Below are positions 1-48,959 of a stretch of 48,959 bases of DNA, piece by piece (the stretch's first letter is position 1; each line of letters starts with the position of its first letter). Under the pieces are notes generated by a model. That model was given only the letters and a program-made list of their open reading frames with translations. It was not told the DNA's origin and made no database searches. Source of the stretch: Clostridia bacterium (GTDB taxonomy: Bacteria > Bacillota > Clostridia > Oscillospirales > CAG-272). The stretch is taken from positions 1 to 48,959 of the forward strand of contig JAKSPY010000003.1 in NCBI GenBank assembly GCA_024404445.1. Direction: 5' to 3'. A program made the position numbers and the translations under genes.

Positions 1-70
1 GTACAAAAATCAAGCCCTGCATAAAATCGTCAATTTGCAAGGTGGATTTGTGAATATTCAAATCAGCTTT

Positions 71-244
71 TCAAGCTGCCAAACGGGATTGCATCGTCTT
101 CAAATGGTACTTGTGGAGGTTAAAACCACAGGAAATCATTGACATTTCGAGAATCAACCCATTTAGCCCACGTCTGCGGGCTCTTGTGTAGGCTCGGTTC
201 CACTTAATGGTGCCAAATGCGCCCTCCGCTTGTATACTGCGCAA
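71..244 (-). pseudogene. C-terminal fragment of an IS1182-family DDE transposase (5' part missing)
   Basis: RSIQAEGAFGTIKWNRAYTRARRRG...MISCGFNLHKYH matches the RxxxxExxFGxxK...NL C-terminus of IS1182/DDE_Tnp_1_6 transposases. Similarity stops at about 244, and the apparent ORF start upstream is AT-rich non-coding sequence. Confidence 0.8.
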
Positions 245-317
245 ATTAAAAACGGTATATGATGATCGCCGATGATGTAAATAATGCACACATTTTTCAC
301 AAATAAGACGGAGTATC

Positions 318-346
318 TTGACAATTTTACGACAAACGGATATAAT
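318..346 (+). promoter_or_regulatory. Consensus SigA promoter for the pilin-like operon
   Basis: TTGACA(318-323)-N17-TATAAT(341-346), a perfect consensus. Confidence 0.85.
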
Positions 347-588
347 TATGTCGTAATTGTAAATTCGTTTTCATAACAAACGTCTGCGGCAAAGCGGTGA
401 TCCGCTTTGCCTGCTTGCATTATATGGGCAATACCCCGGCGCGATCACGCGACCGTCGCGATGCCCGGTCCGGCATATCTCTCACTATCGTTGGCTATCG
501 GCTGACGGCTCTTCCGACGGGAAAGGCCGACGGTGCGGCCAATGATTTTTTTGCCGCGAACACAAATAACCGAAAAGGAGGCGTCGCC

Positions 589-1317
589 ATGTCAGGATCA
601 GATAAACCGAAAAACAATGACGGGGCCAGCCTTGTTGCGGCGCTTGTATTGATGACGATATGCGTCTCACTGTCGGTCGTCATACTGTCATTGACGATAC
701 GAAATGCGGACAGAACCGCAACCGACGCTGACGAACGGCGCGCGCTTTTGTCAGTCGCGTCTGCCGTGATGATGTTTTCCGACGGATTGACGTCGATGAG
801 CTATGAATACTCCGTGACATCCGGCACGGTGCCACCTTATTGCGGCGACGCCGTCAGACATTGTGAAGGTATCACGGGATTGCGGTGCGGTCACGATAGC
901 TTTTTCTTAAAGCCGGTCGGCGATTACAGCACCGTGCTGACTGTCGGCGGGGATGAGAGGATCGTGTCGGCAATGCAGGGTAAAATCAAGGCGGCGGCTG
1001 ACTTTATCGCCGCTCAGTTATCGTCTGACGTCAGTCAGATCGTAGTGTATTCGTCGGATTTTGAGATCACGGCCGACGGCATGACTCCCGTCACGGTCAC
1101 GCTGACGATGGACGGCGGATTCGATCTGAGTCTGTCGTTCGATGCTGAGGGATGCGGGGCGACAGTGCTGGCCTATACGGCAGAAAAGACTTCCGATGAC
1201 CTGACACATTCCGCTTCACATTCATACGGCGATCCGGAGACGGCGTGCGAGATAAGCGTCACGGAACGCAAAACGCGGGTCGATTGGCATATGCCTCCGA
1301 AAGCGGGTGAGGGCTGA
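589..1317 (+). CDS. PilX/GspK-like minor pilin (class III signal peptide, no Glu5)
   Basis: AAGGAGG RBS before ATG 589 (preferred to the 397 start). KNNDG|ASLVAALVLMTICVSLSVVILSL is a short leader, Gly cleavage site and hydrophobic helix without E5. Confidence 0.65.
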   Translation: MSGSDKPKNNDGASLVAALVLMTICVSLSVVILSLTIRNADRTATDADERRALLSVASAVMMFSDGLTSMSYEYSVTSGTVPPYCGDAVRHCEGITGLRCGHDSFFLKPVGDYSTVLTVGGDERIVSAMQGKIKAAADFIAAQLSSDVSQIVVYSSDFEITADGMTPVTVTLTMDGGFDLSLSFDAEGCGATVLAYTAEKTSDDLTHSASHSYGDPETACEISVTERKTRVDWHMPPKAGEG

Positions 1318-1640
1318 TGAGATCGGTCAGGTGTAAGTTGTGCGATCGCGGCGGTGAAACGCTGATCGAGATATTGTGCGCGATATTGGTGGTCGCGCTG
1401 GCGACGGCGTGCTTTGCGTCGTGTATCGCGACCACGGTCGTAGTGCGGAAGGGTACAGCCGACAAAAATGCCGCGGTCGTGTCTGCATATTCCGCGGCGG
1501 AAATCAGGCTCGGTGCGCGGACCTCTCCGGACGAGGCAGGCGGTACGGTCACGATAACGTGCGACGGTGAAAGCGTTACGATCGACGTTATTTTCAGTTC
1601 GGGCTCCGACGCCGGTCTGCGCTCATATTACTTACGGTGA
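1317..1640 (+). CDS. Prepilin-type N-terminal cleavage/methylation protein (PilV/GspI-like)
   Basis: RGG|ETLIEILCAILVVALA type IV prepilin motif with E5; TGATG coupling to the upstream gene. Confidence 0.75.
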   Translation: MRSVRCKLCDRGGETLIEILCAILVVALATACFASCIATTVVVRKGTADKNAAVVSAYSAAEIRLGARTSPDEAGGTVTITCDGESVTIDVIFSSGSDAGLRSYYLR

Positions 1641-1646
1641 ACGCGT

Positions 1647-2147
1647 ATGAATGACAGAAACAGTTCACACGGCGGTTTCACCCTTGCGGAAACGCTTATC
1701 GCGCTGGCGATCATGTGTATGGTGATCCTTTTGATCGCGATGTCGGCGTATGCCATATTCAGGGTCTATGACGTATCGGTATTCGATTATGAAAGCGGGA
1801 CATTGATATCAACGGCGGAAAAGGCGATAGATGACGTACTGCGATATGCCTGCGATATCCGTACCGATGCCGACGGTAACGTGACCGCGTTTACGAACGC
1901 AGAGCACGGCATCATCAACGGCGCGCTGTATTGTGAGGATGGGCTGATCAGATGCACGACGGACGCGTCGTCAGGCCCGTTGCTTTTGGTCGCGGCGGAT
2001 GCCTGCGGCGGCATGACCTTGTCCGATCTCACGCTCAAATACGACGCATACGGTAAAATATTCACCTACTGTTTTACCGTGAACAGCGCCGACGGCAAAT
2101 ATTCGGAGATGACAGACACGATAAATCTGATGACATACAGGGGTTAA
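1647..2147 (+). CDS. Prepilin-type N-terminal cleavage/methylation protein (PilW/GspJ-like)
   Basis: GG|FTLAETLIALAIMCMVILLI canonical N-methyl-Phe motif. Confidence 0.8.
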   Translation: MNDRNSSHGGFTLAETLIALAIMCMVILLIAMSAYAIFRVYDVSVFDYESGTLISTAEKAIDDVLRYACDIRTDADGNVTAFTNAEHGIINGALYCEDGLIRCTTDASSGPLLLVAADACGGMTLSDLTLKYDAYGKIFTYCFTVNSADGKYSEMTDTINLMTYRG

Positions 2148-2151
2148 AACA

Positions 2152-2979
2152 ATGAAGATAGTAGAAACAGAACTGAAAATCGGCATCGAAAAGCCTTTTG
2201 ACATACTGCACGCCGCGGATACGCATATCACGCTCGCGTGCGAGGCGGACGGTGAGCGCAAAATGAAATTGGCGAAAAGGCGCGCGGAGGTCTTTCCGAC
2301 CGCCATGCAGGACCTGCGCGATATCGAAAGGCTGTGCGCCGAAACAGGACTGCCGCTGATACACAGCGGCGATCTGATCGACTTCACGTCCGTGCCGAAT
2401 TATGAGGCGGGCGCGGAATTCATCAGAAAAACGGATTGCTTCATATCCGTCGGCAATCACGAATTCAGCCAATACGTGGGCGAGGCGTGGGAGGACGATG
2501 CGTACAGGGCGCAGACGGCAGATAAGGCGGCGGCAATGTGCGGCAATGACATCACGTTTGACAGCCGTGTGATCGGCGGCGTGAATTTCGTCGCCATCGA
2601 CAACGGATATTATCTTTTTAAGCGGTCACAGCTGGAAATGTTGAAAAAAGAGGTGGCAAAGGGGATGCCTGTCGTGCTGACGTTCCACGATCCTCTGTAT
2701 GAGCGCCGTCTTTACGATACGATGCTCGGCCGCGGGTCGGAATGTGCGTATCTGGTCGCCGTGCCGGAGGAGCTGATGAGTTCGTATTCCGAGCATCGCT
2801 TCCGTCAGCAAAAGGCAGATGAGCCGACGCTGGAGGCGGTGGACTACATGGCGCACGAGCCCTCGATAAAGGCCATCCTCACGGGGCATATCCATTTTGA
2901 TTACGAAGGAGTGTTTGCCGGACGCATACCGCAGATAGTCACGGGCTGCGGTTCGGTCAGAAGGATACATATATCATGA
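2152..2979 (+). CDS. Calcineurin-like metallophosphoesterase
   Basis: Motifs ADTH, GDLID, GNHE, FHDP, GHIH. Confidence 0.85.
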   Translation: MKIVETELKIGIEKPFDILHAADTHITLACEADGERKMKLAKRRAEVFPTAMQDLRDIERLCAETGLPLIHSGDLIDFTSVPNYEAGAEFIRKTDCFISVGNHEFSQYVGEAWEDDAYRAQTADKAAAMCGNDITFDSRVIGGVNFVAIDNGYYLFKRSQLEMLKKEVAKGMPVVLTFHDPLYERRLYDTMLGRGSECAYLVAVPEELMSSYSEHRFRQQKADEPTLEAVDYMAHEPSIKAILTGHIHFDYEGVFAGRIPQIVTGCGSVRRIHIS

Positions 2980-4238
2980 ACGATTCACGCGGTGTAATAT
3001 CGGAGAAATTCGGCAGGGTACTGATCATCATCTGCTGTCTGACGTACGCGTCGGCGTACCTCGGCAGGCTGTCATATTCCGCGAACATTACGGCGATAGC
3101 GGCAGATATGGGCGTCACAAAGGATGCGCTCGGCCTCGTCGGCACGTATATGTTCTTTGCGTACGGCGCGGGACAGTTGGTGCACTTTTTTCTCGCCAAA
3201 TATTATAACCCGAAGCTGGCGGTTCCGTTGGCGGCGGTCGGTACTGCCGTCTGCAATTATCTGATGACGGTCGCGACGGACGTTTCCGTCATGAAGATCA
3301 TCTGGATGATCAACGGCATTTGTCAGAGCTTTTTCTGGTGCAATGTCTGCAATATGCAGGCGCGGTATCTGCGCCGCAGTCAGATCGCAAAGTGCGTTAT
3401 GTGGCTGGGCTTTTCGTACTGCTTCGGCACCTTTGCCGTTTACGCGATATCGGCGGTGTTCGTCGGTATCAATTGGCGTATTTCGTTCTATACTTATTCC
3501 GCGATCATCGCGGCGGCGGCGGTGGCATGGGTGATAATGTCGGTCGCCATCGGTCGCGCAAAGCTGACTGACGACGAAACGGAGCCCGCCTCCGATATTG
3601 CGGCTACCGATACCGTAAAGCCGACAAAGCTTTACACGGGTTATTTCTGCCGGATGCTTTCGTTTGTCGCGCTTGTTTCCGTGATCATGGCGTTCATACG
3701 CGACGGCGTGATAATGTGGTTCCCGACCATGTTAAAGGACAAATTCGGGCTTGCCGACGGGTATGCGGTTACGATAACGATGGCTGTGGCACTGATGTCG
3801 ACCGTCGGAATATATATGGCTAAGGCGGCATCCGCACGCATCCACGGATATTTACGCATCATGGGTCTGGCGCTGTTTTCGATATCCGTCGCGTTTGCCG
3901 CAGGGATACTGTTCTATAATCTCGATATTGAGATCGGCTTCATCGTTGCGTTTGCCGTCGCGGTATGCTTCATATACTGCATTGGCAACGTGATAACGGG
4001 CAAAATACCGTTCGGCGTCAGAAAGTACGGTAACGTCGGCGGTCTGTCAGCCATGCTGGACGCGTTCTGCTATCTCGGCAGTTCAATAGCAACGTATACT
4101 TTTGGCGCTGTCGCCGAAAAAAGCGGCTGGACTGCCGTTCTGATAATGATATCGGTCATTTCGGTGATCGGCGGTGTTTCGGCACTGATCGGCTCTCGTC
4201 TCGTGCGTCGCGACAGTCTGACAGATGAGCTGTTATAG
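2976..4238 (+). CDS. MFS transporter (organophosphate/GlpT-UhpT-like)
   Basis: 420 aa with about 12 hydrophobic segments; YLGRLSYS and FFAYGAGQ resemble OPA-family TM1/TM2; ATGA overlap with the upstream gene. Confidence 0.75.
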   Translation: MNDSRGVISEKFGRVLIIICCLTYASAYLGRLSYSANITAIAADMGVTKDALGLVGTYMFFAYGAGQLVHFFLAKYYNPKLAVPLAAVGTAVCNYLMTVATDVSVMKIIWMINGICQSFFWCNVCNMQARYLRRSQIAKCVMWLGFSYCFGTFAVYAISAVFVGINWRISFYTYSAIIAAAAVAWVIMSVAIGRAKLTDDETEPASDIAATDTVKPTKLYTGYFCRMLSFVALVSVIMAFIRDGVIMWFPTMLKDKFGLADGYAVTITMAVALMSTVGIYMAKAASARIHGYLRIMGLALFSISVAFAAGILFYNLDIEIGFIVAFAVAVCFIYCIGNVITGKIPFGVRKYGNVGGLSAMLDAFCYLGSSIATYTFGAVAEKSGWTAVLIMISVISVIGGVSALIGSRLVRRDSLTDELL

Positions 4239-4244
4239 GAGGAT

Positions 4245-5045
4245 ATGATGTTAACAGGATCACAAATAAATGAAGTATTCGCACTGATACGCCGCGCGGG
4301 CGGCATCGTCACGGAGGCGTCAGCGGGACTGAAGCACATAAAAGACAAAGCGGGCACCGCCAATTACGTGACCGAATACGACGTGTCGGTGCAGGCGTAC
4401 CTCATTGACGGACTGAAAAAGATCGTGCCGTCGGCACGGTTTCTGGCCGAGGAAAACGACGTTTGCACAGACGATTTTGACAAAGGATCGGTATTCGTGA
4501 TCGACCCGATCGACGGCACGGCAAATTTTATATCCGATTTCGGCCATTCCGCCATTTCAATCGGCTATTGCGAAAACGGCCGGCCCGTGTTCGGCGCGGT
4601 GTATAATCCGTATCGAGATGAGCTTTTCTCCGCTGTCAAGGGGTGCGGGGCAATGCTCAACGGCAATGAAATACACGTGTCGTCGCGCGACACGGAGCAC
4701 GCGCTGATACTGTTCGGCTCCGTGCCGTACTATAAGGAAAAGTATTGCCACAGCCTGTTTTCATATCTTGCCGACATATATCCGCGGGTATCCGACGTCA
4801 GACGGATGGGCAGTGCCGCGCTGGACCTGTGTTACGTCGCCTGCGGCAGAGGCGACGCTTTCTTTGAGTACAGGCTGAGCCCGTGGGATTATTGCGCGGG
4901 CGGGCTCATAGCAGAGGAGGCGGGCGCCGTGATCAGCGATATGGACGGCAACGACCTGCATCAGCCCGACGCCACGTCAGTCATTTGCGCCTCCGCGCAC
5001 GAAACGTACGACCTGCTGATGGGCTTATACGAAAAATACAGATAG
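4245..5045 (+). CDS. Inositol monophosphatase family protein (SuhB-like)
   Basis: VTEYD, AEE, VIDPIDGTANF, GSAALDLCYVACG, WDYCAG motifs. Confidence 0.92.
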   Translation: MMLTGSQINEVFALIRRAGGIVTEASAGLKHIKDKAGTANYVTEYDVSVQAYLIDGLKKIVPSARFLAEENDVCTDDFDKGSVFVIDPIDGTANFISDFGHSAISIGYCENGRPVFGAVYNPYRDELFSAVKGCGAMLNGNEIHVSSRDTEHALILFGSVPYYKEKYCHSLFSYLADIYPRVSDVRRMGSAALDLCYVACGRGDAFFEYRLSPWDYCAGGLIAEEAGAVISDMDGNDLHQPDATSVICASAHETYDLLMGLYEKYR

Positions 5046-5055
5046 TCCCGCACCG

Positions 5056-5130
5056 ATCATGCGCTCAAATCCGGAGCGGATTCCTCGCGCCGCTCGGAAT
5101 GACAGCTTTTGTGGGCAAGCGATCAAGCCC
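5056..5130 (-). repeat. REP-like palindromic repeat, partial copy 1 of 3
   Basis: The reverse complement GGGCTTGATCGCTTGCCCACAAAAGCTGTCATTCCGAGCGGCGCGAGGAATCCGCTCCGGATTTGAGCGCATGA matches the copies at 26948 and 39691. Confidence 0.85.
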
Positions 5131-5173
5131 GATACACGTCGGAAAACCGTCGAAAAACGTCAGATAAAATACG

Positions 5174-5221
5174 GCACTTGCCGAAATGCGGTCAGACACC
5201 CGTTTTCGGCAGGTGCTTTTT
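5174..5221 (+). terminator. Intrinsic terminator after the IMPase operon
   Basis: GCACTTGCCGAAA...TTTCGGCAGGTGC stem followed by TTTTT. Confidence 0.7.
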
Positions 5222-5262
5222 GCTGTGCCACACGGAAATTGTTTGCCTTTTCATCGTATATA

Positions 5263-5291
5263 TTGAAAATGGCCGATAATCATGCTACAAT
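5263..5291 (+). promoter_or_regulatory. SigA promoter for the oligoendopeptidase operon
   Basis: TTGAAA-N17-TACAAT with extended -10 TG. Confidence 0.65.
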
Positions 5292-5316
5292 GTAAAAAAA
5301 CATACGGAGGACTATC

Positions 5317-7020
5317 ATGAAATTCAAGGATATGCAATATACCCGCCCGGACGCGGAAAAAATCAAACAGCAATTGACGGCGTACACAGAGGCGATCAGA
5401 GATGCCGAAACGTACGAAAAGGCCCGTGAGACATTTTTCGCTTTTGAAGAGCTGTCAAATCACCTCAGAACGGCATTTGAGATTGCCGGCATACGCCACT
5501 CCATAGATACGCGCGACGAATTCTATGATTCGGAGATGAAATATCTGAACGCGGTAGATCCGGAGCTGCAGGAGTATTCTCAGCAGTTCATGCTGGCATC
5601 TCTGGAAAGCAAATTCCGCCCCGAATTCGAAAAGGAATTCGGCGATCTGATATTCGTCAATGCCGAAATAGCGTTAAAGACCTTTTCGCCCGAGATCATT
5701 CCGCTTTTGCAGAAGGAAAACGATCTGGTGATGGAGTATGAAAAGGTCATCGCATCGGCGCAGATACCGTTTGAGGGCGGCACGTACACGCTGTCACAGC
5801 TTTCACCGTTCAAGACGGATAAGGACGACGCGCGTCGTCACGCCGCGTGGAAAGCCGAGGGGCAGTGGTATAAGGAGCATCAGCCGACGCTGGACGATAT
5901 CTATGATAAGCTGACCCATTTGCGCGACGAAATGGGCAAAAAGCTCGGATATGAAAACTATCTGCAGCTGGGTTATTACCGTATGGGCCGCAATTGCTAT
6001 ACAAAGGCCGACATCGAAAAATTCCGCGCCGCGGTCGTAAAATATCTCGTTCCCGTGGCTGACTCTATATACAAGGATCAGGCAAAGAGGACGGGCGTAC
6101 AGTATCCGATATCATTTGCCGACGCATCGCTTTCGTTCCGTTCCGGCAACCCCCGTCCTCAGGGCTCCGCCGATGATATTCTTGCGGCAGGCAAAAAGTT
6201 TTATGACGAGCTTTCACCCGAAACGTCGGTATTTTTCAGAAATATGCTCGACTGTGAGCTTATGGACGTGCTTTCCACGGAGGGCAAGCAGGCCGGCGGT
6301 TATTGCACCGATATCGCCGACTATAAGGTTCCGTTCATTTTTGCCAACTTCAACGGCACGCAGGGCGATGTTGAGGTCGTGACGCACGAGGCAGGTCATG
6401 CGTTTGCCTGCTGGACAAACCGCGACCGCGTACCTTACGAATATTTATGGCCGAGCATGGAGGCGTGCGAGGTGCATTCGATGTCAATGGAATTTTTCGC
6501 ATGGCCGTGGTCTGAGGATTTCTTCGGCGCGGATGCGCGTAAGTTTCGTTACAGTCATCTCGCGTCGGCGCTGACGTTCATTCCCTACGGCACGATGGTC
6601 GATCATTTCCAGCACCTCGTGTATGAAAAGCCGGAAATGACGCCCGCACAGCGCCATGCGACGTGGAAAGAGCTTCTCGGTGTCTATATGCCGTGGATGT
6701 GCCTTGACGGAGAGATCCCGTTCTATTCCGACGGCGAGGGATGGCAAAGACAGACGCACATCTACGCAAGTCCGCTGTACTATATCGACTATTGCCTGGC
6801 GCAGACGGTATCGCTTGAATTCTGGGCTATGATACAGGCGGATCTGAAATCCGCATGGGAAAAATATATGGCGTACACCGTACAGGGCGGCAGTCGCATG
6901 TTTACAGAGCTTTTGCGGAATGCCGGACTCGAAACGCCGTTTGATGAGAACTGTCTGAAATCCGTTTGCGGAAAGGCAATGGAATTCTTATGCAATTACG
7001 ACCTTCACGGTATCGAATAA
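5317..7020 (+). CDS. M3 family oligoendopeptidase (PepF-like)
   Basis: GGYCT, PFIFANFNGT, HEAGH zinc motif, EVHSMSME, HIY...YYIDYCLA; GGAGG RBS. Confidence 0.93.
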   Translation: MKFKDMQYTRPDAEKIKQQLTAYTEAIRDAETYEKARETFFAFEELSNHLRTAFEIAGIRHSIDTRDEFYDSEMKYLNAVDPELQEYSQQFMLASLESKFRPEFEKEFGDLIFVNAEIALKTFSPEIIPLLQKENDLVMEYEKVIASAQIPFEGGTYTLSQLSPFKTDKDDARRHAAWKAEGQWYKEHQPTLDDIYDKLTHLRDEMGKKLGYENYLQLGYYRMGRNCYTKADIEKFRAAVVKYLVPVADSIYKDQAKRTGVQYPISFADASLSFRSGNPRPQGSADDILAAGKKFYDELSPETSVFFRNMLDCELMDVLSTEGKQAGGYCTDIADYKVPFIFANFNGTQGDVEVVTHEAGHAFACWTNRDRVPYEYLWPSMEACEVHSMSMEFFAWPWSEDFFGADARKFRYSHLASALTFIPYGTMVDHFQHLVYEKPEMTPAQRHATWKELLGVYMPWMCLDGEIPFYSDGEGWQRQTHIYASPLYYIDYCLAQTVSLEFWAMIQADLKSAWEKYMAYTVQGGSRMFTELLRNAGLETPFDENCLKSVCGKAMEFLCNYDLHGIE

Positions 7021-8528
7021 TGGCGGAAAAAGTAATAAATATCGTGAATTTCGTCCGCGCCTGTGAGCCGAGGACATACGTCGATCTCGTCACGCCGATC
7101 AGGGAAGAGCTGAGGCTGTGCCGCGAAAACGGCCTGCCGAATACGGTTTTGGTGCAGTACGATACGATGCTGAACGATGAACTGATGGACGTCGTTTTAC
7201 AGGCACAAAGCGACGGCAGTGAGATAGGCGTATGGTTTGAGGTGGTGAAGCCGCTGACAGACCAATGCGGACTGCCGTGGCGCGGCCGTGAGGGCTGGGC
7301 ATGGGATTGGCATATCGTGCCGGGCTTCCTTATGGCGTACACGCAAGCAGAGCGTCGCGCACTGTGCGACGAGGTCATGCGCCTGTTCAGAGAGAAATTC
7401 GGCGCCTATCCTCTGTCGGTCGGATCATGGCTGCTAGACAGTTATTCCATGGAATATATGTCGCGGAATTACGGCATCAAGGCCTTTTGCGTCTGCCGCG
7501 ATCAGGACAATACCGACGCGTATACGCTGTGGGGAGGGTATTTCAACGGCCCGTACTACCCCAGCCGTATCAATATGATCTCACCCGCCGTGGATATGAA
7601 AAACGCGATACGCACGCCCTGCTTCCGTATGCTGACGCCCGATCCGATATACAATTATCTGAATTCGGTGGCGCCGAAGGGCGAAAGGATACCGTGTACG
7701 CTGGAGCCCGTGTGGGCGAGCGGGCAAAACAGGCACACCGTCGATTGGTATTTTGATGAGGTGCTTTCCGATCTGACGGTCGGGTACGGCTATATGCAGG
7801 TGGGGCAGGAGAACAGCTTCGGCTGGGACAGGATCGGAAAAGGACTGCCGTATCAGATCGAAAAGGTCGTCGAGGCGCGAAATTCAAAAAGGGCAGTCGT
7901 CAAAACTCTCGGCCAAAGCGGGATCGATTTTCTCGCCGCGCACGGGGAAAACATACCGGAATCGCTTGTCGCCGACAGTGATTGGCGGGGAAATCCGTAT
8001 AAATCCGCATGGTATATGACGAAGTATTACCGTGCGAACGTGTTCGCCGAGGGAGATAAGCTCTATTTCCGCGACATACATAAAAATTCGGATAAATATG
8101 AGGAAGAACACTATTCCGTGCCGTGCCCGTCGTGGAAAGCGACGTACGACACGTTGCCGGTCAGTGATAAATGGAATTTCTTTGACGAAAACGACGACGG
8201 CATCATCAGCCTCGACGGCACGTTTGAGAATATCGTTCTGTCGGCGCACGGCGACAGCTTTACCGTTACGGCAAGCTCGGCAAGCGGCGACGTCGCGATA
8301 GAGCTGGACGAATCGTGTATCACGGTACGCGGTGCGTCGCTGACCTTTGAGGCAAAGCCGTCCGTGCGCGAGGGTATCACTGTGCAAAACGACCGTGTGA
8401 CGTATACGCATAACGGACTGAGCTATTCCGTTGGGATCGACGGCCGTGCCGAAAAGACGGGAAAAGGGTACCGTATCGACGGCATCGACGGCGTCATCAG
8501 ATTGAACATGTCATTATCGGAGGATTGA
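7020..8528 (+). CDS. Uncharacterised protein, possible deacetylase/GH57-GH38-like barrel carbohydrate enzyme
   Basis: Likely ATG 7020 overlaps the upstream TAA. IVNFVR, EIGVWFE, FREKFGAYPLSVGSW and WGGYFNGPYYPS resemble NodB/GH57-type barrel segments (weak). Confidence 0.45.
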   Translation: MAEKVINIVNFVRACEPRTYVDLVTPIREELRLCRENGLPNTVLVQYDTMLNDELMDVVLQAQSDGSEIGVWFEVVKPLTDQCGLPWRGREGWAWDWHIVPGFLMAYTQAERRALCDEVMRLFREKFGAYPLSVGSWLLDSYSMEYMSRNYGIKAFCVCRDQDNTDAYTLWGGYFNGPYYPSRINMISPAVDMKNAIRTPCFRMLTPDPIYNYLNSVAPKGERIPCTLEPVWASGQNRHTVDWYFDEVLSDLTVGYGYMQVGQENSFGWDRIGKGLPYQIEKVVEARNSKRAVVKTLGQSGIDFLAAHGENIPESLVADSDWRGNPYKSAWYMTKYYRANVFAEGDKLYFRDIHKNSDKYEEEHYSVPCPSWKATYDTLPVSDKWNFFDENDDGIISLDGTFENIVLSAHGDSFTVTASSASGDVAIELDESCITVRGASLTFEAKPSVREGITVQNDRVTYTHNGLSYSVGIDGRAEKTGKGYRIDGIDGVIRLNMSLSED

Positions 8529-8529
8529 T

Positions 8530-10458
8530 ATGAAAAAACGCAGGGCAGACAGTTTTTTCGGACTGCACTTTGACTTTCACGCGACGCCCGCAGGCGTAGC
8601 GGGGAGAAAAATCGGGGAAAAGCTTCGCCGTGAGGATATCGACGAAATATGCAAGCTGATTCGTCCCGACTATTTGCAGATAGACTGCAAGGGCCATCCC
8701 GGATATTCGTCGTACCCGACGAAGGTGGGGACGCCCGCCGGTGAATGCTGCGGCGACCCATTGAGGCTGTGGCGTGAAACGACCGCCGAAAACGACGTCG
8801 CGCTGTATATGCATTATTCCGGAATATGGGACACCTGTTATGCGCGTTCTCACCCCGAATGTGTGAAGATACGTTGCGATGGCACACCCGATGAGCATAT
8901 TTTCACGTCGGTATTCAGCGATTACGTGGACAAGCTGATGATCCCGCAGATATATGAGCTGATCGATTACGGCGTCGACGGGATATGGGTGGACGGCGAT
9001 TGTTGGGCGGCGGAATTGGAGCACGGTCAGCGCGCGCTTGACGCCTTTTACGATAAGACCGGCGTAAGACTGACTGAGGATGACCTGCATATCGGTATGC
9101 CGTATTATGACCGTTACCGCGAATTCTGCCGCGAGGCGTTTCTTGATTATGTGGCGCGGTATACGAACGCTGCTCACGATAAATGCCCGGAATTTCAGGT
9201 GACCAGCAATTGGTTGTTCACGGAACAGCTTCCGCGCCGTGTCAGCGTGCCGTTGGATTATCTGTCGGGCGATTATTCGCCGAACGATTCGTTTGACGGC
9301 GCGTCGTTCAGCGGCAGGATAATGGCGGCACAGGGCAAGCCGTGGGACCTCATGGCATGGACGTTCCGCAGGCGCGTCGACAGACAGAAAAAGATCATCA
9401 GCTCATCAAGGAAGCACCCCGTACAGCTCATGCAGGAGGCGGCGGCGATTATCGCACTCGGCGGCGGCTTCCAGGCCTATATCTGCCAGGATCAGATCGG
9501 CACGCCGAATATGGATTACATCCGCAAAATGAAGCCCGTTGCCGAATTCTGCCGTGCGCGTGAGGAATATTGCTTCCGCAATGAGATAATCCCGAATGTT
9601 GTGATATTCAATTCCTCGTACGATCACGGCGTTTCCCTGCCGGAGGAGGCACTGTTCGGTTGCCACGATTATTATTATTCGATACGCGGATGGTGTAAGC
9701 TACTCGGCGACGCCGGACATTCGTATGAGATACGTTCGGAGCACAATCTGTTTGACCGCATCGACAGGTATCCCGTCGTCGTGTGTCCGCAGATATGCAC
9801 CGAGTACACCGATGAGGACGTCGCGGTGCTGAAAAAATATGCCGAAAACGGCGGAAACCTCGTGCTGGGCGGCGATAAGACGATATCGCGCTTTGCGCTT
9901 GACGGCATCGTTCTGACACCGAATTCCGATTCGCCGCTCGCGCATTTCATGTTCGATGATGAGGATGATCAGTGCGGTTGCGCGTCGTATTCCGTGAACG
10001 TCGGTGAGGAATGGGCGACTGTTGGCGGCGGAAAATTCGCGACCGTCATACCGTTCGGAAAGGGCAGGATCGTGCTCATCGGCGGCGACATCGGCGGCGG
10101 TTATTACCGCTTCCGCACCATCGCGGGGCGCAAGCTGGCAGAAAAATTATTCGGACTTTATACGCCGACCGCACGCGTCACCGATACCCACTGCGTCAAC
10201 GTCGTTTCGACGCGCCGTGACGGGATAACGTATATACAGCTGATCTCCACGCTCGGCGCGCATAATTCCGACTCGGTCAACTCATTTGATGAGATCGTGC
10301 CGCAGTACGGCGTAAAGCTCGATCTGAATCTCGGCTTTGAGCCGGAAAAGCTCATTTTGAGGCCGTCGGGTGAGAATTTGAAAATCGAAAAGCACGGCGA
10401 CACAGTCAGCACGGTGGTGCCGAAGATCGGAATACATGAAATAATTGAGGTCAGATAG
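8530..10458 (+). CDS. Putative glycoside hydrolase (GH29/GHL6-like TIM barrel plus beta-galactosidase trimerisation-like domain)
   Basis: FFGLHFDFH, DCKGHPGYSSYPTKVG, YGVDGIWVDG, GKPWDLMAW, LKKYAENGGNLVL. Confidence 0.65.
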   Translation: MKKRRADSFFGLHFDFHATPAGVAGRKIGEKLRREDIDEICKLIRPDYLQIDCKGHPGYSSYPTKVGTPAGECCGDPLRLWRETTAENDVALYMHYSGIWDTCYARSHPECVKIRCDGTPDEHIFTSVFSDYVDKLMIPQIYELIDYGVDGIWVDGDCWAAELEHGQRALDAFYDKTGVRLTEDDLHIGMPYYDRYREFCREAFLDYVARYTNAAHDKCPEFQVTSNWLFTEQLPRRVSVPLDYLSGDYSPNDSFDGASFSGRIMAAQGKPWDLMAWTFRRRVDRQKKIISSSRKHPVQLMQEAAAIIALGGGFQAYICQDQIGTPNMDYIRKMKPVAEFCRAREEYCFRNEIIPNVVIFNSSYDHGVSLPEEALFGCHDYYYSIRGWCKLLGDAGHSYEIRSEHNLFDRIDRYPVVVCPQICTEYTDEDVAVLKKYAENGGNLVLGGDKTISRFALDGIVLTPNSDSPLAHFMFDDEDDQCGCASYSVNVGEEWATVGGGKFATVIPFGKGRIVLIGGDIGGGYYRFRTIAGRKLAEKLFGLYTPTARVTDTHCVNVVSTRRDGITYIQLISTLGAHNSDSVNSFDEIVPQYGVKLDLNLGFEPEKLILRPSGENLKIEKHGDTVSTVVPKIGIHEIIEVR

Positions 10459-10467
10459 AGGGTAAAA

Positions 10468-11889
10468 ATGGCAAAAATCACAGAAACAGCCTCTGATGAG
10501 GTAAAATACGAGTATGAAAAAGAGGACGGCCTGCTGGCTCATTGGGCGTTTGACTCGATCGACGACGGCATAGTCCGTGACGTCAGCGGCAACGGCCGCG
10601 ACGCGGAGGTCATCGGCACACCGAGCGTCGTAAAGGGCGTCATATATAACGGAATCGAATTCACCGAGGCGGGGCAGAAGGTCGTAGTCAAAAACGCGCC
10701 GTGGATGAATTTCACGTGCACCGACAGCTTTACGTTTGAGGCGTGGTGCAGGCTTACCTCGCGTCAGCGCGGTGTGTGGCCGTGCGTGATGCATAAGGGG
10801 CTTGACGTCAAGGCTCATTCGTTCAGGTATCTCGGCTTTTGGATCAGCGGTGACGGACATTACGCATTGGGCATGACCGGCAACGGCGGCACCGGCTGTT
10901 ATAATGCCGTGGCGTCGGTCACTGCCGACGGCGAATGGCACAGACTGACTGCCGTGCAGAACGGCGAAACGCGCCGGATTTCATTTTACGTTGACGGAAA
11001 ATATCAGTGCGTGGCGCCGTCCGTTGACATGACGAACGAGTATGATCTGATAATAGGCGACGGCGGTGAAAACAACCAGTTTTTCGGCGCTGTCGATGAG
11101 GTGCGTATCTATGACCGTGCGATAGAAATGAACGATGAGATCGCCGGCGTGGACAAAATGACGTATGAAAGCATTACGTATACGGCCCCCGACGGCGAAA
11201 GTCTGACACTGCCGTATCGTGCGTATCTGCCGTCGGATTATTCACCGGATAAAAAATATCCGCTGTTGCTGTTTTTGCACGGATTCGGCGAATGCGGCAC
11301 CGACAATATGCAACAGATACGCGTTTTAGGCGGTGCGAATAAGATGGTCGAGCTGGCAGTCGAGTGCGACAGGCTGATAGTGATCGCACCGCAATGCCTC
11401 GCCAACCCCGCACGGTACAATTGGGTGCCGATAGATCAGAAGTGGAAAACAGGCTCACGTGAATTGACGCCGGAGCCGACGATTTCGCTTGCCGCGGCAA
11501 AGAAGCTATTGGATGAATATATCGCGATGGACTCGGTCGATGAAGATCGCGTGTATATTTCCGGAATTTCGATGGGCGGATACGGAACGTGGGAGATGCT
11601 GGCACGTTGGCCGGAGGTCTTTGCGGCGGCTGTCCCCGTCTGCGGATCGGGTATCCCGTCGCTGGCGTATAAATTGACGGATATCGCCATTTGGGCGATG
11701 CACGGAGAGGACGACGGGACCGTCCCGCCAAAGGGTACGCACGATATGGAGCAGGCTATAAAGGCGGCGGGCGGAAAGAAGATACGCGCCCGGTATTATG
11801 AGGGCGTGGGTCACAACGTATGGCTGAATGCGTACGCCGAGCCGGAGCTGATGGATTGGCTGTTATCGCAAAGCAGAAAAAAACAGTAA
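10468..11889 (+). CDS. LamG/ConA-like domain fused to an alpha/beta-hydrolase esterase
   Basis: N-term LLAHWAFD...DVSGNGRD...WHRLTAV...YVDGK...GAVDEVRIYDRA; C-term KYPLLLFLHGFGE, GISMGG nucleophile, HGEDD, GVGH. Confidence 0.85.
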   Translation: MAKITETASDEVKYEYEKEDGLLAHWAFDSIDDGIVRDVSGNGRDAEVIGTPSVVKGVIYNGIEFTEAGQKVVVKNAPWMNFTCTDSFTFEAWCRLTSRQRGVWPCVMHKGLDVKAHSFRYLGFWISGDGHYALGMTGNGGTGCYNAVASVTADGEWHRLTAVQNGETRRISFYVDGKYQCVAPSVDMTNEYDLIIGDGGENNQFFGAVDEVRIYDRAIEMNDEIAGVDKMTYESITYTAPDGESLTLPYRAYLPSDYSPDKKYPLLLFLHGFGECGTDNMQQIRVLGGANKMVELAVECDRLIVIAPQCLANPARYNWVPIDQKWKTGSRELTPEPTISLAAAKKLLDEYIAMDSVDEDRVYISGISMGGYGTWEMLARWPEVFAAAVPVCGSGIPSLAYKLTDIAIWAMHGEDDGTVPPKGTHDMEQAIKAAGGKKIRARYYEGVGHNVWLNAYAEPELMDWLLSQSRKKQ

Positions 11890-11896
11890 AGAAAAA

Positions 11897-11937
11897 CGGA
11901 GGCAAAGGCCGCGAGGCAGTTGTCTCCTCATTTTTTT
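11897..11937 (+). terminator. Probable intrinsic terminator
   Basis: GGAGGCAA...TTGTCTCC stem followed by a T-run. Confidence 0.5.
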
Positions 11938-12037
11938 GTCAGGGGGGTGGAAAAATTCACGATTTTGTTGTACAATGTAATGGGTCGTTATAAAAACCCC
12001 GAAGAATGAAAAGCGGTGCAATTTTTTGCGGAAACAG

Positions 12038-12064
12038 TAGCCATTTTCCGCTTTCACTCGTATA
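12038..12064 (+). promoter_or_regulatory. ECF-like promoter motif, copy A
   Basis: TAGCCATTTTCCGCTTTCACTCGTATA; 21/27 identical without gaps to the motif at 26884-26910(-). Confidence 0.65.
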
Positions 12065-12069
12065 AAGAA

Positions 12070-12268
12070 ATGCAAGAGGGAAAAACTCGCGGGGCTGACC
12101 GATGATGAGCTTGCGCAGGCGGTCGGCGGTGTCGATGTTTGCGGAGAGAATGGCGAATATCACACCATTGTGGTCAATGGGCCGATATTCAAAAAAGAAA
12201 TCGAGTTTCGTTATGATCGGGTTTATCACAACGGAAAGAATTGCAGTCTTATTTGCAACATAGAATAA
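12070..12268 (+). pseudogene. Double-glycine leader-peptide precursor with frameshifted or deleted start
   Basis: 12080-12268 reads EKLAGLTDDELAQAVGG|VDVCGENGEYHTIVVNGPIFKKEIEFRYDRVYHNGKNCSLICNIE*. There is no in-frame ATG; ATG 12070 is one base out of frame across GGGAAAAA. Confidence 0.7.
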
Positions 12269-12335
12269 AAACGGTTTTTTGAGCGCAGAGCGTCTGAACA
12301 ACGGGAATGAGATTTGACAAAAGGAGGGTAAGGTC

Positions 12336-13085
12336 GTGAACGCGGTCGGAACGATATACGTCGCGGAGGGTGCGGATATAGACCGCGCCGAGGACACAGC
12401 CGCACGTCTCGGCATCGCGATATGCCGCGGTGAGCCGCAGACAGACGGAAATCCGGTGCTGTATCTGACGGCACAGGGTCTGTCTTTGACAGACGGCAGA
12501 CAGACGATGCGCGGCGACTTTACAGATGATATACCGCGTCTGAGGCGGAACAATCTCGGCGGTGAGCTGTTGGTGCGCGCCGCACGGGTAAAGGCGGAGC
12601 AACCCACTGCGCTTGACGCGACGGCCGGTATGGGTGAGGACTCACTTCTGCTTGCCGCCGCCGGATTTCACGTCACGATGTATGAGTACGACGGCGTGAT
12701 CGCGGAGCTGTTGGACGATACGATGCGCCGCGCCGCGAAGGTGCCCGAACTTGCCGACGCGGTCGGCAGGATGACCCTCGTGCGCGGCGACAGCATAGAG
12801 GCAATGAAAAAAATGACGTCTTCACCGGACGTGATACTGTTGGACCCGATGTTCCCGGAGAGGCAGAAAAGCGCGCTGGTCAAAAAGAAATTCCAGCTTA
12901 TACACCGGTTGGAGCGGCCGTGCGACGTGCAGGACGAAATGCTGAATGCCGCCTTTGCGCTCGCACCGAAAAAGATCGTCATCAAGCGCCCCGCCAAAGG
13001 CGAATTCTTAGCCGGTCGTACCCCCTCGTATTCATTGCGCGGCAAGGCGATACGGTACGATTGCATAGTGCCGTGTGAAAGATAA
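12336..13085 (+). CDS. rsmJ: SAM-dependent methyltransferase, RsmJ/YhiQ-like
   Basis: LDATAGMGEDS, LLDPMFPERQKSALVKK, KKIVIKRP, IRYD; AAGGAGG RBS. Confidence 0.8.
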   Translation: MNAVGTIYVAEGADIDRAEDTAARLGIAICRGEPQTDGNPVLYLTAQGLSLTDGRQTMRGDFTDDIPRLRRNNLGGELLVRAARVKAEQPTALDATAGMGEDSLLLAAAGFHVTMYEYDGVIAELLDDTMRRAAKVPELADAVGRMTLVRGDSIEAMKKMTSSPDVILLDPMFPERQKSALVKKKFQLIHRLERPCDVQDEMLNAAFALAPKKIVIKRPAKGEFLAGRTPSYSLRGKAIRYDCIVPCER

Positions 13086-13129
13086 AACAAAAGCGGTGTG
13101 ATCCGTGATCGGATCACACCGTTGTTTTT
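13084..13129. terminator. Bidirectional terminator between convergent genes
   Basis: CGGTGTGATCCG/CGGATCACACCG stem flanked by A-rich and T-rich tails. Confidence 0.8.
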
Positions 13130-14942
13130 ATGCAAGGGCCTTGCCCGTCGCCTCGTCTTCGTATTGGCGCGTGTAAAGCTGATAATAATATCCCTTTTCC
13201 GCGATCAGATCGGTGTGCTTGCCCTGTTCTATGATCTTGCCGTCCTTGACGACGAGAATGAGGTCCGCGTTCTTGACCGTGGACAGTCTGTGCGCGATAA
13301 CCAACGACGTGCGTCCGCGTATGATCGTGTCGATCGCGGATTGGATCTTTTGCTCCGTTATCGTGTCGACGGAAGCCGTTGCCTCATCCAGAACGAGTAT
13401 CTTCGGATCGGCGAGTATCGCGCGCGCAAATGAGATCAGCTGTTTTTCGCCGGTGGATAACAGGTCGCCGCCCTCGCCGACGTCGCTGTCAAGCCCCTTT
13501 TCCAGATTGGCGATCACGTCGTTCGCGCTGACCAAATCAATGGCGCGAGTTATGTCCGCGTCGGTCGCATTCGGATTGCCGTACAGCAGGTTTTCCCTTA
13601 TCGTACCTGAGAAAAGATGCGGTGTCTGCAAAACGTAGCCGATCGAGGAATGCAACCACAGCTGTGAGCGTTCACGTGCGTCGCGCCCGTCGATGAGCAC
13701 CTGCCCCGTCGTCGGCTCAAAGAAGCGGCAGACCAGATTGACCAGCGTCGATTTCCCTGCGCCCGTTTCGCCGACTATTGCGATATTCGATCCGTACGGA
13801 ATTTTCAGATTGAAATTCTCCAGCACGTATTCATCGCCGTCGGGGTAGCGGAAGCTGACGTCCTTGAACTCTATGTCGCCGCGCAGCTCCTCCCAATTTT
13901 CCCTTTTGGGATCAAAGCTGTCGCCGTATTTCTCTATTACATCGGGGGTGTCTTTGACGTCGGACTCCGTTTCGACAAGCCTTGTAAAGCGTTCGATATT
14001 GACCTGTGTGGTAATGAGATCGGAAATGGCGTCGATCAGCCAACGCACGGGCTCCATCATGCCCTCGGCGTACGACATGAATACCGAGAACGTGCCTATT
14101 TCGCTTTCCGCTATGTATCCGCCGCGCCACAATACTATCGCGAGTGCCAGCGAGGACGCAAAATGCATCGTCGATGCGAAAAGTCCGCGCAGACGCGCCG
14201 CATGAACTGTCTTTGACTTCATTTTTTTCGTATCGTCGCGGAATTCGCGTTCGATCTTATCCTCTACGACCAGCGTCTTTATCGTCTTCGCGCCGGTGAT
14301 GCCCTCATTGAAATCACCCGTGATCGTAGAGTTTATCTCTCTGATCTCGCGGTTTACGCGGACGAGCTTGCCCTGGAATATTGCGAACAGCACCGATATG
14401 ATCGGCACGATGCACAGCACCATCAGCGTCAGCTTCGCGTTCTTTATGAACATGACCGCGACGACGCCGACCAGGTACGACGTATGCCATACGAAATCCA
14501 TTATCGTCCACGATGCCAATGATCCGATACGCGACGTGTCGCTCATGATCCTCGCGTGGATATATCCGACGCTGTTCTGATTGAAATATGAGAACGACAG
14601 CGTTTGCAGGTGGTTGAATGCCGTGTTGCGCAGGTCCTTATTGATGCAGACCTCGTTGCGGAATGCGAACGAACAAGAGATGTAATTGACCGTACCCGAC
14701 AGCAGGACCGTCGCTACGATCAATATGATGAATACGATCAGCGTATCTGTCGTGCGATCGCCTATGTAGTGATTCAGCGCGTATTCGCGGAACAGCGGCA
14801 GAATGATATCCGTCAGACTTCCTATCAGACCGCAGATGATCATTGCTATGATCATGTTGCGGTATTTTTTCATATACGGTATTATTTTACCGATGCCGAA
14901 AAACGGCAGGGAAGCGGTTTTATCTTTGTTTTCCGTGCTCAT
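13128..14942 (-). CDS. Heterodimeric ABC exporter subunit 2 (TMD+NBD)
   Basis: Start MSTENK at 14942 (GGAGG RBS, ATGA overlap); GETGAGKST, degenerate signature LSTGE, ILVLDEATASVD. Confidence 0.9.
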   Translation of the reverse strand: MSTENKDKTASLPFFGIGKIIPYMKKYRNMIIAMIICGLIGSLTDIILPLFREYALNHYIGDRTTDTLIVFIILIVATVLLSGTVNYISCSFAFRNEVCINKDLRNTAFNHLQTLSFSYFNQNSVGYIHARIMSDTSRIGSLASWTIMDFVWHTSYLVGVVAVMFIKNAKLTLMVLCIVPIISVLFAIFQGKLVRVNREIREINSTITGDFNEGITGAKTIKTLVVEDKIEREFRDDTKKMKSKTVHAARLRGLFASTMHFASSLALAIVLWRGGYIAESEIGTFSVFMSYAEGMMEPVRWLIDAISDLITTQVNIERFTRLVETESDVKDTPDVIEKYGDSFDPKRENWEELRGDIEFKDVSFRYPDGDEYVLENFNLKIPYGSNIAIVGETGAGKSTLVNLVCRFFEPTTGQVLIDGRDARERSQLWLHSSIGYVLQTPHLFSGTIRENLLYGNPNATDADITRAIDLVSANDVIANLEKGLDSDVGEGGDLLSTGEKQLISFARAILADPKILVLDEATASVDTITEQKIQSAIDTIIRGRTSLVIAHRLSTVKNADLILVVKDGKIIEQGKHTDLIAEKGYYYQLYTRQYEDEATGKALA

Positions 14943-16786
14943 ACCGACGCCTCCTCTGCTGACAGCGACTGTATATTGTAGATCCTCTGATATATGCCGC
15001 CTGCCTTTTTCAGCTGTTCGTGTGTGCCCTGCTCGGCTATTTTGCCGTGATCGAGGACTATTATATTGTCTGCATGGCACAGCGTGGTGATACGGTGGGA
15101 GATCAGTATGATCGTCGCCGTACCGAAGCGTGCCTGCAACGACGCGCGTATTTTTGCGTCTGTTTCGGTATCGACCGCAGACAACGAGTCGTCGAAAATC
15201 ATTATCGGCGTATTGCCGATCAACGTGCGTGCTATCGCGGTGCGCTGCTTCTGCCCGCCGGACAGGGTCACGCCGCGTTCCCCGACGAAAGTATCGTAGC
15301 CCTTTGTAAATGAGCTAACCGTTTCGTCAAGGCACGCCGCCTGCGCCGCCTCGCGTATCTTATCCATATCCTTGCCGTCCTCCAGCGCGATCGCGATGTT
15401 ATCGGAGATCGAGCGCGAGAACAGAAACGGCTCTTGCAATACCATACCGATGTTTTTGCGCAGATGCGATGCCTTTATATCGCGTATATCGACGCCGCCG
15501 ATCGTTATCGAGCCGTTGCCTTCGGGTATCTCATACATTCTGTCCAGCAGTGACATAAGTGTCGATTTTCCGCAACCCGTACCGCCCAGAATTCCCAACG
15601 TGGTGCCGGATTTGATCGTAAAATTGACGTCAAACAGCTTCTGTGGGCAACCCTCATAACCGAAATTCACGTGATTGAATGAGATATCGCCGGTCATATC
15701 CGGCTCACAGGCATCCGGCCTGTCATGCTCCGGCTCGGATTCCATTATGTATTGGATCCTGTCTATCGAAACGCCGGCCTTGCTCATTTCGGATATCATT
15801 CTGCCCAGCTGACGAACGGGCCATACCAAAAGACTGTTATACGAAACGAACGAAATATATTCGCCCGGCGTCATTTTGTCGTTTATGCAGAACAAAACTC
15901 CGCATACGACGACCAGCACCATCTGCAAGCCGACGATGATATCGGACGTGGACCAGAAACGAGCCATCGTTTTGGCCATGTGTACCCACAGGCCCGTATA
16001 GTATTCGTTATGCTTCTCAAAGCGGTCGCGCTCGTATCTTTCTCTGCCGAACGCGCGCACCACGCGCACACCGGTCAGATTTTCCTGTGCCATCGCCGAG
16101 AGTATACCCTCGTTTTCGTCGCATTTCGTAAATCCGCTCGCTATTTTGTTATGGAACAGCAAGGAATATACGAGTATTACCGGCATCGGCGCTATCGCTA
16201 TGAGCGTCAGCCACGGGTTCATCGACAGCATGAATACGATCGCCAGCGTCAGCATGATGATTATCCTGAATATTGACGTCAATTGCTCGGAAACGAAGTT
16301 TTTCATCGTGTCGATATCGGACGTACAACGCTGGATAATATCGCCGGTCTGGTTTTTCCTGTGCCAGCCGAACGGCAGTGACTCAATGTGCGAAAACAGC
16401 CGGTCGCGCATCGTTTTGACGAGCGTTTCGGATGCCGCCGTGTTGGAAACGCGGAACAGGTACTGCGACAGGACGCGAACCGCGGCGACTATGACTATGG
16501 CCGTTGCCATCAGCCACAAATGCCTGCCGAGGTACTCAAACCCGCCGAAGCTATCGACGATCTTCATGACGGTGTCGGAAAATTTCGGCTCTTTGCCGCC
16601 TATGGCGTTATCGACAGCGGCTCTGATTATCTGCGGGTTTATCATATCGCACAGCGACATGATGCCGGTACAGAGGATGCTCGCGATGAACAAAAGGCGA
16701 CTGCCCTTCAAAAATTGCCAGACAAGCGCGGCCTTGCGCCTGAACTGTTCTTTTTTTTGTTTTTTTTCTTCTTTTGTCTTTTCCAT
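14939..16786 (-). CDS. Heterodimeric ABC exporter subunit 1 (TMD+NBD)
   Basis: GGTGCGKST, LSGGQ, degenerate Walker B IMIFDD; no N-terminal C39 peptidase domain. Confidence 0.9.
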   Translation of the reverse strand: MEKTKEEKKQKKEQFRRKAALVWQFLKGSRLLFIASILCTGIMSLCDMINPQIIRAAVDNAIGGKEPKFSDTVMKIVDSFGGFEYLGRHLWLMATAIVIVAAVRVLSQYLFRVSNTAASETLVKTMRDRLFSHIESLPFGWHRKNQTGDIIQRCTSDIDTMKNFVSEQLTSIFRIIIMLTLAIVFMLSMNPWLTLIAIAPMPVILVYSLLFHNKIASGFTKCDENEGILSAMAQENLTGVRVVRAFGRERYERDRFEKHNEYYTGLWVHMAKTMARFWSTSDIIVGLQMVLVVVCGVLFCINDKMTPGEYISFVSYNSLLVWPVRQLGRMISEMSKAGVSIDRIQYIMESEPEHDRPDACEPDMTGDISFNHVNFGYEGCPQKLFDVNFTIKSGTTLGILGGTGCGKSTLMSLLDRMYEIPEGNGSITIGGVDIRDIKASHLRKNIGMVLQEPFLFSRSISDNIAIALEDGKDMDKIREAAQAACLDETVSSFTKGYDTFVGERGVTLSGGQKQRTAIARTLIGNTPIMIFDDSLSAVDTETDAKIRASLQARFGTATIILISHRITTLCHADNIIVLDHGKIAEQGTHEQLKKAGGIYQRIYNIQSLSAEEASV

Positions 16787-16875
16787 TTTTTCTTTCCTGC
16801 CGACGGAGTAACGGTCCGACGGTAAACTGTTGTTTGTGTGTATGATGAGAGACCTGTCAAGGGCAATATACGAAA

Positions 16876-16904
16876 ACTATATCATAATATGCGCGCGCAG
16901 TCAA
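16876..16904 (-). promoter_or_regulatory. SigA promoter for the ABC exporter
   Basis: Minus strand TTGACT-N17-TATAGT with extended TG. Confidence 0.65.
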
Positions 16905-16919
16905 TCGTCGGCAGGCTTT

Positions 16920-16936
16920 TGTAACACAAATGTAAC
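16920..16936. promoter_or_regulatory. OmpR/PhoB-family (WalR-like) direct-repeat box
   Basis: TGTAAC-ACAAA-TGTAAC fits TGTWAH-N5-TGTWAH. Confidence 0.45.
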
Positions 16937-16974
16937 GATATCCCGATAAAACTCCGAATATATCCGAATAAGGA

Positions 16975-17003
16975 TTGTCTTTTGACTATTTATGTGATAT
17001 AAT
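16975..17003 (+). promoter_or_regulatory. SigA promoter for the ymdB operon
   Basis: TTGTCT-N17-TATAAT with extended TG. Confidence 0.65.
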
Positions 17004-17033
17004 GTGTATTGAATAAATTCACCGGAGGACCGT

Positions 17034-17807
17034 GTGTACAGAGTTCTGTTTTTAGGCGACGTCAATGGACCGCAGGCGGCCGATTATGTATCATCGCATC
17101 TGTGGCAGTACCGTAATGACAATAAAATAGATTTCGTGGTGGCAAATGCCGAAAACTGCGCGCAGGGAAACGGCATCGACCGTGAGCAGACGGGTAAGCT
17201 GTTGGCGGGCGGATGCGACATACTGACGACGGGAAATCACGTATTCAAAAAGATGATGGCAAAGGATATGCTGGACGAAAACGATGACATAATTCGTCCC
17301 GCAAACTATCCGCCGGAGGTGCCCGGTGTCGGATATACGATCAGACGCACGGGAAAATTTTCCATCCTCGTCATCAACGTGCTGGGCGTCGTGATGATGG
17401 AGCCGCTGGACAATCCCTTCCGCACGGTCGATAAGATACTTTCCGCTACGGCGGGGAAATACGATATATCGTTGCTGGACCTGCACGCGGAGACCACGTC
17501 GGAAAAGAACGCGATGGCACATTACCTTGACGGGCGCGTAACGATGATATGCGGCACACATACGCACGTGCCGACGGCGGATGAACGCATATTGCCGAAA
17601 GGCACCGCGTACATCACGGATGCCGGTATGTGCGGACCGGATGAGTCGGTGCTGGGGCTGACGCCGGAGTGCATAATAGAAAAACTGACGAAAAATATGC
17701 CGGTACGGTTTATTCTGTCCGATAATCCCGTTACGGCGCACGGGCTTATGACCGATATCGACGAAACGACCAAAAAGGCCGTATATACTCAGACAATAGC
17801 ATTTTAA
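17034..17807 (+). CDS. ymdB: YmdB-like metallophosphoesterase (TIGR00282 type)
   Basis: LFLGDV, ANAEN, TTGNH, RPANYP, DLHAETTSEK, GTHTHVPTAD, TDAGMCG. Confidence 0.9.
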   Translation: MYRVLFLGDVNGPQAADYVSSHLWQYRNDNKIDFVVANAENCAQGNGIDREQTGKLLAGGCDILTTGNHVFKKMMAKDMLDENDDIIRPANYPPEVPGVGYTIRRTGKFSILVINVLGVVMMEPLDNPFRTVDKILSATAGKYDISLLDLHAETTSEKNAMAHYLDGRVTMICGTHTHVPTADERILPKGTAYITDAGMCGPDESVLGLTPECIIEKLTKNMPVRFILSDNPVTAHGLMTDIDETTKKAVYTQTIAF

Positions 17808-17818
17808 CGGAGGCAATT

Positions 17819-18952
17819 ATGGCAAAGATACTGCATACCGCTGATATCCATCTCGACCCACCGTCCTCGCTGTTGGACGTGCAAAAGGCGCAGGTCAGAA
17901 TAAACGAATTGCGCGTCACGTTCACGTCGCTGATGATGTACGCGAAGACGGAGCATTTTGATCTGGTGATAATTTCCGGCGACTTGTTCGACTGCGGATT
18001 TGTGACAAAGGAAACGATGGAGCTGATCGTATCGCAGTTTGAGCAGAATCCCGACTGCAAATTCGTCATAGCACCCGGAAATCACGATCCGATAGGACCG
18101 AAAAGCCCGTACAAAAAGGTCCAATTCCCGAATAACGTGTATATTTTCGACTCGGATGAGCTGTCGTGCTTCCGCTTTGACGATATCGGCATCGACGTTT
18201 ACGGATACGCGTTCTGTGACAGCAAGATGGAAACCAATCCCCTGCGCGAGGTTAAGCTCAATCTGAATTCCGAGCGCATAAATATCCTTGCCGCGCACGC
18301 CGACATGACGTCTGCCACGTCAGACAATTGTCCGATGACGGTCGCCGATATCGCGGCAAGCGGATTTGACTATGTGGCACTCGGTCACATCCACGCCGGC
18401 GGCGACGTAAAGCTGGCGGGTCACACATATTACGCGTACAGCGGCTGTCTGGAGGGGCGTTCGTTCGACGAATGCGGAATAAAGGGGGCCATCGTCTGCA
18501 AGACTACGACATCGCGCTCCGGTGCCCGGCTGGATTTCGCGCTCAAACGCTTCTCGCACAGAAGATATGAAAAATTCGACGTGGACATCACCGCCGCCAC
18601 GTCTACCAACGAGGCAATAGAAAAGGCCCGCAGGGTACTGACCGATCACGGCGTCGGCTCTGACACCGTACTGCGGCTCACATTCACCGGCAGCGTATCT
18701 GAGGAATTTGCCCTTGACGCGAGAAAGCTGACGGCACAGACGTTCGGCGTTTACTACCTTGAATACTATGATAAGACTATGCCCACGCTGAATTATAAGG
18801 ACCTGCTGAACGATATTTCGATACGCGGCGCGTTCTTCCGTGAGCTGTGGCCGAAGATGAAAAGCGAGGACGAAAAGGAGCGCAGAACGGCGATAGAGGC
18901 ATTCCGCTACGGTATGGCGGCACTGTCCGGCTCTGACATCGTCGATTATTGA
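17819..18952 (+). CDS. Mre11/SbcD-like DNA repair exonuclease (YhaO-like)
   Basis: LHTADIHLD, SGDLFD, PGNHD, DYVALGHIH, YSGCLEGRSFDE. Confidence 0.88.
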   Translation: MAKILHTADIHLDPPSSLLDVQKAQVRINELRVTFTSLMMYAKTEHFDLVIISGDLFDCGFVTKETMELIVSQFEQNPDCKFVIAPGNHDPIGPKSPYKKVQFPNNVYIFDSDELSCFRFDDIGIDVYGYAFCDSKMETNPLREVKLNLNSERINILAAHADMTSATSDNCPMTVADIAASGFDYVALGHIHAGGDVKLAGHTYYAYSGCLEGRSFDECGIKGAIVCKTTTSRSGARLDFALKRFSHRRYEKFDVDITAATSTNEAIEKARRVLTDHGVGSDTVLRLTFTGSVSEEFALDARKLTAQTFGVYYLEYYDKTMPTLNYKDLLNDISIRGAFFRELWPKMKSEDEKERRTAIEAFRYGMAALSGSDIVDY

Positions 18953-18979
18953 ACAATCTAATTTTTTGGGGGATATATC

Positions 18980-20044
18980 ATGACGAGAATAGAAAAATTC
19001 ATTGCCGCGATGCCGGAGGGCATTGACGCGTTCATCACCACCGATGAGAAGACCAGACTGTATCTGACGAAATTTCCGGCGACTGACGGCACGGTATTCG
19101 TAACGCGCCGCGGCGGAACGCTGTATGCGGACTTTCGTTATATTGAGGCGGCGGAAAAGCAGGCAGTCGGCGTAAAGGTCGTGATGCCGTCGGGCAGAGT
19201 CAGCACGGAGATCAAGGCCATCATCGTCGATGAGAACGTAAAGACAGTCGCATTTGAGCAGAACAAACTCACCGTCGCCGACCTCGACAGACTGAAGTCT
19301 GTCTACCCTGAGGTCACATTCGTGCCGATCGGCAACGTGATCACGAAGCTGTGTGAGTATAAGGACGACGAGGAGCTGGCCGCCATCAGAGCCGCGCAGG
19401 ATATAACCGATAAGGCATTTGCCGAAACGGTCGCGCTCATAACCCCGGAAATGACGGAGATCGAGGTCGCCGCGGAGCTGGAGTACCGCATGAAGCGACT
19501 CGGCGCAACTTGCCCCAGCTTTGAAACGATCGCGGTCAGCGGCACAAATTCCAGCCGTCCGCACGGCGTACCGTGCGGAGAAAAATTGCAGAAGGGCTTT
19601 CTGACGATGGATTTCGGTTGCGTATATAACGGATATTGCTCCGATATGACGCGCACGGTCTGCATCGGCAACCCGACGGATGAGATGAAGGACGTGTACA
19701 ACACGGTGCTGAAGGCTCAGCTTGCGGGCATCGCGGCGGCAGTCGCCGGTGTCAGATGCTCATTCGTCGATAAGACGGCACGCGACATCATCGACAATGC
19801 CGGTTATCGCGGCACGTTCGGTCACAGCCTCGGTCACGGTGTGGGTCTGTATATCCATGAGGAGCCGCGCTTCTCATCCGCCGCGCCGGATGATATGATC
19901 CTCGGTGTCGGTCATGTCGTAACGGTAGAGCCGGGAATATATCTCAAGGGACGCTTCGGCGTGCGTATAGAGGATATGATACAGGTAACAAAGGAGGGCA
20001 CTGTCGATATCACTCACAGCCCCAAAGAACTTATCATTATTTAA
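18980..20044 (+). CDS. Xaa-Pro aminopeptidase (M24B)
   Basis: DFGCVYNGYCSDMTRT, HSLGHGVGLYIHE, TVEPGIY, GVRIED. Confidence 0.93.
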   Translation: MTRIEKFIAAMPEGIDAFITTDEKTRLYLTKFPATDGTVFVTRRGGTLYADFRYIEAAEKQAVGVKVVMPSGRVSTEIKAIIVDENVKTVAFEQNKLTVADLDRLKSVYPEVTFVPIGNVITKLCEYKDDEELAAIRAAQDITDKAFAETVALITPEMTEIEVAAELEYRMKRLGATCPSFETIAVSGTNSSRPHGVPCGEKLQKGFLTMDFGCVYNGYCSDMTRTVCIGNPTDEMKDVYNTVLKAQLAGIAAAVAGVRCSFVDKTARDIIDNAGYRGTFGHSLGHGVGLYIHEEPRFSSAAPDDMILGVGHVVTVEPGIYLKGRFGVRIEDMIQVTKEGTVDITHSPKELIII

Positions 20045-20053
20045 GGAGGGCCT

Positions 20054-22672
20054 ATGAAACTTTACGATCTCAGTGTTAATTATCTGACGGACGATTGCGC
20101 TGTCGATACATTGCCGCATTTCTCGTACAAGGTCGGCGATTTCAAAAACGGCGATAAGCAGAAAACCGCACGCATACGTGTATACCGCGTCAGCGTCTCG
20201 GATGAAAATCTCGTGTGGGATACAGGCGACGTCACATCAGAGCAGAAGCTGCATATCGCTTACGGCGGGCAGGTGCCGGAGCCTGTCACGAAGTACGTGT
20301 GGACGGTTGACGTCACGTCGGTGCTCGGCGACAGTGCGTGCGCTGAGGCAAAATTCGTTACCGGCAAGCTCGGTGAGCGTTGGCAGGGCAAATGGATAAG
20401 CGCGAGATACGTCAACCGCGAGGGCGACGCCTTTGGCGCGGTTTACCTCAGGAAGACCTTCAATGAGGAGAAAACACCCGTCAGTGCTTACCTTTCCATC
20501 TGCGGCCTCGGATATTTCGAAAGCTATGTCAACGGCAAAAAGACGGGCAACGACACGCTGTCGCCCGCGTTTACCGATTTTTCAAAGACGGATATGTACC
20601 TTACATACGACGTCACCTCTATGATAAGGGCGGGCAAGAACGCGCTTGCCGTCGTGCTCGGTAACGGCTGGTATAACTGCTTTGCCGAGGACCCGTGGAA
20701 TACGCGCGCGGCAACGTGGCGCCATTGGCCTAAACTGATCTGTGAGCTGAAAATGACGTTTGCCGACGGCACGGTCGAAACCGTCACCTCCGACACCTCG
20801 TGGCGCGGCAGTCGCGGCCCGATCATATTCAACGGAATCAGAAACGGTGAGCATTACGACGCGCGTCTGGAATTGGGAAATTGGAAGGATTACGATTATG
20901 ATGACACCGCGTGGGATGGCACAAAGATAGTGAAGAGCCCCGGCGGCCTGCTTGAGGCTCAGCCCATGCAGCCGATCAGGGTATATAAGACCTTCTTGCC
21001 GTCAAAAATACGTAAGGGCGCCAACGGTTGGATAGTCGAATTCCCGCAGAATATGGCGGGCAGATGCCGTTATACATTGCGCGGCGCCGCTGATACGGAG
21101 ATCACGATGAGATACTCCGACGTTCTCACCGATGACGGCGAGGTAGATCAGACGCCTATCGGCGGATTTGTGCGTTCAAACGGCTTCCAGACCGATAAAT
21201 ACATAAAAAAGAGCGACGGGCCCGAAAATTGGGAGCCGATATTCGTATATCACGGCTTTCAGTACGTTGAGATCACCGGCATCGATTATGAGCCGTCGCC
21301 CGATGAGATCACGGCTGTCGCACTATGCACCGACGTCGGCAATATAGGCAAATTCAGCTGCTCTGATGAGCTTCTGAATAAGGTCCAGCACCTGTGCCGT
21401 TGGGCGACGATATCGAATATGCATTCCGTCCCGACAGATTGCCCGCACCGCGAAAAGAACGGTTGGACGGGCGATACCGCACTGTCATGCGAGCAGATGC
21501 TGATCAACTTCGGCACGCGCGCTTTCCTTTCAAAATGGAGCAAGGATATGCGCACGGCACAGCGTCCCGCCGGTCAGATACCGTGCGTGGTGCCGTCCAC
21601 GGGCTGGGGTTATTACGGTTTGATGGGCCCCGATTGGTCGAGCGCTCTCATCACCGTGCCGTACAATATCTGGCTGTATAACGGCGACGAGGATATACTG
21701 AAGATCAACTATGACGCCATCCGCCGCAACTGTGATTTCATGGAGGGGATGACGGAGGATTATACCCTGCATTACGGCACCGGCGATTGGTGCTGGCCGT
21801 TTGAGGGACCCGCGATCAGCAAAAATATGGGCGCATACAAATGCCCCGTAGAGGTCAGTGATACCGGATTTTTCTATAACGCCGCAAAGACGGTGGCGAA
21901 AATCGCCGCTCTGCTCGGTAAGGACGACGACGTGGAGTATTATTCCGCGCTCGCGCAGAAGATCAAGGCGGTGTTCCGCGAAAAATTCTACGATAAATCG
22001 CAGAATCTCGTGAAGGGCGACTGTCAGACGGCGACGGGCGTCATGCTATATTTCGGACTTTATGAGCCGGATGAGAAGCAGGGCCTTATCGACAAGCTGA
22101 TCGAACAGGTGCGCCGCAACGGAAATCACCTTGATTTCGGTGTTCTCGGCAATAAGTTCGTCATGCACTCGCTCGGCGCGAGCGGAAACGGCAACGTGGG
22201 CTATGATATGATAGCACAGCGCACGTTCCCCGGATGCCAGCGCTGGATAGAGCTGGGCGCGACGACGCTGTGGGAATGTTGGAACGGCGGCGGCTCACAT
22301 AACCACCATATGTTCTCTGATCTTTCGGCGTTCTTATATAAATACGTCGGCGGCATTTCGCCCGATGAGAACGAGCCCGGATTCAAGAATACCATTCTCC
22401 GTCCCGCGGTCAGCTGTGGCATGGAGAGCGCGTCGGCATCTCATGACAGTATGTACGGTAAGGTCGAGTGCTATTGGGCTAACCGCGACGGTAAGCTGAC
22501 CGTGAACGTCAAGGTGCCGTTCGGTTGCACGGCTACGCTTTACCTGCCGGAGAAATATGCGACTACGCTGACGGTCGATGAAGTCAAGGCTATCGAAAGC
22601 TTTTCATCCGGCTCACGCAACGGTGAATTCTATCTGACTGTCCCCAGCGGCACGTATAGCTTTGCGGGATGA
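20054..22672 (+). CDS. Alpha-L-rhamnosidase (GH78)
   Basis: GEHYDAR, YHGFQYVEI, PTDCPHREKNGWTGD, GATTLWECW, SHNHHMF. Confidence 0.9.
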   Translation: MKLYDLSVNYLTDDCAVDTLPHFSYKVGDFKNGDKQKTARIRVYRVSVSDENLVWDTGDVTSEQKLHIAYGGQVPEPVTKYVWTVDVTSVLGDSACAEAKFVTGKLGERWQGKWISARYVNREGDAFGAVYLRKTFNEEKTPVSAYLSICGLGYFESYVNGKKTGNDTLSPAFTDFSKTDMYLTYDVTSMIRAGKNALAVVLGNGWYNCFAEDPWNTRAATWRHWPKLICELKMTFADGTVETVTSDTSWRGSRGPIIFNGIRNGEHYDARLELGNWKDYDYDDTAWDGTKIVKSPGGLLEAQPMQPIRVYKTFLPSKIRKGANGWIVEFPQNMAGRCRYTLRGAADTEITMRYSDVLTDDGEVDQTPIGGFVRSNGFQTDKYIKKSDGPENWEPIFVYHGFQYVEITGIDYEPSPDEITAVALCTDVGNIGKFSCSDELLNKVQHLCRWATISNMHSVPTDCPHREKNGWTGDTALSCEQMLINFGTRAFLSKWSKDMRTAQRPAGQIPCVVPSTGWGYYGLMGPDWSSALITVPYNIWLYNGDEDILKINYDAIRRNCDFMEGMTEDYTLHYGTGDWCWPFEGPAISKNMGAYKCPVEVSDTGFFYNAAKTVAKIAALLGKDDDVEYYSALAQKIKAVFREKFYDKSQNLVKGDCQTATGVMLYFGLYEPDEKQGLIDKLIEQVRRNGNHLDFGVLGNKFVMHSLGASGNGNVGYDMIAQRTFPGCQRWIELGATTLWECWNGGGSHNHHMFSDLSAFLYKYVGGISPDENEPGFKNTILRPAVSCGMESASASHDSMYGKVECYWANRDGKLTVNVKVPFGCTATLYLPEKYATTLTVDEVKAIESFSSGSRNGEFYLTVPSGTYSFAG

Positions 22673-22685
22673 CGGTCTGACACTG

Positions 22686-22766
22686 AAAATAAACCGGGAA
22701 AGACGCGTCTTCCCCGGTTTTTCTCATGCTAATGTAACGCCTCCCGCGGTCGCGGGAGGCGTAATT
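22686..22766. terminator. Two back-to-back terminator hairpins between the convergent rhamnosidase gene and pheT
   Basis: AAACCGGG...CCCGGTTTTT and ACGCCTCCCGCG/CGCGGGAGGCGT stems. Confidence 0.75.
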
Positions 22767-22767
22767 C

Positions 22768-25194
22768 TTATTTTCTGATCGTGATACCGAGCTTTGCCTC
22801 AACATTTGCAAGTATCTTTTCGGCGAAGTTGTCGGCCTCCTCGACTGTCAGCGTACGGTCTGAAGCGCGGAGAGAGACAGAGAACGAAACACTCTTTTTG
22901 CCCTCGCCAAGCTGTGCGCCGCGATAAATGTCAAAAAGCGTGATGCTTTCTATGACCTTGCCCGCCTTGCTCTGACGCATTGCGGACTCAATGGTGCCGA
23001 CCTCGATCGTCTCATCGCACACGAATGAGAAATCACGCGTCGTGGCAGGGAATTTCGGCATGGGCGTATATTTTTTCACCATATCCGAAAGGTCGTAGAT
23101 ATCCTCAAGGTCCAGCTCGGCGATATAGACCTCGGCGTCAAACGCATAGTTGCCGGCGACCGTGGGATGCAGCTGACCGAACTTGCCGACGCACTTGTCG
23201 CCCACCGTGACGGCGGCACATCTGCCGGGGTGATACGTCGGATCGTTCCTGACCGCGACGTATGAAGCGTCGATGCCGGCGTATGCCATGATATTCTCTA
23301 TGATTCCCTTGAGAGTATAGAAATCGCCTGCCTTATACAGACCGATGCTGATATGACGGCGCTCGTCAGGCAATGAGCCCTCCAGCCCGTGGATATTCGT
23401 CACCACGCCATCGCGCGGCAGGAACACCTTGCCGATCTCATACAGCGCGACCCTCGGATTTGAACGCGAGCAGTTCGTCTGCAAAACCTCCAACAGCGTC
23501 GGGATCAGCGTCGTGCGGATCGTCTTTGTGTCATCGCCGAACGGATTCATGATCTCGACCGACTGACGGCGTTCGTCATCCGGAGCCATACCGCACTTGT
23601 CGTACAGACGCGCGCTCATAAACGAGAACGTGTAGATCTCGTCAAGTCCGGCGCCGACGAGAAGCGAATGTACATCGTCGGTGAAGCTCTGCTTCGGCGT
23701 CAGTCCGCCCTGCGTCATAGCCGAAACTATTGAGGATGACGTGACCTTATTATAGCCGTACATTCTAACGACCTCCTCGGCGACGTCGTTCATGCAACGC
23801 ACGTCGTCGCGGTATGACGGAACGTAGATCGTGTCGCCGTCAACGCGGAATTCAAGGGAGGTCAGCATCGCGACCATCTCATCGCGCGAAAGATTGAAGC
23901 CGAGGAAAGCGTTGATCCTGTCCGGCTCGAATTCTACCGTGGCGACAGGCTTTTTCACGGGATATACGTCTATGATACCGCTGACTACGTCGCCCGCACC
24001 CAGCAGATTGATCAGCTCACACGCGCGCTCCAACGCCGGAAGAGTGTTTTCGCTGTCAAGACCTTTTTCAAATCTTGACGATGCCTCGGTGCGCATACCC
24101 AGCTTCTTTGCGGTGATCCTGACCGATGAACCCAAGAACATTGCCGCTTCGAATACGACGGTCTTTGTGCTTTCTGTGATCTCGCTGTTTTCGCCGCCCA
24201 TGACTCCGGCAATGCCGACAGGCTTCTTGCCGTCTGCGATGACCAGCATATCGCTTTCCAGTTCACGCTCCTGGCTGTCCAGCGTGCGGAATATTTCCTT
24301 GTCGCCGGCGGTGCGGACGATGATCTGATTGCCGTCGATGCACTCATAGTCAAACGCGTGCATCGGTTGACCGTATTCGATCATCACGTAATTGGTGATA
24401 TCGACGATATTATTTATCGGGCGGACGCCTGCCGCGCGCAGACGCATACGCATCCACAGAGGCGACGGGGCGATTTTCACGTTTTTGACGACCCTTGCCG
24501 TATAGCGGAAGCACTTTTCGCTGTCGTCTATTCTGACTGAAATGTATTTATTGATGTCGTCGCCGGACTCCTTGACTGAGGGCGTCGGGATCGTCAGCTT
24601 TCTGCCGAATGTCGCGGATGCCTCGCGCGCCAGACCGATGACGGAAAGGCAGTCGGGGCGGTTTGGTGTGATCTCATAGTCGATAACGTCATCGTTGAGC
24701 ATGAGCACGTCCTTGATATCATCGCCGGGCTTTGCGTCCATGCCGTTGAGTATGAGTATGCCGTCGGTGGCGGCGTCGGGCATATCGTGCGTCGTCAGAC
24801 CGAGCTCCTCGATCGAACAGAACATACCCTCTGAAACGACGCCGCGCAGCTTGCCCGTCTTGATTTCCGTGCCGCCGTGCAGCTTTGTCACGCGCTTTTC
24901 GTTTTGCGGGCAATAACATACAGGCACGATCGCACCCTCAAATACGTTCTTTGCCGCCGTGACGATCTGCAGTGTCTTTTCGCCGCAATTGACCTGACAA
25001 ACGACAAGCTTTTCGGCGTCTGGGTGCTTTTCGATCTTTTCGATCAGACCTACCCGCACGTTGTCGATCTCATCGCCCGTGTTTTCATACGTTTCGACCT
25101 TTGAGCCGGTGTCGGTCATCCTGTCGCAGAATTCCTTGATATCTATATCGGTCGTGTTGACAAAATCCGTCAGCCAATTTCTTGATAATACCAT
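22768..25194 (-). CDS. pheT: Phenylalanine--tRNA ligase beta subunit
   Basis: HPDAEKL, EITPNRPDCLS, NNIVDITNY, RTEASSRFEKG, C-terminal FDX-ACB domain. Confidence 0.98.
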   Translation of the reverse strand: MVLSRNWLTDFVNTTDIDIKEFCDRMTDTGSKVETYENTGDEIDNVRVGLIEKIEKHPDAEKLVVCQVNCGEKTLQIVTAAKNVFEGAIVPVCYCPQNEKRVTKLHGGTEIKTGKLRGVVSEGMFCSIEELGLTTHDMPDAATDGILILNGMDAKPGDDIKDVLMLNDDVIDYEITPNRPDCLSVIGLAREASATFGRKLTIPTPSVKESGDDINKYISVRIDDSEKCFRYTARVVKNVKIAPSPLWMRMRLRAAGVRPINNIVDITNYVMIEYGQPMHAFDYECIDGNQIIVRTAGDKEIFRTLDSQERELESDMLVIADGKKPVGIAGVMGGENSEITESTKTVVFEAAMFLGSSVRITAKKLGMRTEASSRFEKGLDSENTLPALERACELINLLGAGDVVSGIIDVYPVKKPVATVEFEPDRINAFLGFNLSRDEMVAMLTSLEFRVDGDTIYVPSYRDDVRCMNDVAEEVVRMYGYNKVTSSSIVSAMTQGGLTPKQSFTDDVHSLLVGAGLDEIYTFSFMSARLYDKCGMAPDDERRQSVEIMNPFGDDTKTIRTTLIPTLLEVLQTNCSRSNPRVALYEIGKVFLPRDGVVTNIHGLEGSLPDERRHISIGLYKAGDFYTLKGIIENIMAYAGIDASYVAVRNDPTYHPGRCAAVTVGDKCVGKFGQLHPTVAGNYAFDAEVYIAELDLEDIYDLSDMVKKYTPMPKFPATTRDFSFVCDETIEVGTIESAMRQSKAGKVIESITLFDIYRGAQLGEGKKSVSFSVSLRASDRTLTVEEADNFAEKILANVEAKLGITIRK

Positions 25195-25209
25195 TTACAC
25201 TACCTCCAA

Positions 25210-26220
25210 TCAGAACTGAGAGAGGAATCTCTCATCATTTTCATACAGCAGGCGCATATCGCTGATGCCGAGGCGTATCATCGCGATACGCTCGATGCCC
25301 ATGCCGAATGCAAAGCCTGAGTATTCACGCGGGTCGATATTGCAGTTTTCCAGCACGAACGGATGCACCATGCCGCAACCCAATATCTCTATCCAGCCCT
25401 CTCCCTTGCACAGACGGCAACCCTTGCCGCCGCAGACGAAGCACGAAACGTCAACCTCGGCCGACGGCTCAGTGAACGGGAAGTGGTGCGGACGGAAACG
25501 GATCTTTGTCTGCTCACCGAACATTCTCTTTGCAAAAAGCTCCAATACGCCCTTCAGATCGCTCATCGTGATGCCCTTATCGACGACAAGGCCTTCAACC
25601 TGGTGGAATATCGGCGAATGAGATGCGTCGGCGGGATCGGCGCGGTAAACGCGGCCGGGCGAGATAACGCGTATCGGCGGGCGCGTCTGCTCCATTGTGC
25701 GCACCTGAACAGGAGAAGTCTGTGAACGCAACAGTATATTGTCCGTGATGTAAAACGTATCCTGCGTGTCGCGCGCGGGGTGATTTTTAGGCAGGTTGAG
25801 CGCCTCAAAGTTATAGTAGTCGTATTCGACCTCCGGACCCTCAGCTACGGTGAAGCCCAGCCCCACGAATATATCGCGCAGAGTTTTTTCCGTTTGTGCC
25901 AACGGGTGACGGTGCCCCACGGGTATCTTTTTGCCCGGGACCGTTACATCCAGCGCCTCACTGCGCAGTTTGCGTTCTGTTTCCTGTGCCTTGAGCGCCG
26001 TCATTTTCTCATTGATCGCGTTTTCGATCACGGTGCGGACGTCATTGACCAGCTGGCCTATCTGCGGTCTTTCCTCCGGGGCTACCTGTCCCATGCCGCG
26101 CAGAAGCTGTGTCAGTTCGCCTTTTTTGCCGAGATATTTGACCTTGACGGCCTCAATATCGACGGCATTTTTCAGCTCTTCCAATGCGGAAAGCCTGACC
26201 TTTTCGATTTGTTCTTTCAT
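25210..26220 (-). CDS. pheS: Phenylalanine--tRNA ligase alpha subunit
   Basis: [39 protein letters not shown]. Confidence 0.98.
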
Positions 26221-26283
26221 TGTCTGCTCCTTTTATATAATCTGTATTTTTTCCGATGTCAGATCACGGAGGTGCGGCGGAGA

Positions 26284-26517
26284 AAATAAAAAACGCCCCT
26301 TACTGTTACGCAAGGGGCGAAGCGAACTCCGTGTTACCACCCATATTCCCGACGAAAGTCGGACACTCACGCCCGTAACGGAGGCAAACCGTCGCGCACT
26401 TTCATACGCGAAGCTCCAAAGTGAAAGGCGCGATACCTATACATATCACCGCTTACAGCCCGCGACGGTGATTCTCTGGATGTTCTGTGGTATTTTGCCG
26501 CTTTTTCATCGCTTTAT
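26284..26517 (-). ncRNA. T-box riboswitch (Phe)
   Basis: Minus strand: AGCGATGAA 5' motif, AGAGA box, GGCTGTAAG loop, UUC specifier (26423-26425), T-box AATATGGGTGGTAACACGG, terminator CGCCCCTT...AAGGGGCG-TTTTTT; upstream promoter TTGCAA...TATACT. Confidence 0.92.
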
Positions 26518-26661
26518 GCGGTCAGTATATCACGGCGACCGCAATTTTGCAAGACCTTTTTGACCATTCCGCATGAAATTTGTTATAGCTTTCATCCGGG
26601 GTCAACAGTAAAATCTGTCGTATATTTCTTTCATCAACGGATCGCCGCCCGTAGGGAGGCA

Positions 26662-26850
26662 TCAGTGCGAGCCATCTCCGTTATTCCGGCTTATATCCTC
26701 ATTCTCCTCTCTCCTCTGTTCGTCTGCCGCATGCGAGCATTGCTGACCGCCCACGACCTGCGCGAGCTTATCGTCCGGCAGTTCGGCGAACTTTTCGTCG
26801 GGATTTCTGAACTCTTCTTTGATTTTGGTCGGCTCTGTCTTTGTTTTCAC
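26662..26850 (-). CDS. Small double-glycine leader-peptide precursor (bacteriocin/RiPP-like)
   Basis: MKTKTEPTKIKEEFRNPDEKFAELPDDKLAQVVGG|QQCSHAADEQRREENEDISRNNGDGSH; AGGGGG RBS before GTG; leader 12/17 identical to the 12080 copy. Confidence 0.7.
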   Translation of the reverse strand: MKTKTEPTKIKEEFRNPDEKFAELPDDKLAQVVGGQQCSHAADEQRREENEDISRNNGDGSH

Positions 26851-26883
26851 AGTGTTATCCCCCTGTTTTGTTTTTCACACATT

Positions 26884-26910
26884 TATACGAATGAAATTGA
26901 GGAATGGCTA
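26884..26910 (-). promoter_or_regulatory. ECF-like promoter motif, copy B
   Basis: Minus strand TAGCCATTCCTCAATTTCATTCGTATA, ending 33 nt upstream of the leader-peptide start. Confidence 0.65.
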
Positions 26911-26947
26911 ATGGATTTATGGAAAAATCGAATTTTTCTGTTATGCC

Positions 26948-27085
26948 GGGCTATGATCGTTTGCCCAAAAAGCTGTCATTCCGAGCTGTGCGAGGAATCT
27001 GCTTCGTATTCGGTCGCATGACCTGTCTGTGATCGAACATTCTATCAGATTCTTCGGCACAAGTGCCTCAGAATGGCAGGGAAGT
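26948..27085 (+). repeat. REP-like palindromic repeat dimer, copy 2
   Basis: CTGTCATTCCGAGC...GCGAGGAATCT [spacer] AGATTCTTCGGC...GCCTCAGAATGGCAG inverted units. Confidence 0.85.
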
Positions 27086-27090
27086 AAGAC

Positions 27091-28179
27091 TTATCTGATG
27101 TGCAGAATGACCTCGTTTGCGTACTCGTCGCCGTCGGACGTGTTATGCTCCAGCTCCGCGTATTGCTTATCGAGAATGGCGAGCGCGGTGGCGTTTTCGC
27201 TTGACCGAGGATCGAACGCGTCTTTGCCGTAACGGTATTTAGCGTATACAGTCTGTCTGTTTTCGTCGTATTCCACGCAGATGTATATTCTGTCGTCTTT
27301 GATTTCCGGTATTACGATCTGTGTCGTCAGTTCTTCCGTCGCCGCCAACAGTTTTCCCGTCAGCTCACGTGATATGCGGTTTGAGATGCAGAACTGCTCC
27401 ATGCCGTTTATGACCGCCGGGAAGTCAAAGCCCGTGCCGTCCGGCTTGTGCTCATAGACCTTGAGCTGTCGGATAAAGCGCCGTGTCAGTTCCTTTTGCG
27501 GATGGTCGAATATCTGCTCCGGCGTTCCGTCCTCGTATATTCCTCCGTTTGTGAGGAAAAGGACACGACTGCTGACATCCTTTGCAAATTTCAGCTCATG
27601 TGTGACGATAAGCATCGTCTTGCCCGTTTCGGCAAGGCGGCGTATGACCGATTGCACTTCGCCGACCATCGTCGGATCGAGCGCGCTTGTCGGCTCATCG
27701 AATAAAATGATATCGGGATCGGTGGACAGCGTCCTCGCTATTGCCACACGTTGCTTCTGACCGCCGGACAGCATATGGGGGTATTGCATTGCGCGCCCGT
27801 CAAGACCCACCAACCTCAGAAGCTCCATTGCCTTATTGTACGCCGTCTGTCTGTCAGCACCCAACAGGTCGATCTGCGGCATCATCACGTTTTCTATTAC
27901 GGTGAGATGACCGAAAAGATTGAAAGATTGGAATACCATGCCCATTTTTTTGCGTACCGCACTCAGATTGCATTTCTTATCCGTTACGCAGATGCCGTCC
28001 ACGATGATCGAGCCGGACGTCGGCGTTTCCAGACGGTTGATGCAACGGATGAATGTTGATTTACCCGTACCGGACGGACCGATGACGGAAACGACCTCTC
28101 CGTCGTTGATCGTCACGTTCATATCCTCTATCGGGGTTGCCGCGGCGTAAGCCTTGCGAAGGTGTTTTACCTCTATCAT
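27091..28179 (-). CDS. Polar amino-acid ABC ATPase (GlnQ-like) with a C-terminal extension of about 120 aa
   Basis: GPSGTGKST, GMVFQSFNLF, LSGGQKQR, FDEPTSALDP; extra tail after ELTRRFIRQL. Confidence 0.9.
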   Translation of the reverse strand: MIEVKHLRKAYAAATPIEDMNVTINDGEVVSVIGPSGTGKSTFIRCINRLETPTSGSIIVDGICVTDKKCNLSAVRKKMGMVFQSFNLFGHLTVIENVMMPQIDLLGADRQTAYNKAMELLRLVGLDGRAMQYPHMLSGGQKQRVAIARTLSTDPDIILFDEPTSALDPTMVGEVQSVIRRLAETGKTMLIVTHELKFAKDVSSRVLFLTNGGIYEDGTPEQIFDHPQKELTRRFIRQLKVYEHKPDGTGFDFPAVINGMEQFCISNRISRELTGKLLAATEELTTQIVIPEIKDDRIYICVEYDENRQTVYAKYRYGKDAFDPRSSENATALAILDKQYAELEHNTSDGDEYANEVILHIR

Positions 28180-30437
28180 TTCGTTGTCACTCCCTTCAGA
28201 AGGCGGATCTTTTTACGTGATGTGGGATTGATGTTCAGCTCTATGCGCTTTACCAGCGACGACGTGATCACTGCCATCAGAAAATACAGTATCGCCGTGA
28301 CGATAAGCGGGAAAAATGCCTCAAACGTTCTGCTTCTGACGATATCGCTGACCTTTGTCAGATCCTGCACCGCGATGTATCCCACGATGGCGGTGCCTTT
28401 TATCAGCTGTACGATCGCGCTCTTATACCCGGGCAGGAAATGGATGGCCGCCTGCGGCAGGATCACCTTCATAAAAGCGCGGCCTTCCGTGTAACCGAGC
28501 GCCAACGCGGCCTCTCGCTGACCGCCATCGACGGCATCGACGCCGACCTTCATGACACCGACTACCGAGCCTGCAAAGATCAGCGTGAACCCGATAATCG
28601 ACACGATCGTGCCGCTGATGACCACATGACCGAAAATGATGTAGTACAGTATCATCAGAATAACGACGACGGGCGTATTCTCCGTGATGCGCATGAGGAT
28701 ATTTATGAACTTACGGTATATTTTGCCCGAACGGTAGTAAATGAGATATGCCGCAAAGCCTACCGTCGTTCCGAACAGAAGGGACAGCACGACGACCGAC
28801 AGCGTGGTGCCCATGCCGGAAAAGAAGAGCAGGTAGCGCTTTTCACGAATGAAGGTTTTATCAAAGCTTTCGGCTATCGAGGTGAAAAACGCCGACAGAT
28901 CGGTATGTGACTCCGTTGGGTTGTCATCAACGGTCACCGCGATACCGCCTGAATAATAAGGATCGGAGAAGAGCATCGTTTCCTTTCGTTCTTCCGTTAT
29001 TGAGCTACAGCAGGCGCCGAAATCGCATTTGCCCACGGTAAGGTTGTTGAACATTCCTGCCAGATCGCAGTCCATTATTTTCAGATCGTAACCGTACGCA
29101 CGGCAGAACCTTACAGCCAGATCCACGTCGTACCCCGCATAGGCATTATCCTTTATGTATATGAACGGTGCGCCGACGATAGAATCCGTCACCATGGTGA
29201 GGGTGCCGTTTTCGCCGGTCAGACCCTCAAAGTTCACCTTTTGTTTTTCGTGATCCGCGCCTAACCAAATTTCACGCATATCATCAAAAGTGCCGTCCTC
29301 ACGACACTGTGCAAAAAATTCATTGGCATCATTGCGCAGCTTTTCGCTGTTTGCGTTCACTTTCGGTATTGCCCACGCATAGGATTCCTCCTTCAATAAC
29401 GTCAGTATCCTTTGTGACGTGTAATCATTTGTGAGCATACGCGCTATCGGCTCGTCGTTGATATAGGCGGCGAGCTTTCCCTTATTCAATGCAAGCGCCA
29501 GATCAGCATTACTGTTGAAATATTCGATCTTACACCCCGGGATCATTTCTTGCGCCACGACGTCGTACGCGGCTCCTGCCTGCGCGCCGATCCGGGCGCC
29601 TGCCAGCTGACTGATCGACGTGATCTTGTTTCCGGGGGTGGTGTCCTTTGCGACGAGCACGGTGCCGCCGACATAATCAGGATCGGAAAACAGTATACTT
29701 TTACTGCGCTCTTCAGTCACGGTGACACATCCGGCGCCGAAATCGCACTTGCCGCTGCTGACCATCGGAATGATCGTGTCAAAATTACCGTCTACGATGT
29801 CGATCCCGTATCCGTATTCGCGGCAAAAGAGCACGGCGATATCGATATCATATCCCGCGTACTGATTATCCTTGATATAGGAAAACGGTGCGCCCATACT
29901 TGTGGTGGTGGCAAATGAGAGCACCCCGTTTTTCGCGGTCAGTCCATCCATGTCGATGAATTTGACACTTTCATCTTTGCCAAACCATTTTGCGTCTGTT
30001 TTTTCTATTGTGCCGTCTTCCTTGCATTTCTTGAGAAATTCATTCATTTGCCGGCAAAGTTCCGAGCTTCTCGCGTCGTCCTTTTTGAATAGAAAGGCGT
30101 AACTGTCATCCGTAAACTGCTTAACGAATTTGTGACCGGTATACTCATCCGTCAATATCCGTCCGACAGGGCTGTCGGCAATATAGGCGTCGATTTTTCC
30201 CATTTCCAACGCCATAGCCATATCGGAGTTCGAGTTATAATACGAGATAACCGGGTTTTTGTACTCGGCGGTCGCGATATCGTCATGTACCGTACCCAAA
30301 AGGACGCCGATCCGCTTACCGTCGTAACTGACGACAGTCGGATCACTGTTATCGGACTTCTGCGACGTGCAGGAGCAGATCATCGGTATAAGCATTAACA
30401 CCAGCACAATAAGTGCGGCGGCTCTTTTTATGTGCAT
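28176..30437 (-). CDS. Amino-acid ABC transporter: lipoprotein with tandem permuted substrate-binding domains fused to a HisM-type permease
   Basis: AAGGAG RBS before ATG 30437; lipobox-like ICSC; two copies each of the GxRIG...WF/LG and APFxYIKDNxYAGYDxD...TEER...FSDP blocks; GQREAALALG and VILPQA permease motifs. Confidence 0.85.
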   Translation of the reverse strand: MHIKRAAALIVLVLMLIPMICSCTSQKSDNSDPTVVSYDGKRIGVLLGTVHDDIATAEYKNPVISYYNSNSDMAMALEMGKIDAYIADSPVGRILTDEYTGHKFVKQFTDDSYAFLFKKDDARSSELCRQMNEFLKKCKEDGTIEKTDAKWFGKDESVKFIDMDGLTAKNGVLSFATTTSMGAPFSYIKDNQYAGYDIDIAVLFCREYGYGIDIVDGNFDTIIPMVSSGKCDFGAGCVTVTEERSKSILFSDPDYVGGTVLVAKDTTPGNKITSISQLAGARIGAQAGAAYDVVAQEMIPGCKIEYFNSNADLALALNKGKLAAYINDEPIARMLTNDYTSQRILTLLKEESYAWAIPKVNANSEKLRNDANEFFAQCREDGTFDDMREIWLGADHEKQKVNFEGLTGENGTLTMVTDSIVGAPFIYIKDNAYAGYDVDLAVRFCRAYGYDLKIMDCDLAGMFNNLTVGKCDFGACCSSITEERKETMLFSDPYYSGGIAVTVDDNPTESHTDLSAFFTSIAESFDKTFIREKRYLLFFSGMGTTLSVVVLSLLFGTTVGFAAYLIYYRSGKIYRKFINILMRITENTPVVVILMILYYIIFGHVVISGTIVSIIGFTLIFAGSVVGVMKVGVDAVDGGQREAALALGYTEGRAFMKVILPQAAIHFLPGYKSAIVQLIKGTAIVGYIAVQDLTKVSDIVRSRTFEAFFPLIVTAILYFLMAVITSSLVKRIELNINPTSRKKIRLLKGVTTK

Positions 30438-30543
30438 TGTCGTTCTCCTTTGGCTTTTTGTCCGCGGTTTTTGACCTGTATGCGACGGACAAAGGAAGGT
30501 TGGGGTGCCAAATATTTTCAATTCTGATATTTTAACGAATACT

Positions 30544-30572
30544 ATACTATCACACGCGGATGCCGTTGTCAA
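30544..30572 (-). promoter_or_regulatory. SigA promoter for the amino-acid ABC operon
   Basis: Minus strand TTGACA-N17-TAGTAT with extended TG. Confidence 0.6.
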
Positions 30573-30800
30573 TAGCGCAAAGGGCATCACGGCAGGCCGG
30601 GATACGCGATTTGACTGCTTTATCGCGATTTTTTGTCGGTTGAAGGGGAAATTTAACAAAAACGCTGAAAATCCGATTGACTTTTTCATAGATTAGTTAT
30701 AATATTATATACGGAAATATATCGGATGGCGCGGCTGACATACTGCACTTACAATATTGCCTGTCGCCATGACGAAAAAGAAATATACGGAGGCACAACC

Positions 30801-31358
30801 ATGAAAGAATTTTACAGAATGAAGATCGCAGGCGTCGAAAGGGATCTGCCGCTTTGCCCGCTGAACGATAAGCTGAAGATCGCCGCGTTCGTTATTTTCG
30901 GCGACGTTGAGCTGACGGTAAAATCGGCGGAAGCACTCAGCAAACTCTTGCCGGAGCACGATATCATGATCACGGCTGAAAGCAAGGGCATTCCGCTTAT
31001 TCACGAAATGGCGCGTCAGACCGGCGAAAACGAATACATCGTCGCCAGAAAGCGCGCAAAGCTGTATATGAAGGACGTATTTACGGTCAACGTGAATTCC
31101 ATTACGACGTCCGGCGCGCAGACGCTGTGCATTGACGGAAAGGATAAAGAGAAAATGACCGGCAAAAGGGTCGTCATCATCGATGACGTCATCAGCACGG
31201 GTGAGTCGTTGCTCGCGCTGGAAAAGCTGGTAGAGCAGGCCGGCGGCGAAATAGTCGGAAAGATGGCGATCCTCGCAGAGGGCGACGCTAAGGATCGCAA
31301 GGATATCACATACCTTTCGTATCTGCCGTTGTTTGATGCCGAAGGGAACGAAATCTGA
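30801..31358 (+). CDS. apt: Purine phosphoribosyltransferase (adenine PRT-like)
   Basis: GGAGG RBS before ATG 30801; TAESKGIP, ARK, PRPP motif VVIIDDVISTGES. Confidence 0.75.
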   Translation: MKEFYRMKIAGVERDLPLCPLNDKLKIAAFVIFGDVELTVKSAEALSKLLPEHDIMITAESKGIPLIHEMARQTGENEYIVARKRAKLYMKDVFTVNVNSITTSGAQTLCIDGKDKEKMTGKRVVIIDDVISTGESLLALEKLVEQAGGEIVGKMAILAEGDAKDRKDITYLSYLPLFDAEGNEI

Positions 31359-31374
31359 TTAGGAGGATTCCGCA

Positions 31375-32781
31375 ATGATCAATGTCGAATACAAATTCAA
31401 CGCTTTTATCGATGCCGCCGCAAGTGATATGGTTGCGGCTCTGTCGCGTCTGGTCAGCATACCCAGCGTAAGATCGGAGTCAAAACCGGGTTGCCCGTTC
31501 GGTGAAAACACCGTCAGGGTGCTGAATGAAATGCTGAGCATGGCGGAAAAAATGGGATTTACGGTCAACAATGTCGATAACTACGTCGGCACGATCGACT
31601 ATTATCCGGACAGAGAGCCGACGTTGGGCATCATGTGCCATCTGGACGTAGTGCCCGCCGACGGTATAGGCTGGAACACGCCCCCGTACATTCTGACTTT
31701 GAGCGGAGGTAAGCTTTACGGTCGCGGCACAATGGACGATAAGGGTCCCGCCGTTGCCGTGCTTTACGCCATGTATATGCTGAAACAGCTCGGCGTGAAG
31801 CTGAAGGAGAACGTCCGCCTCATCGTCGGGACTAACGAGGAAAACGGATCGGGCGATATAGTGTATTACAGAAGAAAGGCCAAATTGCCGCCACGCGTAT
31901 TCACGCCGGACGCGACCTTCCCCGTCATCAATATCGAAAAGGGTATGATACGCGGCGAATTCACGCGTGAGATCGTCAGCGAGGGCGAAAAGTCGATCGT
32001 CTCGTTGAATGCAGGGACAGTCGTGAACGCGGTGCCCGCGTCTGCCGAGGCGATCGTCAGAGGCTTTGACGTTGCGGCCGTCACCGCGGCATCCGAAAAG
32101 GCGCCGCAGGAGGTCAGCTATAAGGTCGATCAGCTTGACGACGCACAGGTGAAGATCACCGTGACGGGCGTCAGCGCCCACGCTTCATGGCCGAAATCGG
32201 GTAAAAACGCTCTGACCGCGCTTCTGGTCCTGCTGTCAAACCTCAAGACCGATGACGCGACGGCAAAGGAGTTTGCCAATATCACTAAGGTATTCTCGCA
32301 CGGCGACGTAACGGGCGAAAAGCTGGGCATAGTCTGCTCGGACGAAAAAAGCGGCGCGCTGTCGTTCGTCCACAGCGTCGCAAAATACGACGGCAAAAAG
32401 TACGTCGGTGATTTCGATATCAGATTCCCTCTGTGCGAAAGCGTGGACGGCATACGCACAAAGATCGAAAAGAAGGTATCGAAGTACGGCATAGACGTAA
32501 AGATCCTGTCGGGCGTCGAGCCTCACGAGGTAGACGCGGATTCACCGTTCATCAAGGAACTGTTGGACTCATACACCGCGGTGACCAAGAAGGCAGGCAC
32601 GTGCCTCGCCATCGGCGGCGGCACATACGTGCACGACATACCCGGCGGCGTAGCATTCGGTGCCGAATCACGCGGTGAGTCGAATAATGTTCACGGTGCC
32701 AATGAGCATATTTCGTTGGATAAGCTGAAAGAGATCACAAAAATCTACGCAACGGCCATCTATCGCCTGTGCGGGAAATAA
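31375..32781 (+). CDS. pepV: M20 family dipeptidase (PepV/Sapep-like)
   Basis: CHLDVVP, GRGTMDDKGP, GTNEENG, TPDATFP, GGGTY, HGANE. Confidence 0.85.
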   Translation: MINVEYKFNAFIDAAASDMVAALSRLVSIPSVRSESKPGCPFGENTVRVLNEMLSMAEKMGFTVNNVDNYVGTIDYYPDREPTLGIMCHLDVVPADGIGWNTPPYILTLSGGKLYGRGTMDDKGPAVAVLYAMYMLKQLGVKLKENVRLIVGTNEENGSGDIVYYRRKAKLPPRVFTPDATFPVINIEKGMIRGEFTREIVSEGEKSIVSLNAGTVVNAVPASAEAIVRGFDVAAVTAASEKAPQEVSYKVDQLDDAQVKITVTGVSAHASWPKSGKNALTALLVLLSNLKTDDATAKEFANITKVFSHGDVTGEKLGIVCSDEKSGALSFVHSVAKYDGKKYVGDFDIRFPLCESVDGIRTKIEKKVSKYGIDVKILSGVEPHEVDADSPFIKELLDSYTAVTKKAGTCLAIGGGTYVHDIPGGVAFGAESRGESNNVHGANEHISLDKLKEITKIYATAIYRLCGK

Positions 32782-32844
32782 TCCGGTTGATACGGTTTTA
32801 CCGCCTGACGTACGATATCACCATAAAGAAAGTTGACCGCAAAT

Positions 32845-33324
32845 ATGACAGACTATAAGCAGGAAGATATTTATACCGAATATCATGACAAGGTCTTCGG
32901 ATATATTCACAACCGCATCGCGTCATGGCACGATGCGGAGGATATCTGCGCCGACGTTTTCGTAAAGGTGTTTTCACATCTCGACAGCTTTGACGAAACG
33001 AAGGCTTCACTGTCCACGTGGATATATACCATCACGCGCAACACACTTCGCGACCGATACCGCACGACACACGTTTCCGATCAGCTGGATGACAGCTCGT
33101 CGGGGGATGATGATTTTGTTGACGATATATGCAAAAGTGAGTCACTGCAACAGTTGGCGGACGCGCTGGAAAAGTTGGACGACCGTCAACGCGATATCGT
33201 CATATTGCATTATTATTCCGGTAAGACGCTGTTGCAGATAGCGGATCATATGTCACTGTCGTACAGTTATGTAAAGGTACTGCACAATAAAGCTTTGGCA
33301 AACCTGAAGGTATTATTCGGTTGA
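32845..33324 (+). CDS. ECF (group 4) sigma-70 factor with no adjacent anti-sigma
   Basis: Region 2 DAEDICADVF...LSTWIYTITRN; region 4 LDDRQRDIVILHYYSGKTLLQIADHM. Confidence 0.9.
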   Translation: MTDYKQEDIYTEYHDKVFGYIHNRIASWHDAEDICADVFVKVFSHLDSFDETKASLSTWIYTITRNTLRDRYRTTHVSDQLDDSSSGDDDFVDDICKSESLQQLADALEKLDDRQRDIVILHYYSGKTLLQIADHMSLSYSYVKVLHNKALANLKVLFG

Positions 33325-33349
33325 CGCACAGACAAAAAGGAGTAATGAT

Positions 33350-34060
33350 ATGAGCATACCAACACCGCATATTTCGGCGTCGGCAGGCGATTTCGCCAAA
33401 ACCGTGCTTTTGCCGGGCGACCCGAAAAGATCAAAATTCATCGCCGACAATTTTTTAAGCGACGCACGCCTCGTCAATGACGTCCGCGGCGTTCAGGGCT
33501 ATACCGGGTTTTATAACGGTAAGCGCGTATCGGTGATGGCCACGGGCATGGGTCAGCCCGCCATCGGCATCTATTCGTATGAACTGTACAATTTCTACGG
33601 CGTAGAGAACATAATCAGGGTCGGCTCGTGCGGCAGTCTTTTGCCCGATCTGCACGTGCGCGACATCGTAATAGCGCAGGGCGCCTGCACCGACAGCAAT
33701 TATATGGCGCAATACAGACTGCCCGGTACGTTTTGCCCGATAGGTGATTTCGGCCTTATCACAAGGGCCGTCGCGGAGTGCGAAAAGCTCGGCGTGAATT
33801 ATAAGGTCGGCAATGTACTGTCGTCGGATTGCTTCTATCCTGACAACGGCGCTACGCTCGATTGGGCGAAAATGGGCGTCATGGCGGTGGAAATGGAGTC
33901 CGCGGCACTGTACTGCAATGCGGCGCGTGCCGGCAAAAAGGCACTGTGTATCTGCACGGTCAGCGATTCGCTGGTGCACCCTGAGGAAAACGTCGACTCT
34001 GAGCAAAGGCAGAATTCATTTACTCAGATGATGAAGATCGCACTTGAAACAGCAGAATAA
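33350..34060 (+). CDS. deoD: Purine-nucleoside phosphorylase
   Basis: TPHI, LLPGDPKR, GMGQPAIGIY, IIRVGSCG, VEMESAALY, TVSD. Confidence 0.95.
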   Translation: MSIPTPHISASAGDFAKTVLLPGDPKRSKFIADNFLSDARLVNDVRGVQGYTGFYNGKRVSVMATGMGQPAIGIYSYELYNFYGVENIIRVGSCGSLLPDLHVRDIVIAQGACTDSNYMAQYRLPGTFCPIGDFGLITRAVAECEKLGVNYKVGNVLSSDCFYPDNGATLDWAKMGVMAVEMESAALYCNAARAGKKALCICTVSDSLVHPEENVDSEQRQNSFTQMMKIALETAE

Positions 34061-34102
34061 ACGTATATTCCGGACCCAATTCGGCAAAAAGGATGTCATG
34101 CG

Positions 34103-34861
34103 ATGAAAAAAGAGATAATAAGGGCTGAACACCTCGTTAAAAGCTTTCAGACGGAAAGCGGGACGCAGACGATACTGAACGATATCGACCTGTCGGTCTA
34201 TGAGGGCGATTTTACCGTCATTATGGGCGCAAGCGGTAGCGGAAAGTCCACGTTACTGTATAACCTTTCCGGTATGGATACGGTGACGGGCGGTCATGTT
34301 TATTTCGGCGAAACGGATATCGTGGGTTTGTCATCTGATCAGATGTCGCTGTTCAGAAGAGAGCACTGCGGTTTTATTTTTCAGCAGATATGTCTGATAA
34401 ATTCCATGACGGTGCTCAATAACGTACTCGCGGCCGGGTTGCTGAAAAAGGCAGACAAAAAGGAATTGGCCGCGCGGGCAAAGGAATTATTGACTGCGGT
34501 CGAGGTGGAGGAGCATACGTGGAGCAAATATCCGGCGCAGATTTCCGGCGGCAAAGCACAGCGCGTCGGCATAGTACGTGCGCTGATAAATCACCCGGAG
34601 GTGCTGTTTGCCGATGAGCCGACGGGCTCATTGAATTCCAAAACGGGTACCGAGGTGCTTGACCTGTTTACCGGATTCAACCTTGAGGGGCAAACCGTCG
34701 TCATGGTGACGCACGATATCAAAAGCGCGCTGAGAGGCAACCGTGTGTTGTATCTGAAGGACGGCAAGATCGTCGATGAGCTTGACCTCGGCGCATACGA
34801 CCCGGACGACTCGACAAGAAAAGAGAAGCTGGACCGTTTTTTGGGTGAAATGAAATGGTAA
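34103..34861 (+). CDS. MacB/LolD-type ABC ATPase
   Basis: GASGSGKST, ISGGKAQRV, FADEPTGSLN, MVTHD. Confidence 0.9.
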   Translation: MKKEIIRAEHLVKSFQTESGTQTILNDIDLSVYEGDFTVIMGASGSGKSTLLYNLSGMDTVTGGHVYFGETDIVGLSSDQMSLFRREHCGFIFQQICLINSMTVLNNVLAAGLLKKADKKELAARAKELLTAVEVEEHTWSKYPAQISGGKAQRVGIVRALINHPEVLFADEPTGSLNSKTGTEVLDLFTGFNLEGQTVVMVTHDIKSALRGNRVLYLKDGKIVDELDLGAYDPDDSTRKEKLDRFLGEMKW

Positions 34862-37203
34862 GCAAGACCGATCTGATCATCCGATCGAATATAAAAAAAT
34901 CACACAGACAGCTGATCGCGGTCATTTGCCTGATGATCTTATCGTCGTTACTCATGAATGCGGTATTCATCCTGCAATTCGATTATAATCAGACCTTTGA
35001 CCGTGACCGCGAATTGACAAATTCCATGGATTTCCGACTGTCATACATAAATCTGTCAGGTATGGATCAGTATGCGATATTGTCGGATTATCTTGCCGGC
35101 GATGAGAGAATAGCTGAATATGAGATCGACGAGGTCTGCATGGGCGACGGAGATGCGGAGTTTGCCGATGGATCGGTAAGCTCATTGATCGTGCTTGACA
35201 AATATTCATCGGCCATGGCGAATGGCATTGATCGTTACGAGATAATCGAGGAGGACGAAAGCGTCGCCGACGGCGTTTACGCCGGATATTTATTCAAGGC
35301 GGCAGGTATGAAAACGGGCGATTTGTGCCATGTGTCGATCGGCAAAGATTCATTCGTATTCCGGATAAAAGGCTTTTATAACAGTCCTGTGATCGGAACA
35401 GTGAACTGCGGCGGCATCGCCTATATCGTCAGCGACGGTCTGTACGATGAGCTGACGGCGGATAAGCCCGTATCGTATCTGATAAAGGTGATATGCCGTG
35501 ATAAAAACGAGGTCGTGAACGTATACGTAGACACGGCCGATGCGATCGGGTCAATGAATATGGGCGGATATATTTCACATTCCGCTTTTCCTGATGATAT
35601 CGGTACCTCACGATACTCCAATTCCAATATTTTCCGGATAGTGCTTATGATCGCGGCCGTCACAATGACGATAATCATGCTGGCGATCATCGCGATCGTC
35701 ATATCAAATTACGTGAATGATAACATCAGATCATTCGGCACGATGAAGGCTGTCGGCTATACGTCGCGAATGCTGATAGTGCCGTTATTGATCGAGGTCG
35801 GGGCGATGTGTCTGATATCGGGCATGATCGGTACGGCAGCGTCATACGCCGTTTTCCCCATCATCAACAAGGCGCTGGAGTCGCAGGTGGGCATACCGTA
35901 TGAGATACGCTTTTTGCCTCTGCCGTGTCTGATGAGCGTCGCCATATGCGAGATCACCTCTGTTATCAGCGCGTTTTTATCGGTACGCAGGATCAGAAGC
36001 ATTTCGTCCGTCAATGCGATACGTGACGTACGGGAGGTCTCCGGCAGGGTGATTGACGTGCTGAGGCTGGACAGGTCGGCGATCGGCGTCAATTCCGCGA
36101 TCGGGCTCAACTCCGCGCTGAAATCCGTATCGCGCGGCATGATACTGTTTTTTACTTTCGTCGGCATATCGTTCTTGCTCAGCTTTTCGCTGTTCATTTA
36201 TCAGAATTTCATAGTCGATAATACGGCTGTCGTCAAGGTGATCTGCGGTGAGATACCGAATTATATCGTCAGCGTGGATAAGGCCGACGAAACCGATTTG
36301 ACGGAATTCCTCGATTCCCATCCGATGGTGGAAAACCACTACTTTTTCACGATGGAGGAACAAATCCCCGTCGGGAGTCTGCCCGTCATAGAATTTTACG
36401 GGATCGAAAAGAACGGCTTCGTGACGACACTTGATTATTTGCTGGTAGATGGTGCGTTCCCGCAAAACGATAATGAGATCACACTGAATAAATTATATGC
36501 CGAAACAAACGGCATAAAGCTGAATGATGAGCTGCGATTCGCCAATGAAAACGGTGAATTCGTCTATCGCGTCGTCGGCTTCAATCAGGGAGCGTCGAGA
36601 GGCGGCACCGAGGGCTATATCCTTCGTGCCGGATTGGAAAAGATCAGCACCTCACACGGTGCTTCGTATAACGTGTTCCTGCATAACGTCGGTGATGAGG
36701 AGGAATTCAGATCGGACGTCATGACGAATTGCCCGATACTGTATTTGCAGAACAGCCGCGAGAATGTTTCCAGCATGGTCAATATGTATATGCTGATATT
36801 GATCGTTTTGGCTATCGTTCTGTGCATCGTCAGTGTGCTGGTCGTCGTGTTCGTGTTGTACGTGCTTCTGTCATTGCTGTTGAATAACAAAAGGCGTGAG
36901 CACGGAATTCTGAAGGCGATCGGCTTTACGACGTGGGATGTCGTCATCCAGACCGAAACCGCCATACTGCCATTCTGCGTTTTCGGCTCGGCCGTCGGAC
37001 TGATCTGCTCCAAAAATCTGGTCGGAGAGCTGATCAGCGTGGCACTGAATTCGATCGGTATATACGATTTCGGCGGCCCGCTGAAATTGGTCTATCTGCT
37101 GATACTGTGGATAGTGCAGTCGGTCTTTGCGGCGGGCCTTATCGCACTGCTGTGCCGCCCCGTTTCCAAAATCAGCACACATGAGCTGTTCAACAGGGAA
37201 TAA
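34855..37203 (+). CDS. FtsX-like ABC permease with two repeats (MacB-type peptide export/resistance)
   Basis: Two extracytoplasmic domain plus TM blocks with FGTMKAVGYT and HGILKAIGFT. Confidence 0.85.
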   Translation: MVSKTDLIIRSNIKKSHRQLIAVICLMILSSLLMNAVFILQFDYNQTFDRDRELTNSMDFRLSYINLSGMDQYAILSDYLAGDERIAEYEIDEVCMGDGDAEFADGSVSSLIVLDKYSSAMANGIDRYEIIEEDESVADGVYAGYLFKAAGMKTGDLCHVSIGKDSFVFRIKGFYNSPVIGTVNCGGIAYIVSDGLYDELTADKPVSYLIKVICRDKNEVVNVYVDTADAIGSMNMGGYISHSAFPDDIGTSRYSNSNIFRIVLMIAAVTMTIIMLAIIAIVISNYVNDNIRSFGTMKAVGYTSRMLIVPLLIEVGAMCLISGMIGTAASYAVFPIINKALESQVGIPYEIRFLPLPCLMSVAICEITSVISAFLSVRRIRSISSVNAIRDVREVSGRVIDVLRLDRSAIGVNSAIGLNSALKSVSRGMILFFTFVGISFLLSFSLFIYQNFIVDNTAVVKVICGEIPNYIVSVDKADETDLTEFLDSHPMVENHYFFTMEEQIPVGSLPVIEFYGIEKNGFVTTLDYLLVDGAFPQNDNEITLNKLYAETNGIKLNDELRFANENGEFVYRVVGFNQGASRGGTEGYILRAGLEKISTSHGASYNVFLHNVGDEEEFRSDVMTNCPILYLQNSRENVSSMVNMYMLILIVLAIVLCIVSVLVVVFVLYVLLSLLLNNKRREHGILKAIGFTTWDVVIQTETAILPFCVFGSAVGLICSKNLVGELISVALNSIGIYDFGGPLKLVYLLILWIVQSVFAAGLIALLCRPVSKISTHELFNRE

Positions 37204-37267
37204 TGGATACGCCGAACTGTAAAAATGTGTAATTTGTCGTTTTTTACCGGATAAACGGTCAATTTAC

Positions 37268-37296
37268 TTGATTATTTTTTGTCAATGTGATAGAAT
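37268..37296 (+). promoter_or_regulatory. SigA promoter
   Basis: TTGATT-N17-TAGAAT with extended TG. Confidence 0.6.
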
Positions 37297-37329
37297 ATCA
37301 CATCATAACAGCATTTTCGTGGAGGCAGT

Positions 37330-38094
37330 ATGATCATCAGTCCGTTTAACCCCGTATTTTTTGCGCTGATCGGGACGATCGCGGCAATCGTCATCGGATC
37401 ATATTTTATTTTCAGAAAGGCAAGCGAGAAAACAAAGACGATATTCATACTGTCGTTGTGCGCGTTCAATTTTATCCTGTATATAGTATATAAGGTAACG
37501 CTTCCGTTTGACGAGGAGTATGTTGCCATGTCCGATACGGCAAACCCCATATTCGACGCGTTGCCGTTGCACCTGTGCAATATCAATCTGTTTCTGATAC
37601 CGATCGCCGTACTGACAAAGAATAAATATATCGCCGGATTTTCATTTTTCGTCGCACCGTTGGCGGCGATCATGCCGATGATATTCCCGGAGCCGGAGTT
37701 CACCGGTTTTTCGCTGACGCTTATGCGTATGGCGGGGTATTATTATACGCATGCGCTGATAATCATTTGCGGGCTGTGCCTGTGTACTTTGGGATTTTTC
37801 AGGCCGACGTTCAAGGTCGTGCCGGGTACGCTGGTGACGTTTGTCTTGCTCAGCATCGCGATCCACGGCGTGAACACCCTGCTCAGACTGACGGGCATAT
37901 ATCCGGATGCGAATTACTTTTTCACGTATGACGCCGGCGGCGTTTCGGCACTTATGATATTCCGTGAGATCATCGATCTGCCGTATTTGTATGAGCTGCC
38001 TGCCATTCCGATACTCGCGGTTTATATGGTTCTGATATGCAGTATAACCGCCATCGTCGATAAGATCAAAAAAAGCAAGCAAACGTCACGCTGA
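37330..38094 (+). CDS. YwaF/TMEM164-like integral membrane protein
   Basis: LPLHLCNI, YYYTH and ANYFF motifs with several TM segments. Confidence 0.75.
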   Translation: MIISPFNPVFFALIGTIAAIVIGSYFIFRKASEKTKTIFILSLCAFNFILYIVYKVTLPFDEEYVAMSDTANPIFDALPLHLCNINLFLIPIAVLTKNKYIAGFSFFVAPLAAIMPMIFPEPEFTGFSLTLMRMAGYYYTHALIIICGLCLCTLGFFRPTFKVVPGTLVTFVLLSIAIHGVNTLLRLTGIYPDANYFFTYDAGGVSALMIFREIIDLPYLYELPAIPILAVYMVLICSITAIVDKIKKSKQTSR

Positions 38095-38116
38095 CGCGAC
38101 GTCAAAAGATCAGAAT

Positions 38117-38158
38117 AAAAATTCCGCCCCTGCGTAAAAGCAGGGGCGGAATCGTTTT
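38117..38158. terminator. Bidirectional terminator
   Basis: ATTCCGCCCCTGC/GCAGGGGCGGAAT 13-bp stem with A/T flanks. Confidence 0.8.
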
Positions 38159-38588
38159 AATGGATCTCAAGGCGTCTTGATTTCGGTGCGGTCTCGGCAA
38201 GCTTTGGCATCGTCAGTTTAAGGACACCGTCCTTCAGCTGTGCGGAAATATTATCCTCATTGATGCCGTCAAGGTTGAATCTGCGCTTGTATGAGCCGTA
38301 ATAACGCTCACATCTGACGTAGTTACCGTCATCGTCCTTTTTGTCATCAGACGTTTTTCTTTCGGCGGTGATCGTCAGTGTGCCGTTCTCGATGTCGATG
38401 CCGATATCGTCCTTTGCAAATCCGGGCAGGTCAGCCTCAAGCGTATAGTGGTCGCCTTCGTCCTTTATGTCGGCCTTGAACGCGGTAAAGCCGTCGTCGC
38501 CGAAGAACGCTCTTTCCAGCGCGTCAAAATCTCTGAAAGGGTTGAAAACGAAATTTCCTTTGCGATCATAAGGTGTAAGATTAAACAT
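38157..38588 (-). CDS. Hsp20/alpha-crystallin small heat-shock protein
   Basis: DIKDEGD, ADLPGF, ERYYGSYKRRF, AQLKDGVLKLTMPK. Confidence 0.95.
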   Translation of the reverse strand: MFNLTPYDRKGNFVFNPFRDFDALERAFFGDDGFTAFKADIKDEGDHYTLEADLPGFAKDDIGIDIENGTLTITAERKTSDDKKDDDGNYVRCERYYGSYKRRFNLDGINEDNISAQLKDGVLKLTMPKLAETAPKSRRLEIH

Positions 38589-38662
38589 AGTTAATACCTC
38601 CGATTATAATTATTATTGCCGTCAGTCGCGCGACTATACGGAAACGTGTGAAATTGTGTCAT

Positions 38663-38689
38663 TTGGCAGTCACGATGTGTGACTGTTAT
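38663..38689. promoter_or_regulatory. CIRCE-like HrcA operator (degenerate)
   Basis: TTGGCAGTC-N9-GACTGTTAT versus consensus TTAGCACTC-N9-GAGTGCTAA. Confidence 0.55.
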
Positions 38690-38764
38690 TTCCTCTTGAC
38701 ATTTCACATTATACGCCCGAATTATTAACTAAAACACCATTTTATATGAACAAACTGTAAACAA

Positions 38765-38791
38765 ATAGCAATCTACGATATAGAGTGCTAA
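38765..38791. promoter_or_regulatory. CIRCE HrcA operator
   Basis: ATAGCAATC-N9-GAGTGCTAA with a perfect right arm, upstream of hsp20. Confidence 0.8.
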
Positions 38792-38838
38792 AATTTTCGA
38801 CAAAATCCGCCGATCGCGCAGGAGCGTCTGCCGTCTGT

Positions 38839-38867
38839 TTGACAAACGCGGCGGAATATGATATAAT
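38839..38867 (+). promoter_or_regulatory. Consensus SigA promoter for the SDR gene
   Basis: TTGACA-N17-TATAAT with extended TG. Confidence 0.85.
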
Positions 38868-38897
38868 TTCGCCGGAATATTATTTCGGGGGAGCATT

Positions 38898-39674
38898 ATG
38901 AAAAAAATCGCAATCATCACCGGTGCGTCAAGCGGGATCGGCAAAGAATTCGCGTTGACAGTCACCAATCACAGACAATACGACGAAATATGGGCGATCG
39001 CGCGCGATGAAAAGAGGCTTGCCGCATTGGCAGAGCAGATCTCCGTGCCGGTGAAGCCGATATCGCTCGATCTTTCGCACGCGAAATCGTACGATAAGCT
39101 CGCGGAGCTCCTCGATGAGGAAAAGCCCGTTATTTCGACTCTCATCAACTGCGCAGGCTACGGTATATTCGATTCCGTGGCAAATACGTCGTTTGAAAAC
39201 AACGTCGGCATGATCGACCTTAACTGCCGCGCTCTGACAGCTGTGACGCTCAAATGCCTACCGTACACGGAGCAGGGCTCTGAGATAATAAATATTGCGT
39301 CTGTCGCGGCTTTTCAGCCGATACCGTATATCGACATATACGGCGCGACAAAGGCGTACGTACTCAGCTTTTCGCGCGCCCTCAACCGTGAGCTGAAGAG
39401 CCGCGGTGTGCGCATCTTTGCGGTTTGCCCGTTTTGGACAAAGACCGCATTCTTTGAGCGCGCCGTACAAAAGGACAAAAACGTCGTCGTCAAAAAGTAC
39501 GCCGCAATGTATGAACCGTCATATATTGCGTCATACGCGTGGAAAAAAATCGAAAAGACCCGCCGTGACTACTGCATTCCGGGATTTATCGCAAAAATGC
39601 AGGTCCTGCTGGTAAAGATACTGCCTCATTCGGCGATAATGAGCATCTGGCAGTCACAGCAAAAGCTCAAATAA
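38898..39674 (+). CDS. Short-chain dehydrogenase/reductase
   Basis: TGASSGIG, INCAG, NIAS, YGATK. Confidence 0.93.
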   Translation: MKKIAIITGASSGIGKEFALTVTNHRQYDEIWAIARDEKRLAALAEQISVPVKPISLDLSHAKSYDKLAELLDEEKPVISTLINCAGYGIFDSVANTSFENNVGMIDLNCRALTAVTLKCLPYTEQGSEIINIASVAAFQPIPYIDIYGATKAYVLSFSRALNRELKSRGVRIFAVCPFWTKTAFFERAVQKDKNVVVKKYAAMYEPSYIASYAWKKIEKTRRDYCIPGFIAKMQVLLVKILPHSAIMSIWQSQQKLK

Positions 39675-39690
39675 GAATGACAGCGTGGGT

Positions 39691-39833
39691 GGGACTTTGA
39701 TCGCTTGCCCCAAAAAACTGTCATTCCGAGCAAAGCGAGGAATCTGCTCCGGATTTGATCGCATGACCCGTCTGCGATCAAATATTCTATCAGATTCTTC
39801 GGCATAACAATGCCTTAGAATGACAGGGGAAGT
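39691..39833 (+). repeat. REP-like palindromic repeat dimer, copy 3 (extra half-units at about 39674 and 39991)
   Basis: CTGTCATTCCGAGCAAAGCGAGGAATCT ... AGATTCTTCGGC...GCCTTAGAATGACAG, colinear with copy 2. Confidence 0.85.
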
Positions 39834-39889
39834 TTGATCGTATGCTCCGGCTGTGATCGGAAGACGCTTTTCAATAATGTTTTCCACTC

Positions 39890-39972
39890 ACATCCGCAGA
39901 CACATCATTCGGCAAAGCCGAACATCACGCACAAAGTGCACATTGCGTTCCGCATAGGCGGAACACATCGTT
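39890..39972 (+). repeat. Array of three small hairpins separated by ACATCR-like linkers
   Basis: ACATCA-TTCGGCaaaGCCGA-ACATCA-cGCACaaaGTGC-ACATTG-cGTTCCGCatagGCGGAAC-ACATCG. Confidence 0.65.
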
Positions 39973-40019
39973 CTCCGCCGTGCGGCGTAAACGCCTCAGA
40001 ATGACAAATTGAACGACAG

Positions 40020-40073
40020 AAAACAACACACCTGTTGAAAAGAGCGGAAACTCCTTTTAACAGGTGTGTTTTT
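40020..40073. terminator. Bidirectional terminator
   Basis: AACACACCTGTTGAAAAGAG...CTCCTTTTAACAGGTGTGTT-TTT. Confidence 0.75.
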
Positions 40074-40122
40074 GTAGTCAAAGCATCATTCTGTCGGTGC
40101 GCGGAGAACGCGGCGGAATTCT

Positions 40123-42531
40123 TTATGCTTCCGGTCCGTAATATCTGATAGCCAGCAGAGTCATATCGTCAAACTGCGGTGCTTCTCCGACAAAGGCGTC
40201 TGCGTCTGCCTTTATTGCCGTGCACAGACTCTGCATATCGGTGAATGCACACGTGTTCGCGCACTTTAACAGGCGCTCCTCACCGTACAGCTCGCTGTTG
40301 GCATTCGTTGCCTCTGTGACACCGTCGGTGTATAAAACGATGATATCTCCGGGTGCCAGCTGCAACTCCTGCATTCTGTAACGTACGTCATCCATGCCCG
40401 CCAGCACAAATCCCACGCGGCTTCTCAGATACTCAAATTGGCCGTTCGCGTGGCGGATCAGCGGCGGATTATGTCCGGCGTTCGCATAGCGGATAAGTCC
40501 TGTTTTAAGGTCGAAATCTCCCTGCCATGCAGTCACGAACATTCCGGCGTCGTTGCCCTCGCACAGTGCGTGGTTGCCGTTTGTGAATACGGCGTCGATG
40601 GGCATTTCGGTTTCGGTCAGACTCTTAAGCTCGGTTTTCGCCCGCATCATGAACATGGCCGCCGGGATACCCTTGCCGGATACGTCAGCGATAAGGAAGT
40701 GCAACATATCCGATCCGGTCATATAGAAATCGTAGAAGTCGCCGCCGACCTCCTTTGCGGGATCCATCGATGCGTAAATATCGAAATCGCGGCGCTTCGG
40801 GAATGCGGGGAATACGCTCGGCAAAGCCGACGCCTGAATATTCTTTGCGAACTCCAGCTCCTTGTCTATTCTTGCCTCCGCTTCGCTGATATAGCGTTTC
40901 AGCGTATCGACGGTCATATTGATGTCATCAGACAGGGACGCGAATTCGCTGTTTGAGCGGACGTTGACGACCTCATCGAGGTTGCCGTCCGTTATCTTTG
41001 ACAGTGAGTGGTTGATGATCTCTATCTTGCGCACGACGAAATGACGTATCAGCATATAGATAAGGCCGAACATTACCGCGAATACGAGGATCTCCATGAA
41101 GACGTTTACGTACATGGCGATGTTGCGCGTCTGCATTGCTTCCTTTTCGGGCAGTACCGACACGATGCGGTATCCCTCGGCCGAACGGAAGCGCATATAA
41201 CAATCCACACCGTCAAACTGCGCGATGTACGTCGTGTCCTCGTCCGGATACTGCTTACTGCCCAGCGGCACCGTCAGTGTCTTGATTTTTGAGGATTTCG
41301 GTGCCGACAGGATCGCATTGTCCGCGTCGACGATCAGAATGTAACCCGTCTGACCTACGTGGCGGTTGGCGGTCGAGTCAACGACCTGCATTGTGACGTT
41401 CTTTTGGAATTCTTCGGCGTCATATCCGAATTGGACGAATCCGTCGCCGTATTTGATCCCGGCGTATTTTCTGTATATCGACGTGTCATATGAGATCGGA
41501 CCATAGTCCTGCACGTATTCGTTCACATTGCCCAAAAGGCACATGAACTCACGCGACTGCCTGCCGGAATTCATATCATAGCCGATGAAATCCTTAGTCG
41601 TGCTGTCGGTGATTAAACCCTTTGAGTTGACTATGCTTATCTCTGCGATCCCGTATTCTTTTGACAGCTCAGCAAGCGATTTTGAATCGATCTCGCTGAT
41701 CGCGTACCGTGCCAGATTCAACAGGTTTTCATTTGACACGTCGAGTATATCGCCGTCAACGTCATCAATCGCCAGCGACAAAAGCTGATCCATCTGCGAC
41801 ATCGCCAGCTGATTCTGAAGATTGAAAACGAACAGCGACGTTGCCAAAAACGCGCACGCGACCGTCAGCAACAGCCAACGCTGTATCGTCTGCGAGATAC
41901 GGCTCAGTCCGCGCTGTCCCTTGAACAGCTTGGCGCCCTCACCGGACAGAAGCGCGCTTGCGATCGTCGAGAAAAATACCGACAGACCGTTTGACGTGAT
42001 CATGGGTACGGAGCAGGCGGCTACGACGGACATGGCTTTTTCGGGTGTGGCCATATTGGTGATGAACACCATCGTCAGATGAAAGACCTCCATGACGACA
42101 CCGACCGCGAGCGAGATCAGCCAACCGGGTTTTTTGTTTTCAAACAGATATTTGCGGATGACGGCGGCGTAAAAGCCCGCGATTATCGTGGATACACTGC
42201 ACGCCACGCGTGTGAATGATCCGACACCCCATTCGACCGCTATCCAACGCTCGATACCGCCGATAAAGCCTGCGATGATACCGGCGGGACCACCGAATAC
42301 GAGTCCTGCCGTCAGCACCGCGGCATCACGGCAATTGACCTGAGCGCCGTTGACGGGGATACCCCATTCCGTACCGATCACGGCCAGACCGCCGAACGCG
42401 ATACCGAGTAATATCTGCTGACGCATATTACTGAGCTTACCGAATTTTGTCTTTTTTTGCAGTATATATGCTATGGCTGTCAATATGACAGGCAAAAACG
42501 CCGCTATACCGAGTTTTACATACGAATTCAT
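40123..42531 (-). CDS. Membrane sensor phosphatase: 5TM-LytS-like, extracytoplasmic (Cache-like), HAMP and SpoIIE/PP2C domains
   Basis: VNCRDAAVLTAGLVFGGPAGIIAG (5TMR_LYT); HAMP; EVGGDFYDF, ADVSGKG, NAGH, LYTDGVTEA, DDMT. Confidence 0.88.
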   Translation of the reverse strand: MNSYVKLGIAAFLPVILTAIAYILQKKTKFGKLSNMRQQILLGIAFGGLAVIGTEWGIPVNGAQVNCRDAAVLTAGLVFGGPAGIIAGFIGGIERWIAVEWGVGSFTRVACSVSTIIAGFYAAVIRKYLFENKKPGWLISLAVGVVMEVFHLTMVFITNMATPEKAMSVVAACSVPMITSNGLSVFFSTIASALLSGEGAKLFKGQRGLSRISQTIQRWLLLTVACAFLATSLFVFNLQNQLAMSQMDQLLSLAIDDVDGDILDVSNENLLNLARYAISEIDSKSLAELSKEYGIAEISIVNSKGLITDSTTKDFIGYDMNSGRQSREFMCLLGNVNEYVQDYGPISYDTSIYRKYAGIKYGDGFVQFGYDAEEFQKNVTMQVVDSTANRHVGQTGYILIVDADNAILSAPKSSKIKTLTVPLGSKQYPDEDTTYIAQFDGVDCYMRFRSAEGYRIVSVLPEKEAMQTRNIAMYVNVFMEILVFAVMFGLIYMLIRHFVVRKIEIINHSLSKITDGNLDEVVNVRSNSEFASLSDDINMTVDTLKRYISEAEARIDKELEFAKNIQASALPSVFPAFPKRRDFDIYASMDPAKEVGGDFYDFYMTGSDMLHFLIADVSGKGIPAAMFMMRAKTELKSLTETEMPIDAVFTNGNHALCEGNDAGMFVTAWQGDFDLKTGLIRYANAGHNPPLIRHANGQFEYLRSRVGFVLAGMDDVRYRMQELQLAPGDIIVLYTDGVTEATNANSELYGEERLLKCANTCAFTDMQSLCTAIKADADAFVGEAPQFDDMTLLAIRYYGPEA

Positions 42532-42573
42532 TCTGAACTCTCCCTGAAAAATATCACTCCATTATATGCCGAT

Positions 42574-42602
42574 ATTATAGCAGAACATATCGGAATTTGC
42601 AA
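42574..42602 (-). promoter_or_regulatory. SigA promoter overlapped by an inverted repeat
   Basis: Minus strand TTGCAA-N17-TATAAT; CCGATAT-N11-ATATCGG at 42569-42593. Confidence 0.6.
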
Positions 42603-42627
42603 GCATTTTTGTGTTTTTGGCAAAGAA

Positions 42628-42651
42628 AGGACCGTCCGTACGGACGGTCCT
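42628..42651 (-). terminator. Terminator after the ABC importer operon
   Basis: Perfect 24-bp palindrome AGGACCGTCCGTACGGACGGTCCT followed by TTCTTT on the minus strand. Confidence 0.7.
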
Positions 42652-42658
42652 GAGGTTT

Positions 42659-43774
42659 TTATTGCGGTGAGACGGATCCGAGTGACAGATTCTTCTCGGT
42701 TTTGCCGTCAAACATCACTATTCCGTTGCCGATGATCTCAAAATCGATCGGCATATTGAACGGATAGTCGACGCTTCCGAACGCAACGGACGTCAGCGTT
42801 TCGTTTCCGACCGACAGCTTGACCATCGTTTCCATACCGGACGGAAGCGTAGCATAGACCTTACCGTCGATCGTGCCGTTGCCCAGACGTATGAACTCCG
42901 GGCGTATGCCTATGATCACGTCGTTTTCGCCGTCGGCGAGGTCGAGTGAGCTCTGCGAGTCAAAGCGGAACAGCTTACCGAACATACTGATGATCGCGGA
43001 TTTGTCGGATGCTTTTCCTGCCACTGCCTTAACAAAGTTCATCGTGGGATTGCCGACGAAATCGGCAACGAATCTGTTGGCGGGATTATTGTATACCGTC
43101 AACGGCGGATCGTACTGCTGCAGTACGCCCGTTTGCATCAGGCAGACCTTTGTCGCCAGCGTCATGGCCTCCAGCTGATCGTGGGTGACGTATACGAACG
43201 TGGAGTCGGTGTCGGCGTGCAGACGCTTCAGCTCCGTTCTCATTTCCAGACGCAACTTGGCGTCAAGGTTGGAAAGCGGCTCATCCATGAACAGCACTTT
43301 CGGACGAGGTGCCAGCGTTCTCGCTATGGCGACGCGCTGTTGCTGACCGCCGGACAGCTCTGACGGGTATCTCTTTTCAAACTGCTCTATTTTCAGCATT
43401 TTCAGCATTTCGTCCACGCGGGTGCGGATGCTGTCCTTTTTCCATTTCAGATTTTCCAGCCCGAATGCTATGTTCTGATATACCGTCATGTGAGGCCACA
43501 GGGCATAGTTTTGAAAAAGGAAGCCGATATCGCGCTTTGCGGGGGAAATGTTTATGCCCTCCGCGGCATCGAATACCACCTGATCACCTATTGTGATACG
43601 GCCCTCTGTGGGGCTCTCCAGACCTGCGATCATACGCAGTGTCGTCGTCTTGCCACAGCCCGAAGGACCGAGCAGTGTGACGAAGTCACGGTCCTCTATG
43701 ACCATATTGAGGTCCTCGACCGCTACGAATTTATCAAATCTTTTTGTTACGTGTTCCAGCCTGATTTCCGGCAT
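42659..43774 (-). CDS. ABC importer ATPase (FbpC/MalK-like, C-terminal TOBE)
   Basis: GPSGCGKTT, FQNYALWPHM, LSGGQQQR, DEPLSNLD, VTHDQ. Confidence 0.92.
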   Translation of the reverse strand: MPEIRLEHVTKRFDKFVAVEDLNMVIEDRDFVTLLGPSGCGKTTTLRMIAGLESPTEGRITIGDQVVFDAAEGINISPAKRDIGFLFQNYALWPHMTVYQNIAFGLENLKWKKDSIRTRVDEMLKMLKIEQFEKRYPSELSGGQQQRVAIARTLAPRPKVLFMDEPLSNLDAKLRLEMRTELKRLHADTDSTFVYVTHDQLEAMTLATKVCLMQTGVLQQYDPPLTVYNNPANRFVADFVGNPTMNFVKAVAGKASDKSAIISMFGKLFRFDSQSSLDLADGENDVIIGIRPEFIRLGNGTIDGKVYATLPSGMETMVKLSVGNETLTSVAFGSVDYPFNMPIDFEIIGNGIVMFDGKTEKNLSLGSVSPQ

Positions 43775-43776
43775 AA

Positions 43777-45585
43777 TTAACCTCCTACTCCTTTATCTAT
43801 GCTGGCACCGGTCAGCTTGTTGACAATGAAGTTGACCGCCAGTACAGTTATGATGATCAACAGATTCAGTGCGTTTGCCGACTGCGTCCACCATGCCTGC
43901 CAATCCTCAAGCAATGTTGTGAGGATGACGGTCGATCCGCTGGCAAGAAGCGTGAACAGCGACAGCTCTCTCATACACGACGTGAACGGGAGCAGATAGC
44001 CGGAAATGAACGTGGAACGCTGAATCGGGAATATGACGCGCACCATGCGCTTCCACCACGGGACGTTGACGATGAGCGCCGCCTCTTCGATCTCACCGGA
44101 AAGTTGAAGCATCGCATTGATGCCGCTACGGCTGGCGAACGGCAGATATTTGATACTGCCGACCAGGGCGAGAAGGAAGAAGGTCTTACTGAGTCCCAGC
44201 GGACCGCCGATGGCGAGGAATGCCGCACCGAGTGCCATTGACGGCATCAGATAGGGCAGAAATGCGAGGTTGTCTGCGGCCTTAGCCAGGAACGTGCCTC
44301 TTCTCTTTGCGACGGAATATCCGATGAGGATACCGACCGTGCCTGCAAAAAGTGCGCAGGTGCCCGACAGAAGCAGACTGTTTTTGAACGCCGTCCAAAC
44401 CTGAGGCTCATAGAACAGACCGCGTATGCCGTTACCGGACGAGGTGGTCGTCTTTGAAATCCAGAATTCAAGCGTCAGCGTGGAATAGTCGCCGGGTATC
44501 ACGCAAAGGCTTTCCAGCGCGAAGGTGATAAGCGGAAGCACGGAGCAGAATATGCACAGCGCGATGATGATCGCCGCGGCCGCGTATTTCCAACCGCCCA
44601 TCTTGATATACGATATCTGTCCGCTTTTGCCGGTGACAGTCGTGAATGATTTTCTTTTGCCCGTCGCGTATTGGTTGATCGCGAGTATGACAAGGCCGAA
44701 TATGATCATGAAAATCGCCATGATATAGCCCTGTCCGTACCAACCGGAATTGATGAACTGCTTCATGGTCGTCGTCAGAACGGTGAAGCCCGATGATCCG
44801 CCCAGGAACTGCGGCACAGCGTACGCGCTCATACTGCTGGAGAAGACGAGCAGGAAGGTCGACAGCAACGCCGGCAGTACGATGGGCAACGTGATCTTGC
44901 GTATTATCTTTGCCCTCGACGCCTTCAGTATCGTCGCCGCTTCTTCCAGATTGGCGTCCATGTTGCGCAGTATGCCGCCGATCAGTATATAGGCGAACGG
45001 CGCATAGTGCAGTCCGAGCACGATGGCACACGGTACCAGACCGTATACAAAGCCCTCCGACACCCGGACGCCGAGCAGGTTAAATAAGAATCCGCCCGTG
45101 CCGCTGCCGATACCGGGGTTCTGAAAGAAGTTCTTCCAGAATGACGCGAGCGTCCATGACGGCATTATGTACGGGAATATGAAGACCGAGGAAATGAATT
45201 TCTTTGCCTTTATATCCGTTCTTGTGATCAGAAATGCGACCACGCCGCCGTAAATTATTGCGATAAAGCTGGCCAGAACGGACATCAGAACGGCGTTTTT
45301 CAGGGGATTCCAAAAATATACGCCGCTCATGTCGGATAACAGCATCCTGTACCAGTGGAAGAATGTGAACTGTCCTACCTTCAGTCCGCGCAGCTCCTTG
45401 AACATTACCTCGGCGATATGCACCTTGGTCGTATCCAGAACGAGCAGTACCAGCGGATAAATGGTGAAGAAGCCGAGCAGGACGACGGAAACAGTCAGAA
45501 TTATGTTGGCAGGCTGTGTAAAAAACGCCTTTATGCTGTTCATAACGCGTCTTTTGCCGCTGACTGCCGTAAAGTTTTCAGTCAT
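43777..45585 (-). CDS. ABC importer permease with two fused domains (FbpB/AfuB-like)
   Basis: Two EAA loops (LEEAATILKA, IEEAALIVNV) and about 12 TM segments. Confidence 0.88.
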   Translation of the reverse strand: MTENFTAVSGKRRVMNSIKAFFTQPANIILTVSVVLLGFFTIYPLVLLVLDTTKVHIAEVMFKELRGLKVGQFTFFHWYRMLLSDMSGVYFWNPLKNAVLMSVLASFIAIIYGGVVAFLITRTDIKAKKFISSVFIFPYIMPSWTLASFWKNFFQNPGIGSGTGGFLFNLLGVRVSEGFVYGLVPCAIVLGLHYAPFAYILIGGILRNMDANLEEAATILKASRAKIIRKITLPIVLPALLSTFLLVFSSSMSAYAVPQFLGGSSGFTVLTTTMKQFINSGWYGQGYIMAIFMIIFGLVILAINQYATGKRKSFTTVTGKSGQISYIKMGGWKYAAAAIIIALCIFCSVLPLITFALESLCVIPGDYSTLTLEFWISKTTTSSGNGIRGLFYEPQVWTAFKNSLLLSGTCALFAGTVGILIGYSVAKRRGTFLAKAADNLAFLPYLMPSMALGAAFLAIGGPLGLSKTFFLLALVGSIKYLPFASRSGINAMLQLSGEIEEAALIVNVPWWKRMVRVIFPIQRSTFISGYLLPFTSCMRELSLFTLLASGSTVILTTLLEDWQAWWTQSANALNLLIIITVLAVNFIVNKLTGASIDKGVGG

Positions 45586-45606
45586 AGTCGCTCCTTAATA
45601 ACCAAA

Positions 45607-45634
45607 TGTAGGGATGACAAAGCATCCCTACATT
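45607..45634 (-). other. Intercistronic stem-loop after the binding-protein gene
   Basis: ATGTAGGGATG/CATCCCTACAT stem without a U-tract, consistent with an mRNA-stabilising hairpin. Confidence 0.5.
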
Positions 45635-45651
45635 CATCATGTTGTGGTTTA

Positions 45652-46824
45652 TTATCCGATGATCTTATTGACGAAGTCTGTGATCTCAGCCTTGTTGTCT
45701 GCGATGTACTGGGGATCCTCAAATACAAGGATATCCGTCCAGAATGTCAGAGGCCGGTCGCCGTCAAGAACAGTAAGGGAAGGATTGGAAGAGTATGCGC
45801 CGACACTGCCGCCCCACGGAGCGAAGCCTTCCTGTGTCATAAGGTACTCGATGAACAGCATAGCTGTGTAGGGACGAGGACCGTTCTGTGCGATCTGGCA
45901 GTACATGGGATACATGAAGCCTGCAAACGGATTGATCGTGCCGTTGAACGCACCGACTGTGAGGTTCTCCTGAACGACGGATTTGTCGCGGAGCTTTGAA
46001 AGAACGAACAGACCTGCTTTACCTGTGTTTTCGGGCTTTGAAAGGTCGCCGGCGATCGTTGTATCGGAGTTGATGGAGAAGTTAGCGTTTGAAAGGAACT
46101 CTGCGACCCACTTATAGCCTGCGTTCTTATAATCGCCGAGCTCGATGTCCTTGCCGTACTGAGCCTTATAGGCATCTGCCAATTTTGTTGCCCAACCGTC
46201 ACTTGTGAGCATGATAAGGAAGTTGAGGTTGACCTGCTCGTTCTTCGGGCTCTTGAAGTAAACCTTATCCTTCATGGAAGCCTCTGTGAGCTGCCATACG
46301 TTTGTGATGACGGGAGCCTCGCCTACGTTGTTCCACATGATGAGCTTATTGATGTACTGCTGTACAAGGGGTGTAAGCGCACTGCTGTTAAGCGTGGAAG
46401 CGTAAGCCTTAGGAACATAGTTTGCAAAGAACTCTGTGTTCTCAATGTAAGTGAGAAGCGTAGCGCCGTCCTGGATCATAACCATTGACGCGCCCTTTGA
46501 GTTGCTTGCCGACTGAGATTCGCTCTCGATCGTTGTGTAGATCTCAGAGTCGCTCATCTTTGTGCCGACAGCGTTGGCATCGGAAAGACCGAGGTCTGCG
46601 CCGTATTTGGCAACGAAAGCTGTCATGGCGTCTTTGATTCTGGATGTGTTACCGTAAGCGTTGAACTCGCCTGTTTCGGCCTTGGCCAATTCAAAGATCT
46701 CGTCCCAGGACATCTCCTGAGCCTTCTCATAAATCGACTTATCCTGCTGATCCTTTTTGCCGCAACCTGTCAGTGCAAGCAAAACCATGGTGAGTGCGAT
46801 GAGAATGCAAAATAATCTTTTCAT
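45652..46824 (-). CDS. ABC substrate-binding lipoprotein (FbpA/AfuA-like)
   Basis: GGAGG RBS before MKRLF; lipobox LTGC; ELAKAETG...YG; PYTAMLFIEYLMT. Confidence 0.8.
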   Translation of the reverse strand: MKRLFCILIALTMVLLALTGCGKKDQQDKSIYEKAQEMSWDEIFELAKAETGEFNAYGNTSRIKDAMTAFVAKYGADLGLSDANAVGTKMSDSEIYTTIESESQSASNSKGASMVMIQDGATLLTYIENTEFFANYVPKAYASTLNSSALTPLVQQYINKLIMWNNVGEAPVITNVWQLTEASMKDKVYFKSPKNEQVNLNFLIMLTSDGWATKLADAYKAQYGKDIELGDYKNAGYKWVAEFLSNANFSINSDTTIAGDLSKPENTGKAGLFVLSKLRDKSVVQENLTVGAFNGTINPFAGFMYPMYCQIAQNGPRPYTAMLFIEYLMTQEGFAPWGGSVGAYSSNPSLTVLDGDRPLTFWTDILVFEDPQYIADNKAEITDFVNKIIG

Positions 46825-46856
46825 ATTTTCCTCCAAAAAAATTTATTTTCAGCCTG

Positions 46857-47669
46857 TCAGTCAAGCTCAAAACCGTATTTTGTCGCACGCTCGTGCAATA
46901 AAGTATATGACATACGCAGATATTCGTCCATCGTTTGCCGTCCGTGAAGCGAATACCATTTATTGTCGTATGATTCCAGATTCAGCTCACGCGCGCCTAA
47001 AGCCTTCAGCCCGGAAAAGACACTGTCATAGTTCACCGTGCCGTCGCCCATGGGTCTGTGCTGGTCGCCTGTGCCGTCGTTATCGTGTATGTGCGTCGTG
47101 CACAGCGCGGCACCGAACTCGGTCAGCGGAGATTCTGTCGGTGTATAGCAATTATTATGACCGCAATCATAACAAAAGCCGAGCATCTCGCTTTTATATC
47201 TGCCGTATATCAGTCTGTTGTAGTTAAGGAAGCGGGTGTTTTCCACTGCGATCTTCACACCGCGCTTTTCTGCGGCGGACAGCATCCTGCCGAAATTTCT
47301 CACGCCAATCTCATTCGGAGGGGGTGTGATAAGACTGCGCGTCAGATGTATGACGACGTGACCGATATTCCTTTCGCCGCAATCGTCGATCGCGGTCAGA
47401 AATGCCTCCGTATATCCGTCGCCGCGGCTGTCGTCATACCACAGGTAATCCGAATGTACCGACGGGAAATGCACTGTCGTGCATTGCAGTCCGAACCGGA
47501 CAGCCGTATCGTACAGATCATAACGGGAGCCGTCGACAGACTCAAAATCGTCGCCCCACCAAAACATGACGGAGTCAAAACCGGCGGACCTTATCGCCCG
47601 CATTCTGTCGGCCGGAGGGATGTCGTAATAACCGAATCTGAAATTCTGCCCCAATAGCGTATTCATCAT
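46857..47669 (-). CDS. Sugar-phosphate isomerase/epimerase (xylose isomerase-like TIM barrel)
   Basis: AGFDSV, IAVEN, CYDCGH, THIHDNDG, DQHRPMGDG, NLE; start uncertain (47669, 47666 or 47726). Confidence 0.8.
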   Translation of the reverse strand: MMNTLLGQNFRFGYYDIPPADRMRAIRSAGFDSVMFWWGDDFESVDGSRYDLYDTAVRFGLQCTTVHFPSVHSDYLWYDDSRGDGYTEAFLTAIDDCGERNIGHVVIHLTRSLITPPPNEIGVRNFGRMLSAAEKRGVKIAVENTRFLNYNRLIYGRYKSEMLGFCYDCGHNNCYTPTESPLTEFGAALCTTHIHDNDGTGDQHRPMGDGTVNYDSVFSGLKALGARELNLESYDNKWYSLHGRQTMDEYLRMSYTLLHERATKYGFELD

Positions 47670-47861
47670 TTGTCGATAGTGTATAAGATTAACACATTGA
47701 ATTGTTTCATTTTTATTGAATTTCACTGTATGTTACTATTATACAGTTTTACGCACTCTTTGCAAGGGCTTGCAAATGATTTTTTCCGTTTGCGGCAAAA
47801 TTCGTTGATTTGCACATACGTACGGTTTGGTTTTTATGCAATAGTTACGGCACGGCGGCTC

Positions 47862-47890
47862 TTGATTAAGGGCCGGAAACATGATATAAT
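47862..47890 (+). promoter_or_regulatory. SigA promoter
   Basis: TTGATT-N17-TATAAT with extended TG. Confidence 0.7.
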
Positions 47891-47953
47891 CTTGCACGTA
47901 CGTTTCGCTGAGCGCAGATGCAACGGCGCAACGGCAGAAAAGGAGGAGCGCAA

Positions 47954-48155
47954 ATGAACGTAGTACAGGTAAGCAATTTGTGTAAGCAATACGACTCGTT
48001 CAGTCTGAAGAACGTGTCATTCGGTATTCAAGGCGATCGGCGACAGTCTGACAGGCAGAATCGCGGTCTTTGCCGTTTGTACGGCGATCTTTGCGTCGGT
48101 CACGGTGCCGGCATACCGTCGCGCAAGGATAAATTTCAACAGGATCGATCTGTGA
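47954..48155 (+). pseudogene. Internally deleted ABC-2 operon: ATPase N-terminus joined to permease C-terminus
   Basis: AGGAGG RBS then MNVVQVSNLCKQYDSFSLKNVSF (ABC ATPase start); another frame continues FKAIGDSLTGRIAVFAVCTAIFASVTVPAYRRARINFNRIDL*. Confidence 0.7.
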
Positions 48156-48176
48156 CGTACCGGAACGGAGGATGTC

Positions 48177-48866
48177 ATGTGTACGGCAATAGCAAATATA
48201 AATGACGACATCATCTACGGGTTCAATCTCGATATTGATCCCGCAGTGTGGAATTTTTCGATCCGTAAGACGTCAGATTATTTTTCCGTCGGTATCACCG
48301 TCGGCAAAACGACTTATCTGACGCACGGCGTCACCCGCGACGGGCGGTTTGGAAACGTGCCGTATATGAACGGCGCGGTCTTTCCCGTGCCGAGGGGCGC
48401 ACGGCGCGAAAGGATAGACCTCATCACCGACAGATACATACGCGGCAGGTATTCCTTTGATGATATCGTGAGGGTGACGGAAACGAAAACCGTCGTTTCT
48501 CCGCCGGCCGCCACGATGCATTCGCTTATCGGCGACGGAAACGGCAATATTCTCCTGATAGAGCCGGGCTATGGCGTCAGACGGATAACGGACAGCCACG
48601 CGGTGATCACGAATTTCCCCGTGCTGGCTGAGTTGAACGACTATTCAAACCGGTTTTACGGAAAGGACAGATATGATACCGCGGCCGCCGTTCTGAACGA
48701 ACGCACCGCTGAGCTTTCGGTCGATGACGCCATCGGCCTGCTGTGCGATGTCAGACAGGACGGTAAGTGGGGTACCAAGGTATCGTTCGTATATTCGCGT
48801 AATGAAAACGCGGTGCATTATTTCACAGACGGTGACGTTACGACGATGCGGATACACCGATTCTGA
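48177..48866 (+). CDS. Ntn-hydrolase with N-terminal Cys (choloylglycine hydrolase/C45-like)
   Basis: M-CTAI start, YGFNLD, HSLIGDGNGN..IE, ITNF, RYD; GGAGG RBS. Confidence 0.7.
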   Translation: MCTAIANINDDIIYGFNLDIDPAVWNFSIRKTSDYFSVGITVGKTTYLTHGVTRDGRFGNVPYMNGAVFPVPRGARRERIDLITDRYIRGRYSFDDIVRVTETKTVVSPPAATMHSLIGDGNGNILLIEPGYGVRRITDSHAVITNFPVLAELNDYSNRFYGKDRYDTAAAVLNERTAELSVDDAIGLLCDVRQDGKWGTKVSFVYSRNENAVHYFTDGDVTTMRIHRF

Positions 48867-48891
48867 AACCGTGCCGATCAAACGCACAAAA

Positions 48892-48959
48892 GGGGCTGTA
48901 AATAAATAGCCCAAAAAATCCGAAGCAACCGGTAAAGTTCGCTTCGGATTTCTTTTTTT
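48892..48959 (-). mobile_element. Probable terminal end of an IS1182-like element
   Basis: Abrupt start at GGGGCTGTAAATAAA (TTTACAGCCCC on the minus strand, recalled as an IS1182-like end), then hairpin AAATCCGAAGC/GCTTCGGATTT at the window edge. Confidence 0.45.

Follow-up and report, generated by a model that had tools for sequence, protein, structure and literature searches.

In this study, we analyzed a window of 48,959 nucleotides (the whole stretch of contig JAKSPY010000003.1 considered here) from a gut Clostridia bacterium, whose genome (G000) comprises 1.596 Mb in 134 contigs and is 92% complete. Two small loci on opposite strands of the window had been predicted to belong to a dispersed family of secreted-peptide cassettes. 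The features are as follows.

12024..12067, + strand: locus 1 promoter, with an A/T-rich upstream element, a -35 (GTAGCC) and an extended -10 (CTCGTATAAA)
12038-12064, + strand: locus 1 27-mer, TAGCCATT...TCGTATA
12068..12079, + strand: 5' untranslated remnant of locus 1, resembling the A-rich leaders of the promoters on contigs C125 and C114
12080..12130, + strand: partial GG leader of locus 1, EKLAGLTDDELAQAVGG, comprising the last 17 leader codons only, with the GG end
12128..12268, + strand: Dph6-like (PF01902) gene remnant, the last 46 codons plus stop, from the second Gly codon of the GG
26662..26850, - strand: locus 2 gene, 62 aa, with a GTG start and GGGGGA seven bases upstream
26746-26850, - strand: locus 2 GG leader, 35 aa, in which EKFAELPDDKLAQVVGG represents residues 19-35
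26665-26745, - strand: locus 2 core, 27 aa, acidic
26848..27038, no strand: 191-bp segment missing in contigs of two other studies, holding the locus 2 promoter, ribosome-binding site and GTG start
26881..26924, - strand: locus 2 promoter, with an upstream A/T element, a -35 (TTAGCC) and an extended -10 (TTCGTATAAA)
26884-26910, - strand: locus 2 27-mer
32845..33324, + strand: ECF-type sigma gene, candidate reader of the motif, with an alternative TTG start at 32833

Anatomy of the two loci

The two 27-mers and the two leader ends of the original prediction are present at their positions, and identity counts made by hand for the present analysis reproduced the reported likeness: 21 of 27 positions in the 27-mers and 12 of 17 residues in the leader ends, with T-tracts upstream of the 27-mer at both loci. 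The DNA coding for the leader ends is identical at 39 of 51 bases, many of the differences being third codon positions, and the loci diverge completely past the GG. According to the available excerpt of a published description, GG leaders end in Gly-Gly, Gly-Ala or Gly-Ser and are hydrophobic at -4, -7 and -12 (PMC6363468). By these excerpted rules both loci qualify, with Leu-12, Glu-8, Leu-7 and Ala-4 at locus 1, and Leu-12, Leu-7 and Val-4 at locus 2.

Locus 2, whose neighbors are an amino-acid ABC transporter and pheST, is a translatable precursor with a complete leader and a GTG start preceded by a ribosome-binding site. It scored 15.1 bits against TIGR01847 (cut-off 15.7), with the whole 15-residue model covered. 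The gene is intact but dispensable, because contigs of two other studies lack the 191 bp with its promoter and start. The deletion joint (26847 to 27039) was seen at a depth of 7.17 in X2 and of 4.7 in X7. Its shorter side comprises 62 letters, no letters are shared at it, and no terminal repeats were found at this indel; the X3 contig retains the segment. Locus 2 may thereby be regarded as an intact 62-aa GG-leader gene that was presumably disabled in some strains by the deletion.

Locus 1, which is flanked by an esterase gene and an RsmJ-like methyltransferase gene, is differently built. Its untranslated remnant runs directly into the middle of the leader with no ribosome-binding site, and the list of open reading frames contained no in-frame ATG, GTG or TTG in the stretch from the stop codon at 12038-12040 to the leader, so that the locus is not an open reading frame in the usual sense. 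An ATG at 12070 is shifted by one base from the leader frame and meets a stop after 11 codons, and a CTG at 12095, which is in frame, might in principle serve as the start of a leader of 11 residues. TIGR01847 gave no match to this leader. The core matched Pfam PF01902 (E 1.3e-7, 31.8 bits, cut-off 23.2) at profile positions 170-209 of 219, and full-length Dph6-like proteins of 216 aa are 83-91% identical to it, over the core part only. This homology begins exactly at the GG, the alignment of PH1257 starts at the same Gly, and PF01902 gave no further match in G000 or among 20 relatives. As judged from these alignments, the core is a fragment, not a member, of the Dph6-like ATP pyrophosphatase family, and the sequence comparison shows a chimeric junction from leader to Dph6-like remnant.

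With no start and a core that is a Dph6-like 3' end, locus 1 is best described as a decayed chimera, which is probably untranslated, and its presentation as a working promoter-leader-core cassette did not hold. In its formation, the promoter and part of the untranslated leader would have been joined to the last 17 leader codons, and this leader remnant would have become attached, at the GG, to what is left of a destroyed Dph6-like gene, namely its last 46 codons. A contig of another study spanning 11800-14588 has no indel near 12070-12100 and, among the base differences listed, leaves locus 1 unchanged; in X3 a loose contig end lies 5' of 12033. A start-creating substitution in other strains is possible.

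A bounded family of promoter-like sites

The genome scan suggested by the original prediction, for TAGCCA-N14-TCGTATA, did yield further copies, four in total, against a chance expectation of about 0.05 (our own estimate, with 13 fixed positions and both strands counted). A position matrix derived from 12 seed sites then identified 14 sites at 41.9-59.0, including locus 1 (48.8; spacer 15, as at 11 other sites) and locus 2 (47.1; spacer 15). The next best score was 21.5 and the maximum on three shuffled genomes 13.0. As the matrix was made from the same sites, its scores are inflated, and the gap to the next best is the evidence. A 15th site, on C18, has one extra spacer base. In addition, a two-block scan in which each block could have one mismatch and the spacer could range over 11-17 returned 20 matches, 12 of them with exactly 15 bases between GTAGCC and TCGTATAAA; three shuffles gave 0, 3 and 3 matches at that spacer. 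In G000 the motif family comprises 15 promoter-like sites and is sharply delimited.

In an anchored comparison of the sites, the conserved block spanned roughly 50 nt, beginning with the upstream A/T element and ending with the -10, and the flanking sequences were unrelated. Start codons mostly lie 29-35 nt past the motif. Conservation is strongest in two blocks that are separated by a rigid 15-base spacer, and an invariant CGT immediately precedes TATAA. The fixed spacing and the CGT in the -10 support a dedicated promoter with ECF-like architecture, and to this extent the prediction of an ECF-like promoter common to both loci was borne out by the sequence. ECF promoters usually carry AAC in the -35; the -35 of this motif has no AAC. 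In the RNA contigs of X9, depth was 0 at locus 1 and 0.4 at locus 2, values compatible with expression or none.

We also considered that the block might be a conventional transcription-factor site at a housekeeping-sigma promoter. Several sites have near-palindromic stretches in the upstream A/T element, for example GAAAAATT..TTTTC, and the TATAAA inside the -10 resembles a housekeeping -10. However, a consensus sigma-70 scan found no match at either motif, the rigid spacing with CGT before TATAA speaks against this explanation, and many genera have the block ahead of a sigma operon. We regard this explanation as very improbable.

The family serves more than leader peptides. The 15 sites precede seven GG-leader genes, six genes for Sec-signal proteins, one PrsW-like protease operon and one gene for a small conserved protein. 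A dispersed GG-leader family does exist as anticipated, with about 16 genes scattered in the genome, two of which, paralogs on contig C113, pass TIGR01847 (16.5 and 17.9 bits). The expected co-occurrence of motif and leader was found for the seven genes, whereas eight of the approximately 16 have no motif within 170 nt. The promoter is therefore not specific to leaders.

These observations bear on the view that both loci are working, self-contained cassettes, inserted between housekeeping genes and yielding secreted peptides. Both combine the promoter with a leader end in which Leu stands at -12 and -7 and the residue at -4 is small or hydrophobic, in line with the excerpted rules, and both have housekeeping neighbors, as had been claimed. 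In other strains the break points coincide with the borders of the promoter regions, namely the loose X3 end 5' of 12033 and the indel of 191 bp at locus 2, and the listed base differences spare locus 1. On the other side stand the want of a canonical in-frame start at locus 1, the 83-91% identity of its core, from the GG on, to the ends of Dph6-like proteins, and the use of the same promoter by eight genes without a GG leader. Furthermore, since similarity among the sites ends at the promoter, nothing marks a mobile cassette, and the indel shows neither terminal repeats nor shared letters at its joint. Two working cassettes are accordingly an improbable account of these loci.

The sigma factor, its partner and the exporter

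A search for a C39 exporter in the rest of the genome was rewarded with a single match (PF03412, 112.7 bits), a 728-aa frame on contig C47. This exporter (ABC1) scored 940.4 bits against TIGR03796 (cut-off 853.3). Within the NHLP export trio TIGR03794/03796/03797 only ABC1 exceeded its curated cut-off in G000; ABC2 fell just under (692.4 bits vs 709.4), and the HlyD-like protein, a stub of 139 aa, reached 34.5 bits (vs 156.2). A PF07862 (Nif11) search of G000 gave no match, and the proposed search for modifying enzymes found no SPASM and no YcaO gene in this genome. The C47 exporter probably handles the GG-leader peptides, and these small proteins would presumably be cut and exported by it. 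As the lone C39 exporter sits on another contig, processing would be in trans, in agreement with the original prediction.

The window also encodes a sigma factor, about 6 kb from a motif locus. Its product, 163 aa when read from 32833 to 33324, consists of regions 2 and 4 only (Sigma70_r2, 63.2 bits; Sigma70_r4, 47.2 bits; TIGR02937, 97.4 bits, cut-off 42.9). A relative of the same genus, G003, has an exporter-linked sigma with which the window protein shares 46% identity (E 3.8e-47), and the next best match in G000 to that sigma is 26% identical; this comparison shows the window sigma to be the G000 ortholog.

In relatives, a sigma of about 160 aa and, as its partner, the small conserved protein that one of the 15 sites precedes in G000 are usually encoded just behind an NHLP-type C39/ABC exporter, a linkage of sigma, partner and exporter shown by gene order. 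A small open reading frame adjoins the sigma gene in all eight relatives with the ortholog (G003, G015, G022, G084, G159, G099, G143 and G109). The motif lies just upstream of it in five of the eight (core matrix scores 21.6-32.8), and in the other three no motif was found upstream of the sigma/partner pair; in G003 the motif is 3' of sigma and precedes the small frame only. The same small frame precedes sigma in 23 of 36 further loci, drawn from named Oscillospiraceae, Lachnospiraceae, Butyrivibrio and Ruminococcaceae records. Of these 23, 12 carry CGTAT[ACT][AT] within 75 nt upstream, compared with 137 of 5000 random windows, and in 11 the -10 word is absent within that distance. Among 201 genomes of the order, six have both sigma and exporter, one sigma alone, 10 the exporter alone and 184 neither, counts that overstate the association as relatives are not independent. 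In G000, the sigma gene stands apart from the genes for the partner protein and the exporter and is not preceded by the motif (above a score of 12 the window has no further site), so that autoregulation is unsupported in this genome.

We also weighed another reader, the ECF sigma on contig C113 (L015 1767-2324). It is a bona fide ECF-type factor with Sigma70_r2 and r4_2 matches and a 255-aa membrane partner protein, and it lies just downstream of three tandem GG genes, each with the motif. Yet it has no motif upstream, a transposase fragment separates it from the GG array, it shares only 26% identity with the family of exporter-linked sigmas, and the motif is conserved across genera upstream of the operon of the other sigma, which points elsewhere. 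This candidate is unlikely to be the reader.

The window sigma, in contrast, probably reads the motif: the anticipated single alternative sigma has a plausible counterpart in an ECF-type factor with the motif upstream of its own operon in relatives and an ortholog in the window. The anatomy of the loci and the promoter family are directly visible in the sequence, and our favored explanation, which we hold to be likely, is that the 27-mer is the promoter of this sigma, with a regulon of about 15 promoters of which both loci are peripheral, decaying members. The shared 27-mer would be the -35/-10 promoter of the ECF-type sigma at 32845-33324, which with its 61-78-aa partner would form a module, usually directly behind an NHLP-type C39 ABC exporter in gut Clostridia. 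In G000 the regulon may have grown to its about 15 secretion-related promoters, whose putative targets are GG-leader small proteins, Sec-secreted surface proteins, the PrsW-like protease operon and the partner itself. The sigma/partner pair is undescribed.

The partner is a protein of 61-78 aa, encoded upstream of sigma, and no membrane segment or known family was found in it. Structure modeling of the pair gave an ipSAE of 0.65 (runs 0.68, 0.38 and 0.65; best control 0.01), a mark that 58 of 80 solved complexes reached, as did 2 of 110 mismatched pairs; partner pLDDT was at least 51, and the runs agreed in at least 65% of contacts. The partner N-terminus is thus predicted to bind sigma, between regions 2 and 4. 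Its C-terminus bears Ala-Ala-Gly in all 30 distinct sequences. When the Ala-Ala is set at the place of Gly-Gly, position -4 is Val, Leu, Ile or Phe in 30 of 30, -7 is Leu in 23 and -12 is Leu or Ile in 25. Tentatively, and with more doubt than confidence, we suggest that the partner is an anti-sigma whose free C-terminal half mimics a leader of the C39 exporter, so that the exporter controls sigma. One option is that the peptidase domain cuts the partner, leaving a C-terminal ...Val-x-Ala-Ala, which would resemble the ClpXP tags that become exposed on RseA and RsiW. Alternatively, an idle exporter may sequester or expel the partner, as the flagellar machine does FlgM. If true, substrate genes would fire only once the exporter is ready, and exporter substrates would compete with the inhibitor.

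Comparison with known systems

First, the present genes share with GG/C39 systems (ComC/ComAB, class II bacteriocins, LahT, PCAT1) the GG leader with Leu-12, an acidic or polar -8, Leu-7 and Val or Ala at -4, as far as the excerpt describes them (PMC6363468). Likewise, there is one C39-domain exporter here, with cargoes of 27-90 aa; unlike in those systems, the genes are scattered and away from the exporter. Bacteriocins are typically cationic or hydrophobic, whereas many of the present cargoes are hydrophilic small proteins, some with CxxC...CxxC. GG/C39 systems are usually under two-component control, while a dedicated ECF-type sigma apparently serves here.

Second, as in NHLP/Nif11 systems, the exporter passes TIGR03796 and there are many precursors per exporter; prochlorosins are the precedent there for numerous dispersed precursors that share one machinery. 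Relatives also have long-leader peptides, although these reached only 17.5-18.2 bits on Pfam Nif11 (cut-off 23.8) in two of four tested, and G015 has a radical SAM/SPASM enzyme beside its exporter; G000 differs in having no Nif11, SPASM or YcaO match. No sigma or anti-sigma partner was found in print for systems of this type.

Third, FlgM/sigma-28 is an export checkpoint in which the sigma inhibitor carries the signal of the machine that exports that sigma's products. The resemblance is one of idea only, as a flagellar type III machine acts there and an ABC exporter here, the proteins are unrelated, and export or cleavage of the partner is hypothetical.

Finally, sigmaW-RsiW-PrsW and sigmaE-RseA are ECF sigma/anti-sigma pairs freed by regulated proteolysis. 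The present pair is similar in its two-domain sigma, in the predicted position of the partner between regions 2 and 4 and in a target promoter upstream of the pair's own operon (five of eight relatives). In addition, as in the sigmaW system, a PrsW-family protease occurs, here in the regulon and beside the exporter. Unlike the anti-sigmas of both systems, the present partner is soluble, of about 70 aa and has no membrane segment; its gene lies upstream of sigma, and its free C-terminal half resembles an exporter leader.

Promoter family and candidate regulon

Re-reading of the sequence placed both 27-mers and both leader ends where the original prediction had put them:

12038-12064, forward strand: 27-mer of locus 1 (sequence)
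12080-12130, forward strand: leader end of locus 1, codons for EKLAGLTDDELAQAVGG (sequence)
26884-26910, reverse strand: 27-mer of locus 2 (sequence)
26662-26850, reverse strand: ORF of locus 2, 62 aa, residues 19-35 being EKFAELPDDKLAQVVGG (sequence and ORF list)

Counted by hand, the two 27-mers share 21 of 27 bases and the leader ends 12 of 17 residues, while the DNA coding the leader ends keeps 39 of 51 bases, many of the differences falling at third codon positions. Rfam gave 0 matches in the window at the gathering threshold, so no known RNA accounts for locus 1 or locus 2. Depth in the RNA contigs of a public run (X9) was 0 at locus 1 and 0.4 at locus 2, values that are no evidence about expression.

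The exact promoter pattern, whose genome-wide scan had been proposed as a check, was found four times in the genome of the window (G000; 1,596,080 bp in 134 contigs, 50.7% G+C, 91.9% complete, the window being contig C58). A 44-column matrix seeded with 12 distinct sites, pulled from the genome by motif search, gave 14 sites scoring 41.9-59.0, followed by 21.5, 15.5, 14.7 and 13.9, and maxima of 12.4, 11.8 and 13.0 in three shuffled genomes; as the matrix was trained on the sites it scores, only the score gap is informative. A two-block scan (GTAGCC plus TCGTATAAA, one mismatch allowed per block, spacers 11-17) returned 20 matches, 12 of them with spacer 15, compared with 0, 3 and 3 at spacer 15 in shuffles; one more site, the fifteenth, lies on C18 with spacer 16. 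A looser regular expression gave 273 matches, mostly meaningless, and was discarded. Anchored comparison of the sites revealed conservation from an A/T-rich upstream element to the -10 and nothing beyond; longer similarity was limited to two pairs of recent duplicates (C56/C113 and both C69 copies). Because conservation ends at the -10, the pattern, judged from sequence, fits a promoter rather than a mobile repeat. The proposed self-contained cassette was not supported, since apart from those two pairs the sites have only the promoter region in common. Among 40 relatives the motif pattern in most cases did not exceed background (0-6 per genome in controls), and follow-up there was selective, only matches with a T-rich spacer being taken further.

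The sites in G000 precede seven double-glycine (GG) leader genes, six proteins with Sec-type signals, one protease operon and one 74-aa protein, with start codons mostly 29-35 nt downstream of the motif.

Genes preceded by the motif in G000 (C, contig; L, locus examined)
GG-leader genes: both window loci
GG-leader genes: C69, two tandem paralogs of 105 and 120 aa
GG-leader genes: C56 and C113, three counted, two with CxxC...CxxC cargo
Sec-type signal protein: C125, 457 aa
Sec-type signal protein: C46, 217 aa, choline-binding repeats
Sec-type signal proteins: C76, two, 427 and 740 aa
Sec-type signal protein: C18 (L020) 1524-2000, 158 aa, Hcp/TssD-like (PF17642, E 4.3e-19)
Sec-type signal protein: C114, truncated by the contig end
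Operon: C35 (L019) 2618-3966, multi-pass membrane protein of no family plus PrsW-family protease
Small protein: C47, 74 aa

Several of these genes have particular surroundings or contents. Across C113 (L015, 1-3081) and C56 (L018, 3125-3376), at least four paralogous GG-leader genes, all preceded by the motif, form an array that is interrupted by a contig break (end of C56, start of C113); the CxxC...CxxC cargoes are zinc-ribbon-like with weak Pfam hints, and beyond the array come an IS3-type transposase fragment and a second ECF sigma factor with a 255-aa membrane partner. The combination of a Sec-type signal and an Hcp/TssD-like domain on C18 is odd for a Gram-positive gut bacterium. A second pair of multi-pass membrane protein and PrsW-family protease lies on C47 (L016, 10942-12215), divergent from the C39 exporter operon, and in the relative G035 (L063, 10426-11269) the motif is followed by a small membrane protein and then by the same multi-pass protein.

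By our own reading of 24 regular-expression matches, plus one from the ORF list, G000 has about 16 GG-leader ORFs. Eight of them have no motif within 170 nt; promoter and leader are thus separable and do not form the single unit that had been proposed. A second leader class, presumably under other control, accounts for five of these eight; its long helical leader starts with MKTKEEL and ends with LTDEELxQVVGG, and no motif lies within 170 nt upstream. Genes of this class are:

C24, 62-286
C85, 9585-9974
C128, 3047-3379
C130, 1715-2014

In G003, a genome of the same genus, the motif (C71, L034, from 184) precedes a GG-leader peptide of 88 aa in which both the start of the leader and the cargo are Cys-rich, so the peptide set of the regulon differs among species of the genus.

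Sigma factor, partner protein and exporter

The gene of the 74-aa protein on C47 comes immediately behind the exporter genes and is preceded by the motif, and tracing the motif into relatives recovered the same small protein behind the same motif in G003, G015 and G022. In all eight relatives with the sigma ortholog (G003, G015, G022, G084, G159, G099, G143 and G109), the small ORF adjoins a gene for a sigma factor of ~160 aa, lying upstream with a 4-nt overlap in seven and downstream in G003. The pair stands behind ABC exporter genes in six of the eight, and in five the core matrix scored 21.6-32.8 just upstream of the small ORF. A sigma-alignment scan with one genome per species yielded 80 loci: the small ORF preceded the sigma gene in 23 of the 36 closest (L077-L112, a set that overlaps the above genomes in part) and in 0 of four more distant loci, and CGTAT[ACT][AT] occurred within 75 nt upstream in 12 of the 23, against 137 of 5000 random windows. 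Sigma factor and partner recur after NHLP-type exporters in records of Oscillospiraceae, Lachnospiraceae, Butyrivibrio and Ruminococcaceae; cultured carriers include Butyrivibrio sp. FCS014 (L086) and Lachnospiraceae bacterium 1XD21-87 (L085). Among 201 genomes of the order, the sigma factor (E <= 1e-25) was present in seven and the exporter over cut-off in 16: both in six, sigma alone in one, exporter alone in 10 and neither in 184, counts in which relatives are not independent.

Recurrence of a promoter ahead of the operon that encodes a sigma factor is classically taken to mark a target of an ECF sigma. The G000 ortholog of the exporter-linked sigma factor, ECF-type, lies in the window itself:

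32845-33324: ECF-type sigma factor, 46% identical, E 3.8e-47

The runner-up in G000 reaches 26% identity. The suggestion of one alternative sigma factor is supported by this ortholog and by the motif at its operon in relatives, but a matrix scan found no motif upstream of the sigma gene in G000. With the motif in front of the partner protein alone of the pair, the G000 arrangement would constitute a negative feedback loop.

The small protein (61-78 aa) belongs to no Pfam or NCBIfam family, and its protein-atlas cluster of 495 members is unnamed. Models of its complex with the sigma factor, built from a 9-row alignment for each protein, gave ipSAE values of 0.68, 0.38 and 0.65 (median 0.65; best control 0.01), with partner pLDDT of at least 51 and contact agreement between runs of at least 65%; 58 of 80 solved complexes attain this mark, as do 2 of 110 mismatched pairs. 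The modelling supports, rather than shows, binding of the sigma factor by the small protein. The modelled interface pairs residues 1-31 of the small protein with regions 2 and 4 of the sigma factor and does not list residues 32-74. Ala-Ala-Gly is invariant in all 30 distinct sequences of the small protein, and with Ala-Ala set at -2/-1, position -4 is Val, Leu, Ile or Phe (30/30), -7 is Leu (23/30), -12 is Leu or Ile (25/30) and -8 is Asp or Glu (21/30). These leader positions are described in the LahT study as contacts of the C39 groove (PMC6363468). The free half of the small protein hence reads like an exporter leader, which is the basis for proposing that it may mimic one. Control could possibly be exerted instead by a SpoIIE-type phosphatase and an anti-sigma-kinase-like HATPase_c_2 protein, which accompany the module in G015 (L060, 1913-4824) and G022 (L062, 14888-17727) and are fused into a Pfam-tested 396-aa protein in G159 (L072), with a homologous ORF in G084 (L071); in G000 the HATPase_c_2 ortholog stands alone on C78 (L157, 1501-1908), away from the module. 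The phosphatase of G015 and G022 carries a 5TM-LYT sensor domain (Pfam-tested in G015). Mimicry of a leader by the partner protein, if true, would be a simple means to match the production of exported peptides to exporter capacity.

A C39 exporter, which had been sought genome-wide, was indeed present: the single C39 peptidase match in G000 lies on C47. This protein scored 940.4 bits against TIGR03796 (cut-off 853.3), the second ABC protein after it 692.4 bits against TIGR03797 (cut-off 709.4), and a 139-aa HlyD-like stub precedes it, so one of the three components of the NHLP-type trio (TIGR03794/03796/03797) is over its curated cut-off. No match in G000 was found for SPASM, YcaO or Nif11, nor NHLP or Nif11 precursors; a LanC-like search of G000 found no match, and control genomes were equally silent. 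Given these empty SPASM, YcaO and Nif11 searches and a lone exporter on C47, the GG peptides are probably unmodified and handled in trans. Separately, on the reverse strand of the window at 13128-16786, two ABC_membrane+ABC_tran half-transporter genes that lack a C39 domain lie side by side, ~0.9 kb away from locus 1; their ORFs overlap by ~140 nt as listed, one start probably being miscalled.

Probable decay of the two window loci

As an ORF, locus 1 did not hold up: no in-frame ATG, GTG or TTG occurs from the stop at 12038-12040 to the leader, and in the ORF list the frame opened by the ATG at 12070 is off by one base and meets a stop after 11 codons. Its presumed core matches PF01902 (diphthamide synthase-like; E 1.3e-7, 31.8 bits, cut-off 23.2) over profile positions 170-209 of 219, and the last 46 residues are 83-91% identical to three full-length 216-aa proteins from other assemblies. 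In the alignment, homology to the full-length Dph6-like proteins begins at the second Gly of GG, earlier residues differing, and a solved homolog aligns from the same Gly. PF01902 had no other match in G000 or 20 relatives, and no small homologs of the locus 1 product were found. A chance likeness of the leader to a Dph6-like protein was rejected, the intact proteins differing before the shared Gly and the leader DNA matching locus 2 (39/51).

The untranslated leader of locus 1 resembles the C125 and C114 promoter leaders as far as a GAAAA word and then passes into mid-leader; the locus 2 leader has GAAAAG where locus 1 has this word. We infer that locus 1 is the product of two deletions: the first, at a short shared word, would have taken out the ribosome-binding site together with the start codon and the leader's first half, and the second would have joined GG to the end of a neighbouring Dph6-like gene. 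One contig of another study spans 11800-14588 with indels at 13105 and 13109 alone, so the start-less state is not an assembly slip in this genome. Another public contig (X3) matches the window from 12033 on, five bases upstream of the locus 1 -35, after at least 255 unrelated letters, so the sequence of another strain differs up to that point. No terminator-like site was found between the locus 1 relic and the methyltransferase gene at 12336, so the promoter may, speculatively, feed that gene. A DNA search of the locus 1 surroundings in 30 relatives found short conserved pieces only, and synteny was unreadable at the DNA level.

The gene at locus 2 is intact and has a good ribosome-binding site. 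Its leader scored 15.1 bits against TIGR01847 (cut-off 15.7), and its core (27 aa, acidic, one Cys) had no relatives in the tests made. In contigs from two other studies (X2 and X7), 26847 is followed directly by 27039; the joint has no shared letters, and the edges of the indel show no convincing repeats. The 191-bp segment between (26848-27038) comprises the locus 2 promoter, ribosome-binding site and GTG, and is kept in X3. In our own reading the joined form has no canonical start in frame, so the deletion is the derived, disabling state. Both loci would illustrate how such genes decay, by deletion at short shared words and by becoming joined to the end of a neighbouring gene. Nearby, on the reverse strand at 26294-26552, the region upstream of pheS/pheT looks like an attenuator or T-box leader: it has a sigma-70-like promoter extended by TG, and a strong terminator-like hairpin whose 10 pairs include 7 G-C and which leads into a T run. 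Rfam gave no match there at the gathering threshold.

Comparison with known systems

The finding as originally written is half right, and follow-up is merited by the sigma/partner/exporter module rather than by two decaying loci. The literature searched, which included the main text of the ECF reclassification paper (PMC7826278), held no description of the sigma/partner/exporter pairing, and that main text makes no mention of bacteriocin or C39. The export route appears wired to a dedicated ECF-type sigma factor, whose regulon is spread across the small genome of a gut commensal.

Descriptions of GG-leader peptides and C39 exporters usually present compact operons controlled by quorum sensing. 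On sequence grounds, the loci would work in the manner of class II or competence-type GG precursors with a C39 exporter, and the motif in that of an ECF target promoter; locus 2 has most features of a GG-leader gene, and locus 1 lacks the basic one. Unlike NHLP trio systems, the G000 export system exceeds only one of the three cut-offs and lacks NHLP or Nif11 precursors. The novelty lies in the wiring: a C39 exporter is linked to an ECF-type sigma factor with its small soluble partner, and the regulon mixes ABC-exported and Sec-exported products.
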